In this document: positions 1 to 64,000 of the stretch, piece by piece
Layout: each line of letters starts with the position of its first letter
Numbering within the stretch: position 1 is the stretch's first letter
NCBI GenBank assembly: GCA_044225365.1
Contig: JBGAIQ010000001.1
Span: 288,001-352,000, forward strand
Reading direction: 5' to 3'
Length of the DNA: 64,000 bases
Origin: Planctomycetota bacterium
Lineage (GTDB): Bacteria; Planctomycetota; B15-G4; JADJEK01
Program-made: the position numbers and the translations under genes
Notes under the pieces: generated by a model
The model's input: only the letters and a program-made list of their open reading frames with translations
Told to the model about the DNA's origin: nothing
The model's database searches: none

Positions 1-787
1 GCGACTCGCTGGTGAACACGAGGTGCAGATCGCGGGCGTCGCGGATCTCGATCCAGTGCTTCGAGAAATCGGCGGGGACCTCGGGTCGCCGCATGGACAC
101 CGCGACGAGATCTCCGCGCGGGTTCACGTCGAGACTCGCGATCGTTGCGGCATCGAGGAAATCCTCGACGACGATGGGCCGGCGCGGCAGCCAGTTCGTC
201 TCGATCGCGGCCGCGGCGAAATCGGGCTTCGCCTCGAGACTCGCTTCGAGATTCCAGTCGTCGATCCCCGTCGGGTCGAAGACGGAACGCACGACGAGGC
301 GATGCGGCCCGGTCTCGAGGGAGAGGTCTGCCGTGATCTCCGCGGGCTTGGTCGCTTCTTTGGGCTCGGCCTTGTTCTTCTCCGCCACTTGCGCGCCATC
401 GAGATAGATCCGGCAGCGATGCATCGAGTGGAGGACGAGCTTGCATTCGGTGTAGCGATCGACGCGGATCTGCGCGAAGGCGAGGGCGAACCGCGGCGTC
501 GGGCCCGAGCCGAGGTGGATGCTCTCCTGCGCCGCCCACGCGACGCTCGCGGGTTCGCCAAGATGGGGCCCGAGACCGAGGAAGGTCTCGCCGGGCTCGG
601 GGTCGAGGCGCTTCGCGTCGAAGCCGTCCTGTGCGAGGAGGTCGTCGCAGAGGGATTTCACCTCGGTTGCGAGGGCGGGGCCCGTTGCATCGATGGGACC
701 CGCGACGAGCCAGGACTTCAATGCGACGGCGTCGCGAGCCGCAGGGGACTGGAAGGCGATCAACGATGCGAGGAGGAGGGCGATCAC
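1..787 (-). CDS. Secreted protein, probably an S9-family (prolyl oligopeptidase-like) peptidase; N-terminal part only, runs off the left edge
   Basis: Not in the ORF track. Manual translation from GTG 787 gives MIALLLASLIAFQSPAARDAVALKSWLVAGP..., open to the window edge: signal-peptide-like start, then RRPIVVEDFLDAATIASLDVNPRGDLVAVS, which resembles the start of an S9 beta-propeller. The catalytic domain is not in view. Confidence 0.55.
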   Translation of the reverse strand, partial: MIALLLASLIAFQSPAARDAVALKSWLVAGPIDATGPALATEVKSLCDDLLAQDGFDAKRLDPEPGETFLGLGPHLGEPASVAWAAQESIHLGSGPTPRFALAFAQIRVDRYTECKLVLHSMHRCRIYLDGAQVAEKNKAEPKEATKPAEITADLSLETGPHRLVVRSVFDPTGIDDWNLEASLEAKPDFAAAAIETNWLPRRPIVVEDFLDAATIASLDVNPRGDLVAVSMRRPEVPADFSKHWIEIRDARDLHLVFTSES

Positions 788-877
788 GAGTGGCTGGCTC
801 CGTTCCGAGCGAGGTGGGCCGGGCGGCAGGGGCGTGAGTCGAGGAGAATACGGAGATCGATCGCGATTCGCGCGCGA

Positions 878-2695
878 TCACTTCTCTTTCGGTCGCAGAT
901 AGAACACGAAATCTCCGTCGCCGCCGTTCTCGAGGTAGTTGCACAGCGGTCCGGGACCGTTGCTCTCGAGGGCGTTCTGCTGGAGCCGCGCGAAGAGGCC
1001 GCCGGTCGCAGTGAGCGCCGGCTCATCGCCGTGCAGCGCCTTGACGAACGCTTCGAGGAATGGCGAGTGATCGCGCTCGCCATCGGGCACGCGCTCGTTC
1101 GAGCGGCCCGACGTGATCACGAGATGGGCCTTCGAGGTGAGCATCGCATTGCCCACCACGTTCCCACCGCTGCGGAACTTCGCCATCTTCCCCGAGAAGC
1201 AGCAGTCGAGCATGAGCAGGACGTGCTTCGCCTTGAAGGCGCGGATCCGAGCATTGATGTCGTCGTACGAGATGAGCGTATTCGCATCCTGTGCCGTCTT
1301 GCGCGCGCGGCCATCGACGGGGACGATCCATCCCGTCTTGCTCTCGTCGGGATGCCGTTCGCCGTGGCCCGCGAAGTAGAGCAACACGCGATCGTCGGGC
1401 TTCGTGATGTCTTCGAGGTTCGCGATCTCGGCGAGGAGCCGTTCGCGCGTGGCCGCCGCCCCGATCACCTCGGACACGATCCAGCCTTCCCAACTCATGC
1501 GCTGCAGTTCCGCGGCGACGGCGCGAGCGTCGCGCTCGGCATTCGGGAGCACGGGGAATTGCTGACTCGCACCGTATGCGTCACCGATTCCGATGAGGAG
1601 TGCGTACGACTTGTCGTACTTCGCGGAGTAGATCGAGCCCGTCGTGCTCGCGGTCGTGTCGCCGCCCTCGAGGCGATGGCTGCGAAGCGTGTCGCCTGCC
1701 GATCCCGCCTCGGGCGTGCGATGCATCCACGCGGCGACGGCGAGAGCCGCGCCGAGAAGACTCGCCGCGATCCACGGCAGTCGCCGCGGTGCATGTGCTC
1801 GGGCCGGGCTCGGTGCGTGTTCGACCGGAGTCGTCGGTGCCGTCGCGTCCCCGCTCGCCGCGACCAGGGCGGACTCGAAGTCCCTTGCCGTCTGAAAACG
1901 CTGCATCGGACTGCGCGCGAGGCACCGCAGGATGGCGTCGCTCAGCGCCTGCGGGATCTCTTTCACGACTCGATTCGGCGGAACGGGTGCTTTCCAGCCA
2001 TCCGTTCCGGAGGTCACGAAAGCCTCGACTCCGGTGAGCGCGAGGTAGAGCGAGCATCCGAGCGAGAAGAGGTCGGACCGTGCGTCCGCGGCTTGACCGA
2101 GCCATTGCTCCGGGGCTGGATAGCGCGGCAAGGGCAGCGCGGGATCGGAGGTCGCAGCTTCGTCCACGGATCCGGTGTAGACGATCGAAGACGCGAACCC
2201 GGTCGCGGTCACGAACTTGGTGAAACCGAAACCGACGAGGACCGGTTCGCCGCTCGGCGTCAGCAGGATGTTCTCCGGCGCGATGCCGCGGTGCACGGCA
2301 CCGGCCGCGTGCACGGCGGCGAGGGCGGACGCGATGCCCTTGCCGATCTTCACGACGGAGGACACCGGGAGTCGAGGACTCGTCGCGAGTTGGTCGGCGA
2401 GTCGCTCGCCGGCGACGGGGTCGAGCACCAGGACGGGGATCCCGGCGGCGTCGACGACATCGAGCAACTGGATGACGTTCTCGTGCTTCAGCTTCGCGAG
2501 CGCGCGCGCCTCGCGAAGCACGCTCTGCACTTCCTTCACCGACGAGAGGTGCCGCAGCAAGCCCGGACCCGGCGCCTTCAACAGGACTTCTCGATGAAGG
2601 ACCGTGTCGGTCGCGCGGGCGAGGAACTCGGACGCGTCGTCCCGCAGCGTCTCGAGGATCCGGTATCGCTCGGGCAATCGTGGCGGTGCGGTCAC
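878..2695 (-). CDS. Ser/Thr kinase-like (pseudokinase) domain + TM helix + caspase-like (peptidase C14) domain
   Basis: Probable GTG start at 2695 (MTAPPRLPERYRILETL). Kinase fold: EVLLK, REARALAKLKHENVIQLLD, HRGIAPENILL, LVGFGF, YPAPEQ, SDLFSLG. TM: LPWIAASLLGAALAVAAW. Caspase: YALLIGIG, LPNAERDA, YFAGHG, LDCCFSG. Confidence 0.85.
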   Translation of the reverse strand: MTAPPRLPERYRILETLRDDASEFLARATDTVLHREVLLKAPGPGLLRHLSSVKEVQSVLREARALAKLKHENVIQLLDVVDAAGIPVLVLDPVAGERLADQLATSPRLPVSSVVKIGKGIASALAAVHAAGAVHRGIAPENILLTPSGEPVLVGFGFTKFVTATGFASSIVYTGSVDEAATSDPALPLPRYPAPEQWLGQAADARSDLFSLGCSLYLALTGVEAFVTSGTDGWKAPVPPNRVVKEIPQALSDAILRCLARSPMQRFQTARDFESALVAASGDATAPTTPVEHAPSPARAHAPRRLPWIAASLLGAALAVAAWMHRTPEAGSAGDTLRSHRLEGGDTTASTTGSIYSAKYDKSYALLIGIGDAYGASQQFPVLPNAERDARAVAAELQRMSWEGWIVSEVIGAAATRERLLAEIANLEDITKPDDRVLLYFAGHGERHPDESKTGWIVPVDGRARKTAQDANTLISYDDINARIRAFKAKHVLLMLDCCFSGKMAKFRSGGNVVGNAMLTSKAHLVITSGRSNERVPDGERDHSPFLEAFVKALHGDEPALTATGGLFARLQQNALESNGPGPLCNYLENGGDGDFVFYLRPKEK

Positions 2696-2890
2696 GGCGA
2701 CTCCAGAGGCCGCGGGTGGAGTCTGCCCACGACCGCCCCCGATCGTATCGACTTCTTGCCCCGACCGGGAGTCGTGGATCGGCCGCGGCGATCGTCGATT
2801 GGCCGCTCGCGGAATTCTCGACGCGGTGGTATGAACTTCGATGAATCTTGCTTCCCACTCCCCTGGAACGAGCGGAGGATCGTCGAGCAA

Positions 2891-5638
2891 ATGCGGTCGA
2901 ACGCACGACAAGGGAGATCCTTCCGGTTCGCGCTCACCGCTGCGCTCGCAGCTCACTCGATGGGCGGACCGATCCACGCGGAGGAGCGTAGGGACGAAAC
3001 TCGGCCGTGGGCGCTCGCACCGCTCGCGAGGCCAAAGGTCCCATGGAGCGCGGGCGGAACTTCAGCGATCGATGCATTCCTGAACGCGAAGATCGGCGCG
3101 GCCGGACTGGCCATGCGTCCTCCCGCCGACCGCGCGACGCTCCTGCGGCGCGTTCGATTCGACCTGACGGGACTCCCGCCGACGCCGGAGGAGATCGACG
3201 CGTTCGTGAACGATCCGGACGAGCACGCGTACGAGCATCTCGTCGATCGCTTGCTCGCGGATCCTGCGCTCGGCGAACGCTTCGGACGCTCGTGGCTCGA
3301 CATCGCGCGCTTCACCGAGAGCCAGGGATTCGAGTACGACCGGCTGCGCGATCGCGCCTATCCGTATCGCGACTTCGTCGTCGCCGCGATGAACGACGAC
3401 ATGCCGTACGATCGCTTCATGCGGCTCCAGATCGCCGGCGACGTCACGGAGCCGGTCACACGCGACGGCATCGTGGCCACCGGATTCCTGGTGTGCGGTC
3501 CGTGGGACGAAGCCGGGAACGGGCAAGCCAACGCGACGCAGCGCGCGATCACGCGGCAGGACGAACTCGAGGATCTCCTCAGCGTCGTCGGTCAGGGCCT
3601 CCTCGGCTTCACCGTCAACTGTGCGCGCTGCCACGATCACAAATTCGACCCGATTCCGCGACTCGACTACTACCGCATGCAGAGCGTCTTCGCCGGCGTG
3701 CGACACGGGGAGCGTCCTCTGCTGTCCGACGCCGCGATCTCGGCGCGCGAGAAGTCGATCGCGGCGCTCGACCTGCAGTCGAAGACTCTCGAGATCGAGT
3801 CGAGTCGCATCGCATCGATCGGCGTGGCGCGGGTGCGAGCGACGCGCAAGTCCGCGCGTTCGAGCGAAGGCCACGAGCACCCGCGATCTCCGGCGCCGGC
3901 TCCTTACCGGCGGTGGCGATTCGACGATGCGCCGACGGGATCGGACGTGACCCTGCCGTTCGAGCTGTACGGCGCGGCGCGGATCGAAGGGGGCCGCCTC
4001 GTCCTCGACGGGCGCGATGCGTACGCCGCGACGGAGCCGATCGAGAAGGACCTCACCGAGAAGACGCTCGAGGCGTTCGTCGCGCTGTCGGCGACCGCGC
4101 AGGGCGGCGGGGCGGCGATCTCGATCGAAGCCGCGGGCGGTCAGCAGTTCGATGCCATCGTTTTCGGCGAGCGCCAGGCGGGGAAGTGGATCGCGGGCAG
4201 CAACGGCTTCGTGCGCACGCAGGATCTCGACGCCGATGCGGAGAGCGCGGGAGCCGACGAGATCGTCCAGGTTGCGATCGTCTATCGCGGCGATGGGACG
4301 ATCGCGGTCTATCGCAACGGCGCCGCGTACGGCACACCGTGGCGTCCCGGGGAATCACCGGTGACGTTCTTGCGAGGAGACGCTCGCGTCCTGTTCGGAC
4401 TGCGCCACCACGGGGGCGCCAATGCATTCCTTCGCGGTGCGATCGAGGAAGCCGCGCTCTACGACCGGGCGCTCACGCCCGACGAAGTGCGGGCATCCTT
4501 CGATGCGGTCGAACCGTCGTCGCTCACGGTGAGCCGTGCCGAAGCGCTGGCCGCCCTCACGGTGGACGAACGTTCGGAGCTCGCTCGGATCGAGCAATCG
4601 ATCCAGGGCGTAAAGCTCGAGCGGGACGCGATCGCGCCGCTCGAGAGCGGCTACGTCGGCAGGCGCGAGCAGCCCGAGCCGACTCGCGAATTGCGACGCG
4701 GCGACGTGACGATGCCGGGCGAGGTCGTGACGCCCGGCGCTCTGTCGTGCGTGACGACGCTCGATTCGGATTTTCATCTGCCACCCGATGCGAAGGAGTC
4801 CGATCGTCGCATCGCCTTCGCCGATTGGCTCACGAGCGAGCGAAACCCGCTTCCGGCGCGCGTCATCGTGAATCGAATCTGGCAATGGCACTTCGGCCGT
4901 GGCCTCGTTGCGACGCCGAGCGATTTCGGAACGAATTCCGGCACGCCGTCTCATCCGGAGTTGCTCGACTGGCTCGCGAGCGAGCTCGTCGATTCCGGGT
5001 TCCACCTGAAGGCGATCCATCGTCTCATCGTCCTCTCGGCCGCTTATCGGCAGACGGCGGCGTCCGATTCCGTGGCGCGGAGCATCGATGCGGACGATCG
5101 GTGGCTGTGGCGATTCCCGCCGCGTCGACTCGATGCGGAGATGGTGCGCGACGCGATCCTCGCAGTGAGCGGCGCGCTCGATCGCACGATCGGAGGTACG
5201 AGCTTTCGGCCGTTCACCGTGCTGCCGTTCCCTGCGAACGCGTATCCACCGGCCATCGAGGATCGCGACGAGTTCCATCGCCGCAGCCTCTACCGGATGA
5301 ACGTCAATTCGGGCAAGGACACCCTTCTCGACGCGTTCGACTGCCCGGATCCCTCGATCAAGACGCCGACGCGCAGTCGAACCACCACGCCGCTCCAGGC
5401 ACTCGTGATGATGAACGATCCGTTCGTGCTGCGCGAGTCGAAGCGGTTCGCGGCGCGGATCCTCGCTGAAGCTCACGGCGACGTCGAATCGGCGATCGTT
5501 CGCGGCTTCGAGTTCGCATTCGGGCGGGTGCCCCGTGCCGAAGAACTCACCGATGCGATTGCACTCGTTCGCGCGCACGGACTCGACGCGCTCACCTGGT
5601 CGCTCTTCAACGCTTCGGAGTTCGTGGATGTCCGCTGA
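2891..5638 (+). CDS. Planctomycete DUF1549/DUF1553 (PSD1-type) protein with inserted LamG/ConA-like domain
   Basis: IDAFL...PPADRATLLRRVRFDLTGLPPTPEE, GERFGRSWLDIARF, CARCHDHKFDPI, NPLPARVIVNRIWQWHFGRGLV, HPELLDWLA, PLQAL. The insert (RWRFDD...LVLDG...FLRGAIEEAALYDRALTPDEV) is LamG-like. Start uncertain (2831, 2891 or 2960). Confidence 0.9.
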   Translation: MRSNARQGRSFRFALTAALAAHSMGGPIHAEERRDETRPWALAPLARPKVPWSAGGTSAIDAFLNAKIGAAGLAMRPPADRATLLRRVRFDLTGLPPTPEEIDAFVNDPDEHAYEHLVDRLLADPALGERFGRSWLDIARFTESQGFEYDRLRDRAYPYRDFVVAAMNDDMPYDRFMRLQIAGDVTEPVTRDGIVATGFLVCGPWDEAGNGQANATQRAITRQDELEDLLSVVGQGLLGFTVNCARCHDHKFDPIPRLDYYRMQSVFAGVRHGERPLLSDAAISAREKSIAALDLQSKTLEIESSRIASIGVARVRATRKSARSSEGHEHPRSPAPAPYRRWRFDDAPTGSDVTLPFELYGAARIEGGRLVLDGRDAYAATEPIEKDLTEKTLEAFVALSATAQGGGAAISIEAAGGQQFDAIVFGERQAGKWIAGSNGFVRTQDLDADAESAGADEIVQVAIVYRGDGTIAVYRNGAAYGTPWRPGESPVTFLRGDARVLFGLRHHGGANAFLRGAIEEAALYDRALTPDEVRASFDAVEPSSLTVSRAEALAALTVDERSELARIEQSIQGVKLERDAIAPLESGYVGRREQPEPTRELRRGDVTMPGEVVTPGALSCVTTLDSDFHLPPDAKESDRRIAFADWLTSERNPLPARVIVNRIWQWHFGRGLVATPSDFGTNSGTPSHPELLDWLASELVDSGFHLKAIHRLIVLSAAYRQTAASDSVARSIDADDRWLWRFPPRRLDAEMVRDAILAVSGALDRTIGGTSFRPFTVLPFPANAYPPAIEDRDEFHRRSLYRMNVNSGKDTLLDAFDCPDPSIKTPTRSRTTTPLQALVMMNDPFVLRESKRFAARILAEAHGDVESAIVRGFEFAFGRVPRAEELTDAIALVRAHGLDALTWSLFNASEFVDVR

Positions 5639-8090
5639 ACCCCGACGCGACGGACCGCGCACGCGGCGCCAATGGATCGGCGAGACGGGAAGCGGCCTCG
5701 CGGGTATCGCGTTGTCGTGGCTGCTCGCACGCGACACGCGAGCTTCGTCCATCGCGGGAGTGCGCGCGCCCGGTCCGCACTTCGCACCGCGCACGAAGCG
5801 CGTGATCCAGATCTTCTGCGCGGGAGGTGTGAGCCATCTCGATACGTTCGACTGGAAGGAGGATCTCGCGAGGCACGACGGCGGCGAACTCGTCGGTAAG
5901 GGCGAGAACAAGGGCTTCTTCGGTCAGCCGGGGCACTTGATGCGCAGCGCGTACGAATTCGCGCGGCGCGGCGAATCCGGTCAGTTCGTGAGCTCGCTCC
6001 TACCGCACATCGGCAGCATCGCGGACGAGCTGTGCATCGTGCGATCGATGGTGAGCAAGAGCAACAACCACACGCCCGCGTCGTTCCAGATGAACAGCGG
6101 ATTCACACTGAACGGATTTCCGTGCATGGGATCCTGGATCAGTTACGGGCTGGGCAGTAGCAACGAAGATCTGCCGACATTCGTCGTGTTCCCCGATCCG
6201 CGAGGCATGCCCGCGGGTGGCTCGATCAACTGGACGTCGGGCTTCCTGCCCGCGCAGCATCAAGGCGTACCGTTCGCGTCCGGCAAGAACGACGGCGCAC
6301 CGATCCGCGACCTAGAGACCCCGAACGATGTCGAGCGAGCGGGGCGCGACTCGGCGCGCGCCTTCCGCGATCGGCTCGACCGCTCCGCGGCGAGCGCGCT
6401 CGGCGGCGACGACGAACTCGAGACGCGCATCCGTTCGTACGAGCTGGCAGCGCGCATGCAGGCGAGCGTGCCCGAAGCGATCGCCCTCGAAACCGAGAGC
6501 GAGGAAACGCGACGCCTCTACGGGCTCGACGATCCGCGCTGCGGGGCGTTCGCGCGGAACTGCCTGCTCGCGAGACGGCTCGTCGAACGCGGCACCCGAT
6601 TCGTACAGCTCTGGAACGGCGGCGCATTCGGTTCGCCCCGAATCAACTGGGACGGTCATGAGTCGCTGAAGGAGAATCACGACGCGCAGGCCGCGACGAT
6701 GGACCGACCGGTCGCGGCCCTCATCGTCGATCTGAAGCGCCGCGGAATGCTCGACGACACGCTCGTGTTGTGGACGACCGAATTCGGCCGCTCGCCCGCG
6801 ACGCAGGGCATCGGATCGTTCGGTCGCGACCACCATCCGGATGCCTTCACGTGCTTCCTCGCCGGTGGCGGAGTGAAGGCAGGAATCGCTCATGGCGAGA
6901 CCGACGAGATCGGTTACTTCGTCGGCCGGGATCCGGTGACGATCTACGACTTCCACGCGACGGTGCTGCATCTGCTCGGACTCGATCACAAGAGACTCAC
7001 CTGGTATCACAACGGTATCGCAGAGGAGAGGTCGGAGAGCATCGATCGTCGCGACGTGCTGCTGGACGCGATGCGCAGTGTGTCGATCCTCCGGGTCGTG
7101 CTCTTCCACACTCTCGGTCGCTTCGGAGACGACGCGATCCTGCTCCTCAGCTTCGTGCTGCCCGGTATGCCCATCGTGTTCTTCGTGAGCGGTGCGCTCG
7201 CGTACGGCGCGCTCACCAAGCCGAGCCGAACGGGTCCGAACAGCGAATCGAGGTTCTTCGTCGCGCAGAGATTCTGGAGCGCGCGCCTGCGCCGGCTCCT
7301 CGTGCCGTTCTGGATCTACGCACTCTGCGTCGTCCCGCTCTTCCTCGTGGCGGACGCGCGTACTGATCACCCATGGCACGCGTTCGACGAATCGGTGGCT
7401 TGGCGCTGGGCGCTGCCCTTGCTCGAACCGCTCGCGAGTCCGGCATTGAAGGGCCTCGCGTTGCATCTGTGGTTCGTTCCGCCCTTCGTCTGGTTGCTAT
7501 TCGTCGCGCCGGTCGCGGTCGCTCTGCACGCGAGAGTGAGGTTCCTCGGTGCGGCTCTCACCTTCGTCGCCGCCTGCATCGTGGAGACTTGGTTCCCGGA
7601 AGTCTCGGGCACTCTCCGCAACACCTTGGTCTTCGGTTTCGCTTTCCAGGTTGGATTCCTGTTCGCCGACGGGTCGCTGGCGCGGCTCTCCATTTCGCGG
7701 AACATCGCGCTCGCGATCGGTTCGTTCGCTGCCGGGATCGTCTGGCATGGGCGCGTTGCGGAGAAGGCGATCCTCAACTCCGTACCGCTGGCGCACGTGC
7801 TCGTCGGCTTGGCGGCGGTTCCGCTCTGGCTCTCCCTCCGCGAGGTCGTCGTGCGCGGGTTCCAGGCTCCGACGCTCGCGGCCGCGAGCCGCGCGGTCAA
7901 CCTTCGCGCGTACACGTTGTTCCTATGGGGACCTGCCGCGAACGAGGCCGCCTGGCGCATCGCGCGCGCCGCGCCGCCGTCGCTCGTCGTTCCCGCGTAC
8001 TTCGTCGCGACTGCACTCTGCATCGTGACGCTCGCCCGCATCTTCGGACGGTTCGAGGACTTCGCCCGGCGACGTCCTTCGATGAAGTAG
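5628..8090 (+). CDS. DUF1501 protein fused in frame to an acyltransferase family 3 membrane domain
   Basis: ATG 5628 overlaps the end of the DUF1553 gene. Tat-like TRRQW, KRVIQIFCAGGVSHLDTFD, LARRLVERGTRFVQL, WDGH, EFGRSP, GRDHHP, LGLDHKRLT. From about 7050 it reads RDVLLDAMRSVSILRVVLFH, MPIVFFVSG, RLRRLLVPFW, HLWFV with many TM helices (AT3). Confidence 0.8.
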   Translation: MSAEPRRDGPRTRRQWIGETGSGLAGIALSWLLARDTRASSIAGVRAPGPHFAPRTKRVIQIFCAGGVSHLDTFDWKEDLARHDGGELVGKGENKGFFGQPGHLMRSAYEFARRGESGQFVSSLLPHIGSIADELCIVRSMVSKSNNHTPASFQMNSGFTLNGFPCMGSWISYGLGSSNEDLPTFVVFPDPRGMPAGGSINWTSGFLPAQHQGVPFASGKNDGAPIRDLETPNDVERAGRDSARAFRDRLDRSAASALGGDDELETRIRSYELAARMQASVPEAIALETESEETRRLYGLDDPRCGAFARNCLLARRLVERGTRFVQLWNGGAFGSPRINWDGHESLKENHDAQAATMDRPVAALIVDLKRRGMLDDTLVLWTTEFGRSPATQGIGSFGRDHHPDAFTCFLAGGGVKAGIAHGETDEIGYFVGRDPVTIYDFHATVLHLLGLDHKRLTWYHNGIAEERSESIDRRDVLLDAMRSVSILRVVLFHTLGRFGDDAILLLSFVLPGMPIVFFVSGALAYGALTKPSRTGPNSESRFFVAQRFWSARLRRLLVPFWIYALCVVPLFLVADARTDHPWHAFDESVAWRWALPLLEPLASPALKGLALHLWFVPPFVWLLFVAPVAVALHARVRFLGAALTFVAACIVETWFPEVSGTLRNTLVFGFAFQVGFLFADGSLARLSISRNIALAIGSFAAGIVWHGRVAEKAILNSVPLAHVLVGLAAVPLWLSLREVVVRGFQAPTLAAASRAVNLRAYTLFLWGPAANEAAWRIARAAPPSLVVPAYFVATALCIVTLARIFGRFEDFARRRPSMK

Positions 8091-8116
8091 GGAGACGATC
8101 GGCTCGAACGGAGCGT

Positions 8117-8160
8117 CGGGCTCCGCCCAGCCGCGTGGATGAGATGCCGGGCGGAGCCCG
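8117..8160. terminator. GC-rich inverted repeat downstream of the DUF1501 fusion gene
   Basis: cgggctccgccc (8117-8128) pairs with gggcggagcccg (8149-8160). No U-tract follows. Confidence 0.3.
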
Positions 8161-8178
8161 GCGGTCCCTCGTGGTAGA

Positions 8179-9048
8179 TTGTCGCTCGGTGAAACGACCC
8201 ATGTGGGATCCGCCCCGAGTCCTGTGACGTCGCTCGACACCATCGTCCGCCGGCCGATCGACGAAGAACGGCGCCGCGAACTCGACGCCCGATTCGGAGC
8301 TGTTCCGAATCGATATCGCCCGTCGTTTCTGAGTGGAAACCTCACTTTCTTCGTCCTCTGGTTCCTCGTGATTGCTCCCTGTCATTCCACGTCGCATTTC
8401 ACTGCAACGTGTACGGGCCCCGATGACGAGCCGCTGCGCGACATCACCTTCTGGTACGAGTCGAGCCGGACGGAAGGGGCGGTCACCTATGGCGGCATCC
8501 TCGGTTCCGTCGTGTCGCACTTCGATCCCGTCAGCGGGAAGTTCGAGATCTTCGGTGATCGGCCGATCGAGGGGGGCTCCGAGGTCCGACTCGTCGCTCA
8601 CTCCGATTCGCTCGGGTGCGTCGAACTCGCCTGTGCGCCGGATGCGCGGGACGTGTCCTTTCGCTTCGAGCGCCCGGGGGCAATCGAAGTCCGATTCGCT
8701 TCCGGGCCGGCGGAAGGCGAGCGCCGATTCGTGTACTTGTTCGGGAGCGGCATCGCGCACTGGACGCCTCGTCGGAACTTCGAAACGTCGACCAGGTTCA
8801 CGCCGCTCCAGCCGGGAGAGTATCAAGTGATCTCGGAGATCGAAGACGCGCCGAAGCTCGTCGTGTCGAGCGAGGGCTCGCAAACGACGAGCGTCGATGC
8901 TCGAGGCTTCGGAACCGGAAGAGCGCAGGCCTTCGCCGGGCGGCTCGCCAAGTCGGCGCGGCGCGACGGAGGATCCTCCGCGAAGATCGAGCTCGGGAGC
9001 GGCGAGCTCGCCCGAGTCCAACTCGAACCTCGCACCAGGGGGCCGTAG
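8179..9048 (+). CDS. Hypothetical membrane-anchored protein with beta-sandwich-like segments
   Basis: 289-aa ORF with one hydrophobic stretch (LTFFVLWFLVIAP), then FTATCTGPDDEPL and FTPLQPGEYQV, which resemble carboxypeptidase-regulatory-like repeats. Start uncertain. Confidence 0.45.
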   Translation: MSLGETTHVGSAPSPVTSLDTIVRRPIDEERRRELDARFGAVPNRYRPSFLSGNLTFFVLWFLVIAPCHSTSHFTATCTGPDDEPLRDITFWYESSRTEGAVTYGGILGSVVSHFDPVSGKFEIFGDRPIEGGSEVRLVAHSDSLGCVELACAPDARDVSFRFERPGAIEVRFASGPAEGERRFVYLFGSGIAHWTPRRNFETSTRFTPLQPGEYQVISEIEDAPKLVVSSEGSQTTSVDARGFGTGRAQAFAGRLAKSARRDGGSSAKIELGSGELARVQLEPRTRGP

Positions 9049-9132
9049 CGGTTCGGTCGATTCTGAGCTACGATTCGGGACCTAGGGTCAGGTCGTTCGT
9101 TTCGCAATCTTCGTTCCCCGACGAGTCCACTC

Positions 9133-11052
9133 ATGGGCATTCTTCGTGTCGCGTCCATCGCGTCCTTGGCGCTCGCCACCGCGAGCTCGGCGTACGCCTT
9201 CCAAGGAACGCTCACGTTCTCGAACCAAACGGTCGCCGCCGGCATCGACGTGAAGTACCTCCCGGGCACGTTCGTGTCCTCCGAGTACATCGCGCCCGGA
9301 GCGTGCGGGGATTTCAATGGCGATGGCTTCCAGGATCTCTTCCTGCCGAGCGGCGGCGGGAGCAATGGTCCGGATCGTCTCTACATGAATCAGCAGAACG
9401 GGACGTTCGTCGACCAGGCTGCGGCCTGGGGCCTCACGACGGTCCACCGCGCGACAGGGCTCGCGGTCGGAGACTACGACAACGACGGCTACATCGACGT
9501 GTACGAAGCGAGCGCGGGCGCGAGCGGCTCCGGCCAGATCGGCCAGAACAAGCTCTATCGCAACTTGAACGGCACGTCCTTCACCAACGTCGCCGCGGCG
9601 GCGGGTGTCACCGGCGTCGCGGGCGATTCATTCGGCTCGTCGTTCGGCGATTACGACATCGACGGCGATCTCGACCTCTGGGTGCCGGGTTTCAACACGC
9701 ACAAGAACCGGCTCTACAAGAACAACGCCAACGGCACGTTCACCGACGTGACGACGGCGGCTGGCTTGTCCGGCGCGATCGCGAGCGTGTTCGGATTCGC
9801 ATCGCGCTTCGTCGACACCAACGGCGACCACTATCCCGAATTGCTGATCTCGGGCGACTTCGGCACGAGCCGCTACTTCCGCAACAACGGCAACGGCACG
9901 TTCACCAACCTGACGGGTGCGTCGGGAACGGGCAAGGACGAGAACGGGATGGGCGGAACCGTCGGCGACTTCGACCGCGACGGACGCGTCGATTGGTACG
10001 TGGCGTCGATCCTGGCGGACAACCCGGGAACCGGCTGGACCGGCAACAAGCTCTACTTGAATCAAGGCGGCCACATCTTCACCGAGGTCGCGAAGACGCA
10101 GGGCGTCTGGAACGGCGGCTACGGCTGGGGCTCGGTCGGCGTCGACTTCAATCACGATCGCTGGCTCGACATCGGCGAGACCAACGGCGCGCAATGGAGC
10201 AGCGAGTGGATCAACGAGCGGTCGTACCTCTGGCTGAACCAGGGCAACGGCACCTACGTCGAGAGCTCCGCCGCGGTGGGCTTCAACGACTTCGACCAGG
10301 GTCGCGGAATGCTCAACTTCGACTACGACAACGATGGCGACCAGGACATCGTCGTGCTCGGCAACAACGAGAAGGCGAAGCTCTGGCGCAACGATCTCAC
10401 GGGCACGAACATCCACTGGCTGCGCGTGTTCCTCGACACCAGCGGCGATCCGTCGCTCGCACCGAATGGCTACGGCTCGGTCGTGCGCGTGACGGCCGGC
10501 GGCATCCAGCAGATGGGTGGGCTCTACGGCGGCGACAACCTGCAGAGTCAGAGTGAACTCGCCGTGCACTTCGGACTCGGCGCTGCGACGATCATCGACA
10601 CGCTCACCGTCGAATGGAACGACGGCCGCGTCACGACCCTCAACAACGTCCCGGTCGACCAGAAGATCACGGTGTCGATCACGAAGCCGTGGACGAATCT
10701 CGGTGGCGGGATCCCCGGCAGCAACGGTGCGCTGACGCTGACCGGCACCGGCAATCTGATGGCGAACAGTCCGACGACGATCGCGCTCACGGGCGCGGTG
10801 CCGGGCGCGCCGGGCATCCTCTTCGTCGGCCTCGCGCCGCTCAACGCGCCGCTCTTCGGCGGCGTCTTCTGGCCGACCCCCGACATCCTCATCAACTTCA
10901 ACGCGGATGGCGGCGGCGGTCTCACGCTCCCCGTGCCCTGGCCGCCGGGCATTCCCTCGGGCTTCAAGATCTGGATGCAGACGTGGTTCGTCGATGGCGG
11001 CGCGCCACACGGCGTCGCGGCCTCGAACGGATTGAGGGCCACCACGCCCTGA
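9133..11052 (+). CDS. Secreted CRTAC1/ASPIC-UnbV family protein (FG-GAP-like repeats) with C-terminal planctomycete-type module
   Basis: Signal peptide (…ASSAYA). Repeated GDFNGDGFQDL, GDYDNDGYIDV, GDYDIDGDLDL, GDFDRDGRVD, FDYDNDGDQDI. ASPIC/UnbV motif SQSELAVHFGLG...VEW.DG. Confidence 0.9.
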   Translation: MGILRVASIASLALATASSAYAFQGTLTFSNQTVAAGIDVKYLPGTFVSSEYIAPGACGDFNGDGFQDLFLPSGGGSNGPDRLYMNQQNGTFVDQAAAWGLTTVHRATGLAVGDYDNDGYIDVYEASAGASGSGQIGQNKLYRNLNGTSFTNVAAAAGVTGVAGDSFGSSFGDYDIDGDLDLWVPGFNTHKNRLYKNNANGTFTDVTTAAGLSGAIASVFGFASRFVDTNGDHYPELLISGDFGTSRYFRNNGNGTFTNLTGASGTGKDENGMGGTVGDFDRDGRVDWYVASILADNPGTGWTGNKLYLNQGGHIFTEVAKTQGVWNGGYGWGSVGVDFNHDRWLDIGETNGAQWSSEWINERSYLWLNQGNGTYVESSAAVGFNDFDQGRGMLNFDYDNDGDQDIVVLGNNEKAKLWRNDLTGTNIHWLRVFLDTSGDPSLAPNGYGSVVRVTAGGIQQMGGLYGGDNLQSQSELAVHFGLGAATIIDTLTVEWNDGRVTTLNNVPVDQKITVSITKPWTNLGGGIPGSNGALTLTGTGNLMANSPTTIALTGAVPGAPGILFVGLAPLNAPLFGGVFWPTPDILINFNADGGGGLTLPVPWPPGIPSGFKIWMQTWFVDGGAPHGVAASNGLRATTP

Positions 11053-11156
11053 CCGAATCCGGTCGGCGATATCGACTCGATTCGTCCCGTGGCATTTCCT
11101 GCCTTGCGGTAAGCTGGGTCCGTCGTTCAGGACTCGCCCGCAGAAGGAGACCCATC

Positions 11157-12422
11157 GTGCGTCGATCCGTACTGCTCAAGTTCCCTGGCTTCGCGAGTTC
11201 ACTGGCAGGATGGTTGTGGTTCGCCCTGGCGGGCGGAGAGGCGTCGGCGCAGGTTCCCTGCACCGGCCCCGACAATCTCTGGGGCTGGAACTGCTGCCAG
11301 CTCATTCCGGCGACTCTTCCCAACTTCACGCAAGCGACGTTGCCCGGCCTCGGCATCTGCTGGACCAACTGTCAGCCGCAGACGCTGAATCAGATCAAGG
11401 TCGATTGGACGCCGCCGTTCCAGGTGCAGTGCTCCGAGTACCTGACGAAGCTCACGGTCACCGACATCAACACGACCCTGCCGATCATGCAGGGTTCGAT
11501 GGTGCTCGACTACACGCGGACGTGGACCGAAGTCGATCCGGCCGGCAATCTCGTGCAGGTGTGGCGATTCGCGGCGAAGGCCGATCTCTCGCCGGTGCTC
11601 GTCGGAATCGTTCCGCCGTGTCCCGCGCCGAGCTGCCTGCCGCCGTTCGGGAATCAGAACACCGCGTTCTTCTACGGCTACGTCGACTACGCGACGAACT
11701 GCTCTTCGGGCATCACGCAGAACGTGTGCGTGCTGTATCACGCGTGCGACTTCTTCATCCACAACCCGGCGCTCTCGAGCGCGGGCGGCGTGTACCACCC
11801 GAAACAGTCGTACGCGATCGTCGCGCCGCACTCGACGGCGCAGCCGTTCAGCGTGGTGAAGAGCCCCTCCGGCAGCGGCCCGCTGATCGGCGAAGGCACC
11901 CGCGATCTCTCGAACTTCCCGGGCGGTCCGTGCGTCGCGAACGACGGCATCGTCCAGGGGCAGCTCAATCTGCTCGGCGGTGCGTGTCTCTGTCCGCTCT
12001 CGGCGGCGCCGAAGCAGCATCAGTTCCGCACGTTCAGCGGTACCACGAACTGCCCGACGTTCGCCGGCACGCAGGGCAACTTCCAGGCCCTCAACATCGG
12101 CTTCCCGACATCGCTGCCGTGGTTCTACCTCACGACGACCAACATCGGAGTGTGGACGAATCCCAACGTGTACCCCGGCAAGGAGAACGCCTGGGTCGAT
12201 GAAGGCCTCTTCCTGCGCCAGACGGGCTGCGCGGGCGATGTGATCTCCGTCGAATACGGCGGCTCCACGAAGAACGGCTGGTCGATCCTGCACCCCGTGC
12301 TGCTCACGGCCTGCATCGACATCGCCGACAACTACACGGCGCCGTTGTTCGGCCCGTACACGTTCCCGATCCTCGGCAACGTGATGCAGACCGATCGCGT
12401 GACATTCACGTTCACGCCGTAA
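11157..12422 (+). CDS. Cys-rich secreted hypothetical protein (421 aa)
   Basis: GTG 11157 follows an AGGAGA RBS. Signal peptide ends EASA|QVPC. About 17 Cys and few charged residues. Codon usage matches real genes. Confidence 0.75.
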   Translation: MRRSVLLKFPGFASSLAGWLWFALAGGEASAQVPCTGPDNLWGWNCCQLIPATLPNFTQATLPGLGICWTNCQPQTLNQIKVDWTPPFQVQCSEYLTKLTVTDINTTLPIMQGSMVLDYTRTWTEVDPAGNLVQVWRFAAKADLSPVLVGIVPPCPAPSCLPPFGNQNTAFFYGYVDYATNCSSGITQNVCVLYHACDFFIHNPALSSAGGVYHPKQSYAIVAPHSTAQPFSVVKSPSGSGPLIGEGTRDLSNFPGGPCVANDGIVQGQLNLLGGACLCPLSAAPKQHQFRTFSGTTNCPTFAGTQGNFQALNIGFPTSLPWFYLTTTNIGVWTNPNVYPGKENAWVDEGLFLRQTGCAGDVISVEYGGSTKNGWSILHPVLLTACIDIADNYTAPLFGPYTFPILGNVMQTDRVTFTFTP

Positions 12423-12447
12423 GCGATCGATCGAGCCACGAACGGAG

Positions 12448-12490
12448 CGCGGGGCCCTCGGCGATTCGCCGCGGGCCCCGCGTCCTTCTT
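12448..12490. terminator. Probable intrinsic terminator between convergent genes
   Basis: Stem cgcggggccc-tc-ggcg-att-cgcc-gc-gggccccgcg followed by tccttcttt. It lies between stops at 12422 (+) and 12507 (-). Confidence 0.65.
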
Positions 12491-12506
12491 TACCGATCAG
12501 CGTGCG

Positions 12507-14450
12507 TCAGATGTTCTGGAGGAGCGAGTTCAGGAGCTCTTCCGACGCGCGGATGACGCGCGCGCTGGCCTGGTAGCCACGCTGCGCCTCGATCATGCGG
12601 ACGAACTCCTGCGCGAGGTCGACGTTGCTCGACTCGAGCACGCCGGACTGGATCGAGCCACCCGGCCCGCCGCCGGCCGAGAGGTTCGCGGTGCCGGAGT
12701 TCACGGTCTCTTCGAACAGATTGTTGCCCTGACGGCGCAGACCGCCGGGGTTCGCGAAGTTCGCGAGCGCGATGACGCCGAAGGTCTGGCTCTGGCCATT
12801 GGTGAACGACGCGCGAACGGCGCCGTCCTCGGTCACCGTGACGTCGGCGAGCGTGCCCGCCGCGTAGCCGTCCTGCGAGATCGCCTGCGCGGTGGCCGGA
12901 CCACCGAATTGCGTGATGCCGTCGATGCCGGTCGAGGTGCCGCTCTTCGGCGAGCCGAAGTTGAGGTCGATCGTCTGATTGCCCGTCACGAACTGGAGTT
13001 CGATGTTCGGGTCGCCGGCGCCGGTTCCGCCTGCGTTCTGCAGACTGCCATCCGAGTTGAATCGGATATTGGTGACGGAGCTGTCGAGCACGAGTCCGTC
13101 GTTGTCGGGCAGCGTCGCCGTCAGCTTCCACTCGAGAGCGTCGACGCGGTCGAACGTCAGCGAGAGGATGTGACTATCGCCGTTCTTGTCGTAAACGGTG
13201 ATCGCCGTGTTCACTTCGTCCGGCTTCGTGCCGGGTTGCTGCACCACGAACTGGACGTCGCTCCACGACGCGCCACCGACGTTGCCAGGAGCGTCGGCGA
13301 TCGAGAGTGCGTACTTCGCTTCACCGGGATTGTCGGCGGTCAGGGTGAGCTTGCCGTCCGCACCCAGAGTCACCGTGGCGTCGGAGAAGTGCGACTGGAT
13401 GAACGTGTTGAGGTCCCCGACGGTCGTGCCGGTCGTTCCGTAGACGAAGGTATCTTCGAACTCGGTGCCGTCCGACTGGATGCCCGAGATCGTGATTCCG
13501 TCGCCGTTCTGATACTGCGCCTCCGTGGAGACGAGGGAATTCAGGTCGGTCGCGGCGAGGGCAGCCGATTCCGTGCCGGTCGTCGAGACCGTCTGCAACC
13601 CGAGGGTGAAGGCGGGCGAACCCGTCACGTCGGTGAGCTTGATCGACGAGCTGTTTCCGAGCTTGTTCGACTGGATGTCGACGTTCGAACCGTTCGCGGA
13701 TGCGGTCACGCCCGTAGCCTGCGTGTTGATCACTGCCGCGACCTCGGCCGCGGTAGCCGCCGCGATGTTGACGAAATCCGCTGTGTGGAAGGTGATGGTC
13801 TGCGGCGGGCCGCCGTCGACCTGCAGGGTCATGCTGTCGCCGTTCGTGAGAGCGAAGGGCCCGCTCTTCGAGCCGGAGACCAACGCGGCGGTACCGGTGC
13901 TGAGCGGATTCGTCGTTTCCAGGATGGCCGGCAACGGGCCATGGACCGTCGCGGGGAGGTTGCCCTGCATCGTCACGGCGGCGGTCGGTTGCGGCGGTGC
14001 GATCGCATTCGGCGGTACCACGATCGAGGCGCCCGTCGCGGCCTTCACCGTGTAGCCCGTGCCAAGGTCGACGAGCGTGCCGTTCGCGTCGAAGCCAAAG
14101 GTGCCGGCGCGCGTGTAGAAGTCCCGCGAGCCGTTGTTCAGCACGAAGAACCCCGGGCCGAAGATCGTGAGGTCGAGGTTGCGATCCGTCGCCAGGATCG
14201 ATCCCGAGCTGGTGTCGATGTCGATCGACTTCACGCCGACACCGAGGCCGAGCTGCGACGGGTTCTGACCGCCGACCGTCGCCGATGGGGCGGATCCGGG
14301 CGACGTCGTGATCGACAAGAGGTCGCCGAACGTCGTGCGACCCGATCGGTAGCCGACCGTGTTCGAGTTCGCGATGTTGTTGCCGACGACGTCGAGGCTG
14401 GTCTCGAACGCGCGAAGGCCGGAGAGTCCGGTGAATAGCGAGAGGCTCAT
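12507..14450 (-). CDS. flgE: Flagellar hook protein FlgE (long form, 647 aa)
   Basis: N-term SLFTGLSGL...LDVVGNNIANSNTVGYR; YTRAGTFGFD; C-term LESSNVDLAQEFVRMIEAQRGYQASARVI. Downstream of flgD. Confidence 0.95.
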   Translation of the reverse strand: MSLSLFTGLSGLRAFETSLDVVGNNIANSNTVGYRSGRTTFGDLLSITTSPGSAPSATVGGQNPSQLGLGVGVKSIDIDTSSGSILATDRNLDLTIFGPGFFVLNNGSRDFYTRAGTFGFDANGTLVDLGTGYTVKAATGASIVVPPNAIAPPQPTAAVTMQGNLPATVHGPLPAILETTNPLSTGTAALVSGSKSGPFALTNGDSMTLQVDGGPPQTITFHTADFVNIAAATAAEVAAVINTQATGVTASANGSNVDIQSNKLGNSSSIKLTDVTGSPAFTLGLQTVSTTGTESAALAATDLNSLVSTEAQYQNGDGITISGIQSDGTEFEDTFVYGTTGTTVGDLNTFIQSHFSDATVTLGADGKLTLTADNPGEAKYALSIADAPGNVGGASWSDVQFVVQQPGTKPDEVNTAITVYDKNGDSHILSLTFDRVDALEWKLTATLPDNDGLVLDSSVTNIRFNSDGSLQNAGGTGAGDPNIELQFVTGNQTIDLNFGSPKSGTSTGIDGITQFGGPATAQAISQDGYAAGTLADVTVTEDGAVRASFTNGQSQTFGVIALANFANPGGLRRQGNNLFEETVNSGTANLSAGGGPGGSIQSGVLESSNVDLAQEFVRMIEAQRGYQASARVIRASEELLNSLLQNI

Positions 14451-14514
14451 CTTCTGTTCCTGGTTCCCGGTTTCGTGAGGGGTTCGTTTCGACTGGGGCG
14501 CGTGAGACGTGCGA

Positions 14515-14988
14515 TCAGGTGGCCGTCGCGGGCGGGGTCTCGGCGGTGATTCCGGTGACGGCGTTCATCGGGACGTCGGTGCCGTTGATCGAGAGCAGCA
14601 GCGAGCCGTTCTCGAGCTTCACGGCGGAGACGAGTCCGGCGCCTTCCTTCTGCGTCGTCGGATCGACGTACTTCACGTTCTTGCCGACGAGCGACGCCGA
14701 CTGCGTGAACGCGTTCTGCCCGGCGACGACCTGCTGGAGCTGGATGAGGCCGGAGAGCTGCTTGTTGAGCGTCGACGTCTCCTGCACCGAGGCCATGCCC
14801 GAGATCTGGGTGATGAAGTCCTTGTCGCTCACCGGCTCGCTCGGGTCCTGGTTCTTGAGCTGCGTGGTGAGGATCTTCAGGAAGAGATCCTGATTGCTCG
14901 TCGGCTCGTTCGACTTGGTCGATTGCGTGCCGTAGCCGTACTTGTCGAAGAGGACGTTCTGCGCTGCGCTGGTATCCATGTCGATCAC
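14515..14988 (-). CDS. flgD: Flagellar hook capping protein FlgD
   Basis: FLKILTTQLKNQDPSEP...FITQ and ASLVGKNV; synteny fliK-flgD-flgE. Confidence 0.93.
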   Translation of the reverse strand: MIDMDTSAAQNVLFDKYGYGTQSTKSNEPTSNQDLFLKILTTQLKNQDPSEPVSDKDFITQISGMASVQETSTLNKQLSGLIQLQQVVAGQNAFTQSASLVGKNVKYVDPTTQKEGAGLVSAVKLENGSLLLSINGTDVPMNAVTGITAETPPATAT

Positions 14989-14989
14989 C

Positions 14990-16753
14990 TCATGCCATGA
15001 CGTCGAGTCGCGCGTTCGTAGCGAGACTCTTCTCGGTTTGAATCTTGGGTCGCGAATCCGTTCGCGATCCCTTGGCGGGCGCGCCCATTCCCCCCTCGCC
15101 TTCGAACGACTCCTGGAAGGACCGGAACGTCTCGGAGTCTCGTCGCTGATCTGGATCGAGGGCGATATCGAATTGCGAGACGTCGATGCCGCTCTTGCTC
15201 AGCGTGTCGGTGAATTGCTTGAGATCGCTCTTCAGCGCTTCCACGACCTCGGGGCGCGAGGCGCGCACGACGACCGCGAGCGAGTCGCCGCGCATCGTGA
15301 ACTTCAGCGTGAGTGCGCCGAGAGACGCAGGATCGAGGCGCAATCGCAGCTCGGACGTGCCCGGCTTGATCGAACGCTGGATCTGGTTGAGGATCGCCTG
15401 GATCGGGACGGTGTGGGCGAGTGATCCCGCTGCGCCCATGCGACTCGTCCCGAGCGCGGAGTTCGTGAGGGACGCCGGGTTCGCGCCGTTCGCGGCGAGG
15501 GGATTCGTCGAAGGAACCTCGGTCCGGGACGGACTCGAGACACTCTCGATTCGAACCTTGGAGGCATCGAGCGCCTGCTGGAGTTTCGTCGCGCTCCCCT
15601 GGCGCTCGCTCGCTGTCGCGGTCGCCTTCGCGCCATCGCCGCTGGCATGCGCGGCAGCCGCCGCGTCGGCGTCCTTGGCAGGAAGCGCATCGGCCTCGCT
15701 CGGGTCGACCTTGGCCGCCTCGGCGATCTTCGCGTCGCGTTCCTTGGGAGTGAGCCCCTTGCCGTCGCGGAGTTCATGCACCGACTTGGTGGAGCCGAGC
15801 GCGGCCTTCGCAGCGGCGATGAGGTCCTCGGCCTTCGGAGCCGCGGTGGCGATCGCGTCGTCCAATGCATCGCTCTTCGACTTGTGCTCCGGACGAGCAT
15901 TGGGCGCGGCGACCTTCGGCGTATCGTCGGTCGTCGAGGTCGTCGGCGCGGAATCGCTCGTCGTCGCTTCGTCGTCCGCCGGGCCGTTCGCCGTCGCCTC
16001 TTCGGCGCTCTCCGTGGACGTTTCGTCGTGGCGTTCGGTCGTTGCTTCCTCGACGGCTCGCGGCAGCTCCTCGTTGGGAGTCTCATCCGTCGTCGCGTCG
16101 GCCTCGAGGTCTGGGGTGGCGATGGCAGGGGTTGCGAGAGCCGGGATGGAGGGAGCTTGCGCTTCGGGTTTCGCGACGACGACCCGCGTCGGGTCGGGGA
16201 TCGCCTTCTTCACGGTTTCATCGCTCGCCGGCGCGGACGATTCAGCGGTCGGGTCGGCATCAGCGGTCGCGGCCGGTTCCGTGGCGGGATCCGCCTCCGC
16301 ATTCTCCGCGGCGTTCGTCTCCGCGGCAGCATCCGCGAGAAGGGCCGCTGCATCCGGATCGATCGTCGGAGTGGGATTCCCGGAGTCCTTCGCGGTATCG
16401 GACTTGGTCGCGGCGTCCTTCTTCTCGGTCTTCGCGACCGCAGACTTCTTGTCGGCCTTCTTGTCGTCGTGGCGCTCGGCGTTCTTCGCGACCTTGGAGC
16501 GACCGTGGTCGCTCGCCTTGTGGGGGGACTTCGTTCCCGTGGAGCGAGTCGAGCTCGCTTCGGAATGCACCGCCTCGCGGGGTTTGTCGGCTTTTGGACC
16601 CTTCGCTGAGGTGAGGTGGGTGAGGATGGACTCGAAGGACCCGCCGTGCGCGCCGCCGGCCTTGGTCGACGAGGTCTGCGAGGACGGCGAGGCGAGGAGA
16701 TTCAGGGCATCGAGCGGATTCGAGCTCAAGGGCTTTTGGACTGCGTCGATCAA
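14990..16753 (-). CDS. fliK: Flagellar hook-length control protein FliK
   Basis: Long low-complexity A/T/E/K/P region, then the FliK-C domain ELRLRLDPASLGALTLKF...LKSDLKQFTDTLSKSGIDV. TTG start with a GGAG RBS. Confidence 0.88.
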   Translation of the reverse strand: MIDAVQKPLSSNPLDALNLLASPSSQTSSTKAGGAHGGSFESILTHLTSAKGPKADKPREAVHSEASSTRSTGTKSPHKASDHGRSKVAKNAERHDDKKADKKSAVAKTEKKDAATKSDTAKDSGNPTPTIDPDAAALLADAAAETNAAENAEADPATEPAATADADPTAESSAPASDETVKKAIPDPTRVVVAKPEAQAPSIPALATPAIATPDLEADATTDETPNEELPRAVEEATTERHDETSTESAEEATANGPADDEATTSDSAPTTSTTDDTPKVAAPNARPEHKSKSDALDDAIATAAPKAEDLIAAAKAALGSTKSVHELRDGKGLTPKERDAKIAEAAKVDPSEADALPAKDADAAAAAHASGDGAKATATASERQGSATKLQQALDASKVRIESVSSPSRTEVPSTNPLAANGANPASLTNSALGTSRMGAAGSLAHTVPIQAILNQIQRSIKPGTSELRLRLDPASLGALTLKFTMRGDSLAVVVRASRPEVVEALKSDLKQFTDTLSKSGIDVSQFDIALDPDQRRDSETFRSFQESFEGEGGMGAPAKGSRTDSRPKIQTEKSLATNARLDVMA

Positions 16754-16795
16754 GAGAAGGACTCCACCGCCGGATCTTCCGGCAGCGGGGTCGAA

Positions 16796-16811
16796 GGCAA
16801 GCCACGTACCG
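16796..16811 (-). promoter_or_regulatory. Putative sigma-54 (-24/-12) promoter of fliK-flgD-flgE
   Basis: Minus strand CGGTACGTGGCTTGCC = GG-N10-GC, close to TGGCACG-N4-TTGC, about 43 bp upstream of fliK. A sigma-54 activator is encoded in the cluster. Confidence 0.6.
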
Positions 16812-17064
16812 TGCGGGTCAGCGCGCCAGGATTCTGGCGAGGGCTTCGTAAGTGCTGGCCTGACTTGGCTCTGGAGGAATCGGCCAACTCTTCACGGCAG
16901 GCTCGAGGGCGAAAGGTTTTCGCTTCGAGACGAATCGGAAGGGGCGGTTTCTTCGCGTCGCTTCCCCCGTCAGGATCGCGCGCATCGCCGAGATGCGGTT
17001 CTCTTTCCGGGATTGCGGCGGCGGATTCAAAGCGGATTCCGCAGGAAAAACGTGGTTTTGGCTC

Positions 17065-17091
17065 TCAAGCGAAGAAGATTCGCGCCGAAGA
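17065..17091 (+). promoter_or_regulatory. Putative sigma-28 promoter of flgM
   Basis: TCAA-N15-GCCGAAGA against consensus TAAA-N15-GCCGATAA. Same architecture as the fliC promoter. Confidence 0.7.
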
Positions 17092-17119
17092 ACTAGGGGT
17101 CCGAAAAGGAGTGTTCGTC

Positions 17120-17422
17120 ATGCAGATCGACGGCTTCAACAAACTTACGCGCGGCGGTGCGGATCGAACCGAGGAGACGAAGCGTCCCGAGCGGACGGCG
17201 CCGACCTCGACGAGCCAGGTGTCCGATGTGACGCCGGTCGATTCGCTCGAGACCGACGTGTCGGCGTTCATCGGCCGTTCGGTCCAGACGGCGGGTCGCG
17301 TGCTCGACACGCGCCTCGAAGCGCTCCGCTCGCAGAAGGACGAGATCCTCCGGCGAGCCGACGATCCGCGATCGATCCGCAAGGCGGCGGAGACGTTCGT
17401 GGCGACGGCGATCAACGAGTGA
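17120..17422 (+). CDS. flgM: Probable anti-sigma-28 factor FlgM
   Basis: 100 aa, AAGGAG RBS, MQIDG start, disordered N-half, helical C-term (RLEALRSQ...DPRSIRKAAE), own sigma-28 promoter. Sequence similarity is weak. Confidence 0.6.
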   Translation: MQIDGFNKLTRGGADRTEETKRPERTAPTSTSQVSDVTPVDSLETDVSAFIGRSVQTAGRVLDTRLEALRSQKDEILRRADDPRSIRKAAETFVATAINE

Positions 17423-17518
17423 GGGAGTGAGGACGTCGTCCTCACGGAAGAGCTGGGAAAAGGCGGATCCGGGGCATGCGACGAGAGTCGTGTGCCCCGA
17501 CTTCATTTTCTGGGCCCG

Positions 17519-18844
17519 TTACTTCGCGCTCGGGACGGCCGGCACCGGCGTGGGCTGCAGCCGACCGAGCGCCGCAACCAGATCGATATTCGCGGCCGCG
17601 ACCGCAGCTCGCGCCTCTTCCCGCGCAAGTCGCGCCTTCACTTCGTCGCGACGGGTCGTGATCCAATCCTCGATCGTCGCCTCGCCCGCGCGGAACAGTT
17701 TCTCGGTGCCGTCACGAAGCGACTCGCGGACGCGAGCGAGCGGCTCGGCGTGATTCGCGAGATACGCGGTCGCGGCCTCGAAGGACGCATGAGCGATCGC
17801 GATCTCCGAGGTCACGGTCGCCGCCACCGCGCGCAGATTCGCGGCGGCATCGAGTAGCTCCGCCGAGGCTTCGAGCACGGCGTTGTCGCCGCGATCGAAC
17901 AGCGGCAATCCCACCTCGATCGAAGCGACCTCGCTCGTCGCGGTGCTCTGGCGGCGATGGCCGACTCCGATCGTGGGCAGCAGCTCGATCCGCAGGTCGG
18001 CGAGACGCTGGCGCTCGAGCGTCGCCCGGTACTTTGCGAGCGCTTCCTTCATCTCCGGTCGCGCGGCGGCGGCCTCGGCGAGGAGCGACTCCAGGTCGGA
18101 CGGACTCGCCACCGCGCTCGCGTCCGGCGCGTCCCGATCCGCGAGTTCGAGCGCGACCGGGCGATCGAATCCGAGGGCGAATGCGAAGCGGATCGTCGCG
18201 AGGCGTGTCGCAGCGACGGCCGCGGCCTCCTCGGCAGCGGCATCGAGCTGCTCCGCCTCGGCGCGCTCGCTCGCGATGCGCGGGAACTGCCCGAGTCGCG
18301 CGAACTCCTCGATCGCGGCGCGCTGCTTCGTGGCGATCTCGGTCGCTTCGTGGAGCAACGCCGCCTTGCGGTGCAGCACGATGAGATCGTCGAAGTCGTG
18401 GGCGACCGACTTCGCGAGCTGCTGCTGCTCGGCGGCGACGTGGGCGGCCTCCGCCTCGGCGTCGAACTCCGCGGCATCGATTCGCCACGGCATCGCGAGT
18501 AGATCGGCAAGCGAGACGAGCACGCTGCGCGTCTTCTGCGGCGGCACGGCGTCCGGCCCGTGGTCGAGGCCGAGATCCTCCCACTCGAGGAGTAGGGTCG
18601 GATTCGGTAGCGTGCGCGCCTTGTCGAGAGCGGCCCTCGCTTTGGACAGTCGAGCTTCCCAGGCGGCGACGGTCGGTGCACTGCTCGCCGCCAGATCGAT
18701 GCACTCCTGGCGGCTCAGCGGATGATCTGCGAGCGACGGAAAGTGGGCCGGCCGCAGATTCGGCTCGACCGAAGCACAGCTCGCCAAGGGCGCCAGGACG
18801 AAGAGCGCCCACAGCCGCGGTGATCGCTCGGCGCGAAATATCAT
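17519..18844 (-). CDS. TolC-family outer-membrane efflux lipoprotein
   Basis: ATG 18844 overlaps the RND stop (ATGA). Lipobox LASC; RTLPNPTL, ARPEM, IEVGLPLFDRG, FRAGE motifs of OEP repeats. Confidence 0.88.
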   Translation of the reverse strand: MIFRAERSPRLWALFVLAPLASCASVEPNLRPAHFPSLADHPLSRQECIDLAASSAPTVAAWEARLSKARAALDKARTLPNPTLLLEWEDLGLDHGPDAVPPQKTRSVLVSLADLLAMPWRIDAAEFDAEAEAAHVAAEQQQLAKSVAHDFDDLIVLHRKAALLHEATEIATKQRAAIEEFARLGQFPRIASERAEAEQLDAAAEEAAAVAATRLATIRFAFALGFDRPVALELADRDAPDASAVASPSDLESLLAEAAAARPEMKEALAKYRATLERQRLADLRIELLPTIGVGHRRQSTATSEVASIEVGLPLFDRGDNAVLEASAELLDAAANLRAVAATVTSEIAIAHASFEAATAYLANHAEPLARVRESLRDGTEKLFRAGEATIEDWITTRRDEVKARLAREEARAAVAAANIDLVAALGRLQPTPVPAVPSAK

Positions 18845-21800
18845 GCGAGGCTCTCCGGTTTGAGTCGACCGCGACCGAGGGTGGCGCAGCCGAGCGGTAC
18901 GACGACGAGGGTCGACGCCGTCGACAACAGGAGTCCGCCGATGACGGCAACCGCGAGGGGTCGCTGCAACTCGGCGCCGGCACCGATCCCGAAGGCGAGC
19001 GGCACGAGTCCCGCGATCGCGGCGAGCGTCGTCATCAGGATGGGGCGGAGGCGAACGCGAGCCGCCTCGATGATCGCCGCGGTCTCCTCGAGGCCCTCGG
19101 CGCACAACTGCTCGGCGTACTCGATCAAGATGATGCCGTTCTTCACCACGAGCCCGACGAGCATGATGAGCCCCATCGCCGAACTCACGTTGAGCGCGAT
19201 CCCGGTGAATCGCAATGCGAGGAGGCCGCCGAGTTGGCCGAACGGCAGAGCGAGGAACATCACGAGCGGGAGGCGGAGCGAGCGGAACTGGACGACGAGG
19301 AGTAGGAACGTGAGGCCGGCGGCGAGGCCGAACACGAACACGAGGTTCTTGAACGCCTCGGCCTGGCTCGCGGCCTGACCGCCGTATTCGACTCGGACGC
19401 GAGGATCGACCTTCAGGTCCGCGATCGCCGCGGCCACGGCGTCGCTCGCCGAACCGAGATCGCGGCCCTCGATCGCCGCGGTGACGACGACCATCGGCAC
19501 CTGGTTCTCGCGCTCGAGTTCGTTCTCCGAGAGGCGTCGCGTGCGGGTTGCCACCTCGGTGAGCGGCACGAGCCCGGGCGGCTCGGCTCCCGAGACCGGC
19601 CCGACGAACGGGACGTCGTCGACCTCGTGGACGCGCCACGGCTCGGGATAGCGCACTCGCACGTCGAGGAAGCGCTCGCCCTCCTTGATGCGGGTTGCGA
19701 CGTCTCCGAGCGATTGCACCTCGAGCTGATCGGAGATCGATTGCGGCGAGAGCTTGTATCGCGCGGCGGCGACGGGATCGATCTTCCATGCGATCTCGGG
19801 ACTGCCGAAGCTCACCGACGACGTGACGTCGACGATGCCCGGTATCTTCTCGATGCGATCCGCGATCGTCTTCGCCGTGCTCTGCAGCAACGGATATTCC
19901 GCGCCGAGCAGTTTCACTTCGATCGGACTCGGATTGCCCGCGAGGTCGTTGATCGTGTCCTGCATCACTTGGATGAACTCGACCTCGGCCTGCGGGACTT
20001 CGCGCGGGATCCTCTCGCGCAACTCCGCGATGACTTCGAAGATCGACCGCTTCGAACCCTTCTTGAGGCCGACGAGCATGTCGCCCGTGAACTGCTCGGT
20101 CGCGAAGAAACCGAGTTCGGCGCCGGTGCGGCGCGAGAACGAACCGACTTCGGGGGTCGCGATCAGGATGGCCTCGATCTTGCGACAGGTCGCATCCGTC
20201 TCCTCGAGGCTCGAGCCGACCGGCAACGTGTAGTCGAGCACGAAGCCACCTTCGTCCATCTCGGGCAGGAATCCCGTCGGCACGCCGCGCGCGAAGAGTG
20301 CGAGGACCGCGAGTACGTCGAGCGCGAGGAAGGTCGTGAGCGCACGATGGCGCAGCATCGATGTCGCCAGGGCGGCGTAGCGCGACTGCATCCAGTTCAT
20401 GAACGCCCGCGACGAACCCTCGGCGCGCGGCCGAAGGGCCGGGATGAGCATGAGCAAGGGCACGAGGAGCAGCGAAACGACCATCGACACGAGGATGCTG
20501 ATGCCGAGCGCGAAGGCGAGACTCTGGAAGAACTGACCGACGACGCCCTCGAGCAGGGCGAGCGGGACGAAGACGACGACGGTCGTGAGCGACGAGCCGA
20601 CGATCGCACCGACGACTTCCTGCGTGCCGACGGCGACGGCCGAGAAGATCGCGGGGAAGCCGGAGTTCTCGCGATCGAGGTGCGCGAGTCGTCGTGCGAC
20701 GTTCTCCACCACGACGATGGCATCGTCGATGATGAGGCCGATGGCGACGGCGAGCCCGCCGAGGCTCATCAGGTTCAGGGACTCCTTCATCGCCGGGAAG
20801 ATCGCGAGCGTGAGCAGGACCGAGATCGGGATCGCAAGTCCGGCGACGAGCGTCACGCGCCAGTTGCCGAGGAACAGGAACAGGACGACGATCGCGAGCA
20901 ATCCGCCGAGGCCGATCGCGTCGCGCACGCCGACGAGCGAGGCTTCGACGAGCATCGCCTGGTCGTAGACGCGGTCGATGCGGCCGTGATGGGGGATGGA
21001 CGGCGACACTTCCTCGACGACGTTCGTGACGTCGCGCGAGAGATCGGTGACCTTGCCGCCGTCGCGGAGGAACACGCTGACGACGACGCCGTCCTGTCCG
21101 CCGCCCGTGACGATCGTGGTGCGATCCGCGGTCGACTCGACGACGCGACCGAGCGCGGAGAGTTCGACGGGGGGCTTCCCGTCGCGTTCGATCGCGACCT
21201 TGCCGATCGCATCGGTGTCGTCGAACTGACCGTCGACGAGTACCTGGTACTGCAGCCCCTCGCGCGAGACGCGACCGACCGCGGTGACGGCGTTCGATTC
21301 CTTCAATGCGTCGCGCACGGCATCGATCGAAATGCCGTACGACGCGAGCGCGAGTGGATCGACTTCGAACACGTACTCGCGGGCGTCGCCGCTCTGCACG
21401 GTGACGAAGAACGCGTCGGGGAGGCGCGCGAGGCGCGGCTTCAGGAAGAGCTCGGTCCACTCCGCAAGGCGTGCGCGCTTCACGGGATCGGAGGCGTCGG
21501 CCTCGCCCGGCAGGACGTTGAAGCTGATGACGGGAAAGAGCGCCGGCGTCTGGCGTTCGATCGTGAGACGTTCGAGCTTGGGCAGGCCGGCCTCGGCCAC
21601 TCGCGAGCGCACGAGCGCGAGCGCGTCGCGCATGTCGGCCTCGGCCGTGAAGTCGAGCGAGATCTCCGAACCGCCGCGCACCGTTTTGCTACGCACTCGC
21701 TGCAGCGCGGGAACCGCGCTGACCGCGACCTCGATCGGCCGCGTGACCTCGAGCAGCATCGCGCGAACGGGAGTCTCACCCTGTTCCGCGATGACGGTGA

Positions 21801-21933
21801 CGCGCTGGAAGGCGACGTCCGGATAGATCCCGCGACCGGTGCGGTACGCCGACCAAACACCTCCGCCGATGAGGAGGAGGAAGAACACGAAGATCGCGCG
21901 ACGATGGGGGTGGGCGCGTGCGACGAGAGTCAC
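18841..21933 (-). CDS. RND efflux permease (AcrB/CusA-CzcA family)
   Basis: 1030 aa; LNLMSLGGLAVAIGLIIDDAIVVVEN, FLPEMDEG, GLVVKNGII, RLRPILMTTLAAIAGLVPLA, LQRPLAVAVIGGL. Confidence 0.95.
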   Translation of the reverse strand: MTLVARAHPHRRAIFVFFLLLIGGGVWSAYRTGRGIYPDVAFQRVTVIAEQGETPVRAMLLEVTRPIEVAVSAVPALQRVRSKTVRGGSEISLDFTAEADMRDALALVRSRVAEAGLPKLERLTIERQTPALFPVISFNVLPGEADASDPVKRARLAEWTELFLKPRLARLPDAFFVTVQSGDAREYVFEVDPLALASYGISIDAVRDALKESNAVTAVGRVSREGLQYQVLVDGQFDDTDAIGKVAIERDGKPPVELSALGRVVESTADRTTIVTGGGQDGVVVSVFLRDGGKVTDLSRDVTNVVEEVSPSIPHHGRIDRVYDQAMLVEASLVGVRDAIGLGGLLAIVVLFLFLGNWRVTLVAGLAIPISVLLTLAIFPAMKESLNLMSLGGLAVAIGLIIDDAIVVVENVARRLAHLDRENSGFPAIFSAVAVGTQEVVGAIVGSSLTTVVVFVPLALLEGVVGQFFQSLAFALGISILVSMVVSLLLVPLLMLIPALRPRAEGSSRAFMNWMQSRYAALATSMLRHRALTTFLALDVLAVLALFARGVPTGFLPEMDEGGFVLDYTLPVGSSLEETDATCRKIEAILIATPEVGSFSRRTGAELGFFATEQFTGDMLVGLKKGSKRSIFEVIAELRERIPREVPQAEVEFIQVMQDTINDLAGNPSPIEVKLLGAEYPLLQSTAKTIADRIEKIPGIVDVTSSVSFGSPEIAWKIDPVAAARYKLSPQSISDQLEVQSLGDVATRIKEGERFLDVRVRYPEPWRVHEVDDVPFVGPVSGAEPPGLVPLTEVATRTRRLSENELERENQVPMVVVTAAIEGRDLGSASDAVAAAIADLKVDPRVRVEYGGQAASQAEAFKNLVFVFGLAAGLTFLLLVVQFRSLRLPLVMFLALPFGQLGGLLALRFTGIALNVSSAMGLIMLVGLVVKNGIILIEYAEQLCAEGLEETAAIIEAARVRLRPILMTTLAAIAGLVPLAFGIGAGAELQRPLAVAVIGGLLLSTASTLVVVPLGCATLGRGRLKPESLA

Positions 21934-23333
21934 TTGTCGCCCTGATCCGGAGCCGGAGTCGTCGGCTTCTTCGCGGACTCTTCCTTCGATTCGCCTTCGT
22001 CCTTCGCACTCTTCGCGACGACTTTGGCGCCATCGGGGAGGTTGTATCCGCCGAGAGCGATCACCTTGTCACCGTCCTTGATTCCGGTCACGACGATGCG
22101 ATCACCCGCGTGTTCCTTCGTCTCGACGAGGGTTCGGTGCGCGATCCCATGCTCGTCGACGACCATCACGACGGTCTCGTCGTCCGCGCGCACGACCGCG
22201 CTCTTTCGTACCGTCACGGCTCCCTTGTCCTTCCCGATCTCGATCGCGCCGTACACGACGTCCCCGAGGTAAGGCGTGCCGCTCGTCTCCTCGATGTCGA
22301 CGAGCACATCGACGAGGCCGACGTCGGGTTCGATGCGAGCAGGCAGAGTGGCGACGCGGCCGTGGCCATCGAGCGCCCCGGTACCGTCGGTTCCACCCAC
22401 GCCGTGGAACGTGGCGAGTGCGCCGAGCGCCAGCTTGCGGGCATCCGCGGCGGGAAGCTCGAACCGGACGGAGCGTCCGTTTGCGATCGTGAGGCGGCCG
22501 AGCGCAGCACCGCTCTCGAACGAATCACCGACACCCGCCTTCCACTCGACGACCGTCGCGTCTTCGAGCGCCTCGACGCGCGCGGCCGCGAGCACGGCCG
22601 TGGCGTCGGTGAGGGCGGCGTTCGCGGCGGCGTTCGCCGCGACGAGGGAGGCCCGCTCGAGTTCGGCGCCCGACGTGCTCCACGCCGTGACGGCACGCCG
22701 TGCGAGTTCCGCGGTCCGCTCGCTGTCGGCGAGCGACTGCTCCGCTTCGAGGAGTACGGCGGGTGCGACGAGACCATCCTTGGCGAGCTCGCGCTGCCGT
22801 TCGGCGCGAGCCTCCGCGACCTTGACGTCGGCTTCGGCTTTCTGGCGCGAGGAGGCGAGTTCCGCCTCGCGTTGCTCGCGCCCGCCGCGATCGAATTCGG
22901 CGAGCTTGTTCGAGGCCTCCGCGAGCGCAGCGGTCGCGTTCGCCACGGCGAGGTCGAGCGGGGCCGTCTCGAAGCAGGCGAGGATCTCGCCCTTCTTCAC
23001 CACCTGCCCCTCGCGAATGCTCGAGGACGCGATGCGACCGAACGCGCGCGTCGAGATGGTTCGGACCGCATTGGTCAGGGCTTCGATCTTCCCCGCGGCG
23101 GGCACCGTGATCGGTACGTCCGCGACCGAAGCGACGTCGAGGTCGACCTCGACCTCGAGATCCTCCGGTTTCACCTCCGCGCCCGCTTCTTCTTCCTCAT
23201 CGACCTCGGAGTGGCCGCCGATCCGCTCAGCCCACTCCTCCGGCAGATGGTCATGGAGGAACAAACCCACCGCGACGCCGAGCGGCAGGACGACCACGCT
23301 CGACACGATCCATGCGAATTGAGTCTTGGCCAT
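21930..23333 (-). CDS. RND efflux periplasmic adaptor (membrane fusion protein)
   Basis: N-terminal TM, lipoyl half-motifs (GRIASSSIREGQVVKKGE; GVGDSFESGAAL), long helical hairpin, TGIKDGDKVIALGGYNLPDG. Confidence 0.9.
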   Translation of the reverse strand: MAKTQFAWIVSSVVVLPLGVAVGLFLHDHLPEEWAERIGGHSEVDEEEEAGAEVKPEDLEVEVDLDVASVADVPITVPAAGKIEALTNAVRTISTRAFGRIASSSIREGQVVKKGEILACFETAPLDLAVANATAALAEASNKLAEFDRGGREQREAELASSRQKAEADVKVAEARAERQRELAKDGLVAPAVLLEAEQSLADSERTAELARRAVTAWSTSGAELERASLVAANAAANAALTDATAVLAAARVEALEDATVVEWKAGVGDSFESGAALGRLTIANGRSVRFELPAADARKLALGALATFHGVGGTDGTGALDGHGRVATLPARIEPDVGLVDVLVDIEETSGTPYLGDVVYGAIEIGKDKGAVTVRKSAVVRADDETVVMVVDEHGIAHRTLVETKEHAGDRIVVTGIKDGDKVIALGGYNLPDGAKVVAKSAKDEGESKEESAKKPTTPAPDQGDK

Positions 23334-23408
23334 TCCTCCGCTTGTAGAGAACGGCAGGAAGGCGGTCGAAGTGAAAAGTATGCAACGTAGCGGCGGATCG
23401 CCGCCCGA

Positions 23409-24116
23409 TCACTGCTCGGGATCGTCCGAAGCGGTCGTGTCGAGGAGGGTCTTGACGATCCTGCGGGCGGCGAACTTGCCGAACCAGGCGGGTGAGCTCG
23501 ACATGATCTCGTCGCCCATGACCGTCTGGTCCTTCGCGGCCTCGGCGTGGAAGAAGTCCTTCATCGCGACTTCGGTACCCCGATCGGAGGCATCGACGAA
23601 GTCACGGACTTCCCAGATGATCTTGCCGGTCTGCACGTCGATGAGCGAAGCGGAGATCCCGAGTGCGGGCGGCGCGTAGGGCCGGTAGTTGTCGATCGAT
23701 CCGAACATCACGGCGTCGACGCCGTATCGCCGGCCGAGCTCGATGATCGTGGAGATCTCGATGCGTCCGGTCTGCTTCGGTCCCTGCGCGGCCTTGGAAG
23801 TGGCATCCGAGGGTGCGGGCTGCACGACGTCGAAGCGTCGCAATTTGGTGATCTCGTCGCGGAGACAGGAGTTGACGCCGTCGCTCGGCGCTCCGGTCGC
23901 GGATTCGTCGGCGAGCGGCAGCACGAGCACGCGGCGGATCGTTCCGCCGTCGAGGCTGATGTCGCGATAGGCGCGGGGCGGCGCGATGGGGTCGGCGACC
24001 ATCGCCATGGATCGATCCTTCGCCGCCGTCATCCGCGAACAGCCAACGCCCGTGAGACAAAGCGCCACGAGAGCGAGTTCCAGGCTCGATCGAAACCACT
24101 TGGACCGCGACGCCAT
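23409..24116 (-). CDS. Lipoprotein with CsgG/PelC/DUF799-like alpha-beta fold
   Basis: Lipobox GVGC; RRVLVLPL...RFDVV...LGRRYGVDAVMFGSI...ISASLIDVQTGKIIW. ATG 24116 follows the upstream stop by 2 bp. Confidence 0.7.
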   Translation of the reverse strand: MASRSKWFRSSLELALVALCLTGVGCSRMTAAKDRSMAMVADPIAPPRAYRDISLDGGTIRRVLVLPLADESATGAPSDGVNSCLRDEITKLRRFDVVQPAPSDATSKAAQGPKQTGRIEISTIIELGRRYGVDAVMFGSIDNYRPYAPPALGISASLIDVQTGKIIWEVRDFVDASDRGTEVAMKDFFHAEAAKDQTVMGDEIMSSSPAWFGKFAARRIVKTLLDTTASDDPEQ

Positions 24117-24118
24117 GA

Positions 24119-24685
24119 TCAACCGTCCTTCGTTCGCGTGCGGTCGCCGATCTCGCGCTCGAGCAACTCCTTCTCGAAAGCGAGGCGTTGTCGCTTCTCG
24201 AGCGCGAACATCTGGGCGAGTGTGGCGCGGTCCTTCTCGAGTCGTGTCTTCTTGCCTTCGAGCTCCTCGATCTGCTTCGTCTTCCCTTCGAGTTCCTCGG
24301 ACAGCTGCGCCACGGAGTCCTTCAGGCGCTGGGTCTGCTCCGTGAGTTCGCGACACTGGCTCTCCGAATTGCCGAGCTTCTCCTCCGTGAGTCGCCGCAG
24401 CGCGATCGCCTTCGCCAACTCGTCGCGGAGATGTTCGTTGTCCTCGAGGAGCGTCGTGCGCGCGGAGAGCTGGGTCGTCGCGCCCTTGGTCGCAGCGTTC
24501 GCAGCGACGGCTTCCTTGTCCTCGCTCGATCCGGTCTGGGTGACGACATCGTTCGGATCGTGCGGTCGCGGCCCCGATTCCTTTTCCTTGCCGGAGAGCA
24601 GTTCCGTGGTGCCGGAGCACGCGGAGACCGTCAGGGCGAGGACGATGGCCGTGATCGTCGAAGTGGTCGATTTGCGGATCTTCAT
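24119..24685 (-). CDS. Coiled-coil lipoprotein, unknown function
   Basis: ATG 24685 (MKIRK...LALTVSAC lipobox). The C-terminal ~110 aa are heptad-rich E/K/L/R. Confidence 0.7.
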   Translation of the reverse strand: MKIRKSTTSTITAIVLALTVSACSGTTELLSGKEKESGPRPHDPNDVVTQTGSSEDKEAVAANAATKGATTQLSARTTLLEDNEHLRDELAKAIALRRLTEEKLGNSESQCRELTEQTQRLKDSVAQLSEELEGKTKQIEELEGKKTRLEKDRATLAQMFALEKRQRLAFEKELLEREIGDRTRTKDG

Positions 24686-24737
24686 TGCGGTCGCTCGTGT
24701 GGTAGGGCGCGATGGCGCCGTCACTGGTTCCTGGCGG

Positions 24738-25010
24738 TCAGGGCTTGCCCGCCGCGGCGGGGGTTCCGGAGACCGAATAATCGCACTCGATCGTGATCGT
24801 CTCGCCGCAGCGGCAGCGGGCGAGGATCCGCGCCACGCGGTCGCCGTCACGAACGACTTCGATCCGCGGTGCCGAAGCGATCGCAGTCGGTTTGCCGCTG
24901 CGAGTGCATTGTGCGAATTCCGGCGGAGTGATCGCCTTGGTCTCGGCGCCCATCGCTCGCAGGATCGCGCCAGGCCGTACCCCGCTCTGCTTCTTCGTTT
25001 CGTCGCTCAT
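24738..25010 (-). CDS. Small hypothetical protein with a CxCG...C motif
   Basis: 90 aa; start overlaps the fliA stop (ATGA); IEVVRDGDRVARILARCRCGETITIECDY. Confidence 0.65.
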   Translation of the reverse strand: MSDETKKQSGVRPGAILRAMGAETKAITPPEFAQCTRSGKPTAIASAPRIEVVRDGDRVARILARCRCGETITIECDYSVSGTPAAAGKP

Positions 25011-25759
25011 TTCGGGTCGCTCCGTGAATTGCGTTCGACCTTCGCGCGAACCTTGTTCTCGGCGCAGGCCAGGATCTGGCAGACGCGTGATTCGGTGACC
25101 CCGAGCAACGTCCCGATCTCCTTCAGGTACAGGTTCTCCGAGTGGTAGAGAACGAACACCTGGCGCTCGCGCGGTGAGAGCTGCGAGATCGCCTCTTCGA
25201 CGCGGGCCACGATCTCCCGGCGCGCGACGTCGTCGCTCGGCTCGAGACCCTTTTCGTCGGGTGGATCGAAGGCCGGAGCCTCGTCGTCGTCCGCACGAGT
25301 CGCGATCCGCGCCTCGCTGGCGAGGAGCTTCGACTCCTTGGCGAGTTGGAACAACTGCTCCACGTCTTCGGTGGTGATGCAGAGCGTTGCCGCCAGTTCT
25401 TCGGGGGTCGGCGGGCGGCCGAGCGTCGCACGAGCGTCGGTCTCGGCTCTCTCGAGTTCGTGGATGCGCGCGCGAGCGCCGCGCGGAAGCGGATCGTGTC
25501 GCCGCAGTTCGTCGAGGATCGCCGACTTGATCGCGAGGTACGCGAAGGTCCGGAAGGACGCTCCGCGCATCGGTTGATAGGTCCGTGCCGCGTTGAGCAG
25601 TCCGAGGGTGCCGGCCGAGAGCAGGTCATCGCGATCGATACCGGGAGGGATCGAGATCGGGAGTCGTCCGACGACTCGCGGCACGAGGTCGAGATTCCGA
25701 GTCGCGAGGTCGTCGCGAGCGGACTTGTCGAGGACGGATGGTATTCCTGCGTCAGTCAT
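25007..25759 (-). CDS. fliA: RNA polymerase sigma-28 factor FliA/WhiG
   Basis: DDLLSAGTLGLL, FRTFAYLAIKSAILDELRRHDPLPR, LGRPPT.EELA, LKEIGTLLGVTESRVCQI. Confidence 0.95.
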   Translation of the reverse strand: MTDAGIPSVLDKSARDDLATRNLDLVPRVVGRLPISIPPGIDRDDLLSAGTLGLLNAARTYQPMRGASFRTFAYLAIKSAILDELRRHDPLPRGARARIHELERAETDARATLGRPPTPEELAATLCITTEDVEQLFQLAKESKLLASEARIATRADDDEAPAFDPPDEKGLEPSDDVARREIVARVEEAISQLSPRERQVFVLYHSENLYLKEIGTLLGVTESRVCQILACAENKVRAKVERNSRSDPK

Positions 25760-25836
25760 CGGAATGAACGGAGGTCTTCGCCATCGGCTCGGCATTCGAA
25801 CGGAAGGGCAACTTGGTCATGTCGCGTCTCTCACGG

Positions 25837-26058
25837 TCACTCGCCGTGGTTCTCCGAGCCGGATGTCTCATCGGCAGATCGGGGGCTCGAGTTGAGCGCT
25901 GCGAGGAAGATTCCGACGGCCGTCGCGATCGCGGCGAGCACGACGCCGCGCAGGAGCGCGGTCTCGGGCCGGCTTCCGCTCGCGAGTGCGACGCCGAGCC
26001 CGATAGCAAATCCGCCTGCGGCTCCGAACTTCCCGGCCTTGCTCGCTTCCATCGGCAC
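25837..26058 (-). CDS. Small two-TM membrane protein between flhF and fliA
   Basis: 73 aa with two hydrophobic segments, tightly packed in the operon. Confidence 0.5.
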   Translation of the reverse strand: MPMEASKAGKFGAAGGFAIGLGVALASGSRPETALLRGVVLAAIATAVGIFLAALNSSPRSADETSGSENHGE

Positions 26059-26065
26059 TCTCGCA

Positions 26066-27220
26066 TCACTTGTGGGTCAGGAGTTTCTTGCCGAGGACGA
26101 TCTCGGCGATCTGGCGGCGCGTCGGGATCGTGAGATCCCCAGCGAGCGCGGTGCCGTGCCCGATCGCGGCGATCGGGAGGTTCAACGTCGCCGGAAGGTT
26201 GATGAGGCAGCCCACGCGAGCCGCGATGTCCACGCCCGTGACGATCAGCGACGACGGGTGCAGCTCGGCGAGGACGGGGCCCTGCGTCGTCGCGATCGAA
26301 TCGTCGCGGCCGGCCTTCAACACGAGGTGGACGGCGACCTGACCGGCCTGCGGCAGACGTTCGCGCAGGGCGTCGATCGCGCGTCGCTCGCGCATCCCGC
26401 AGGCGGCGGTATCGATCAAGATCGTACGTGGTTCACCGAGAGTCTTGAGCCCGCGGACCAGGTCCTCGGCCCCTCGTGCCGCGATGTGCGGCACGCGGAG
26501 TCGCTGAGCCGTGCGCTGGAGGAGCGCGGTCGACTTCTCGCGATCGTCGAGGGAGACGAGCGCGATCCCGGCGCGATCGGGATTCTTCACCTGCTGGAGC
26601 AGTTTCGCGAGCGTCATCGACTTCCCCGAGCCCGGCGGTCCGACGAAGACGAAGCAGCGCGCTTTCTTGGTACCGAGCGGACCGACGCCGGGAATGAGCC
26701 CAGCGACGACGTTCATGCAGTACTCGCTCTTGTGCGGCAGGAGCACGTCTCCCTCCGAAGCGGGCGCTGCGGCGCACAGAGCGAGTGCTCGACGCACGAT
26801 GTCGTCGCGGACTCCCTGATCGCGCAGACGTCGTTCGATCGCGAGCAGTCGCGGCTTGGTGAGCGCTCCGATCGCCGGAGCGGTGGTTTCGGCGGCTTGC
26901 TCGCTCGGTGGAGCAACGAGGGGCGGCGCTTGGATCGCCGATGCATGGGCCTGGGTGGCCATCTCGCGTTCCTTGCGCTCGGCGAGGAGGAGGCGAACGG
27001 TTTCGTTCTGTTGCTGGAGATCCCGCCGTAGCAGCGCGATCTCCGCGCGCAGGCGCATCAGACCTTCGATCGGTTCCTCGCGCTCCACGTCCGCGGCGAC
27101 GACGCGAGTCATCTCGCCCTCCTGCAGGGTTTCGAGGATGAGCGCATGCGGCCCGAGCTCGTGGTTCACCTGTTCGAGGGCCCTTGAAACCGTTGGGGAG
27201 ACGATGGTCTTGAGGCGCAT
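26066..27220 (-). CDS. flhF: FlhF-like SRP-family GTPase (degenerate motifs)
   Basis: N-term MRLKTIV...ALEQVNHELGPHALILET; P-loop FVGPPGSGKS; ILIDTA; PIAAIGHG...GDL. Directly downstream of flhA. Confidence 0.8.
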   Translation of the reverse strand: MRLKTIVSPTVSRALEQVNHELGPHALILETLQEGEMTRVVAADVEREEPIEGLMRLRAEIALLRRDLQQQNETVRLLLAERKEREMATQAHASAIQAPPLVAPPSEQAAETTAPAIGALTKPRLLAIERRLRDQGVRDDIVRRALALCAAAPASEGDVLLPHKSEYCMNVVAGLIPGVGPLGTKKARCFVFVGPPGSGKSMTLAKLLQQVKNPDRAGIALVSLDDREKSTALLQRTAQRLRVPHIAARGAEDLVRGLKTLGEPRTILIDTAACGMRERRAIDALRERLPQAGQVAVHLVLKAGRDDSIATTQGPVLAELHPSSLIVTGVDIAARVGCLINLPATLNLPIAAIGHGTALAGDLTIPTRRQIAEIVLGKKLLTHK

Positions 27221-27223
27221 GGC

Positions 27224-29275
27224 TCACTTCTCCTGAGGCAGACTGACGACGGCGAGCGATTCGATCTTCTTCACGCCGGCGATCTCGTTGTAGGAAGCGA
27301 CGGGCACGTGCGGCTGCTCGTCGAGCAGCGTCAGCGCGAGCACGCGACGGAGGGTGGGACGGACGACGAGGACGGGACGGATTCCCTGCGACAGGGGTGA
27401 CTTCGCGGCTTCACGGACTTCCCGCGAGGTGACTCGCAGGAGGTGTCCGAGCTGATTGGGATCGTTGGAGAGATCGGCCAGGCGCTGCTCGAGCCCGGGA
27501 TCGAGCGAGATCGCATGGAGCGTTCCACGTTCGTCGACGAGCGAGAGCGCGATGCCGCGCGCGAGTTTCTCGCGGACGAACTCGGTGAGGACATCGGGAT
27601 CCTTCGTGCGACCGATGTGGTCGCCGAGACCCTCGAAGATCGGTGCGAGATTGCGGATCGACACGCTCTCGCGCAGGAGGTTGCGCAGGACTCGATGGAC
27701 CTCGCCGAGCGGGAGCGACGCCGGAGTGAGATCGTCCACGAGCGCCGGGGAGGTCTCCTTCAACTTCTCGATGCGCCGCTTCGTGTCGTCGCGGGTCAGG
27801 ATGTCGCCGGCGTGTCGACGCAGCGTCTCGGAGAGATGGGTGGCGAGGACGGCGGACGTCTCGACGACCGTGTAGCCCTTCGCTTCGGCCTCGTCGCGAA
27901 GCTCTTCGCGCACCCAGAACGCGGGCAATCCGAACGTCGGATCGCGAGTGGCGACGCCCGCGATCGACTCGACGTGCGACGAGGGAGGCATCGCAAGGAA
28001 GCAACCGGGCGAGATCTGTCCTTCGGCGACGACTTCGCCCTGGATCAGGATCCGATATCCTCGCGGATCGATCAGCGCGGAGTCGCGGACGCGGATGGGT
28101 GGCAGCACGACACCCATGTCCGTCGCGAAGCGTCGCCGCAGTTGGCCGATCCGCTCGAGCAGACCGCCGCCCACGCCGCCTTGCACCATTCCGACCAGTC
28201 GATATCCGACCTCGACGAGGAGACGATCGACATGGAGGAGATCCTCGATCTGCTCGGACTCGGGCTTCGCGGGGGCCGCGACCGGCGTCTTCGCGACGGG
28301 CTTCTTCGTTGCCACCCGATCGATCTTCTTCGCGAGGAGAAAGAACGAGATCCCGAGGAGGAGAAAGGGCATCGCGGGCAGGCCCGGCATGACGCCGATC
28401 AGCATCGCCGCCGCCGCGGCGTAGATCGCGAGCTTCGAGCGCGAGAACAACTGACTTTGCAGTTCCGACGACAACGGGTTCTCGTCGGACGATTTGGTGA
28501 CGAGGAGTGCGCCCGCGACCGAGACGATGAGCGCGGGCACCTGGGCCACGAGACCGTCACCGATCGTGAGGATCGAGTAGCGATGGGTGGCTTCGGCGAG
28601 CGACATGCCGTTCATGAGTCCGAGCACACCGCCGCCGATCAGGTTGATCGCGGTGATGATGAGGCCGGCGACGGCATCGCCGCGGACGAACTTCGAGGCA
28701 CCGTCCATCGCTCCGTAGAACTCGCTCTCGCGCATCAGCTCCGAGCGTCGCTTGCGCGCTTCGTCGCTGTCGATGACGCCTGAATTCAGGTCGGCGTCGA
28801 TCGACATCTGCTTGCCCGGCAAGCCGTCCAACGTGAAGCGCGCCGCGACTTCGGAGATGCGGCCTGCACCCTTCGTGATGACGACGAACTGCACGATCAG
28901 CAGGATCGCGAACATGATCACGCCGACGACGAGATTGCCGCCGACGACGAAGTTGCCGAAGGCGTCGATGACGCGACCGGCTTCGCCGTGGAGCAGGATG
29001 AGTCGTGACGACGCCACGTTGAGACCGAGGCGGTACAACGTGAGGAACAGGAGCAACGACGGGAACGAGGTGAATTGGCGCGGTGCGTCGGTCGCGATGA
29101 CCGAGAACATGACGAGCAACGAGAACGTGATGTTCGTCGCGAGCAGGACGTCGAGGAGGGGGGACGGCAGCGGGAGGATCAGCAGGGTGAGGACGCCGCC
29201 GACCGCGAGAGCGAGGAGCAGCGTCGCACGATCCCGCGACATGACGTCCATTCCGATGGCTTCGGCCTTGCTCAC
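27224..29275 (-). CDS. flhA: Flagellar export protein FlhA
   Basis: FVVITKGAGRISEVAARFTLDGLPGKQMSIDADL, FYGAMDGASKFVRGDAVAG, LTIGDGLV, DPTFGLPA.W. Confidence 0.98.
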   Translation of the reverse strand: MSKAEAIGMDVMSRDRATLLLALAVGGVLTLLILPLPSPLLDVLLATNITFSLLVMFSVIATDAPRQFTSFPSLLLFLTLYRLGLNVASSRLILLHGEAGRVIDAFGNFVVGGNLVVGVIMFAILLIVQFVVITKGAGRISEVAARFTLDGLPGKQMSIDADLNSGVIDSDEARKRRSELMRESEFYGAMDGASKFVRGDAVAGLIITAINLIGGGVLGLMNGMSLAEATHRYSILTIGDGLVAQVPALIVSVAGALLVTKSSDENPLSSELQSQLFSRSKLAIYAAAAAMLIGVMPGLPAMPFLLLGISFFLLAKKIDRVATKKPVAKTPVAAPAKPESEQIEDLLHVDRLLVEVGYRLVGMVQGGVGGGLLERIGQLRRRFATDMGVVLPPIRVRDSALIDPRGYRILIQGEVVAEGQISPGCFLAMPPSSHVESIAGVATRDPTFGLPAFWVREELRDEAEAKGYTVVETSAVLATHLSETLRRHAGDILTRDDTKRRIEKLKETSPALVDDLTPASLPLGEVHRVLRNLLRESVSIRNLAPIFEGLGDHIGRTKDPDVLTEFVREKLARGIALSLVDERGTLHAISLDPGLEQRLADLSNDPNQLGHLLRVTSREVREAAKSPLSQGIRPVLVVRPTLRRVLALTLLDEQPHVPVASYNEIAGVKKIESLAVVSLPQEK

Positions 29276-30357
29276 GCGGGCCTCCGTTCGACGCGGCGTT
29301 CACCGCGGGCCAGGCGTTTGTCGGTGCGGAAGATCATGGCGAGCATCTCGGCGACGGCCTTGTAGAGCGTGGGCGGGATCTCGTCTCCGATGCGGGCCGA
29401 CTCGTGCAGCGCGCGCGCGAGAGGAGGATTCTCGATGACGGGCACACCGTTCTCTTTCGCGACGGCCTTGATGCGCAGCGCGACGTGATCGCGGCCCTTC
29501 GCGACGACGACCGGTGCGCCCATCGACGACTCGTACCTCAGGGCGACGGCGAAGTGAGTGGGGTTCACGACGACGGCGGTCGCCTTCGGCACCTCCGCCA
29601 TCATCCGCTGCATCGCGAATTGCTTCTGGCGGCCGCGGATGCGGGCCTTCGCTTCCATGTCGCCCTGCGCGTCCTTGTTCTCCTGCTTCACTTCCTGCTT
29701 CGTCATCTTCAGGTCGTTGATGTGCTGACGGTGACGGAAGAACCAGTCGAAGATCCCGAGCACGAGCAAGGTGCCGCCGAGGTACTTGAGCAGCGAAACG
29801 AACATCGTGAGCGCGCCGCGGAGCGCCGCGTGGGGATCGGTATTCGTCGCGAGCGCGCGGAGCGGTGCGTTGAGAGCCACGTACGCCGCGATCGCCAGCG
29901 CCGCGAGTTTGAACACCGAAGTCCCGGTCTCGAGGAGACTCTTCGCGTTGACGAATGTGCTGAGGGCGAGTTTCGGCTGCAGCTTCTCGGGCTTGAATTC
30001 GAGCTTCTGGGGAACGAAGTGGAAGCCGACCTGGGTGAAACTGAGCGCCAGCGCGAGGACGAACAGTGCGAGGATCATCGGGGCGACCGCGAGCCCGCAC
30101 TCCTTCAGCGTCGTGAGGGGCATCACGGAGTCGATGGTCGAGTCGAGCGTGCCCAAGTCGAAGAGGGCGGCACCGAGGACGCGGCGGAAGCCGTCGAGCA
30201 TCCTCGCACCCACGTATTCGAGGGAGTACGCAGCCGTCAGCAGGATCACGGCGAACATGAGATCGGGCGAACGCACGACGCGGCCTTCTTCGACGGCCTT
30301 CTGCAGTCGCTTGCCGCTCGGCTGTTCGGTCCGCTGTTCCTTGTCCTGTTCGTCCAC
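29272..30357 (-). CDS. flhB: Flagellar export switch protein FlhB
   Basis: RTEQPSGKRL, LKMTKQEVKQE, autocleavage motif NPTH, ENPPLARAL. Confidence 0.97.
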   Translation of the reverse strand: MDEQDKEQRTEQPSGKRLQKAVEEGRVVRSPDLMFAVILLTAAYSLEYVGARMLDGFRRVLGAALFDLGTLDSTIDSVMPLTTLKECGLAVAPMILALFVLALALSFTQVGFHFVPQKLEFKPEKLQPKLALSTFVNAKSLLETGTSVFKLAALAIAAYVALNAPLRALATNTDPHAALRGALTMFVSLLKYLGGTLLVLGIFDWFFRHRQHINDLKMTKQEVKQENKDAQGDMEAKARIRGRQKQFAMQRMMAEVPKATAVVVNPTHFAVALRYESSMGAPVVVAKGRDHVALRIKAVAKENGVPVIENPPLARALHESARIGDEIPPTLYKAVAEMLAMIFRTDKRLARGERRVERRPA

Positions 30358-30387
30358 GTTCTCTTTCCGTCTTCGCCTTGGGTTCGA

Positions 30388-31149
30388 TCAACGCCTGGAG
30401 AGACCGTCGTGCAGGGCCGCCGCGACCGATTCGGAGAACCCGGACACCGCGGGAAGCAGCCGGGGCAGGAGCAACGCGATGACTCCGATCGCGATCATGA
30501 GACGGACCGCGAGCGCGAAGTCGAAGATGTGCAGTCGCGGCAGGGCGCGCGCGGCGATCGTGGTGAACACGGTCACCATGAACAGCGCCAGCGCCGCGGG
30601 TAGCGCGAGGGAGATCCCAGTCTCGATGGCGAGGGTCGATGCGCCGGCGATGTTGGCGCCGAAGCGATCGGGGCGGATGACCGAGCCCGACGGCAGGAGA
30701 TCGAAGGAACCCCGCACGGTGCGTGCGAGCGCGGCGAGCCCGCCGCCTTCGGCGAACATCACGAAGCCGAGCGCTTCGAAGAGACGCGACAGCAGCGGGA
30801 CGGGTTGGCCCGTCGCCGGGTCGATCTGGTTGGCGGAGTTGAGGCCCATCTCCTGACCCGCGAAGTCTCCCGCGATCGTCAGCAGATGGAAGACGAGCGA
30901 GAACGCGTAGCCGATCGCGGCGCCGATCAGGAATTCGAACGGGGTCGCGAGGAGGGCCTGCGTCGGGGAGAGGTTCACTTGCGCGGCATCGAGTCGCGCG
31001 GGGACGAGGATGAAGGCGAGACCCGCTGCGATGCCGAGCCGAGCGTGAGTGGGAGCTGCCGGTCCCGCCATCAACGGAAACCCGGTCGCCACCGCGAGGA
31101 CGCGGACGGCTGGGAGTACCGGGTAATCGGCGAGGAACGACAGGTTCAT
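30388..31149 (-). CDS. fliR: Flagellar export protein FliR
   Basis: Multi-TM; EFLIG, AGDFAGQEMGL...DP; position between fliQ and flhB. Confidence 0.9.
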   Translation of the reverse strand: MNLSFLADYPVLPAVRVLAVATGFPLMAGPAAPTHARLGIAAGLAFILVPARLDAAQVNLSPTQALLATPFEFLIGAAIGYAFSLVFHLLTIAGDFAGQEMGLNSANQIDPATGQPVPLLSRLFEALGFVMFAEGGGLAALARTVRGSFDLLPSGSVIRPDRFGANIAGASTLAIETGISLALPAALALFMVTVFTTIAARALPRLHIFDFALAVRLMIAIGVIALLLPRLLPAVSGFSESVAAALHDGLSRR

Positions 31150-31153
31150 CGAG

Positions 31154-31426
31154 TCAACCCTGGAGGTTGCCGAGCGTGTCGCGCAGCAGATGGATCGTGA
31201 ACTCGACGATCTGGCGGAGCATCCAGGGCGTCAGCACGAACGCGAGCGCAAAGGCCGTGATGATCTTGGGGACGACGGTGAGCGTCTGTTCCTGGAGGTT
31301 GAAGACAGTGGTGATCACGGCGAGGAGCAGCGCGAGCACGAGGACCGCGCCGAGGATCGGAGCGACGAGGCCGAGCGCGGCGAGCAATGTCTTCTGTGCG
31401 AGGTCGACGGCGGTTGCGATTTCCAT
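31154..31426 (-). CDS. fliQ: Flagellar export protein FliQ
   Basis: ATG 31426; LQEQTLTVVPKI...PWM. Confidence 0.92.
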   Translation of the reverse strand: MEIATAVDLAQKTLLAALGLVAPILGAVLVLALLLAVITTVFNLQEQTLTVVPKIITAFALAFVLTPWMLRQIVEFTIHLLRDTLGNLQG

Positions 31427-31448
31427 GCGTGTACTTCGCGGTCCCTTC

Positions 31449-32324
31449 TCAGGTCGGTGTGACGAACGAATGGGTGAGCGACCCGATGATGAGCGTCCAG
31501 CCATCGACGAGGACGAACACGAGGATCTTCAGGGGCATGGCGACCATCGTTGGCGGCAGCATGAACATTCCGAGCGCGAGCAGGACGGCGGCGACGACGA
31601 GATCGATGAGGAGGAAGGGCAGGAAGAGCACGAAGCCCATGCGGAACGCCGTGCGCATCTCGGAGAGGACGAACGCGGGAACCGCGACCGCGATCGGCGT
31701 GTCGAGTGGATGCTGCGGCTTCTCGGCCCGGGCGAGCTCGAGCGCGAGCGAGACGTCGCTCTCACGCGTCTGCGCGAGCAGGAAGCGCTTCAGCTCGAGC
31801 GACGCGCGGTCGCCGGCCTCGTAGACGCTGATCTTCTCCTCGAGCAACGGAGCGAGGGCGTTCTCGTGGATGGTCTTGAACGTGGGGGACATCACCGCGA
31901 AGGTGAGGAAGAGAGCGAGGCCGATGAGGATCGGCGAAGGCGGTACTTCGGGCGTGCCGATCGCGCGGCGCGCGAACGACAGGACGATGATGATCCGCGT
32001 GTAGCAAGTGAGCGTGAGGAGGAGGCTCGGTACGAAGGTCAGCACCGTGAGGAGGAGCATGACCTTGAGCGGAGCGGAGAGCTCGGAGGGCTTGCGGCCG
32101 AGCAGCTCGGTGAGGCTGTCCTTCGCCTCGCCGTTCTCACCTTCGATCGGATCGACGTGGCGCGGTGTCTCGATCGGCGCCGATTCACCCGGGGGGTCGA
32201 TGGGGCCGGTCTGCTGCGCGTGGAGCGGCAAGGTGGGGACGAGGATCACGAACGCGATCCACAGGAGGGCCGTGACGCGCCCGAGTCCGGATCGAATCGC
32301 GGCGGCGGGGTTCGCGAGGTTCAT
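31449..32324 (-). CDS. fliP: Flagellar export protein FliP
   Basis: TCYTRIIIVLSF.R.AIG, PAFVLSEMRTAFRMGF, PFLLIDLVVA, PLKILVFVLVDGW. Confidence 0.97.
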   Translation of the reverse strand: MNLANPAAAIRSGLGRVTALLWIAFVILVPTLPLHAQQTGPIDPPGESAPIETPRHVDPIEGENGEAKDSLTELLGRKPSELSAPLKVMLLLTVLTFVPSLLLTLTCYTRIIIVLSFARRAIGTPEVPPSPILIGLALFLTFAVMSPTFKTIHENALAPLLEEKISVYEAGDRASLELKRFLLAQTRESDVSLALELARAEKPQHPLDTPIAVAVPAFVLSEMRTAFRMGFVLFLPFLLIDLVVAAVLLALGMFMLPPTMVAMPLKILVFVLVDGWTLIIGSLTHSFVTPT

Positions 32325-32980
32325 CGGCGCGCGTTCCCGAGATTTCCCGCGAGCAGGTGATCGAACGTCGGCTCGCCCTCGATCGCCTTCTCCTCATCGG
32401 CCGTGGCGTCGAGCGAAGCATCGATCGAGCGCTCGAAGTCGTTCTGCGGGATCGACGCGAGGAAGTGGACTCCACGCTCCGAATTTCCGAGCAGGAACTT
32501 TCGGCCGTCGACGCGGACGAGATGGACGAGACGGCCGGCGCCGAGATGCAGGGTATCGACGAGATGGACCGAGCCGTTGCCCGGCCGAGCGCCCTTCGTC
32601 CGCTTCATCAGCAGAGCGGCGCCCGCGAGGAACACGCCGAGCACGCCGCCCGCGATGTACAGGCCACGCATGTCGGGGGTGAAGATGCCGGGCTCGCTAT
32701 GCGGCGCCGGCGGATCGTTCTCGGCGTGGCTCGGGTCCGGCTTCGTCGCGGCGTCGGACGGGGCGCTCGATCGAGATTCGAGAGCAGAGAGCGCGGAGTC
32801 GATCTTGTCGCTCTTGTCGCTCTTGTTGCCTTGGACCTTCGCGGCATCCGCGGAGGCAGTTTTGCCGAGCGGTTCGGTGATGAGGCCGATCAGCGCGCCG
32901 ATCAGGCAAGCCGATGCGAGTAGAAGCACGAAGCGAAGAAGGCCCTTCGGAGAGAGGCCGAAGCGATTCGGAGCCGGCAT
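32321..32980 (-). CDS. fliO: Flagellar export chaperone FliO
   Basis: TM followed by VHLVDTLHLGAGRLVHLVRVDGRKFLLG; directly upstream of fliP. Confidence 0.85.
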   Translation of the reverse strand: MPAPNRFGLSPKGLLRFVLLLASACLIGALIGLITEPLGKTASADAAKVQGNKSDKSDKIDSALSALESRSSAPSDAATKPDPSHAENDPPAPHSEPGIFTPDMRGLYIAGGVLGVFLAGAALLMKRTKGARPGNGSVHLVDTLHLGAGRLVHLVRVDGRKFLLGNSERGVHFLASIPQNDFERSIDASLDATADEEKAIEGEPTFDHLLAGNLGNARR

Positions 32981-33118
32981 GTGCGACCGTGTCTCTTTTC
33001 AGGAACGGTCGTGGACATCCATCGTCCGCGGAGCGTTCCGTGGACTCTGGTCGGCAAGAATGGCATCGGGTCTTTACCCGTTCAGGAAGTTTTTTCCGGC
33101 GCTCCTCGAATTCCAACC

Positions 33119-33472
33119 TCAGGACGAGAGGTCGAGATGCGCCCCGACGACCTGGTCGTCGGCGAGGACATCGGGATCGAGGCGCATCAGTTCACAGCGG
33201 ACCTTGTCGCGTTCGTCGAGCATCTCCTCGAGCAGGCGGCGCGTGACGACGCCTGTCTTGTCGATCTCGGCGCGAACCGCGGGATGGGCTCCGTTCGTCG
33301 ATTCGGACCGCGCGAGCAGCCAGGTGGCGTGTTCGAGCCGGTCGAGCGCGGCGGCGACGGCATCGAGATCCTCGGCCGAGGCGACCACGAGCGCCGTGGA
33401 GGCCTCGCGCATCGCGAGGATGACCTCAGACGGAGACGGTGTGTTGCTCTGCGCCGGCTGCGAGGATGACAT
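33119..33472 (-). CDS. Small helical protein after fliS (FliT-like position)
   Basis: Helical 97-117 aa ORF (alternative start 33412) ending HLDLSS; fliD-fliS-X synteny. Confidence 0.45.
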   Translation of the reverse strand: MSSSQPAQSNTPSPSEVILAMREASTALVVASAEDLDAVAAALDRLEHATWLLARSESTNGAHPAVRAEIDKTGVVTRRLLEEMLDERDKVRCELMRLDPDVLADDQVVGAHLDLSS

Positions 33473-33827
33473 CGAATCCCTCCTTGATCTTCTTCATGAG
33501 TTCGGCCGCCGTCGAGAGCGCGGCGAGATCCGGTGCGACGCCCGGCTTCAGCAGATTCGCGAGCATGAACTCGTAGAGACTGCCGAGGTTCTCGGCGATC
33601 TCGCCACCGGTGTTGCGATCGAGCGCGCCCAGCAACTCGCAGACGATCGCGCGCGCCGTGTTGAGATGAGTGCGATATCCCGCGAGATCGCGGGCCTCGA
33701 CCGCCCGTCGCGCGCGTTCGGCGCGATTCAAGAACCCGTTCATCGTCAGTACGACGAGTCGAAGTGGTGACGCCGTGAGGACGTCGTCGCGCCGGTAGGC
33801 GGCGCTGCCCATCATGTTGTAGCTCAT
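33426..33827 (-). CDS. fliS: Flagellin chaperone FliS
   Basis: AYRRDDVLTASPLRLVVL, ELLGALD...GGEIAENLGSLYEFM. Confidence 0.93.
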   Translation of the reverse strand: MSYNMMGSAAYRRDDVLTASPLRLVVLTMNGFLNRAERARRAVEARDLAGYRTHLNTARAIVCELLGALDRNTGGEIAENLGSLYEFMLANLLKPGVAPDLAALSTAAELMKKIKEGFDVILAAGAEQHTVSV

Positions 33828-33834
33828 GGTCTCC

Positions 33835-35715
33835 TCAGCCCGTGCCGATCTTGACGGCGGCGATGTAGCTCTGCTGCTCTTGCAGCCTTCCGATGATCTG
33901 TTCGAGTGCCGTGAAGCGCTTGCGCAGCAACTCTTCGTACTGGTCGTTGCGCTTCGTGAGTTCGTCGATGCGATCGCTGATGTTGTCGATGTTCTTGCCG
34001 AGGCCGTCGACTCGCGCCGCGATCGGACCGGAGACCGAGGCGAGGACGTTCGTGAGCCGGGCTTTCAGCTTGACGAAGAAACCGTCGGCGCCGAGCGTGA
34101 GCTTCGAGTTCGCGGGCACGGTCGTGCCGGTGTAGCGGAACTCCAGGCCCTTGTAGTCGCTCGTCGAAGTTCCCTTCAACTGCTGCCCGTCCCCGGTGAG
34201 CGCCACGCCGTTGATCGTTCCCGCGGCATCGACGCCTGCGGCATTCACGAGCGTGGTACCGACACCTGACGTTCCAGCACCAGCGGCGACGTTCGATTGG
34301 ACGGAGAACCCGTACTTCGAGCCGAAGGCCGACGCCGTGAACTTGAGGCTGCCGCCGCTGTCCGTGACGTTCAGCGTGAACTTCGCCTTCTGGAGATCGG
34401 TCTGGATCTTCGTCACGGCGTTGGCGAGAGTCGTTCCCGCCGCCAGCGTGATGTCGACGGTCTTGCCGTTCTGCTTGAAGGTGAGCTTCTCCTCTTGCGC
34501 GAGAGTGGCATACGCGGCGCCCGCGGTCGTCGTGGCCTTCGTCGCGACCTGTGTGACCTGGACGTTGTACGTGCCCGAACCCAGGTTGGTCGGCGGCGTG
34601 TAGAGCGTGAAACCGTCGGTGTCGAAGGACTTCCCGAGCTTCGTCATCAGGTTGGTGACGCCGTCGAGGTTGCTCTTCGCCGCGGTCTCGAACTTCGTCT
34701 TGTCGAAGTTGAGCGTGCCGTCCTTGTCCAGGCTGATGCCGATCGAGGCGAGAGTGCTGTTCGAACCGCCGGGCAGGCTCCCCGCCGTCGTGAGCTGGAG
34801 CAAGCCGTTCTTGATGTTCCGCACCGTCGATTCGCCGTTGAACCAGCCGCCCTGGTTGTTCACGGCGGCGATCTGACTGTTGATGAAGCTGACGAGGTCC
34901 GACTGGGAGTCGACGTACTTCTGGATCTTGGTCTCGATCGCGCCGTAGTCGGGATTCAGCGTCACCGTTACGGGGGAGGCGTTCTGGGAGAGGAGATTGA
35001 GCGTCACGCCGGGAACCACGTCGGAAACGACGTTCGACTGGCGGGTGAGCGTGAGACCGTTGATCGAGATCGAGGCGTTCGCGGCGCCCTGGGTCTGACC
35101 GAGTGCGAGCGTCCCGGTGAACGCGGTCGCATCGATCGTGAACGCGTTGTCGGTCCCGGTCTTGTTCGACTGCAGGACGAGCTTGTAGGGCGTGGTGCCC
35201 GTTCCTTCCGACACGATCGTCGCGGTGACGCCGAACTTGGCGTCGTTGATCGCGTCGCGAACCTTCTCGAGCGTGTCCTTGCCCGAGGCGATCGAGATCG
35301 TCGTCGTGGTCGAGCCGATCGTGAACTTGAGGTCGCCCGTGCCGGCCGAGGTCGTCGTGTAGTCGGCGAATCCGGCGCTCGTGCTCACCTGCGCCTTCGC
35401 GAGCGCGTTCACCGCGACGTTGAAGGAGCCGGCCGCCGCAGAACCGCTGGCCGTGGCAGTCAGGATGTTCGTGTTGCTCGAGGTGGCCGAGAACGACAGG
35501 AGGTCCGTGGACTTCGCGATGTCGGAAACCGTGTCCTGGAGGGTCTGGAGCTTTCCCCGAAGCTGTTCGTAGCGCTGCTTCAGACCGGCGAACTGCGAAG
35601 CCTTGTTCTGGAGGAGATCGATCGGCTTCTTGTTGATCGCCGAGAGGGCGGCGATGATCGCCTTGGTGTCGAGGCCGGACGCGATGCCGCCGAAAGAGAT
35701 GGTAGGTTCGGCCAT
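33835..35715 (-). CDS. fliD: Flagellar filament cap FliD
   Basis: ATG 35715; ISFGGIASGLDT, VNALAKAQ, SNVVSDVVPGVTLNL, LASIGISLDKDGTLNFD, LRKRFTALE. Confidence 0.95.
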   Translation of the reverse strand: MAEPTISFGGIASGLDTKAIIAALSAINKKPIDLLQNKASQFAGLKQRYEQLRGKLQTLQDTVSDIAKSTDLLSFSATSSNTNILTATASGSAAAGSFNVAVNALAKAQVSTSAGFADYTTTSAGTGDLKFTIGSTTTTISIASGKDTLEKVRDAINDAKFGVTATIVSEGTGTTPYKLVLQSNKTGTDNAFTIDATAFTGTLALGQTQGAANASISINGLTLTRQSNVVSDVVPGVTLNLLSQNASPVTVTLNPDYGAIETKIQKYVDSQSDLVSFINSQIAAVNNQGGWFNGESTVRNIKNGLLQLTTAGSLPGGSNSTLASIGISLDKDGTLNFDKTKFETAAKSNLDGVTNLMTKLGKSFDTDGFTLYTPPTNLGSGTYNVQVTQVATKATTTAGAAYATLAQEEKLTFKQNGKTVDITLAAGTTLANAVTKIQTDLQKAKFTLNVTDSGGSLKFTASAFGSKYGFSVQSNVAAGAGTSGVGTTLVNAAGVDAAGTINGVALTGDGQQLKGTSTSDYKGLEFRYTGTTVPANSKLTLGADGFFVKLKARLTNVLASVSGPIAARVDGLGKNIDNISDRIDELTKRNDQYEELLRKRFTALEQIIGRLQEQQSYIAAVKIGTG

Positions 35716-35849
35716 GGGGAGACTTTCCAGTGGAGGGGCCTGCGGCGATGCGGGCGATTTCGAACTTCGAGGCGCGTCGCCTCGGATGCTTCTTCCCATC
35801 GAGCGCCATCCACCGGTGCCCTCGCGGGCTGCGCTCGAGAGATCCGCGA

Positions 35850-35907
35850 GCCGGCGCGAAGAACTCGCGCCGGCCCACGGATGCGGCTCGTGATCGGATC
35901 ACGAGCC
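35850..35907. terminator. Two GC-rich hairpins between fliC and fliD
   Basis: gccggcgcga-agaac-tcgcgccggc (35850-35874) and ggctcgtgatc-g-gatcacgagcc (35885-35907), just downstream of the fliC stop. Confidence 0.55.
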
Positions 35908-35917
35908 TCGCGGTCGA

Positions 35918-36748
35918 TCAACCACGGAGGAGCGTCAGAGCCGACTGCGGCTGCTGGTTCGCCTGCGCGAGGATCGCGAGCGACGCCTGCTGGATGATCT
36001 GGTTACGGGTCAGGTCGGCCGACTCGTGCGCGACGTCGACGTCACGGATGCGGGATTCCGCGGCCGTGATGTTCTCGATCTGCGTACCGAGGTTCGCGAT
36101 GGCCGAATTGACGCGATTCTCCGCGGCGCCAAGACGAGCGCGGAACGACGACACCGTATCGATGGCGTTGTCGATCGCGGCGAGAGCGGCCGACACGTCG
36201 CCCGTCGAACCGATGTCGATCGAGGCGATGTTGAGGGCGCTCGTACGGACGGAGTCGAGGGTCACGGAGACCGTGTCGACGCCGGACTGCGCGTTCAAGC
36301 CGATGCCGAACTCGACGGACGTGTTGCTGCCGTCGAGGACGTTGATCGAGTTGAACTGGACCTGCTGAGCGATGCGGTCGACTTCCGACACGAGCTGACC
36401 GAGTTCCGACTGGAGCGTGTCCTTGTCGTTGGCCGAGGTCGTATCGCTGTTCGACTGGATCGCGAGCTCGCGCAGACGACCGAGGATGTTCGAAACCTCG
36501 TTCAGACCACCTTCCGCGACCTGCGTGAGCGAGATCGCGTCGTTGGCGTTGCGCGAGGCCTGGTCGAGCGAGCGGATCTGCGCACGCAGACGCTCGCTGA
36601 TGGCCAGACCTGCCGCGTCGTCGGAGGCCGTCGCAATGCGAAGACCGGACGACAAACGCTTGAAGTTGCCCTCGAGGCGGTGCGTCACGCTGGAGAGGTT
36701 CTTCTGAGCCGTCAGCGAGGCGATGTTGTTGTTGATGCGAAGTGACAT
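35918..36748 (-). CDS. fliC: Flagellin (minimal D0/D1 type, 276 aa)
   Basis: MSLRINNNIAS, RLSSGLRI..ASDDAAGLAISE, RARLGAAENR, AESRIRDVDVAHE, LAQANQQPQSALTLL. Confidence 0.98.
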   Translation of the reverse strand: MSLRINNNIASLTAQKNLSSVTHRLEGNFKRLSSGLRIATASDDAAGLAISERLRAQIRSLDQASRNANDAISLTQVAEGGLNEVSNILGRLRELAIQSNSDTTSANDKDTLQSELGQLVSEVDRIAQQVQFNSINVLDGSNTSVEFGIGLNAQSGVDTVSVTLDSVRTSALNIASIDIGSTGDVSAALAAIDNAIDTVSSFRARLGAAENRVNSAIANLGTQIENITAAESRIRDVDVAHESADLTRNQIIQQASLAILAQANQQPQSALTLLRG

Positions 36749-36842
36749 GTTGTTCCCACCTGTCCGCGGCAGCCGACTCGGCGCTGCCAACCCGGAAGTA
36801 GGACGTCCGCTTGACGGCGGTAGCCCAAAGCTTCGACACGGT

Positions 36843-36869
36843 TGTTCGGCGGGAATTTGGACGGCTTGA
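36843..36869 (-). promoter_or_regulatory. Putative sigma-28 promoter of fliC
   Basis: Minus strand TCAA-N15-GCCGAACA, about 95 bp upstream of the fliC ATG; same pattern as upstream of flgM. Confidence 0.75.
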
Positions 36870-36931
36870 GGGGACGAATCGCCATTCTCACGACGAGGGT
36901 GGGCGACGGCGAGATTTGCCGCGATACGACT

Positions 36932-36959
36932 TCAGGTCGAGGAAGGCAGCGTTCGATAA
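36932..36959 (+). promoter_or_regulatory. Possible weak sigma-28 promoter of motA
   Basis: TCAG-N16-TTCGATAA, 80 bp upstream of motA. The spacer is one base longer than consensus. Confidence 0.3.
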
Positions 36960-37038
36960 GCGAGGACGGCCCCGGATCGATCGCCAGAGCGATAGCCAGA
37001 GCGATCGTTAGAGAAGTGGGGTCGCAAGAGGTTCACCC

Positions 37039-37821
37039 GTGGACAAGTTCTCGCTCATCGGCGCCATTCTCGGCCTCTTCGCCGTCTTCGGCGGCGCGTT
37101 GATGGAAGGTCTCCATTTCGACGCGATCATGATTCCGACTGCCGCGATCATCGTGTACGGCGGAACGATCGGCGCCGTCTTCCTCCAGTCGAGCGCGGAA
37201 GAGGTGAAGTTCGCGCGAACCATGCTGGGGCAGGTATTCAAGGAGAGCAAGCTCGACGCGGAATCGATCCTCGGGGAGATCCTCGAACTGTCGAAGATCG
37301 CGCGCCGCGACGGCATGCTCGCGCTCGAGACGAAACTCGCCACGATCTCCGACCCCTTCCTCGTGAAGGCCCTCGGACTGCTGATCGATGGAGTGGCCAG
37401 TAAGGAACTGCGCGAGCGGCTCGAGATCGCGATGGAGAAGGAAGAGGAGAAATTCGGGGACGCGGCCCGCGTGTACGAGGCGGCCGGTGGTTACGCCCCG
37501 ACGGTCGGGATTCTCGGCGCCGTGCTCGGCCTCATCCACGTCATGAAGTCCCTCGACGATCCCTCGAAGCTCGGTCCCGGTATCGCCGTCGCCTTCGTCG
37601 CGACGATCTACGGGGTCGCGACCGCGAACCTCATCGCGCTGCCGATCGCCGGAAAATTGAAGGCCCGGGGTCGAGCCCTGAAGGCCGCGCAGTCGATGAT
37701 CCTGGAGGGCGTCGCCGGCATCGCCGACGGGCAGCCCACCTCGGCGCTCGAATCCACGCTGCGCTTGATGCTCGGCGATCATGGCGGCGGCAAGCACGAG
37801 GGCGAGAAGAAGGCGGCCTGA
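37039..37821 (+). CDS. motA: Flagellar stator protein MotA
   Basis: AAIIVYGGTIGA, ARRDGMLALE (rotor-contact R/E), GYAPTVGILGAVLGLI, GIAVAFVATIYGV..ANL..LPIA.KL. Confidence 0.95.
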   Translation: MDKFSLIGAILGLFAVFGGALMEGLHFDAIMIPTAAIIVYGGTIGAVFLQSSAEEVKFARTMLGQVFKESKLDAESILGEILELSKIARRDGMLALETKLATISDPFLVKALGLLIDGVASKELRERLEIAMEKEEEKFGDAARVYEAAGGYAPTVGILGAVLGLIHVMKSLDDPSKLGPGIAVAFVATIYGVATANLIALPIAGKLKARGRALKAAQSMILEGVAGIADGQPTSALESTLRLMLGDHGGGKHEGEKKAA

Positions 37822-37847
37822 CGCGGGGATCCCGCAGGAAGTGAGTC

Positions 37848-38576
37848 ATGGCGAGGAAGCACAAGCACGAAGAACACGTGAATCACGAGCGCTGGCTCGT
37901 GTCGTACGCCGACTTCATCACCCTCTTGTTCGCGTTCTTCGTGATCATGTACGCGCTCTCCGAGGTCGACAAGAACAAGCTGAAGAAGTTCGCGAACTCG
38001 GTGCAGTTCGCCTTCGCGCACGTCGGAACGGGCGGCACGCAGGCGATGGGGAAGAACCCGAATCAGAAGAAACCGAACATCATCGGCGATGCGTTTCCCA
38101 AGGGCGAGCGCAGTTCCGATCCGGGTCCGTACGAGAGTCTGCAAGGCGTCGTGAAGTACCTCGAGGAATCGCTCGTGAAGCATTTCCTCAAGGAAGAGAA
38201 GAGCAAGGCCGAGCTCATCGACGATGGAAAGGCCGTGATCGTCCGAATGCCCGTCGAGCGCCTGTTCGCGCCGTCGGGCGCGCAGCTGCGGCCCGACCGC
38301 TATCAGTTCCTGCAGGACCTCGGGTGGTGCATCCTGACCTATCACCTCAAGATCGAGGTGAACAATGAGGTCGAGCTGCCCTTCGGAGATCTCGAGCTCG
38401 GTCAGAACGATCTCGCCTGCCGCCGCGTGAATGCATTGGTGAGCGGGATCTGGAAGTCCAACGTAAGGAACAAGGTGAACATCATCTCGCGGGTGCTCCT
38501 CAAGGAACTGGACGAAGTGAAGCACTCCGAGGCGGAGAACGGTCGCTCGATCGTCGAATTCCGCTTCACGCGCTGA
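37848..38576 (+). CDS. motB: MotB-like stator protein with degenerate OmpA-like domain
   Basis: HERWLVSYADFITLLFAFFVIMYA (conserved Asp) plus plug helix. The C-domain keeps LFAPSGAQL and NDLACRRV but has no GHTD or NRRV. Confidence 0.85.
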   Translation: MARKHKHEEHVNHERWLVSYADFITLLFAFFVIMYALSEVDKNKLKKFANSVQFAFAHVGTGGTQAMGKNPNQKKPNIIGDAFPKGERSSDPGPYESLQGVVKYLEESLVKHFLKEEKSKAELIDDGKAVIVRMPVERLFAPSGAQLRPDRYQFLQDLGWCILTYHLKIEVNNEVELPFGDLELGQNDLACRRVNALVSGIWKSNVRNKVNIISRVLLKELDEVKHSEAENGRSIVEFRFTR

Positions 38577-38582
38577 GACGAC

Positions 38583-39296
38583 ATGGCGCATCGGACGGAG
38601 GTACGTGATCCCCTGCGCTCGGACCGGCCCTGGTCGTGGCGCGACTTCGTCGTCCTGCTCTATGCGCTGCTGTGGGTCCATCGCGGATTCGCCGATCTCG
38701 ATCGCGTTCACGCGGTGCGCAGCTCGTATGTCGCGCGAGCCGAAGCCGTTTCCGCAAGGGCGGAGCCGGCTCGGAAGCCAAGGATCGCGACGCCGCGGAT
38801 CGTCACTTGCGCGTGGCCATCCGGCGAACGTGTCCCCGAACCGGGCCCGTTCGTGACCCTCGAGGGCGTCATGAAGTTCCTCGAAGAGTCGATCGTGAAG
38901 AACTTCCGCAGGGAAGAGAAGATCAAGGCGCAGCTCATCGACGACGGGAAGGCCGTGATCGTCCGGATGCCCGTCGAGCGACTGTTCGCCCCGTCGGGCG
39001 CGGAGGTCCGAGCGGACCGCCGCCGGTTCCTCGAGGACCTCGGGTGGGTCATCGGGACCTACCGCGTGATGATCGAGGTGGACCATCGAATCGAACTCCC
39101 TCTGGGGGACCCGCAGGTCGGTCAGGACGATCTCACCACGCGGCGCTCGAATGCGGTGGTCCGCGTAATCTCGAAGGCGGACGCAGCGACCGGCGTGAAC
39201 GTCGTCTCCCGGGTCTGCCTCGAGGAATTCGGTGGCGGAAGGCCCGCCGGTGCCGAGCCCAGCCGATCGGTGTTCGAGTTCCGTTTCACGCGCTGA
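38583..39296 (+). CDS. Second, divergent MotB paralogue (tandem duplicate)
   Basis: TM WSWRDFVVLLYALLW. Shares LIDDGKAVIVRMPVERLFAPSGA, DLGW and the terminal EFRFTR with the upstream gene. Confidence 0.7.
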   Translation: MAHRTEVRDPLRSDRPWSWRDFVVLLYALLWVHRGFADLDRVHAVRSSYVARAEAVSARAEPARKPRIATPRIVTCAWPSGERVPEPGPFVTLEGVMKFLEESIVKNFRREEKIKAQLIDDGKAVIVRMPVERLFAPSGAEVRADRRRFLEDLGWVIGTYRVMIEVDHRIELPLGDPQVGQDDLTTRRSNAVVRVISKADAATGVNVVSRVCLEEFGGGRPAGAEPSRSVFEFRFTR

Positions 39297-39301
39297 GACT
39301 T

Positions 39302-39401
39302 GGCGGCGGCGGCTGCGATCCGTGACCGCCGAAATCGGCGGCGGCGGCTGCGATCCGTGACCGCCGAAATCGGCGGCGGCGGCTGCGATCCGTGACCGCC
39401 G
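39302..39401. repeat. 35-bp tandem repeat, about 2.9 copies, with internal palindromes (REP-like)
   Basis: Unit ggcggcggcggctgcgatccgtgaccgccgaaatc at 39302, 39337 and 39372 (partial); ccgccg-aaat-cggcgg hairpins form across the unit junctions. Confidence 0.9.
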
Positions 39402-39403
39402 GG

Positions 39404-40918
39404 TCAGCGGCCGACGGTCTGGAGGGCGCGGTCGACGAGTTTTCGCCAGGGGCGCAGCGCGGGAGTCGAGAAGCGCGGGGTCGAGCGCGGGTCCTTGCCC
39501 TCGGAGAGGAGGGTGAGGAGTTCGATGCCCATACGACAATCGGGATCGGCGGGAAGGGAGGCGAACGCATCGAGCGCGCGCTCGAACTCGCCGCAACCGA
39601 GGCGAGCTTGGCCAAGGCGGGGCATGACGAGACTCGCCTCCGCACCGTCCACCAGCGCTCTCTCGAGTTGCTCGGCGGCACCCGCGCAATCCCCGCAATG
39701 CAACAACAACTGCGCGAGGCGCAACCGTGTGCCGAAATCCTTCGGATGTGCAGCAAGGGCGTTCGCGTAGTCCGATGCGGCGCCGACGAGATCATTCCCC
39801 TCGAGGCGCAGCCGCGCGCGAAGCAGGTACGGATCGAGTTTCCCCGCGTCGAGAGCGATGGAGCGATCGAGGCAACGCATTGCGGCGCGACGGTGTGACA
39901 GGTTCGCCAGCGCACGGCCCATCCCGAAATACGCGTACGGCCCCGTGACGCCCGGCTCCGGCGGAATGGCGTGGAGCTGGCGATCCGCGAGCCGCAAGCG
40001 AGCGTACGTCCGGAACGAAGCGCGGTGATCGCCGGTCTTCGCCTGGAGGTGACCGAGGACGAACAGCAGATTAGGGGTCTCGCCGAAGCGCTTGCGACCG
40101 TCCGTGACGATCGCCAGTGCTCCCTCCACGTCGCCCCGATGTTCGGCCTCGAGAGCGAGCAGCGCGTAGATCTCGGGACAGAACGACAGGTCCTTCGAGT
40201 CGGAATGGGGCATCGACTCGACGAGTTTTCGCGCCGTGTTCAGGGCTCTCTCAGCCTCGTCGCGCTTGTCGTCGAAACGGCGCAAGAAGTCACCGTACTT
40301 GTACCAGGAGTACGCGTGATTCGGATGGAGCTCGATCTGACGCTGGAAGAGTCGCATGTTGCGCGCATCCTTGTCACGATCGAGGACTCGCTGTTTCAGG
40401 TAGCCATCGTGATGGACGACCGCGGAATCGAGCGGCCCGAGTTTCATTCCACGGCGCTTCGCGTAACCGATGAGCGACGGGATCACCTGCTCATGGATGC
40501 AGAACTCGAAGCGAATCGAGGGATCTCGGCGGAAGAGGCGCAGGATCCCACACTGATGGATGCGATCGCCGCCGAGGTGATTCAGGAACTTCAGGTAGTA
40601 GCCGCACACGCGCCGATTCTCGATCGCAGCGACGATCGCCTCGCCCGCGCCGGGCTCCAGCCACTCATCGGCGTCGAGTACCAGGATCCAGTCCTTCGTC
40701 GCGGACGCGAGGGAGAGGTTGCGGACGGCGGCAAAGTCGTCCTCGAACCGAGTCGTGATGACCTTGTCGGTGTAACGCCGCGCGACGGCAACGGTGTCAT
40801 CGGTCGATCCCGTGTCGACGATCACGATCTCGTCGACGAAGCGCTTCACCGAGTCGAGCATTCGCGGAAGCAGATCCGCTTCATTGCGAACGATCGCGGC
40901 GAGGGTGAGGGTCGTCAT
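39404..40918 (-). CDS. GT2 glycosyltransferase with TPR repeats (probable flagellin glycosyltransferase)
   Basis: IVRNEA..L, VDEIVIVDTGSTDDT, DDFAAVRN, WILVLDADE, IHEQ, HDGY, then TPRs; lies inside the flagellar island. Confidence 0.9.
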   Translation of the reverse strand: MTTLTLAAIVRNEADLLPRMLDSVKRFVDEIVIVDTGSTDDTVAVARRYTDKVITTRFEDDFAAVRNLSLASATKDWILVLDADEWLEPGAGEAIVAAIENRRVCGYYLKFLNHLGGDRIHQCGILRLFRRDPSIRFEFCIHEQVIPSLIGYAKRRGMKLGPLDSAVVHHDGYLKQRVLDRDKDARNMRLFQRQIELHPNHAYSWYKYGDFLRRFDDKRDEAERALNTARKLVESMPHSDSKDLSFCPEIYALLALEAEHRGDVEGALAIVTDGRKRFGETPNLLFVLGHLQAKTGDHRASFRTYARLRLADRQLHAIPPEPGVTGPYAYFGMGRALANLSHRRAAMRCLDRSIALDAGKLDPYLLRARLRLEGNDLVGAASDYANALAAHPKDFGTRLRLAQLLLHCGDCAGAAEQLERALVDGAEASLVMPRLGQARLGCGEFERALDAFASLPADPDCRMGIELLTLLSEGKDPRSTPRFSTPALRPWRKLVDRALQTVGR

Positions 40919-40952
40919 GGGCGGGTGCTCTCGAATCGATTCGTCGCGATGT

Positions 40953-40968
40953 CGCACGCGAGATGCCG
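40953..40968 (-). promoter_or_regulatory. Possible sigma-54 promoter of the glycosyltransferase
   Basis: Minus strand CGGCATCTCGCGTGCG (GG-N10-GC), 35 bp upstream of the ATG. Chance matches are likely at this GC content. Confidence 0.35.
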
Positions 40969-41202
40969 CAAGGATTGCGGGTAGAGAGCGCACGCTCTCC
41001 ACAATCTCTCATCGGCGTTTCGATCGTCGAACTTGGGAGGAACCGAGTTCGCTCTCGCCGCGAGTGACGCGAAGGTTTTTCCCTGATCGCCTCAAGTTTC
41101 GAGCGAGATCTTCCGAATCGTGTCGAGCGAAGATTCTTCCCTTTCGCACGAGCGAGGCGGAAGAGATCGCAAGTGGACCCACGAGAGACCCGAGCGCAGA
41201 AG

Positions 41203-42960
41203 ATGAGCGACGACGAAGAGAACGTGAGCGGGAGCGGCGCTGAGGACGTCGGCGGTGAGCCGACGAATCCGATGCAGCCGCAAGACCTCGCCGCGGAGTC
41301 GAGCGAGGCGCTGCCGATGGGCGACGACTTCGAGGAGCTGCCGGAAAGCGACTCGAACGTCGACGACTCGCCGGAATCGCTGGACGAGAGTTCGCAGTTG
41401 CTCGATGCGTTCAAGTCGCTCGAAGCGGATCCGCTCGCGGACGAACTCGCTGGGGACGAGGCTTCATCCTCGCACGAGACGCCTCGGGACGTGCCCGAAC
41501 TCGACGAGGAAAAGCCGAAGAAGAAGCGTGCGACGCGATCCCGTTCCAGCAAGACGAAGAAGCCGCGCAAGCCGTCCGGGCGCAAGCGGACGAAGAAGTC
41601 CAAGGACGAACTGGTCGAGACGCCGAGGGAGCCGGCCGACGAATCAGCGGTCACGGGGGCACGAGAAGCGGAATTCGCTTCGATGTCGGAGGAGGTCGCT
41701 GCCGCGCCGGAAACGCGTACCGAGTCGAATCCTCCGGAGGATCGGCGTGCAGCGGAGAGTGCAGTCGGAGCCGCTGAGGCCGCTCCCGTCGGAGCCGACG
41801 GTTCGGCTTTCCCGTTCATGAACGACGGAGAACACTCGCTCGACGATCTCGTGATCGACAGTGCGGATCTGACCGACACCGAATTCGCCGCGGCCGAGAC
41901 CGTTGCGATCGAAGACGCGGCCCGCGCCGCTGTCGCCGAAGCTCGCGCATCCCGCACGTCGAACAACGCGCGAAGCGAGGATTCCGCTGCGGCCCACGAC
42001 TCGGTCGAGCCGGTCACCGACGCCCACACCGACGCGCCGGCGACGCCGTTCGCCAAGCGCCTGCTTTCGCGCCTCTCGTCCGCGTGGGCATCCAACACGG
42101 CCGCCGCGACCGCGAGTCGCTTTCGGCGAACGATCGTTCGATCGGTCGCGGTGGGTGTCTTCGCCATGGCCGCCGGATTCGGCTATGGCGCCGCGGTGAA
42201 GCTGTTCTTCGGCAAGAAGCACGCCGACTTGAACGGGAATCAGATCGCGAGTTCGGCGCCGACGAACTCGAACGATGCGGACCCCGCGACGCCCGTGATG
42301 AAGGGTGCGAAGCAGGACGAGCCCGCGTCCACCAAGGGCGACGCGAGCAAGACCGACGAGAAGTCGCCGCCTTCGACCCCGAGTACCGACCCCGAGTCGG
42401 TGACCGAGAAACCGCAGGCGGAACCAGCCGTGAACGATTCGCAGAAGAGCGAATCGGCTTCGTCGACCGCCGAATCGAAGGGCGAGAACTCCGAGCCTTC
42501 CACCGCGAAGACGACACCCGTCGCCCCTTCGAACGACGAGAAGGCGGATCCCGCTACGGCGAATCCGCTGTCGCAATCCGGCGACTCGAAAGCCCATGAT
42601 GCCGCGCCAGCGCGTTCGAAGGGCGCAGGGGGGTTCGAGATGCCTCCGCTGAAATCCGCGGTTCAGGACCCGAATCACCCGCTCGCGAAGGGCCGACGAG
42701 CCCTGGAGACCGGCGACTTCGTCGCAGCCCGCCGCATGGCGGCCGGCTACCTGCTCCGCGAGGACGGCCTCTCCGAACAAGATCGGTTGCTGGTTCCGCA
42801 AGCGTACGCGCTCCTCGCCGACGTGATGAAGCGGGAATGGACGGAGGCGCACTCCGCCGATCGGAAGCCCGCGGCGAAGGAGCCGGCGGCGGAGTCGCAG
42901 GGCGAGAAGCACGGTGGCGGCGAGAACGAGGGTGAGCATCTCGGAGGCGAGAAACCATGA
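41203..42960 (+). CDS. Hypothetical single-pass membrane protein with long acidic disordered regions and a C-terminal TPR-like helix pair
   Basis: D/E/S/A-rich N-half with a Lys/Arg island, TM VAVGVFAMAAGFGYGAAVKLFFG, disordered linker, helical end (LAKGRRALETGDFVAARR...AYALLAD). Stop overlaps the next start. Confidence 0.75.
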   Translation: MSDDEENVSGSGAEDVGGEPTNPMQPQDLAAESSEALPMGDDFEELPESDSNVDDSPESLDESSQLLDAFKSLEADPLADELAGDEASSSHETPRDVPELDEEKPKKKRATRSRSSKTKKPRKPSGRKRTKKSKDELVETPREPADESAVTGAREAEFASMSEEVAAAPETRTESNPPEDRRAAESAVGAAEAAPVGADGSAFPFMNDGEHSLDDLVIDSADLTDTEFAAAETVAIEDAARAAVAEARASRTSNNARSEDSAAAHDSVEPVTDAHTDAPATPFAKRLLSRLSSAWASNTAAATASRFRRTIVRSVAVGVFAMAAGFGYGAAVKLFFGKKHADLNGNQIASSAPTNSNDADPATPVMKGAKQDEPASTKGDASKTDEKSPPSTPSTDPESVTEKPQAEPAVNDSQKSESASSTAESKGENSEPSTAKTTPVAPSNDEKADPATANPLSQSGDSKAHDAAPARSKGAGGFEMPPLKSAVQDPNHPLAKGRRALETGDFVAARRMAAGYLLREDGLSEQDRLLVPQAYALLADVMKREWTEAHSADRKPAAKEPAAESQGEKHGGGENEGEHLGGEKP

Positions 42961-44537
42961 GTCCCGTCGCACGCACGCTACCGCTCGCCACACTGTTCCT
43001 CGCGATCGTCCCGAGCCTGACGAGAGCACAGTCGGAGATCGAACTCCTGCCGCGACACCCCGAGGTGGTTGCGCGCGAGGGCAAGGATCACTCGATGCGC
43101 TTCACCGTTCGTGGTCGCGATTGTGCGATCGTCGACTACCTCGCGGTGCTCGCGGAGCGCGGCGGGATCTCGATCGTGAGCGATGAGATCGCGAAGATCC
43201 AGTTGAAGGCGACGCTCGCGACGGTCGAGCTCTACGACCGACGGATCGATCAGATCATCGAGCTGCTCGCCGCCGACGCCGGAGTCGACTCGGAAGTGGA
43301 TTCGACGGGCGAGAAGTTCAAGCTCGTCGGGGTCGCAGCGGGAAGCGATCGCGCCCTGCTTCGCAACTCGATCGAGCAGTTCTACAAGATGGCGCTCGCT
43401 CGCCAGGGCGACGACGAGACGAACGCGCGCTGCCTCGCGGGTCTGGCCGAGATCCTGGAGAGATCCGGTGACTATGCCGGGGCGTACGCGTCCTTCGAGC
43501 AGTTGCTCGCGGAGCACTCGAGCTCGCCGTTCTCCACGGACGCCGAACTCAATCTCGCCGACTGCTACATGCAGCTCGATCAGAATGCACGCGCCAATCG
43601 GGTGCTGCGATCGTTCCTCGCCAAGTGCTCCGACCCAAAGCGCGCGGAGAAGGCGCTGCGTCGACTCGTGAAGCTCCTACTCGAGCAGAAGCGCTTCCCG
43701 GAGTTGGTGACGATGCATGAGGCGTTCGAGCGCATCGGCGTCCTCGAGGGCGAAACACTCGTGGAACTCGCCGATGCGGGCGCCGTGATGATCGAGGAGA
43801 GCGACGTCGACGTCTCCACGTTCCTCCTCGGCTGCTTCCGTGCGTTTCCGAAGGAGCACGCGATGCTCGGTCCCGTCCTCGCGCTCGCCTTCACGAAGCG
43901 CGGTGACGACGAGGCTTCTCGCATCATCCTCGAGAAAACCGCCCAGTCGCTCGACAATACGATCGATTCGACGTCGGCGCTCCTCGCGTACAGCGAGCTC
44001 TCGCGACGCGCCGGTCACTTCCCCGCGGCGTTGCTGTTCGCCGAACGTGCAGTGATGAAGTCCGAGAACAATCCCGTCCTTCGTCGCCGCGCGCATCTGC
44101 TGCTCGTCGACGTCTACGACGCTCTCGGCGACGCACCGCGCGTCTACCACCATCTCTGGGAGGCCGAGCAACTGTCGTCGCTCGAAGATGCACCGAAGCT
44201 CGCTCTCCGCGCCGCCGAGTTCGCGATGGATCGCAACGAACCCGAGCATGCGCGACTGCTGTTCCATTCCGCGGGCCAGTACGAGGGTGTCGGCCTCGAC
44301 GCCAGTCTCGGCGAAGCTCGCGCGCTGCTCCTCGCCGGGGACACCGATCGAGCCATGATGCATCTCGAGGCCCTCCTCCGCGACGACATGAGCGCAACGG
44401 AGCGCCGACGGGTCGAACTCTTGATGGTCGACTGTCATCGTGTCGCGCACGAGTACGACAAGGCCCTGGCCGCTCTCGAAGGCAATCCGCCGGAAACGAA
44501 GACGCCGGACGCGAAGGCGCCGGAGGCGAAGAAATGA
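42957..44537 (+). CDS. Secreted TPR protein with an N-terminal STN/secretin-N0-like domain
   Basis: Signal peptide (…SLTRA|Q); FTVRGRDCAIVDYLAVLAERGGISIV...TVELYDRRIDQIIELLA; TPRs such as GDYAGAYASFEQLLAEHSSSPF...LADCY. ATGA-coupled on both sides. Confidence 0.75.
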   Translation: MSPVARTLPLATLFLAIVPSLTRAQSEIELLPRHPEVVAREGKDHSMRFTVRGRDCAIVDYLAVLAERGGISIVSDEIAKIQLKATLATVELYDRRIDQIIELLAADAGVDSEVDSTGEKFKLVGVAAGSDRALLRNSIEQFYKMALARQGDDETNARCLAGLAEILERSGDYAGAYASFEQLLAEHSSSPFSTDAELNLADCYMQLDQNARANRVLRSFLAKCSDPKRAEKALRRLVKLLLEQKRFPELVTMHEAFERIGVLEGETLVELADAGAVMIEESDVDVSTFLLGCFRAFPKEHAMLGPVLALAFTKRGDDEASRIILEKTAQSLDNTIDSTSALLAYSELSRRAGHFPAALLFAERAVMKSENNPVLRRRAHLLLVDVYDALGDAPRVYHHLWEAEQLSSLEDAPKLALRAAEFAMDRNEPEHARLLFHSAGQYEGVGLDASLGEARALLLAGDTDRAMMHLEALLRDDMSATERRRVELLMVDCHRVAHEYDKALAALEGNPPETKTPDAKAPEAKK

Positions 44538-45691
44538 AGACCGCCATCGTCTGTTTTGCCCTGGGAGTGGGTTTCGCCTACACGGTGTTCGACGGCGAGT
44601 CGCCGGCGCCGGTCCAGGCACCCGCGAAGCCCGAGACCGACCCCAAGAAGGCCAAGGAGCCCGCAGCGGAGCCCGCACCGGCGCCAGATGCGTCGAAGAA
44701 GCCAGCGGATCCAAACGCGAAGCCCGCCGAGCCGGACGCGAAGCCTGCGGATCCGAATGCAAAGAAAGAAGAGAAGCCGGAAGCGGCGGTTCCGGAAGCG
44801 AAGGACGTTGCGCGGCCCCTCCCGCACGACGGAACGGAGGAAACCGGTCCGAGTGTGTCGGTGCCGACGGTGACGGCGACCGCGACCGGTGGATCCCTCG
44901 CGCCCGACATCGGGTCCTACGAGAACGGACAGGAAGAGGCCGCGCGCATCGTCGCGGAGGCGACGAGCGGACTCGAGAGCCAGACACCGCTCAGCGATCA
45001 GGAGATGAAGGCGCTCCTCCGCGACGTCCTCGGCGGCGCCGATAGCGACGTCAGCGCGCTGGACGTGCTCGAGAAGCAAGTCCTCCAGGAACGGCTCGAA
45101 CTGAACGCCCTCATCGGCCAGGGACCCGACGCAAAGAGCCTCCTCGACAAGATCCCGGGATTCAACGACGAACTCGAGAAGATCGGGATTCCGGCCGACA
45201 TCGCGGAGCAGATTCGCAATCTCTCCGCCAAGGTCATCGAGCTGCACGGCGAGAAGAGTCTGCGCGACTGGACCAAGTACGAAGAGATCGGCAAGAAATC
45301 CGAGCCCGAGGGCTTCAAGTCGATCACGGATCCGAGCGCTACCGCGGAAGCGGCGCCGCCTCCGCCCAAGACCCGGCCGCGGTCCTCGCTTCCGAAGCTC
45401 GAAGCCGCATTGCTCTTCCAATCGGGCAACGCGGACGAGGCTCTCGAGATCCTCTCGAAGCTGCCCGAGGGCGACCTCGCTGCGCAGGATCGGTTCATCC
45501 TCGGAAGCTGCCTCGTCGCGAAGCGACAGTTCGAGCAGGCCGCGGCCGTCCTGAAGCCGCTCGCCGAGTCGAAGGACAGCGACATGCTCGCACAGGCTGC
45601 GAAACGTCAATTGAAGCGCATGGAGATGATCGAAGCCGGACTCGTCGGCCTCGATCCGCTCGAGAAGGCGCGCGTGGAGAATCAGAAATGA
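44534..45691 (+). CDS. Hypothetical exported protein with Pro/Ala/Lys linker and C-terminal TPR
   Basis: Hydrophobic N-terminus, PAD/AKP repeats, terminal TPRs (GNADEALEIL...FILGSCL...FEQAAAVLKPL). Stop overlaps the kinase start. Confidence 0.7.
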   Translation: MKTAIVCFALGVGFAYTVFDGESPAPVQAPAKPETDPKKAKEPAAEPAPAPDASKKPADPNAKPAEPDAKPADPNAKKEEKPEAAVPEAKDVARPLPHDGTEETGPSVSVPTVTATATGGSLAPDIGSYENGQEEAARIVAEATSGLESQTPLSDQEMKALLRDVLGGADSDVSALDVLEKQVLQERLELNALIGQGPDAKSLLDKIPGFNDELEKIGIPADIAEQIRNLSAKVIELHGEKSLRDWTKYEEIGKKSEPEGFKSITDPSATAEAAPPPPKTRPRSSLPKLEAALLFQSGNADEALEILSKLPEGDLAAQDRFILGSCLVAKRQFEQAAAVLKPLAESKDSDMLAQAAKRQLKRMEMIEAGLVGLDPLEKARVENQK

Positions 45692-46950
45692 CCAAGTCTC
45701 CTTCCACCCTCGAGAAGGGCGGCGATCTCGCCGCGCTCCGCGCCCTCTCGGACGCTGCGCGCCGCGTCGAGGCCGCATACTCCAAGCTGCGCCACGGCGC
45801 TGCGCGGCTCGATCAGGAACTCGCCGACGCGAATCGCCGACTCGAGCAGAAGGTCGTCGAGTTGGAACACCTCTCGGGGTCGCTCGCCGCCGTGCTCTCC
45901 GCGATCCCGTGCGGGGTCGTGGTCGCGGATGGCGACGGCGTGGTGATCATGGCGAATCCCGCGGCGCAGCGGATCCTCGGCGTGAGCCAGAAGGATCTGC
46001 TGGGACGGCCGGCCGCCTCGGTCGTCGACGAGAACGGCCAGAAGCTCCTGCTCCTGCCGCGCGGTGAATGTTCCGACATCGAGCGGCCGGTCGCTTCCCC
46101 CGACTCCAAGGAAGGGGCTCGGATCGTTCGCGGCAGCGTGGTTGCCGTGAAGGACGCCGCCGGCGAATTCCTCGGTCGCGTCGAACTGCTCGACGATCGG
46201 ACCGAAGTGAAGACATTGGAGGAAGAAGTGCGACGCCTCGACCGGCTGGCCGAGCTCGGTCGCGTCGCCGCGATCCTCGCCCATGAGATCCGCAATCCGC
46301 TCTCCGGCATCCGGGGCTTCGCCGGGATGCTCGAGCGAAAGCTCAAGGATGGGGACGGTCGTGAATCCGAACTTCGCTACGCCCGCCGGATCTGCGAGGG
46401 CGCGGATCGCGCCGACGCGATCATCGACAGCGTGCTCTTCCTCGCTCGCCCGCGCCCGCTGCGTCACGAGACCGTCGACGTCGAGAGCTTCTTCTGCGAT
46501 TGCTGGGAGAGCGTTGCGCATGCCGATCCCGCTCGCGCCAGGGGCGTCGAGGTCAAGCTCGACGTCTCGCCCCGCGGCCTCGCGATCCACGCCGATCGAG
46601 TGCGCCTCGCTCAGGGCGTCTCCAACCTCCTCACGAATGCTCTCCATGCGACGAGCTCGACCGGTGGCAAGGGACACATCGAACTCTCGGCGCGGGTGAA
46701 CGGCGAATTCATGACCCTGCGAATCGCGGACGACGGCCCGGGCATCGATCGGGAATCGTTGCCGCATCTCTTCGAACCGTTCTTCACGACGAAGAGCGAG
46801 GGCGCGGGCCTCGGCCTCGCGCTGGTCCAGCGCGTCGCGGAGCTGCATGGCGGCAAGGTCCGCGTGACGAGCGAGAAGGGCAAGGGCGCGGCGTTCTGCC
46901 TCGACCTCCCGATGCACAAGAACCTCGAGACGGAAACGGCCTGCGCATGA
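45688..46950 (+). CDS. Cytoplasmic PAS sensor histidine kinase (FleS/FlrB/FlgS-like)
   Basis: PAS (GVVVADGDG...ANPAAQRILG), H-box LAHEIRNPL, N-box NLLTNA, DDGPGI, FEPFFTTK.EGAGLGL. No TM. Confidence 0.92.
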   Translation: MTKSPSTLEKGGDLAALRALSDAARRVEAAYSKLRHGAARLDQELADANRRLEQKVVELEHLSGSLAAVLSAIPCGVVVADGDGVVIMANPAAQRILGVSQKDLLGRPAASVVDENGQKLLLLPRGECSDIERPVASPDSKEGARIVRGSVVAVKDAAGEFLGRVELLDDRTEVKTLEEEVRRLDRLAELGRVAAILAHEIRNPLSGIRGFAGMLERKLKDGDGRESELRYARRICEGADRADAIIDSVLFLARPRPLRHETVDVESFFCDCWESVAHADPARARGVEVKLDVSPRGLAIHADRVRLAQGVSNLLTNALHATSSTGGKGHIELSARVNGEFMTLRIADDGPGIDRESLPHLFEPFFTTKSEGAGLGLALVQRVAELHGGKVRVTSEKGKGAAFCLDLPMHKNLETETACA

Positions 46951-48416
46951 TCGAGAACGTACTGATCGTCGACGACGAACCGCTGGCGCGCGAGTTCCTC
47001 GCGGAGTTCCTCTCCGACAAGGGAATCCACGTGGTCGCCTGCGACAACGCGCAGGACGCTTTCTCCCGGCTCACCGAAGGCCGCTTCGACCTGGTGATCA
47101 CGGATCTGCGGATGCCCGGCGACGATGGGTTCGCGCTCTTGCGCCGGATCCGACTTTCCGGCCGCGAGCTTCCGGTGATCGTGAACACGGCGTACGGCTC
47201 GGTCGACGCCGCAGTGAAGGCCCTGAAGGAAGGCGCGTTCGACTTCCTCACCAAGCCGCTGCGACCGGAGCTCATCGATTCGGTGCTGGCGAACGTCTCG
47301 CAGTACATCGCTCAATCGAATTCGAGCGGTGTCGCCGGTACGGCCGGACTCGCCGCGCCGCCGATCGACCGCGCTCGCGCGTGTCTCTCGGCTGGCATGC
47401 CGCTCGTCGGCAAGTCGCAGGCGCTGCGCGGACTCGTCGACACCGCGATCCGTGTCGCGAGGTCGCGCGCCACGGTCCTGATCACGGGCGAGAGCGGCAC
47501 GGGCAAGGAGTTGTTCGCCCGCCTCATCCACAAGGAATCGCCGCGGCGCGACCGGCCGTTCGTGCGCGTCAACTGCGCGGCGCTCGCGGAGACGCTCCTC
47601 GAGAGCGAGTTGTTCGGACATGAGCGCGGCGCGTTCACCGGTGCGGTCGCGCGGCGCGAGGGTCGCTTCGAACTGGCGGATGGTGGCACGTTGTTCCTCG
47701 ACGAGATCGGAGAGACGAGTCCCGCGCTGCAGGCGAAGCTCCTGCGCGTGCTCGAAGAGCGGGAGTTCGAGCGTGTCGGCGGCAGCAAGACGCTGACGAC
47801 CGACGTCCGCGTCATCGCGGCGACGAATCGCGACCTCGAGAAGGAGATCGCCGCCGGCAAGTTCCGCGACGACCTGTTCTATCGCCTGAAGGTGGTACAG
47901 CTCGCGATCCCCGCGCTGCGGGAGCGTCGCGACGACATCGAAGCGCTCGCGCTGCACTTCCTCGAGAAGTACGCCCGCGAGAACGGCTCGCGCGTGAAGC
48001 GCATCAGCGACGCTGCGATGACAATGCTGAAGACGCAGGGCTGGCAGGGCAACGTGCGCGAGCTCGAGAACGCGATCGAGCGCGCCGTCGTCCTCGATCC
48101 CGGCGAGACCCTCGAGCCGAGGCACTTCGGCATCGCCGGCGTCAGCGGAACGGGTGACGAGGCGGGCGCGACGGGCGTGCCCGACGTCTCGGCGCACGTC
48201 GGATGCACGCTCGAGCGGGTCGAACGCGCGCTCATCCTGCGAACGCTCGAGAGCACGGGCAATCGCCGCAAGGAAGCGGCGCGCATCCTCGGCGTCACGC
48301 CGCGCACGCTCACGAACAAGATCGCTCAATTCCGTCGCGAAGGGATCCATGTCGGGCCGCCGCAGCGCCAGCGCGCGGGGGTCGGTGCGATGGCCTTCCA
48401 CTCCGAGGAGGTTTGA
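46947..48416 (+). CDS. Sigma-54-dependent response regulator (FleR/FlrC/FlgR-like)
   Basis: REC (LIVDDE, DLRMP), AAA+ GESGTGKE, ESELFGHERGAFTGA, FLDEIGE, C-terminal HTH. Confidence 0.95.
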   Translation: MIENVLIVDDEPLAREFLAEFLSDKGIHVVACDNAQDAFSRLTEGRFDLVITDLRMPGDDGFALLRRIRLSGRELPVIVNTAYGSVDAAVKALKEGAFDFLTKPLRPELIDSVLANVSQYIAQSNSSGVAGTAGLAAPPIDRARACLSAGMPLVGKSQALRGLVDTAIRVARSRATVLITGESGTGKELFARLIHKESPRRDRPFVRVNCAALAETLLESELFGHERGAFTGAVARREGRFELADGGTLFLDEIGETSPALQAKLLRVLEEREFERVGGSKTLTTDVRVIAATNRDLEKEIAAGKFRDDLFYRLKVVQLAIPALRERRDDIEALALHFLEKYARENGSRVKRISDAAMTMLKTQGWQGNVRELENAIERAVVLDPGETLEPRHFGIAGVSGTGDEAGATGVPDVSAHVGCTLERVERALILRTLESTGNRRKEAARILGVTPRTLTNKIAQFRREGIHVGPPQRQRAGVGAMAFHSEEV

Positions 48417-48418
48417 TC

Positions 48419-48754
48419 ATGCAAGCCGATAGCACTCGTTTGTTGACCGCGGCCCTCGACGGGCTCGCAGCTCGCCAGCGCGCGATCTCCGCGAACCTCG
48501 CGAACAGCAGCACGCCGGGGTACAAGCGCATGACCGTCAGTTTCGAGGATCAGCTCGAGAGCGCGAAGAAGGGCATCTCCATCGCGCCGAAGTTCGATCG
48601 CGACTCTGCACAGGGTGGCCCGGACGGCAACAACGTCGACCCCGCTACCGAAGTCGGGCAGCTCACGCGCGTCGAGCTCAGTTACCAGGTGATCGCCCGG
48701 GCCGTGGCGATGGAATCGAATCAACTCCGCGCCGCGATCAGCGGTCACGCGTGA
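48419..48754 (+). CDS. flgB: Flagellar proximal rod protein FlgB
   Basis: ALDGLAARQRAISANLANSSTPGYKR, DGNNVD; GAGGAG RBS. Confidence 0.93.
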   Translation: MQADSTRLLTAALDGLAARQRAISANLANSSTPGYKRMTVSFEDQLESAKKGISIAPKFDRDSAQGGPDGNNVDPATEVGQLTRVELSYQVIARAVAMESNQLRAAISGHA

Positions 48755-48777
48755 ATCGAGAAAGCAGGCAAGCGAAC

Positions 48778-49197
48778 ATGTCGAACAAGATCGAACCCTT
48801 TCGCGCACTCGACATCGCCGGCTCCGGCCTCTCGGCCGAGCAGAAGCGGCTCGAGATCATCGCCGGCAACCTCGCAAACGCGCAGACGACGAAGACTCCC
48901 GAGGGTGGCCCGTACCGTCGCAAGGAAGTCGTTTTCAAGACGATCTACGACGGACAGGACCGTGCGCCGATCGTCAAGGTCGCGGGCGTCCACTCGGACG
49001 ACAGCGACTTCAAGCGCGTCTTCAAGGGCGTGGGGGCGCCCGATGCGGACAAGGACGGATACGTCGCGTATCCCAACGTCGACGCCGTCTACGAGATGGT
49101 GGACATGATGGAGGCGATGCGCTCCTACGAGGCGAATCTGCGCTCGATCAAGACGTTCCGGACGATGGCGGACGCAGCCCTGCAGATCGGTCGCTGA
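48778..49197 (+). CDS. flgC: Flagellar proximal rod protein FlgC
   Basis: IAGSGLSAE..RLEIIAGNLANAQTT..PEGGPYRRK, GYVAYPNVD, RSYEAN. Confidence 0.96.
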   Translation: MSNKIEPFRALDIAGSGLSAEQKRLEIIAGNLANAQTTKTPEGGPYRRKEVVFKTIYDGQDRAPIVKVAGVHSDDSDFKRVFKGVGAPDADKDGYVAYPNVDAVYEMVDMMEAMRSYEANLRSIKTFRTMADAALQIGR

Positions 49198-49208
49198 GGA
49201 GGAATCCC

Positions 49209-49529
49209 ATGGAAGCACTCGCACTCGATGCCATCTCGAACGGTCTGTCCAACATCACGAGGCCGGAGCGGAACTCGTCGGTCACCCCCGCGCGTGGCGA
49301 CGGCTTCGGTACGACGTTTCGCGACCTGCTCGGCAACGTGCTCGAGACGTCGGAGACGAAGCAGAACGAAGCGACGCAGATCACCGAGTCGTTCGCGAAG
49401 GGCGAGTCCCAGGACCTCCATCGCGTGATGACCGCGCTCAACGAAGCCGACGTCTCCTTCCGCCTCGTGCTCGAAGTGCGCAACAAGCTCGTCGACGCCT
49501 GGCAAGAGATCAAGCGGATGCCGATCTGA
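49209..49529 (+). CDS. fliE: Hook-basal body protein FliE
   Basis: DLHRVM...EVRNKLVDAWQEIKRMPI. Confidence 0.95.
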   Translation: MEALALDAISNGLSNITRPERNSSVTPARGDGFGTTFRDLLGNVLETSETKQNEATQITESFAKGESQDLHRVMTALNEADVSFRLVLEVRNKLVDAWQEIKRMPI

Positions 49530-49579
49530 GGTTCGCCTCGTAGGCGAATGGGAACGAATAGGAATCGCGGAGAGACCCC

Positions 49580-51187
49580 TTGAAGCAGTTGCTCGCACAA
49601 CTCACGCAGATCTGGTCGGGCGGAACGCCGACCCAGCGCGTGCTCGGAATCCTGTCGCTCGTCATCGTCGGGCTCGGGATCGGCGGCGGCGTCTGGTTCG
49701 CGATGCGGCCGGATCATGCGCTCCTGTTCGGCAATCTCGATCCCGCGGACGCGGGTCTCGTCGTCGAGCAGGTTCGCAAAGCCGGCGTCGAGGCCGAGGT
49801 CCGCGGCGGCGGCACGGCCGTCTACGTCCCGTCGAACAAGGTCGACGAGATGCGCATGATCGTCGCGCAGGCCGGACTGCCGAAGACGAGCGGGACGGGA
49901 TGGGAGCTGTTCGATACTTCCAGCTTCGGGATCTCCGACTTCGTGCAGAACATCAACTTCCTGCGCGCCAAGCAGACTTCGCTCGAGCGGGCGATCGCGA
50001 AGTTCGACGGCGTCGAGAGCGCGACCGTCGAGATCACGAAGGCGAAGGAATCGGCGTTCGTCGCGGCCTCCGAGCCGGCGAAGGCGTCGGTGATGGTGGC
50101 CCTCAAGGCCGGACGGCAGCTCAGCCCGGAAAGCGTTCGCGCCATCACGCACCTCGTGGCCGGTGCGATCGACGGCCTCGACGCGAGCAACGTCAGCGTG
50201 ATGGACACCAAGATGCACCTGCTGTCGGAAGCCGGCGGCGGGCCGCTCGCGATCAACACCAGCAACCAGATCGACTATCAGCGCAACTCCGAGGACTACC
50301 TCGGCCACAAGGCGGAGGGCCTCCTCGCGCTCGCGGGAATCGCGGGTGCGGTGCGAGTGAATCTCGACATCGATTTCCAGCACGTGAAGCAGACTTCCGA
50401 GAAATTCGATCCCGTAGGAACTGCGACCAGCGAGACGCTGGAGACCTCCTCGACGCAGAGCGGTACCAATGGCAACAAGGGCGCCGTCTCCGCGAAGGAG
50501 CAGATCGATCCGAAGACCCAGGACACGAGCGGGGGCGAGACGTCGAACGAGACGAAGGAGACGAGCAAGACCGAGAAGAAGGTCGGCCGCACCGTCAAGT
50601 CCGAGGAGAACGCGACGCCCGTCGTGAAGCGTCTGTCCGTCAGCCTCGTCGTCCAGGACCAGTTCAAGGACAAGCTGAAGGACATCGAGAAGATCGTGAA
50701 GAGCGCGGTCGGCTTCGACGACAAGCGCGGCGACGTCCTGAACTCGATGGTGGGTGCGCTGGAAGCGGCGAAGCCCGTCACGGATCTTCCCGTCGCGGCG
50801 CCGATGTGGCCCGCCCTCGTCGAGCGCGGCATCCAGATCGTCGGCGTCCTCGGCGCGCTGTTCGTCCTCCTCAAGCTGATCAAGGCGATCGAGAGCAAGC
50901 CGGGCACGGTCCGCGCGGTCCCGATCATCTCCGCGAACGGCACCGTCATCCAGGTGGAGCCTGGCGCTCCGCTGCCACCCGGCGCGCGCAGCATCGCGCC
51001 AGAGGCCGCGAATCCGCAGGTGCTGACTGCACCGACCCGGGGCGGAGTGGTGACGGCGGCGTCGGCCGCGGTCCAGGCCGAGCACTCGCCGAATCTTCCG
51101 GACTTCGTCCGCGAGACCGTGAAGACGGATCCCGCCGGCGCGACGCGCGTCCTCCAGAGCTGGCTGCGTGAAGGGGAGCACAACTGA
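49580..51187 (+). CDS. fliF: MS-ring protein FliF
   Basis: LLFGNLDPADAG, GWELFD..SFGISDFVQNINF.RA, KRLSVSLVV, SAVGFDDKRGD; two TMs. Confidence 0.96.
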   Translation: MKQLLAQLTQIWSGGTPTQRVLGILSLVIVGLGIGGGVWFAMRPDHALLFGNLDPADAGLVVEQVRKAGVEAEVRGGGTAVYVPSNKVDEMRMIVAQAGLPKTSGTGWELFDTSSFGISDFVQNINFLRAKQTSLERAIAKFDGVESATVEITKAKESAFVAASEPAKASVMVALKAGRQLSPESVRAITHLVAGAIDGLDASNVSVMDTKMHLLSEAGGGPLAINTSNQIDYQRNSEDYLGHKAEGLLALAGIAGAVRVNLDIDFQHVKQTSEKFDPVGTATSETLETSSTQSGTNGNKGAVSAKEQIDPKTQDTSGGETSNETKETSKTEKKVGRTVKSEENATPVVKRLSVSLVVQDQFKDKLKDIEKIVKSAVGFDDKRGDVLNSMVGALEAAKPVTDLPVAAPMWPALVERGIQIVGVLGALFVLLKLIKAIESKPGTVRAVPIISANGTVIQVEPGAPLPPGARSIAPEAANPQVLTAPTRGGVVTAASAAVQAEHSPNLPDFVRETVKTDPAGATRVLQSWLREGEHN

Positions 51188-52197
51188 TGATCTCCGCGAA
51201 GGGAGCTGCAAAGGTCGCGACGTTGCTCTTGTCCCTCGACAAGGGCACGGCCACCGCATTGCTGAAGCGGCTTCCCGAGGAAGATCGTCGGGCGGTCACG
51301 AAGGCGCTCGCGGACATGCCGGACGTCGTGATCCATCGTGAACAGCAGGAGACGCTGCTGAAGGAATTCCGGCTCACACTCGATGCATCCGAAGGCGCCG
51401 CGGCGGGGGCCGAGCAGATCTGCTCGCTCTTGTCCGAAGCGCTCGGCAACGAGGCCGCGTCCGTCGCCGATCGGCTGAAGACGCAGGAGCGACTGAATCG
51501 GGCGCGCGGCGCGCTGATGGAGCTCGACGCCTCGGCGCTCAGCTTCCTGCTGCGCGGCGAACATCCGCAGGCGGTCGCGGTGGTGCTCTTCGAACTCGGG
51601 CCCGAGCTCGCAGCCGGCGTGATGCCGTCCTTCGAGGAGATGATGCAGCAGGAGTTGATCGAGCGCATGGTGACGATGCGCCCCGCGCCTCCCGAACTCG
51701 TGTGCGAGCTGCTCGACGCCGCGCTCGCAAAGGCGGCTTCGATCGAGCGGACGCAGACCGGCAGCGCGATCAGCACCGAGTCGCGGCTCAAGACCGTCGC
51801 GACGATCCTCAACAAGTTCCGTGACGAGGCGCAGCAGAGCCTCCTCATGAACCTGGAGATCAACGCTCCCGAACTCGCGGACCAGGTTCGCCAGCAGCTC
51901 TTCACGTTCGACGACTTGATGAAGCTCGGCCCGCGCGACCTGCAAAAGGTGCTGTCGGGTGTCGACACGAAGGTCCTCGCGACGGCTCTCAAGGGCGCGA
52001 GCAAGGAACAGCAGGACTTCCTGCTCGGCAACGTCAGCAAGCGCACGGTCGAGCGCGTCCAGGAAGAGCGCGAGACGATGGGCGCGGTGAAGCTCTCGGA
52101 AGTCCGCCAGGCCCAGACCGACATGGCCGGCGTGGCGCGCGATCTGATCCAGCGCGGCGAGATCCAATTCGGCGGAGGAGACGAGCTTGTCGCCTGA
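51187..52197 (+). CDS. fliG: Motor switch protein FliG
   Basis: KVATLLLSL, EHPQ, LFTFDDL, ALKGAS, VSKR. Confidence 0.93.
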   Translation: MISAKGAAKVATLLLSLDKGTATALLKRLPEEDRRAVTKALADMPDVVIHREQQETLLKEFRLTLDASEGAAAGAEQICSLLSEALGNEAASVADRLKTQERLNRARGALMELDASALSFLLRGEHPQAVAVVLFELGPELAAGVMPSFEEMMQQELIERMVTMRPAPPELVCELLDAALAKAASIERTQTGSAISTESRLKTVATILNKFRDEAQQSLLMNLEINAPELADQVRQQLFTFDDLMKLGPRDLQKVLSGVDTKVLATALKGASKEQQDFLLGNVSKRTVERVQEERETMGAVKLSEVRQAQTDMAGVARDLIQRGEIQFGGGDELVA

Positions 52198-52861
52198 ACC
52201 CTCGAAGTCTGCACCCGCGAAGGAACCGGAGAAGGTCTTCGTGCCATCGATCCACTTCGATCGCCTGCCGATCCGACTCAAAGTGGCGGGCGAGAGCCAG
52301 AGCGTCGTCGACTTCGTGCCGGAGCTCGACGAGAGCGGCAAAGCGCGGGTCCGCGAGGAAGCGGAGCGTCGTGCTCGCGCCGAGGCGGAGGCCGCTGCGC
52401 AGCGGGCGGACGTCGATCGCAACAAGCGCCTCGAGGCCGGAATCGCGGCGCTCGTCGCGAGCGCGCAGCACGTGCGATCGGAGCTGACCGCCGAGATCGC
52501 GGCGATGGAACCCGAGCTCGCGAAGCTCTCCTTCGCGATCGCCGCGCGGGCGCTCAAGACCTCGATGGAGGGCGATCCGCTCCATCTCCTTCCCGCGATC
52601 GAGAACGCGATCGCCAAGCTTCGCGCGGGCCTCGACGACGCCGACGTCGTCACGGTCCATGTTGCCGCGAGCGACGTCGAAAGGATCACGGCCGCGGTCG
52701 GTCCGTCCTACGCCGACGGAAAGGTTCGGATCGTCGCCGAGGCGGGCTACGAGCCGGGCCGGTTCGAAGCGCGATGTGACATCCGCAGGATCCGTCACGC
52801 CATCGCGTCCGAACTTGCGTCGATCGCCGCGGAGCTGGCGGAGGACGGAAGCCATGGTTGA
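52187..52861 (+). CDS. fliH: Flagellar export ATPase regulator FliH (divergent)
   Basis: Lies between fliG and fliI; helical stalk plus VTVHVAASD C-domain. Confidence 0.7.
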   Translation: MSPEPSKSAPAKEPEKVFVPSIHFDRLPIRLKVAGESQSVVDFVPELDESGKARVREEAERRARAEAEAAAQRADVDRNKRLEAGIAALVASAQHVRSELTAEIAAMEPELAKLSFAIAARALKTSMEGDPLHLLPAIENAIAKLRAGLDDADVVTVHVAASDVERITAAVGPSYADGKVRIVAEAGYEPGRFEARCDIRRIRHAIASELASIAAELAEDGSHG

Positions 52862-54182
52862 TCGCCTGGCGTCTTCTCTCGCTCGGCGCGCGAGCCCCAT
52901 GCTCCGCAAGGCCGACCTCGTCGTCGAAGGCAGCGTGACCCGCGTGATCGGGATCACGGCGGAGTGCCGCGGACTGTCCCTCGACCTCGGGGAACTCGCC
53001 GCGATCGAGCGTCGCGACGGCACCGAGCTGCTCGCCGAGGCGATCGGATTCCACGGCGACGTCACGGTGCTGATGCCGCTCTCCGAGCTGCGCGGAATCG
53101 GGCCCGGCGCCCACGTGCGTAGCGTCGGATCGCGCCTCGACGCCCCCGCGGGCAACGGCCTCCTCGGTCGCGTGCTCGACGGACTCGGACGACCCCAGGA
53201 CGGCGGCAAGGCCCTCGCCCATTGCGAGCGCGTCGCCGTCGATCGCGATGCTCCGGACCCTCACACCCGCCGCCCGATCCGCGAGGCGTGCGTGACGGGC
53301 GTCAAATCGATCGACGGATTGCTCACGCTCGGCAAGGGCCAGCGCATCGGCATCTTCGCGGGCGCCGGCGTCGGCAAGAGCACGCTGCTCGGCGCTCTCG
53401 CCGCGCGCAGCCGTGCGGACGTGACCGTGATCTGCCTCATCGGCGAGCGCGGTCGCGAGGTGTACGACTTCGTGCGCGACTCGCTCGGACCCGAGGGATT
53501 GCGCAAGTCCGTCGTGATCGCGGCGCCTTCGGACTCGCCGCCGCTCGAGCGCTTCAAGGCGCCGTTCGTGGCGACCGCGATCGCCGAGTGGTTCCGCGAT
53601 CAGGGCAAGGATGTCCTGCTCGTGATGGACTCGCTGACCCGTTTCGGATTCGCAGCTCGCGAAGTCGGTCTCGCCCTCGGCGAGCCGCCGACCGCGAAGG
53701 GATACCCGCCGTCGTTGTTCTCGCAACTGCCGCGGCTCGTCGAACGCGTCGGCGCGCTGGAGAAGGGCAGCATCACCGGGATCTACACGGTCCTCGTCGA
53801 AGGCGACGATCTCACCGATCCGGTCGCCGACTCGGTGCGCTCGTTGATCGACGGCCACATCGTCCTGCGGCGCGCGCTCGCCGAGAAGGGCCAGTATCCG
53901 GCGGTCGACGTCCTCGCGTCGGTCAGTCGCTTGATGTCGCACGTCACGACGCCGGAGCACCGGAAGCTCGCGGAGCGATTCCGCCGCCTCCTCGCGCTAC
54001 ATCGCGACCACAAGGATCTGATCGACGTCGGCGCGTATCGTCCGGGCGCCGACAAGGCGGTCGACGAAGCGATCGCGCGGATCGCCCATCTCGAGGAGTT
54101 CCTGAGGCAGGATCTCTCTGCGCCGTTCGACTTCAAGGCGACGCTCTCCGCGATCGCGACCGCGATCGGAGGCGCACGATGA
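52854..54182 (+). CDS. fliI: Flagellar export ATPase FliI
   Basis: GQRIGIFAGAGVGKST, LIGERGREV, MDSLTRF, GEPPTAKGYPPS, DGHIVL. Confidence 0.97.
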   Translation: MVDRLASSLARRASPMLRKADLVVEGSVTRVIGITAECRGLSLDLGELAAIERRDGTELLAEAIGFHGDVTVLMPLSELRGIGPGAHVRSVGSRLDAPAGNGLLGRVLDGLGRPQDGGKALAHCERVAVDRDAPDPHTRRPIREACVTGVKSIDGLLTLGKGQRIGIFAGAGVGKSTLLGALAARSRADVTVICLIGERGREVYDFVRDSLGPEGLRKSVVIAAPSDSPPLERFKAPFVATAIAEWFRDQGKDVLLVMDSLTRFGFAAREVGLALGEPPTAKGYPPSLFSQLPRLVERVGALEKGSITGIYTVLVEGDDLTDPVADSVRSLIDGHIVLRRALAEKGQYPAVDVLASVSRLMSHVTTPEHRKLAERFRRLLALHRDHKDLIDVGAYRPGADKAVDEAIARIAHLEEFLRQDLSAPFDFKATLSAIATAIGGAR

Positions 54183-54685
54183 GTCTCGCCCGCGAATTGA
54201 AGGACGGCGTCCAGCGAGTTGCGCGACTCCTGCGCCTCCGCGAATTCGAAGAGCGCGCGCGTCGTCAGGACTGGGGCGCGGCGCTCGCAGTCGAAGTCGA
54301 TGCACAGCGCAAGGTCGACGATGTCCGCGGCGACATCGTCCGCTTGCGGGATGGCCTGCGTCAGTCGCTCGCGAAAGGCGAGGTCGCGGGGAGTGCACTC
54401 CTCGACTTCCAGGCGGCGATGGACGCCGCCGAGGAACGCGTCGATCGCGCGCTCGTGGGTCTCGATCGTGCTCGTCGCGATCGCATCGCGAAGGAATCGA
54501 TCTGGCGCGACAGCCGACGCCGCGCGCTCGCGCTCGAGCGCCTTCGCGACCGCCGCAAGGAGCGGTATGGCGAGGAAGTCGCGCGTCTCGAACGCAAGGA
54601 GAGCGACGAGGTCGCGATCCTCCGCTTCGTGCGGCAGAAGCAAGACACCGAACACACCCGGTCGGAAACGACCGCGAAGAGCTGA
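54179..54685 (+). CDS. fliJ: Flagellar export chaperone FliJ
   Basis: ATGA overlap with fliI; coiled coil ending LERLRDR...ERKESDEVA. Confidence 0.8.
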   Translation: MSLARELKDGVQRVARLLRLREFEERARRQDWGAALAVEVDAQRKVDDVRGDIVRLRDGLRQSLAKGEVAGSALLDFQAAMDAAEERVDRALVGLDRARRDRIAKESIWRDSRRRALALERLRDRRKERYGEEVARLERKESDEVAILRFVRQKQDTEHTRSETTAKS

Positions 54686-54697
54686 GAAGGAATCGTC

Positions 54698-55543
54698 ATG
54701 GGCAACGTGATCTCACGCGTCGTACTCGTCGCATTCGCCGTGGTCGGCCTGTTCACCGCCGGCCTCATCGGGACGCTCGGCGTCCGCGGCAAGCTGAACC
54801 GCGAATCGCTCGCGGAACTCGCGGGAGTGAAGGACGAGAACGCCGAGAAGCCAGCGGGCGAGGAAAGCGCGACGGGCGACGTTTCGAAGGACGCGGCCAA
54901 GTCGAACGCCGAGGACGGCAAGGAGCACGGCAAGGAGGCGGCCCCGAACGGAGGGCGTGCCGAATCGTCGCCGCATGCCGTAGCTTCGCTCGCCAGCGCG
55001 GGCCTCGATCGCATCGTGCTGCCCGATCCGTTCTCGAGCGAGAAGACTCACGAACTCTTCGAAGAGCTCGAAGCGACCCGCAGCGAGCTGAAGAACCAAC
55101 TGATCGCCGCACGGCAGAAGGAAGCCGATCTCGAGCTCATCCGGGCGGACCTGAATCGCCGCTGGGACGAGCTCGATCAGCGCGAACAGGAGCTCGAGGA
55201 GTCCCGCAAGGGTGTCGAGGCCGACAAGGTCGACCTGCGCGACAAAACGGTCCTTCTCGAAGAAGCCGAAGATGCGAACTTGAGAGATGCAGCCAAAAAG
55301 ATCGAAAAGATGAAAGCGCAGGCGGCCGCCGCCCTGCTCGAGACGAAGGATCCGGCCATGGCGGCGAAGATCCTGAGCAGTATCGGTGACCGCGAGGCGG
55401 GCAAGATCATGGAGAACCTGAAGCCGGAGTTCCTGAGCAAGGTCCTCGAGAAGGCGATCAACATCATCCGACCGAAGTCGGTGGGATCGAGTTCGACGTC
55501 GAAGGACGGTTCGGGCAGCGCGCCAGGCCAGGACAAGCCGTGA
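54698..55543 (+). CDS. MotE/YlxF/FlbB-like protein (TM + coiled coil + MgtE_N-like helices)
   Basis: N-terminal TM, coiled coil, then KMKAQAAAALL...AAKILSSIGDREAGKIMENL; follows fliJ, as ylxF/flbB do. Confidence 0.7.
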   Translation: MGNVISRVVLVAFAVVGLFTAGLIGTLGVRGKLNRESLAELAGVKDENAEKPAGEESATGDVSKDAAKSNAEDGKEHGKEAAPNGGRAESSPHAVASLASAGLDRIVLPDPFSSEKTHELFEELEATRSELKNQLIAARQKEADLELIRADLNRRWDELDQREQELEESRKGVEADKVDLRDKTVLLEEAEDANLRDAAKKIEKMKAQAAAALLETKDPAMAAKILSSIGDREAGKIMENLKPEFLSKVLEKAINIIRPKSVGSSSTSKDGSGSAPGQDKP

Positions 55544-55565
55544 CGGAATCGAGTCGGAGAGAGCG

Positions 55566-56096
55566 ATGAGTGACGCCAAACAAGAGAATGCGGAAGCTCC
55601 GGCGGCGGCGCCCCCGGCGGGCGGCGGCGGAAAAGCCACCTTCATCGGCGGCCTCTTCGGAGTGCTGCTGGTGATCGGCGGCGGTGTCGCGATCGGGATC
55701 GTCGGATTCCCCGGCAAGCACCACGAGCCGAAGGAGGAGCATCACGATCCGATGGTGGACCCGGAGGCCAAGAAGCCGAGTGCGGTGATGACCGTGCCGC
55801 AACTCATCGTGAATCTCTCGGACACCTCCGGCAAGCACATCCTGCAGTCGCAGTGGTCACTCGAGGTGACCGCGACCGATATTGCCGCGGCATCCACGAA
55901 ATTCTCGGATTGGTTGCCCAGGGTCCAGGACCAGATGATCAAGATCATCTCGTCGAAGCGCTCGATCGATCTGGAAGGACAACAGAACAAGGATTTCCTT
56001 CAGACACAGATCAAGGACCGGTTGAATGAGTCGGTCTTCGCGACCGAGGAAGCCAAGGTCCGCGGCGTCTACTTCACCGAGTTCGTGATCCAGTGA
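55566..56096 (+). CDS. fliL: Flagellar basal-body-associated protein FliL
   Basis: TM then LIVNLSD..GKH.L, PRVQD, VRGVYFTEFVIQ. Confidence 0.92.
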   Translation: MSDAKQENAEAPAAAPPAGGGGKATFIGGLFGVLLVIGGGVAIGIVGFPGKHHEPKEEHHDPMVDPEAKKPSAVMTVPQLIVNLSDTSGKHILQSQWSLEVTATDIAAASTKFSDWLPRVQDQMIKIISSKRSIDLEGQQNKDFLQTQIKDRLNESVFATEEAKVRGVYFTEFVIQ

Positions 56097-56118
56097 AACC
56101 GTTCCGTTCGAGGCAGGC

Positions 56119-57135
56119 ATGAGCGACACGACGAGCGAGAGCTCCGCGAGCGAGGGAGCCGAGGAAGCGCCTCGGATCTTCGGGCGTCGCCACGAGCGCG
56201 GCACTCCGACGGTGGAGACTCGCGATTTCCGCGGCGCGCCGCGTCCGGGGCTCGCGGAGCGCAAGGAACTGGAGGATCTCGCCGCGCGAATCGGGAAGCG
56301 GATCGAGCGCGGCATCGGTAACTACCTGCGCCAGGTCGCGCGCGTCGAATCCGTCGCGCCCGAGGTGCTCGAGTACCAGGAGGCCGTGCGCGGCTTCTCC
56401 GAGAAGGATTGGATCGTTCCGCTGCTCGCCGACGGCGGCGATCGCGGCGTCCTGCGCATCGACGATGCGCTCCAGAACATGCTCCTCACGCGAGTTCTCG
56501 GCGGCGGACCCGTCCCCAAGACGGAGGGCCAGCCCGACGCCGCGCCCGAGGAGGAATTCTTCGAGTACGAGACTGCACTCTCGATCGAAGTCGGCATGAT
56601 CAGTCGCGCGGCACTGAAGCCGCTCGTTCGTGCGATCCTGAGGGAGTGGAACCTGCAGCTCCGTGAGAGCAAGCCTCCCTACGCGCTCGATACGGCCCGC
56701 GAAACCCTGCCCGCGGCGCGGCAACTGCGCTCGAGCGATGTCGTCATTGCGTTCGAGAGCGAACTCTATCTCGGCACCGACCACGGCCGCATCCAGCTCC
56801 TGCTGCAGGCGTCGTCGCTCGCCGAGATGTTGAATTCGGCCGCGTCGGAGCGCAACGTGAAGGCGCCGGTCGATCCGAAGACGCGTCGTGGCATGGAATC
56901 CGTGGTGCGGTCGATCGATGTCGGAATGGCGGTTGTGCTCGGCGGCGCGTCCATCGAATTGAAGGACTACATGAAGCTCGGCGTCGGAGACGTGATGATC
57001 CTCGATCGCAAGGTCGGCGAGCCGCTGCGCGTGCTCGCGGGTGATGCGGGTGAATTCACTGGCCAGCCCGGTCGGATCGGCAACAAGATCGCCGTGCGCA
57101 TCCTCGAGCGACTGGATTCGGAGACCTCATCATGA
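56119..57135 (+). CDS. fliM: Motor switch protein FliM (no N-terminal CheY-binding motif)
   Basis: RDFR, CheC-like middle domain (LLTRVLGG), C-terminal SPOA (LGVGDVMILD, GQPGRIGNKIAVRI); between fliL and fliN. Confidence 0.8.
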   Translation: MSDTTSESSASEGAEEAPRIFGRRHERGTPTVETRDFRGAPRPGLAERKELEDLAARIGKRIERGIGNYLRQVARVESVAPEVLEYQEAVRGFSEKDWIVPLLADGGDRGVLRIDDALQNMLLTRVLGGGPVPKTEGQPDAAPEEEFFEYETALSIEVGMISRAALKPLVRAILREWNLQLRESKPPYALDTARETLPAARQLRSSDVVIAFESELYLGTDHGRIQLLLQASSLAEMLNSAASERNVKAPVDPKTRRGMESVVRSIDVGMAVVLGGASIELKDYMKLGVGDVMILDRKVGEPLRVLAGDAGEFTGQPGRIGNKIAVRILERLDSETSS

Positions 57136-57521
57136 GCGACAGCGAAGTCATCGAGGGCAACGACCCCACGCGGGGCGCCGACCCGGCGGCGGCGACGCTC
57201 GACGCGCCGTCTTCCGAGAGCGAGGGTCCCAAGGCTGCACCGGTGCGTTTCCCCGAACTCCATGGATCGGCCGCCAAGAGCGGCGAAACGGCTCTCGATC
57301 GCATCTACGACCTCACCGTTCCCGTCACGGTCGAACTCGGCCGCGCGACGCTCTCGGTTCAGGAGATCCTCGAACTATCGCCCGGCGCCGTCGTCGAACT
57401 CGACCGCGCGGCGGATGCTCCCGTCGAGCTCTTCGTCCACGGCAAGTGCGTCGCCAAGGGTCAGATCGTCGTCGTCGACGGCTACTACGGCATCCGCATC
57501 ACGGCGCTGAAGGAGAATTGA
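57132..57521 (+). CDS. fliN: Motor switch protein FliN
   Basis: DLTVPVTVELGR...ILELSPGAVVELDR...AKGQIVVVDGYYGIRIT. Confidence 0.95.
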   Translation: MSDSEVIEGNDPTRGADPAAATLDAPSSESEGPKAAPVRFPELHGSAAKSGETALDRIYDLTVPVTVELGRATLSVQEILELSPGAVVELDRAADAPVELFVHGKCVAKGQIVVVDGYYGIRITALKEN

Positions 57522-57676
57522 GGGCGCGCGTCCGTTTCCGTCAAGACCGGATCAGCCTTCGATCAAGTCGGTGCGGCGTCCTTGAGGGACGAGGAGAGCG
57601 GCCATAGGGTCGCACGCACGCGCCCCCAAGGTCTGTGAATCTCGCAGCTCCCTCGGAGCGCGCAGGCATCCTCGAC

Positions 57677-58984
57677 ATGCGCCGCGCTCCTGTTCGCATC
57701 GCCGCGTTGTTCGCTGCCGGATTCGTCGCCCTCGCGGGCGCCGCGAACGGCTGGTTGCGTCCCTCGCTCTTCGTCGTCGATCGCTTCGTGCTGCCGAGGA
57801 TCCCCTTGAGGGCGGCCCAGCCGACCCTGCTCGACGATCGCGGTATCGTGCTCGGCGGGATCGGCAGCGATCTGTGGCGTGCGCCGGAAGACCCGCCCGG
57901 CGAGTTCTACATGGTCACCGACCGCGGCCCGAACGGTGAGGTCGACGTCCTCGGCAAGAAGCGACGGACCTTTCTCGTTCCCGACTTCGCACCGATGATC
58001 CTGAAGGTGAGGGCACGCGACGGCCTCCTTGAGATCGAGGAGTCGATCGTGCTGAAGGATCCGTTCGGAAAGCCGCTCAGCGGGCTTTCCAACGAGAGCG
58101 ATCGCGATGAGACGCCCTACGACCACGACGGCGCGAGTCCTCTTCGATACGACCGCAACGGAGTGGACACCGAAGGGCTCGTGCGACTTCCCGACGGCTC
58201 GTTCTTCGTCGCCGAGGAGTATGCGCCGTCGCTGCTGCATGTTGCGGCCGATGGCTCCGTGATCGAACGCTTCGTACCGCACGGCACGAAACAGGAGGGC
58301 GCCACGGTCCGCATGACGGATGCATTGCCCGCGATCCTGTCGCGACGGAGCAAGAACCGTGGGTTCGAGGCGCTCGCACTCGACTGCATGGACCCGCGGG
58401 GGATCACGCTCTACGCCGCGATGCAGAGCCCGCTGGCGAACCCCGACTCGGATACCGCGAAGAATTCGCGCAACACTCGGATCCTCGCATTCGACGTCGC
58501 GCGCGGTGAGGTCACCGCCGAGTACGTGTTCCGATTCGCCGACTGGAAGCGATTCGACCCGCGCGCGAGATCGGCGGCCGACTTGAAGATCGGGGCGCTC
58601 GCGTGCAATGCGCCCGGTCGTCTGCTCGTCCTCGAGCGCACCGACGAGGTGGCTCGGCTCGTCGAGGTCGAGATCGATCCTGCGAAGAGCATCCTCGGCG
58701 GAGACTTCGATGGCATGACGACCCGGCCGACACTCGAGCAGATACCCGACACCGAGAGGGCGGGTGTGCCATGCCTCGTCCGACACGACCTCGCCCGACT
58801 CGATCCGGAGGCGATCGGATCGCCTCGCAAGATCGAAGGTATCGCGATCGTGGACGACCACACGATCGCGATCTCGAACGACGACGATTTCGGCGTCGGC
58901 GAGGCGACCTCCGACGCGAGCGCGTGGAACCGCGAGGGCCGCAGCGAGATCGTGTACGTCAGGATCCCGTTCGCATTGCGCTGA
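57677..58984 (+). CDS. Esterase-like activity of phytase family protein
   Basis: GGIGSDL, VTDRGPN, GVDTEGLV, VAEEYAPSL, NRGFEALA, AMQSPL, KIEGIA, NDDDFG; signal-like N-terminus. Confidence 0.88.
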   Translation: MRRAPVRIAALFAAGFVALAGAANGWLRPSLFVVDRFVLPRIPLRAAQPTLLDDRGIVLGGIGSDLWRAPEDPPGEFYMVTDRGPNGEVDVLGKKRRTFLVPDFAPMILKVRARDGLLEIEESIVLKDPFGKPLSGLSNESDRDETPYDHDGASPLRYDRNGVDTEGLVRLPDGSFFVAEEYAPSLLHVAADGSVIERFVPHGTKQEGATVRMTDALPAILSRRSKNRGFEALALDCMDPRGITLYAAMQSPLANPDSDTAKNSRNTRILAFDVARGEVTAEYVFRFADWKRFDPRARSAADLKIGALACNAPGRLLVLERTDEVARLVEVEIDPAKSILGGDFDGMTTRPTLEQIPDTERAGVPCLVRHDLARLDPEAIGSPRKIEGIAIVDDHTIAISNDDDFGVGEATSDASAWNREGRSEIVYVRIPFALR

Positions 58985-58993
58985 ATGGACCCG

Positions 58994-61435
58994 TTACGGC
59001 AGGAGCGCGATCTGGATCGCGTTGCTGATGCCGTAGCCGTGCGCCTGCGTCGGATCGACGTAGACGATCTGCGTGTAGATCGAGAGCGGACCTCCGCCGC
59101 CGGGAACTCCTGGAATGGAGAGACTGCCGGTGGAGTCCGTCGGCAACGAGATCAGCACCGCGGTGGGGATCGGGAGGAGAGTGCCTCCGGCGAACGGTGT
59201 CGGATGGCTCGTCGTCGCGGCCAGGATGAACGCGAGTTGGGACGGAGCGGCGCCGGTGAGCTTCAACGTGGCGTTCGTCCCGAGCGAGAGATTGCCGCCA
59301 CATATCGACAGCACGCTCGGACCGGGGCCACCGAAACCGAGGCTCGCCTGGCAGGTCGTGACCGCCGGCAGTCCGCGATCGGTGACCGTGATCGTCACGG
59401 TGTCGCTGCTCGTTTGATTGCTCGAATCGCGGCCGGTGAGCGTGATCACATGCGTGCCCACGGAGAGCGAGGCCGTCGAAGTGAGTCGGCCGTGACCGAT
59501 CACGCCGTCGATGTTCGAGGTCCATTCGAGGCTGTCGCCGTCGAGCTTGCGGTCCTCGATGTCGAAACCCGAGCCGTGGAGGATCTCGTTGGCGCCCTTC
59601 CAGTGCTGCGTGCCGGCGTCGGGAGTGAGGATGTAGACCCACGGAGCGTTGCCGGTGGCGGCTTGGGGCAGGAGTGCCGCGAGCGCAGTGTCGGACTCGA
59701 CTGCGGTCGTGCGCAGGCCGTCGCTCGCGAGGAGGAGGAAGCGGGCGTCCGACTTGGGCGCGGGGAGCTTGCCGAGGTCGACGTCGAATTGCGTCGCCGC
59801 GAGGTTCGTCGCAACCGGGATCGCGCGCCCCTTCGTCGGCGAATAGACGACGTAGTAACGCAGTGAGTCGCCATCGGCGTCGCTCGCGGTCCACGTGAGA
59901 TGAACCATCCCAGACGTCGAGCCGGGCGCGATCGCGGCGAATGCGACCATGGGGGCCGTGGCCGAGCGAGACAGCGAGGTGGTCATGCCGGCGCGACCAT
60001 TCTCGATGCGCGCGATCTCGACTCGATCGATCGGCGATCCGTTCGGATCGAGCGCGGGGATCACGGCGCTGAACGCGGCGTGCGGATCGAATTTCGTCGA
60101 ATCCGATCCGCCGCCGCAGGCCGCGCAGCCGTCGAGCGACGTCGCTGCGCCGACGAAGACCTCGGTCACCAAACGGTCGTTCACGAAGCTGCGGACCCGG
60201 ACGTCGGCGACGCTCGGATCGATCGACGGCGAGAGTTCGCCGGTCGTCACGGTGAGTGCCTGCGACACCTCGACGGTTCCGGCGTCTCGATCGCAGAAGC
60301 CCGTCACCATGAACGTCGGATCCGACTGCGCGCTCTTCAGTCCGGAGCACGCGAGGTACGAGTGCCCGTAGAACCAGGAGTAGGTCGAGGGAGCGACCCA
60401 CGCTTCGGGCGTGAGGAGCCCGGCGTACATGATGTCCTTCAGCGTGCTGTCCTTGATCGTCAGCAGATTGTTCGGAACGAGCAGCTCGTCCTCGACGTCG
60501 ACGCCGAAATAACCGACCGTGACCGTGTTGTGCTGCAGTCCGAAGTCGTGACCGAGTTCGTGGGCGAGCGTTCGCTGGTAACGCGTCGGTTCGGTGTTGC
60601 CCATCGCCACATGGCCGTTGATGATCGACTGGCCGTTGTACGGCAAGCCACCGGGGACGAAGGCGTAGAGGAAGTCGGGCTTCGGTACCATGAGCTGCAG
60701 ATCGACGTCGAGCGCCGAGAGTAGGCCCGAACCCGAACCGTCGAGCGAAGACGTCCAGAGCTTGCTCGGCGCATCCGTGCGGTGGTAGTCGAGGTCGCGC
60801 GTCGGATAGATGCCCTGGAAGAACGTGTCGCCCATCCCCGGCTCGATGAGGGTCGGATTCGGCAGGTTCGGGACACTGCCGCCATTCGGGCGATAGTCGA
60901 GCGGGACGTAGGCGAACTCGGGGACCTTTCGGCACGCGAACGAATAGGCCGGCGAGGACTTCACGTTGTTCGTGACGTCGGTCTCGGGGTAGAAGTTCGG
61001 GCCCGGGGGATTCAGTTCGACCGACACGACGACGTTCGACGCGGTGGGCGGCAGGAACGTGAAATTCAAGGTGTCGTTCTCGAGACCCGGGTTCACCGAA
61101 GTCTTCACGACGATGGGGCCGTTCTTCGAGAAGAACGGCGAGCCCGCGATCTCCTGCCCATTCGTGAAGACCCGCATGATCCCGTCGACCAGCACCGTTC
61201 CGGTCGGCGTGCCCGAGTACTTCACCGTCGTTCGAACGAAGGTCGATCGACCGCCGACGAAGATCCCGGAGCCATCCTGGATCGCTTGATTCACTTCCAC
61301 GCGGGCGATCGACAGATCGATCGTCGGTGCTTGGCCGAAGGCTTGGCTCGCTGCGCTGAGCAGAAGGGCTGCGGTGAGCGACCGCGCCAGGTCGGCGCGA
61401 CGGTGGGTGGGAGAACGAAGGAGAGAGGCGCGCAT
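58994..61435 (-). CDS. Secreted metzincin-type metallopeptidase (M66/StcE-like) with Ig-like domains and C-terminal planctomycete-type module
   Basis: Signal peptide; IARVEVNQAIQ; zinc motif LAHELGHDFGLQH; Met-turn DIMY; WTASDADGDSL; LEWTSNIDG.IG.G...LSVGTHVITL. Confidence 0.8.
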   Translation of the reverse strand: MRASLLRSPTHRRADLARSLTAALLLSAASQAFGQAPTIDLSIARVEVNQAIQDGSGIFVGGRSTFVRTTVKYSGTPTGTVLVDGIMRVFTNGQEIAGSPFFSKNGPIVVKTSVNPGLENDTLNFTFLPPTASNVVVSVELNPPGPNFYPETDVTNNVKSSPAYSFACRKVPEFAYVPLDYRPNGGSVPNLPNPTLIEPGMGDTFFQGIYPTRDLDYHRTDAPSKLWTSSLDGSGSGLLSALDVDLQLMVPKPDFLYAFVPGGLPYNGQSIINGHVAMGNTEPTRYQRTLAHELGHDFGLQHNTVTVGYFGVDVEDELLVPNNLLTIKDSTLKDIMYAGLLTPEAWVAPSTYSWFYGHSYLACSGLKSAQSDPTFMVTGFCDRDAGTVEVSQALTVTTGELSPSIDPSVADVRVRSFVNDRLVTEVFVGAATSLDGCAACGGGSDSTKFDPHAAFSAVIPALDPNGSPIDRVEIARIENGRAGMTTSLSRSATAPMVAFAAIAPGSTSGMVHLTWTASDADGDSLRYYVVYSPTKGRAIPVATNLAATQFDVDLGKLPAPKSDARFLLLASDGLRTTAVESDTALAALLPQAATGNAPWVYILTPDAGTQHWKGANEILHGSGFDIEDRKLDGDSLEWTSNIDGVIGHGRLTSTASLSVGTHVITLTGRDSSNQTSSDTVTITVTDRGLPAVTTCQASLGFGGPGPSVLSICGGNLSLGTNATLKLTGAAPSQLAFILAATTSHPTPFAGGTLLPIPTAVLISLPTDSTGSLSIPGVPGGGGPLSIYTQIVYVDPTQAHGYGISNAIQIALLP

Positions 61436-61561
61436 CGAGGAACTCCGGGAGGTGCAGGGTGGGTCGTGTGGAGATGGCGCAGGCGGGCGCTCATCCTACC
61501 GTCCTCCGCGAGTCTCGACAGGCTTCGATCGGTTGGCCGCCCTGGTAATCTCGCCGCCCTC

Positions 61562-63334
61562 ATGAGTTCCGTGCTGCTCGTCCTCGGGAGTCCTCCCGCA
61601 CGTGCGCTGCTCGCGGACGCGTTGGCGCGCGTCGCGACCGGCCGCGGGCGCGCGGCGCGCTTCGCGAACGACTTCCTCGAGATCGCGTTTGATCTCGAGG
61701 CGCATGATGACGCGTTCGAAGCGACCGAGCGTTCGTGCGTCGTGCAGCTCGGCGTCGCCGTTTCGCCACCCGGCGCGTCGGCGCCGCGCGAAGGTCGCTT
61801 CGTCCGAATCGAAGCCGACGCTGCCGGAAATGCGACGATCGAGACCGACGCGCTCGGAATGTTCCCGCTCTACGGTTGCGAACTCGAGAGCGATCACGGG
61901 CCGATCACCGTCGTGACGAGCCATCTCTCGATCGTCCGCCGCCCCGACGAGAGAGCGAGCGATCCGGTCGGAATCGCGTCGTTCCTCGCTCTCGGTTGGC
62001 CGCTCGCGCACCGGACGCTCGATCGACGGTTCCATGTCCTGCCCGCGGGGATCACGCGGTTCACCGCGGGTCGGAGGGGCGCGATAGCCTTCGGACTCGA
62101 CAGCGCTCGATCGCTGCTGCCATCGCGTCGGGAGCGCGAGCCGACGCGCGAACTCGCGAGGCGCACGCTGGACGAGTTGAGCGCGCTCGCGCGCATGCGC
62201 TACGCGACGCGGCCGGACACCGTCGTGCAATTGACCGGCGGACAGGATTCGCGACTCGTGCTCGCGGTCTGCATTGCGGCGGGCTTCCGCCCCGAATGCG
62301 TCACCCGAGGAGATTCGAACGATCCCGAGGTGCGAATCGCGAGCGCGGTCGCGCGACGAGTGGGAAGTCCGCATCGGGTGCTCGCGGAGGAAGATTGCAC
62401 TCTCGACTGGCGGGAGCGCGCGCGGGAATTGCTCGCGCGGACCGACGGGATGGTGAGTCTCTGGCAGCTCGCCGACGTGCGCGTGCGAGGAGACGATCGG
62501 CCTCGTGGTCTTTCCAATCCGTCCAATCCCTCCAATCCCTCCAATCCTTCCAATCCTTCCAATCCTTCCATGCTCGGCGGAATCGGCGGGGAGACCGCGC
62601 GGCGCTACTATCGACAGGCGTCGACCCTCGATGCTCGCGCGAGTGGGGCGGAGATCGTCTCGCGGCTCCACCGACGCCTCGCGAAGAACCCGGGGGAACT
62701 CATCGCTCTGGACGTCTTCAGAATCTTCGAGTCGGCGCTCCGCGAACGTCTCCTGGAATTCGTCGAGCCGCTCGTCGATCCTCGCGACCTGCCGGACGTG
62801 TTCTACGCGTTCGAGCGCGTGAGGCGCTGGGGCGGCAACAACGCGCGGAAGATCGATCCGGCCGCGACCACGTTGCCCTTACTCGCGACCGCGACGTTCA
62901 CTCGGTCCGCCCTCGCCCTCGATCCGAACGCGAGGCTCGAGAGCGCGCTCCATCGCGAGATGCTGTTCGCTGCCCACCGGTCGCTCGCGGAGCTTCCCCT
63001 GCTCGGTTCGGACTGGGGTTCGGATCGGTACCGTGGTCGATCGAAGCTCGGGCGCGCGATCGCGCGCTGGCGCGATCGCGAACTGGCGCGAGTCGCCGCC
63101 GCGGGGACCGCGACGACGATCGAGAGCGGCCGAGATCGCTTGATGGCCTCCCTCGTCCGCGAACTCGCTCCGCGGATCCTCGATTCGCCGAGTTCGTGGT
63201 TCTTCGAGATCGTCGATCGGGGTGCGTTCGAACGCGAACTCCGGCGCGGGGATTCGCGCTCGCGAGACGCTGCCTCGCAAGCCCTCGTCGCGGCGCTCAC
63301 GGTCTGGCTCGCGGTCGAGGGATCGTCGCCGTGA
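61562..63334 (+). CDS. Asparagine-synthetase-related protein with degenerate amidotransferase domain
   Basis: No N-terminal Cys; TDALGMFPLY, PP-loop variant LTGGQDSRLVLA, LGGIGGE, ERVRRW. Confidence 0.75.
   Translation: MSSVLLVLGSPPARALLADALARVATGRGRAARFANDFLEIAFDLEAHDDAFEATERSCVVQLGVAVSPPGASAPREGRFVRIEADAAGNATIETDALGMFPLYGCELESDHGPITVVTSHLSIVRRPDERASDPVGIASFLALGWPLAHRTLDRRFHVLPAGITRFTAGRRGAIAFGLDSARSLLPSRREREPTRELARRTLDELSALARMRYATRPDTVVQLTGGQDSRLVLAVCIAAGFRPECVTRGDSNDPEVRIASAVARRVGSPHRVLAEEDCTLDWRERARELLARTDGMVSLWQLADVRVRGDDRPRGLSNPSNPSNPSNPSNPSNPSMLGGIGGETARRYYRQASTLDARASGAEIVSRLHRRLAKNPGELIALDVFRIFESALRERLLEFVEPLVDPRDLPDVFYAFERVRRWGGNNARKIDPAATTLPLLATATFTRSALALDPNARLESALHREMLFAAHRSLAELPLLGSDWGSDRYRGRSKLGRAIARWRDRELARVAAAGTATTIESGRDRLMASLVRELAPRILDSPSSWFFEIVDRGAFERELRRGDSRSRDAASQALVAALTVWLAVEGSSP
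62513..62570 (+). repeat. In-frame 9-bp tandem repeat (TCCAATCCN x6) encoding (SNP)6
   Basis: tccaatccg, tccaatccc x2, tccaatcct x3, then tcca. Confidence 0.95.
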
Positions 63335-63439
63335 AGCGAGGGAGGCGGTCGTTCGAAGCGTCGTCGTACTCGACTTTCCGGCGAGACGGGTAGGATCCCG
63401 CTTCCTCGTCGAACCGAGTTCAGCAGGAGCAGTGCGCGC

Positions 63440-64000
63440 GTGTGCGGGATCGCCGGGTTGTTCGAACATCGAGGGGCTGCGGTCCCGGATCCCAGCTCGC
63501 TCCGCGCGGTGGCGGATCGACTGGCGCATCGCGGGCCGGATGGCCGAGGCCAGTTCGTCGCTCCGGGGATCGGACTCGTCCATACCCGTCTCTCGTTGCT
63601 CGATCCCAATCCGCGCAGCAACCAGCCGTTTCCCGTTGCCTCGGGGACCGGCGACGCCCGCACGAGTGTCCTCGTCTACAACGGCGAGATCTACAACTTC
63701 CGTGAACTGCGCAAGGAGCTCGAAGGGCTGGGAGTGCACTTCCGGACGACGAGCGACACCGAAGTCCTCTTCGAGATGCTTTCGCGCTTCGGCGTGGCGA
63801 GCACTCTGCCGCGACTCGAGGGCATGTTCGCGTTCGCATACTACGACCCGGTTCGCGATACGCTGACGATCGCTCGCGATCGATTCGGCATCAAGCCGTT
63901 GTTCTTCATCGAGACGGCGGATCGCTTCGCGTTCGCATCGGAAGTCGCCGCGCTCGAACCCCTCTTGGTACGCGAGCCCGACCCGCTTGCGATCACGGCG
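63440..64000 (+). CDS. asnB: Asparagine synthase (glutamine-hydrolysing) family; 5' part, runs off the right edge
   Basis: Not in the ORF track. GTG 63440 after AGGAG gives MCGIAG...LAHRGPDG...HTRLSLLD...NQP...YNGEIYNF...SDTEV...GMFAFA...ARDRFGIKPLF. Confidence 0.92.
   Translation, partial: MCGIAGLFEHRGAAVPDPSSLRAVADRLAHRGPDGRGQFVAPGIGLVHTRLSLLDPNPRSNQPFPVASGTGDARTSVLVYNGEIYNFRELRKELEGLGVHFRTTSDTEVLFEMLSRFGVASTLPRLEGMFAFAYYDPVRDTLTIARDRFGIKPLFFIETADRFAFASEVAALEPLLVREPDPLAITA

Follow-up and report, generated by a model that had tools for sequence, protein, structure and literature searches.

The 64,000-nt window analysed here, meaning the whole stretch of contig JBGAIQ010000001.1 (GCA_044225365.1) from 288,001 to 352,000 on the forward strand, carries the main flagellar island of a 94%-complete Phycisphaerae (Planctomycetota) MAG, in which a standard core is combined with accessory envelope genes forming a conserved set of Planctomycetota type. 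Periplasmic ring-and-spoke scaffolds are known from Campylobacter, spirochaetes and alphaproteobacteria, and in the reading that we favour, at about even odds, the products of these extra genes assemble into a variant of such a scaffold peculiar to the lineage. From the observed gene content, conservation, flagellar linkage, selection and domain folds, we infer the physical contacts and ring architecture of such a motor as follows. A TM-anchored MgtE_N protein would ring the MS ring as an E-ring, like FlgY, FlbB and MotE, and a secreted STN/N0-TPR protein, together with two membrane-anchored TPR neighbours, would form periplasmic spoke or collar elements reaching the stators. An element on the outer-membrane side may come from the two lipoproteins, one LpoB-like and one with a coiled coil, and stator anchoring would probably rely more on protein contacts, with the scaffold and/or the P ring, than it does in E. 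coli.

Layout of the flagellar island

The island is large and backed by Pfam matches, with scores reaching 780 bits (FHIPEP). Its features are the following:

12507-14450, minus strand: flgE (Pfam Flg_bbr_C/FlgE_D2; orthologues in relatives)
14515-14988, minus strand: flgD (Pfam FlgD; orthologues in relatives)
14990-16753, minus strand: fliK (Pfam Flg_hook; orthologues in relatives)
23409-24122, minus strand: Lipo2, with lipobox and weak LpoB/GNA1162-like domain (LpoB matches below cut-off)
24119-24688, minus strand: Lipo1, a lipoprotein with a coiled coil, whose gene overlaps the start of Lipo2 (orthologues in two relatives' loci)
24738-25010, minus strand: CxCG protein, 90 aa, ATGA-coupled to the fliA stop
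25007-25795, minus strand: fliA, sigma-28 (Pfam; NCBIfam FliA_WhiG, 186.6 bits)
25837-26058, minus strand: orf73, 73 aa with two TM helices, resembling FlgV in architecture and position
26066-27220, minus strand: flhF with degenerate GTPase motifs (SRP54, 52 bits)
27224-32980, minus strand: export gate genes flhA, flhB, fliR, fliQ, fliP and fliO (Pfam)
33119-36790, minus strand: orf117 (unassigned), fliS, fliD and fliC (Pfam)
37039-37821, plus strand: motA (MotA_ExbB, 102 bits; MotA_N)
37848-38576, plus strand: motB1, with intact plug, TM and Asp but no GHTD signature in its OmpA-like C-domain
38583-39296, plus strand: motB2, paralogue with degraded plug/TM
39404-41002, minus strand: GT2 glycosyltransferase fused to TPR (Pfam; same place across the family by synteny)
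41173-42960, plus strand: orf595; acidic cytoplasmic N-terminal part, one TM, periplasmic C-terminal TPR-like hairpin
42957-44537, plus strand: TPR526; signal peptide, STN/N0-like domain, TPR superhelix
44534-45691, plus strand: TPR385; N-terminal TM, coiled coil, C-terminal TPR
45688-46950, plus strand: PAS histidine kinase (Pfam)
46947-48416, plus strand: sigma-54-dependent response regulator (Pfam; NCBIfam FlbD/FlgR-like matches below cut-off)
48419-54679, plus strand: flgB, flgC, fliE, fliF, fliG, fliH, fliI and fliJ (Pfam)
54698-55543, plus strand: TM, coiled-coil and MgtE_N protein (PF03448, 20.3 bits; collar_FlbB, 30.4 bits), candidate E-ring protein (FlgY/FlbB/MotE)
55566-57521, plus strand: fliL, fliM (without CheY-binding peptide) and fliN (Pfam, NCBIfam)

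The whole arrangement is kept in the loci of six other genomes of the host family (f1), which represent all five other sampled f1 genera having a MotB match. An RND efflux operon (17519-23333) splits the island, and the rod, P-ring and L-ring genes are located, intact, on a separate contig (C70); these features, like fliJ, went unmentioned in the initial annotation. The initial annotation had described an atypical flagellar system with an intact core, and all core genes, motA included, are indeed open with strong Pfam scores. At 647 and 587 aa, respectively, FlgE and FliK are long, as it stated, but unremarkable.

Stator proteins and the flagellar switch

MotB1 resembles a canonical MotB in its plug (MotB_plug, 76 bits), TM helix and conserved Asp, as well as in its intact partner MotA, and aligns with the solved MotB as far as the OmpA-like domain. 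It differs in the C-domain itself, for which Pfam yields no OmpA match at E<=0.01 and in which the GHTD position reads NEVE in the alignment to 6ysf, with the GHTD Asp replaced by Glu in this genome. The GHTD columns are variable within the family, and R193, which represents the Arg conserved in the OmpA pocket, is invariant. PF00691 was detected in none of the 33 best-scoring MotB clusters, those of MotB1 and MotB2 included, against 78 of the next 87, in agreement with the reported lack of a GHTD-type motif in both copies. The OmpA-like C-domain of the f1 MotB has lost the peptidoglycan-binding signature while staying strongly conserved. The downstream MotB2, for which the canonical pair has no equivalent, is full-length and 46% identical to MotB1, but has no MotB_plug match; the 94%-complete genome holds a single such match. 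It was seen in this genome alone, on a very long branch reflecting roughly 100-fold faster evolution, and is a recent, fast-evolving, genome-specific duplicate. No canonical motAB was found elsewhere in the genome. The sole OmpA-domain protein is a coiled-coil lipoprotein encoded about 54 kb past the window. It is present in 21/21 relatives, including three genomes of family f3 without a MotB match, and is therefore a general envelope protein. A canonical wall-binding protein of OmpA type is thus available to the organism, and an unusual wall does not explain the loss of the MotB motif.

The CheY-binding-type peptide is missing from the FliM N-terminus in all five f1 sequences, as noted earlier for the window, and is also absent in family f4 (G017); it is retained in f9, f18 and f36. 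No such peptide was seen at the FliN N-termini, and scanning the genome in its six frames with a crude motif returned no candidates. The loss of the FliM peptide, as well as that of flhG, is derived within the host's order or family.

In its strong form, the initial proposal was that the stators are held by a protein scaffold only, not by the cell wall, and that the motor runs without CheY-dependent switching. We regard this as unlikely. The family-wide absence of PF00691 and GHTD from a strongly constrained MotB, which is the only motB of the genome by the MotB_plug count, and the lack of the peptide in FliM and FliN speak for it. However, the retained R193 and the Asp-to-Glu replacement leave room for residual wall binding, the TPR/STN module described below accompanies OmpA-positive MotB in other families, and the chemotaxis gene set is complete (CheA, CheW, CheY-like receivers, CheB, CheR and about nine MCPs). 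Moreover, CheY can act at other motor sites in other bacteria.

The TPR/STN module and the adjoining regulator genes

Four ATGA overlaps couple orf595, TPR526, TPR385, the histidine kinase and the sigma-54 regulator, and flgB starts 3 nt past the regulator stop; the three membrane/TPR/STN genes are thus joined to the head of the basal-body operon, as claimed, by way of the kinase-regulator pair, which the initial annotation did not include. Conservation of orf595 is limited to residues about 492-558, with counterparts in G252, G221 and G033. Pfam recognized STN in none of ten members. Nevertheless, in structure models (pLDDT 85 and 95, the latter for the N-domain), the N-domain matches FecR-like (4m0h, Z 8.7), FecA-signalling (8.5), PupR (8.3) and secretin N0 domains (8.1-7.6), and its profile retrieves secretins labelled STN/N0 by Pfam, so that fold and profile search both support an STN/N0-like domain; the remainder is modelled as a TPR superhelix. 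PflA, PflB and FlcA showed no specific similarity in sequence or fold, only generic TPR matches.

Across a phylum sample of 301 genomes, 171 of them flhA-positive, STN-containing TPR526 matches (query start <=61, counted by hand) occur, among the matches listed, in at least 47, all of which are flhA-positive. In at least 16 non-f1 genomes, the homologue shares a contig with flhA at a distance of 5-80 kb. Among the matches listed, STN-containing ones are lacking for many families with flagella: families f8 and f17 (each 14/15 flhA-positive) have such a match only in G032 (f17), and f4, of the same order as the host, has none. The order of acidic-TM-TPR, SP-STN-TPR and TM-coiled-coil-TPR proteins, kinase, sigma-54 regulator and flgB was found in all four distant loci inspected (G252, G221, G033 and G188), and in G301 a fifth homologue is encoded at a distance of 7 kb from fliC-motAB. 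Hence, linkage to flagellar loci, anticipated by the initial annotation, extends from f1 to distant Planctomycetota families. Families f9 and f18 combine the module with an OmpA-positive MotB; it is therefore not tied to the loss of the MotB motif and did not originate as a substitute for attachment to the wall.

The module is fused to an operon with kinase and regulator genes, and STN domains take part in signalling in other systems; together, these points would fit a regulatory role equally well. Under this alternative, the three proteins would be an envelope-spanning sensor or assembly checkpoint feeding the PAS kinase and sigma-54 regulator rather than a part of the running motor. The coupling and its preserved order are compatible with such a function, as are the top N-domain folds, which include cell-surface-signalling pairs, and the orf595-type proteins cross the membrane, so that their acidic cytoplasmic part could reach a soluble kinase. 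Yet secretin N0 domains, which are structural, match about equally, and the operon runs unbroken into flgB-fliN, so that being co-transcribed does not set the regulators apart. In other phyla, moreover, the TPR proteins that pair with E-ring proteins have structural roles; we consider the sensor explanation somewhat unlikely.

A further possibility is that the module controls polar placement or number of flagella, offsetting the missing FlhG in the family and the damaged FlhF in this genome. No flhG was found in the genome by tblastn (best match 32% over 149 aa), and family loci leave no space for it between flhF and fliA. The FlhF motifs read GPPGSGKSMT, DTAA and TGVDIA, compared to GKTTT or GKSTT, DTAG or DTIG and T(K/R)VDE in three relatives, which bears out the annotation of a degenerate FlhF without flhG; the damage is specific to this genome. 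On its cytoplasmic side, orf595 has a long acidic stretch of low complexity that is reminiscent of polar landmark proteins. However, G188 (f9) has the module together with intact flhF and flhG, and the three proteins are mostly periplasmic, making polar control improbable.

Purifying selection acts on the divergent and accessory genes, which speaks against the neutral evolution considered initially: dN/dS values (NG86, two congeneric pairs) span 0.03-0.42. The genus g6 pair gave 0.026 for MotB, 0.148 for TPR526, 0.195 for TPR385, 0.028 for FliG and 0.115 for FliF; the g3 pair gave 0.188, 0.279 and 0.418 for MotB, TPR526 and TPR385, respectively. We find it very hard to credit that the departures mark a motility system that is decaying on its way to being lost. 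The degraded plug/TM and long branch of MotB2, the FlhF damage confined to this genome and the RND pump within the island could be read in this way, but the core genes are open and high-scoring, the C70 genes intact, the relatives' genes constrained and synteny kept across genera. The departures do not form one coherent package: the module also accompanies OmpA-positive MotB, and the MotB2 and FlhF decay is genome-specific. They differ in age: the module and Lipo2 are widespread, the FliM and flhG losses are of order or family level, and the MotB2 and FlhF changes are particular to this genome.

Comparison with known motor scaffolds

Returning to the scaffold reading, the MgtE_N protein gene adjoins fliJ (frame at about 54179-54679) and encodes an N-terminal TM, a coiled coil and a C-terminal MgtE_N domain, the hallmarks, including the location next to fliJ, given for FlgY/FlbB/MotE in the E-ring review (PMC13023049). 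By sequence, the protein thus fits this family; its MgtE_N and FlbB scores lie below the curated cut-offs, and the G188 counterpart (28.3 bits) lies above. The MotE/FlbB-like protein and FliL are present as annotated, but both are ancient, widespread parts.

The parallel drawn initially with PflAB, FlbB-collar and T-ring scaffolds is consistent with the recent E-ring and spoke literature. FlgY-PflA/PflB (Campylobacter, Helicobacter), FlbB-FlcA-D (Borrelia) and MotE-MotC/MotK (alphaproteobacteria) share with the island the MgtE_N protein beside fliJ and periplasmic TPR-rich proteins encoded in the flagellar locus (PflA, MotC, MotK and FlcB being such partners; PMC13023049), one of them with an N-terminal domain of secretin type: PflA and MotK carry AMIN, likewise a PilQ module (PMC13023049; PMC11870540; PMC10954123). 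The N-domain here is STN/N0-like, unlike their AMIN/beta-sandwich. Furthermore, there are three TPR genes, two encoding bitopic proteins with a short TPR part, instead of one or two, and they head an operon with the kinase and sigma-54 regulator instead of lying beside motE/motA. No image of a Planctomycetota motor was found in this literature. The Vibrio T ring is similar in that a repeat protein helps hold a stator with insufficient anchoring of its own, MotX being tabulated as a TPR protein (PMC13277936). However, the island encodes no MotY-like partner, and the only OmpA-domain protein of the genome is the general envelope lipoprotein.

The two lipoproteins and the CxCG protein reported after fliA are all present, and the CxCG ORF is kept in each of the three relatives' loci covering its site. 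Lipo2 matches occur in 83 of the 301 genomes, 1.6-12 kb from flhA in 32 non-f1 genomes; homologues are unlinked to flhA in family f36 and present in three genomes without an flhA match (G128, G166 and G231). Finally, orf73, with two TM helices, an Arg opening the second and a polar tail, is a candidate FlgV (BB0268 family) by architecture and by its position between flhF and fliA, which agree with a report describing the family in PVC bacteria, including Phycisphaerae (PMC11607428).

Organization of the flagellar island

The source genome assembly spans 6.5 Mb and is 94% complete. Because the DNA of the window has a G+C content of ~66%, genes were called from third-position G+C, followed by a Pfam check; orf163 (54219-54710) was discarded, as were plus-strand ORFs at 23326-23970, these calls being artefacts of a wrong frame or of antisense reading. 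The resulting flagellar island is laid out as follows.

12507-57521, both strands: flagellar island, from Pfam matches and ORF reading
minus strand, in order: flgE, flgD, fliK, RND operon, two lipoprotein genes (Lipo2 and Lipo1), CxCG gene, fliA, 73-aa gene, flhF, flhA, flhB, fliR/Q/P/O, 117-aa gene, fliS, fliD, fliC
17519-23333, minus: complete operon for an RND efflux system, encoding OEP, AcrB and a membrane-fusion protein and flanked by fliK and the lipoprotein genes
24738-25010, minus: 90-aa CxCG protein, translationally coupled to fliA and kept in the source family (f1, Phycisphaerae)
plus strand: motA, motB1 (37848-38576) and motB2 (38583-39296), followed by a GT2-TPR glycosyltransferase gene on the minus strand (39404-41002)
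41173-42960, plus: orf595, first gene of the three-gene module
42957-44537, plus: TPR526, second gene of the module
44534-45691, plus: TPR385, third gene of the module
plus strand, in order: orf595, TPR526, TPR385, PAS histidine kinase (HK), sigma-54 response regulator (RR), flgB, flgC, fliE, fliF, fliG, fliH, fliI, fliJ, MgtE_N protein gene (54698-55543), fliL, fliM, fliN

Contig C70 of the source genome carries flgF, flgG, flgA, flgH, flgI, flgN, flgK and flgL, so that ordinary P and L rings are part of the motor. The RND operon looks like an insertion specific to the source lineage, because the gap between fliK and the lipoprotein genes is short in two other genomes (~4.8 kb in G005 and ~2 kb in G001), neither of which has an AcrB or membrane-fusion protein match there. 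The CxCG protein may be a sigma-28 regulator. Between flhF and fliA lies the 73-aa gene, whose product has two transmembrane (TM) segments and, by architecture and position, agrees with FlgV as described. The GT2-TPR gene is a glycosyltransferase-TPR fusion that lies between motB and the three-gene module in all f1 loci; it may glycosylate flagellin or a different flagellar protein. No match to a strict sigma-54 promoter pattern was found in the window. Outside the island, a 1871-aa ORF occupies the window start (23-5638, plus strand), and an 813-aa ORF that is metalloprotease-like by Pfam lies after the island (58994-61435, minus strand).

MotB and peptidoglycan binding

The gene for MotB1 starts 27 nt past motA, and its product matches the plug/TM model PF13677 with 76.4 bits. 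As the initial annotation had read, MotB1 lacks the GHTD motif: there is no PF00691 (OmpA) match at E≤0.01 in Pfam, and alignment to the solved Clostridium MotB (6ysf) places NEVE at the GHTD position. An alignment of seven f1 orthologues, MotB2 and one same-order sequence shows free variation in the GHTD columns (unconserved across eight family sequences), hardly any change in the first 60 residues, and none at the Asp D22 of MotB1 or at Arg193. In a search of 5.8 billion proteins, the best-scoring 33 clusters carried PF13677 only, MotB2 being without any domain, and 78 of the next 87 clusters combined PF00691 with PF13677. A canonical second motAB that could serve as the stator is not present in the source genome, which contains a single MotB_plug match and three MotA/ExbB-family genes, only one of them adjoining motB.

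The source genome encodes a single OmpA-domain protein, a lipoprotein carrying a long coiled coil, ~54 kb beyond the window (contig C95; fetched locus L013:5980-6720). It has the canonical AGHTD...NRRVEI motif, and thus a normal OmpA-type wall ligand exists in this organism. The periplasmic part scores best against MotD/MotB-type models of NCBIfam. We considered this lipoprotein as a flagellum-specific anchor acting in trans and rejected that role, because 21 of 21 relatives have it, even three of family f3 that gave no match to MotB.

Two divergent MotB copies are indeed present, as had been reported, but the second one is not a feature of the lineage. MotB2 is 46% identical to MotB1 across the entire length and retains the Asp, with no PF13677 match in Pfam; its hydrophobic stretch is broken by His-Arg and the TM/plug region is degraded. 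No MotB2 orthologue was found in 20 relatives or in the protein database. In the tree, MotB2 groups as sister to MotB1 from the same genome (97/97 support), on a branch of 1.42 versus 0.014 that calls for the usual long-branch caution. By these sequence comparisons, MotB2 is a young, fast-evolving duplicate. Tandem motB genes after motA also occur in families f9 and f18, where the copies are old and mutually divergent; MotB2 was rejected as the counterpart of the second copy in these families, given its sister position to its own MotB1.

Fetched loci with tandem motB genes
f9, genome G252: L125/L130
f9, genome G221: L126/L129
f9, genome G188: L128/L127
f18, genome G033: L123/L131

All eight tandem copies match both the plug and the OmpA models, with two scores below the cut-off (plug in the second copy of G033 and OmpA in the second copy of G188). 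The Asp, judged by eye, is kept in seven of the eight, Ser being aligned with it in the second copy of G033. Such pairs might form a heteromeric B subunit.

The three-gene module and candidate scaffold proteins

The three genes at the head of the basal-body operon are translationally coupled to it, as initially annotated: TPR526, TPR385, HK and RR each start in an ATGA overlap with the stop of the gene before, and 3 nt separate the RR stop from flgB. The orf595 product consists of a long acidic low-complexity N-terminal part, one TM segment and a conserved C-terminal TPR-like hairpin. An acidic-aromatic motif recurs near the cytoplasmic N-terminus of orf595-type proteins (DEDLFNFDEL, DEDLFAFDEV; DDFEEL in the source genome), and the remainder of this region is low-complexity and of very variable length, 170 to 595 aa (including fetched loci L089, L091 and L090). 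TPR385 has an N-terminal TM segment, a coiled coil and C-terminal TPRs. In TPR526 a signal peptide is followed by an alpha/beta domain of 100 residues and then by a TPR superhelix (model pLDDT 85); being exported, TPR-rich and encoded with flagellar genes, TPR526 resembles the spoke proteins PflA, MotK and FlcB.

When the N-domain of TPR526 was modelled alone (24 sequences, pLDDT 95), VIA-align matched it to the FecR-like 4m0h (Z 8.7) and to the signalling domain of FecA (Z 8.5; 79 of 80 residues aligned at rmsd 2.1). PupR matched too, as did N0 domains from the secretins XcpQ, GspD, EscC and PilQ (Z 8.1-7.6), and the best Foldseek match was PilQ N0 (E 2.8e-3). Run against 1.84 billion representatives, a profile of the N-domain gave 4226 matches, led by secretins with repeated STN/N0 domains. 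Fold and profile thus both point to a relationship of the modelled domain with STN and secretin N0. At family level, neither STN (PF07660) nor GspD_N0 (PF21305) matched any of ten members of an alignment that includes distant TPR526 homologues (Pfam, E≤5); a single-copy library homologue, P0209, has a weak N0 match (E 1.2e-4). Many related proteins have 3-14 tandem copies of the domain, and some of them end in a secretin domain (P0145-P0165). Whole TPR526 recovered only generic TPR proteins (OGT, APC/C, BBSome, BamD) by Foldseek, VIA-align and PDB profile; PflA, PflB and FlcA were absent among the matches listed, which is uninformative for a repeat protein. Complex prediction for TPR526 (residues 30-513) and MotB1 (45-242), run without controls, scored 0.22 and 0.00 (mark 0.32), which weighs neither for nor against a contact.

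Outside the model proteobacteria, flagellar motors have periplasmic scaffolds that determine torque and the number of stators. To our knowledge, the E-ring/spoke idea was generalized only in 2025-2026. According to a 2026 review, FlgY, FlbB, MotE and YlxF belong to a single family (COG3334) whose members end in an MgtE_N domain; a member is found in 66% of 1365 flagellated species, two thirds of the members have an N-terminal TM segment, the gene usually adjoins fliJ or fliK, and the partners PflA, MotC, MotK, FlcB and CC_2058 are TPR-rich (PMC13023049). In the island, the MgtE_N protein has an N-terminal TM segment and a coiled coil, as read from its sequence, and its gene begins ~19 nt past fliJ, a position shared with G188 and four f1 loci. 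It scores 20.3 bits with PF03448 (cut-off 25.9) and 30.4 bits with collar_FlbB (cut-off 110), and the G188 counterpart exceeds the Pfam cut-off with 28.3 bits. By architecture and position, with sub-threshold scores, the candidate fits the E-ring description.

PflA is described as an AMIN-TPR protein with links to type IV pilus parts (PMC11870540), and MotB2 of Cereibacter as interacting with MotK and MotE (PMC10954123). Unlike PflA and MotK, with their AMIN/beta-sandwich N-domains, TPR526 has an N-domain of the STN/N0/FecR type, and no AMIN domain is among its VIA-align matches listed. The accessible text of the E-ring papers, including PMC13023049 and PMC11870540, has no occurrence of 'planctomycet', nor does the imaged-motor list in section 10 of PMC13023049 name a member of the Planctomycetota. 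A literature search, with subscription journals outside its coverage, found nothing on TPR proteins of the Planctomycetota basal body and, among the cryo-tomography papers listed, none on a planctomycete motor.

The whole arrangement is kept in six other f1 genomes from five genera, and a search of genome contigs with one peptide pattern found seven loci, all in f1. Close full-length TPR526 orthologues were likewise found in f1 alone (five of five sampled), the homologue search with the alignment of distant members returning seven close orthologues and TPR noise. Four weaker matches that cover the N-domain pointed to flagellar loci of other families. In three of these loci (G252, G221 and G033), as well as in the later-fetched G188 (f9), the module has an unchanged gene order and is followed by HK, RR and flgB. 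In G188 a receiver-plus-HATPase_c_2 gene, anti-sigma-kinase-like, precedes the module (L151:17738-18703). The profile of the same alignment had some match in 185 of the 301 Planctomycetota genomes, most of them TPR-only noise that was dropped; among 150 matches listed (208 further), at least 47 genomes have one that includes the N-domain (query start ≤61). All 47, among the matches listed, fall within the 171 flhA-positive genomes, and at least 16 genomes outside f1 carry the N-domain gene on the flhA contig. In the flagellated families f8 and f4 no N-domain match was among those listed, and in f17 only that of G032.

Linkage of the accessory genes to flagellar loci therefore holds in relatives, but the proposed tie to a GHTD-less MotB does not, f9 and f18 having both the module and OmpA-positive MotB.

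Module and PF00691 in MotB, from the few loci inspected
f1, f26 (G301), f36 (G051): module present, no PF00691 match in MotB
f9, f18: module present, PF00691 match in MotB
f4: no module found, PF00691 match in MotB

Judging from these few loci, the module predates the loss of the MotB signature and is independent of it. Lipo2 has matches in 83 of the 301 genomes. Its distance to flhA is 1.6-12 kb in 32 non-f1 genomes; in f36 it is unlinked to flhA, and three of the genomes with Lipo2 have no flhA match. It scores below the cut-offs of PF13036 (17.9 bits; cut-off 22.3) and TIGR02722 (26.3 bits; cut-off 110.6); the PDB profile gives LpoB at E 0.65, and the closest named atlas clusters (score 0.94) are annotated as LpoB in 18% and as GNA1162-like in 31% of their members.

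In our preferred reading, the Planctomycetota-wide accessory module makes up a new form of E-ring/spoke scaffold. The main rival is a regulatory role of the module, whose last gene runs into HK and RR and whose N-domain model matches FecR-like, FecA signalling and PupR structures; the scaffold reading draws on the export and TPR-rich make-up of TPR526 and on its flagellar linkage.

Chemotaxis output, origins of the departures and selection

In canonical motors, CheY-P binds a peptide of the LSQxEIDALL type at the FliM N-terminus. This peptide is missing from FliM here, as first noted, and from all five f1 FliM sequences, to which DFRxPxRP alone is common. An upstream extension of the fliM ORF is impossible, and the TIGR01397 alignment begins at profile position 29 (69 bits; cut-off 219.6); FliMN_C reaches its cut-off (59.9 bits), and PF02154 is not reported by Pfam at E≤0.01. 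No peptide of this type was found at FliN N-termini or by scanning all six frames of the genome with a crude motif. G051 (f36), G033 (f18) and G188 (f9) have the peptide, G252 (f9) has a looser version of it, and G017 (f4, of the same order) lacks it; the loss is therefore derived. The source genome keeps che clusters on contigs C66 (CheA, CheW, CheY-like receiver, CheB, CheR, second receiver, MCP) and C34 (CheR, CheW, CheA, MCP), with about nine MCP genes in total.

FlhF is degenerate, as had been described (SRP54 52 bits; TIGR03499 78 bits, cut-off 174), but this is not a trait of the lineage: its G motifs read GKSMT, DTAA and TGVDIA, replacing motifs kept in three relatives, and in this comparison the damage is confined to the source genome. 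The reported lack of flhG stands. The gene lies between flhF and fliA in G188, is absent from that position in f1 and was not found in the source genome by tblastn with the G188 protein.

The departures assembled in the initial annotation are thus sound as observations, but they do not make up one coherent new architecture. They belong to four layers. The candidate E-ring protein, FliL and the FlgV-like protein are ancient, widespread parts; the accessory module, read as a scaffold variant, forms the second layer; the MotB OmpA signature, the FliM peptide and flhG are order- or family-level losses; and MotB2, the damaged motifs of FlhF and the inserted RND operon are genome-specific noise. All contacts among the island proteins are ones that we infer. 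It seems unlikely that the f1 stator is off the peptidoglycan, clamped by STN/N0-TPR spokes on the E-ring, with chemotaxis output bypassing the FliM N-terminal peptide; if true, such a motor would combine a protein-only stator anchor with a non-canonical CheY output. The island provides a parts list for Planctomycetota, comprising an STN/N0-TPR protein, two bitopic TPR proteins, a candidate FlbB-type E-ring protein and two lipoproteins, and two natural experiments open to test in a cultured relative: a strongly conserved MotB without a wall-binding signature, and a genome with chemotaxis genes whose FliM has no CheY-binding peptide.

The divergent genes do not evolve neutrally, as shown by Nei-Gojobori dN/dS for two congeneric pairs (genera g6 and g3). 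A FliD value of 3.28 (g3 pair) was disregarded as an alignment artefact.

dN/dS in congeneric pairs
MotB: g6 0.026, g3 0.188
TPR526: g6 0.148, g3 0.279
TPR385: g6 0.195, g3 0.418
GT2-TPR: g6 0.150, g3 0.245
HK: g6 0.073, g3 0.187
FliL: g6 0.147
FliM: g6 0.045
FliG: g6 0.028
FliF: g6 0.115

None of the tabulated values (0.026-0.418) is near neutrality, and the rotor is more constrained than the accessory genes.
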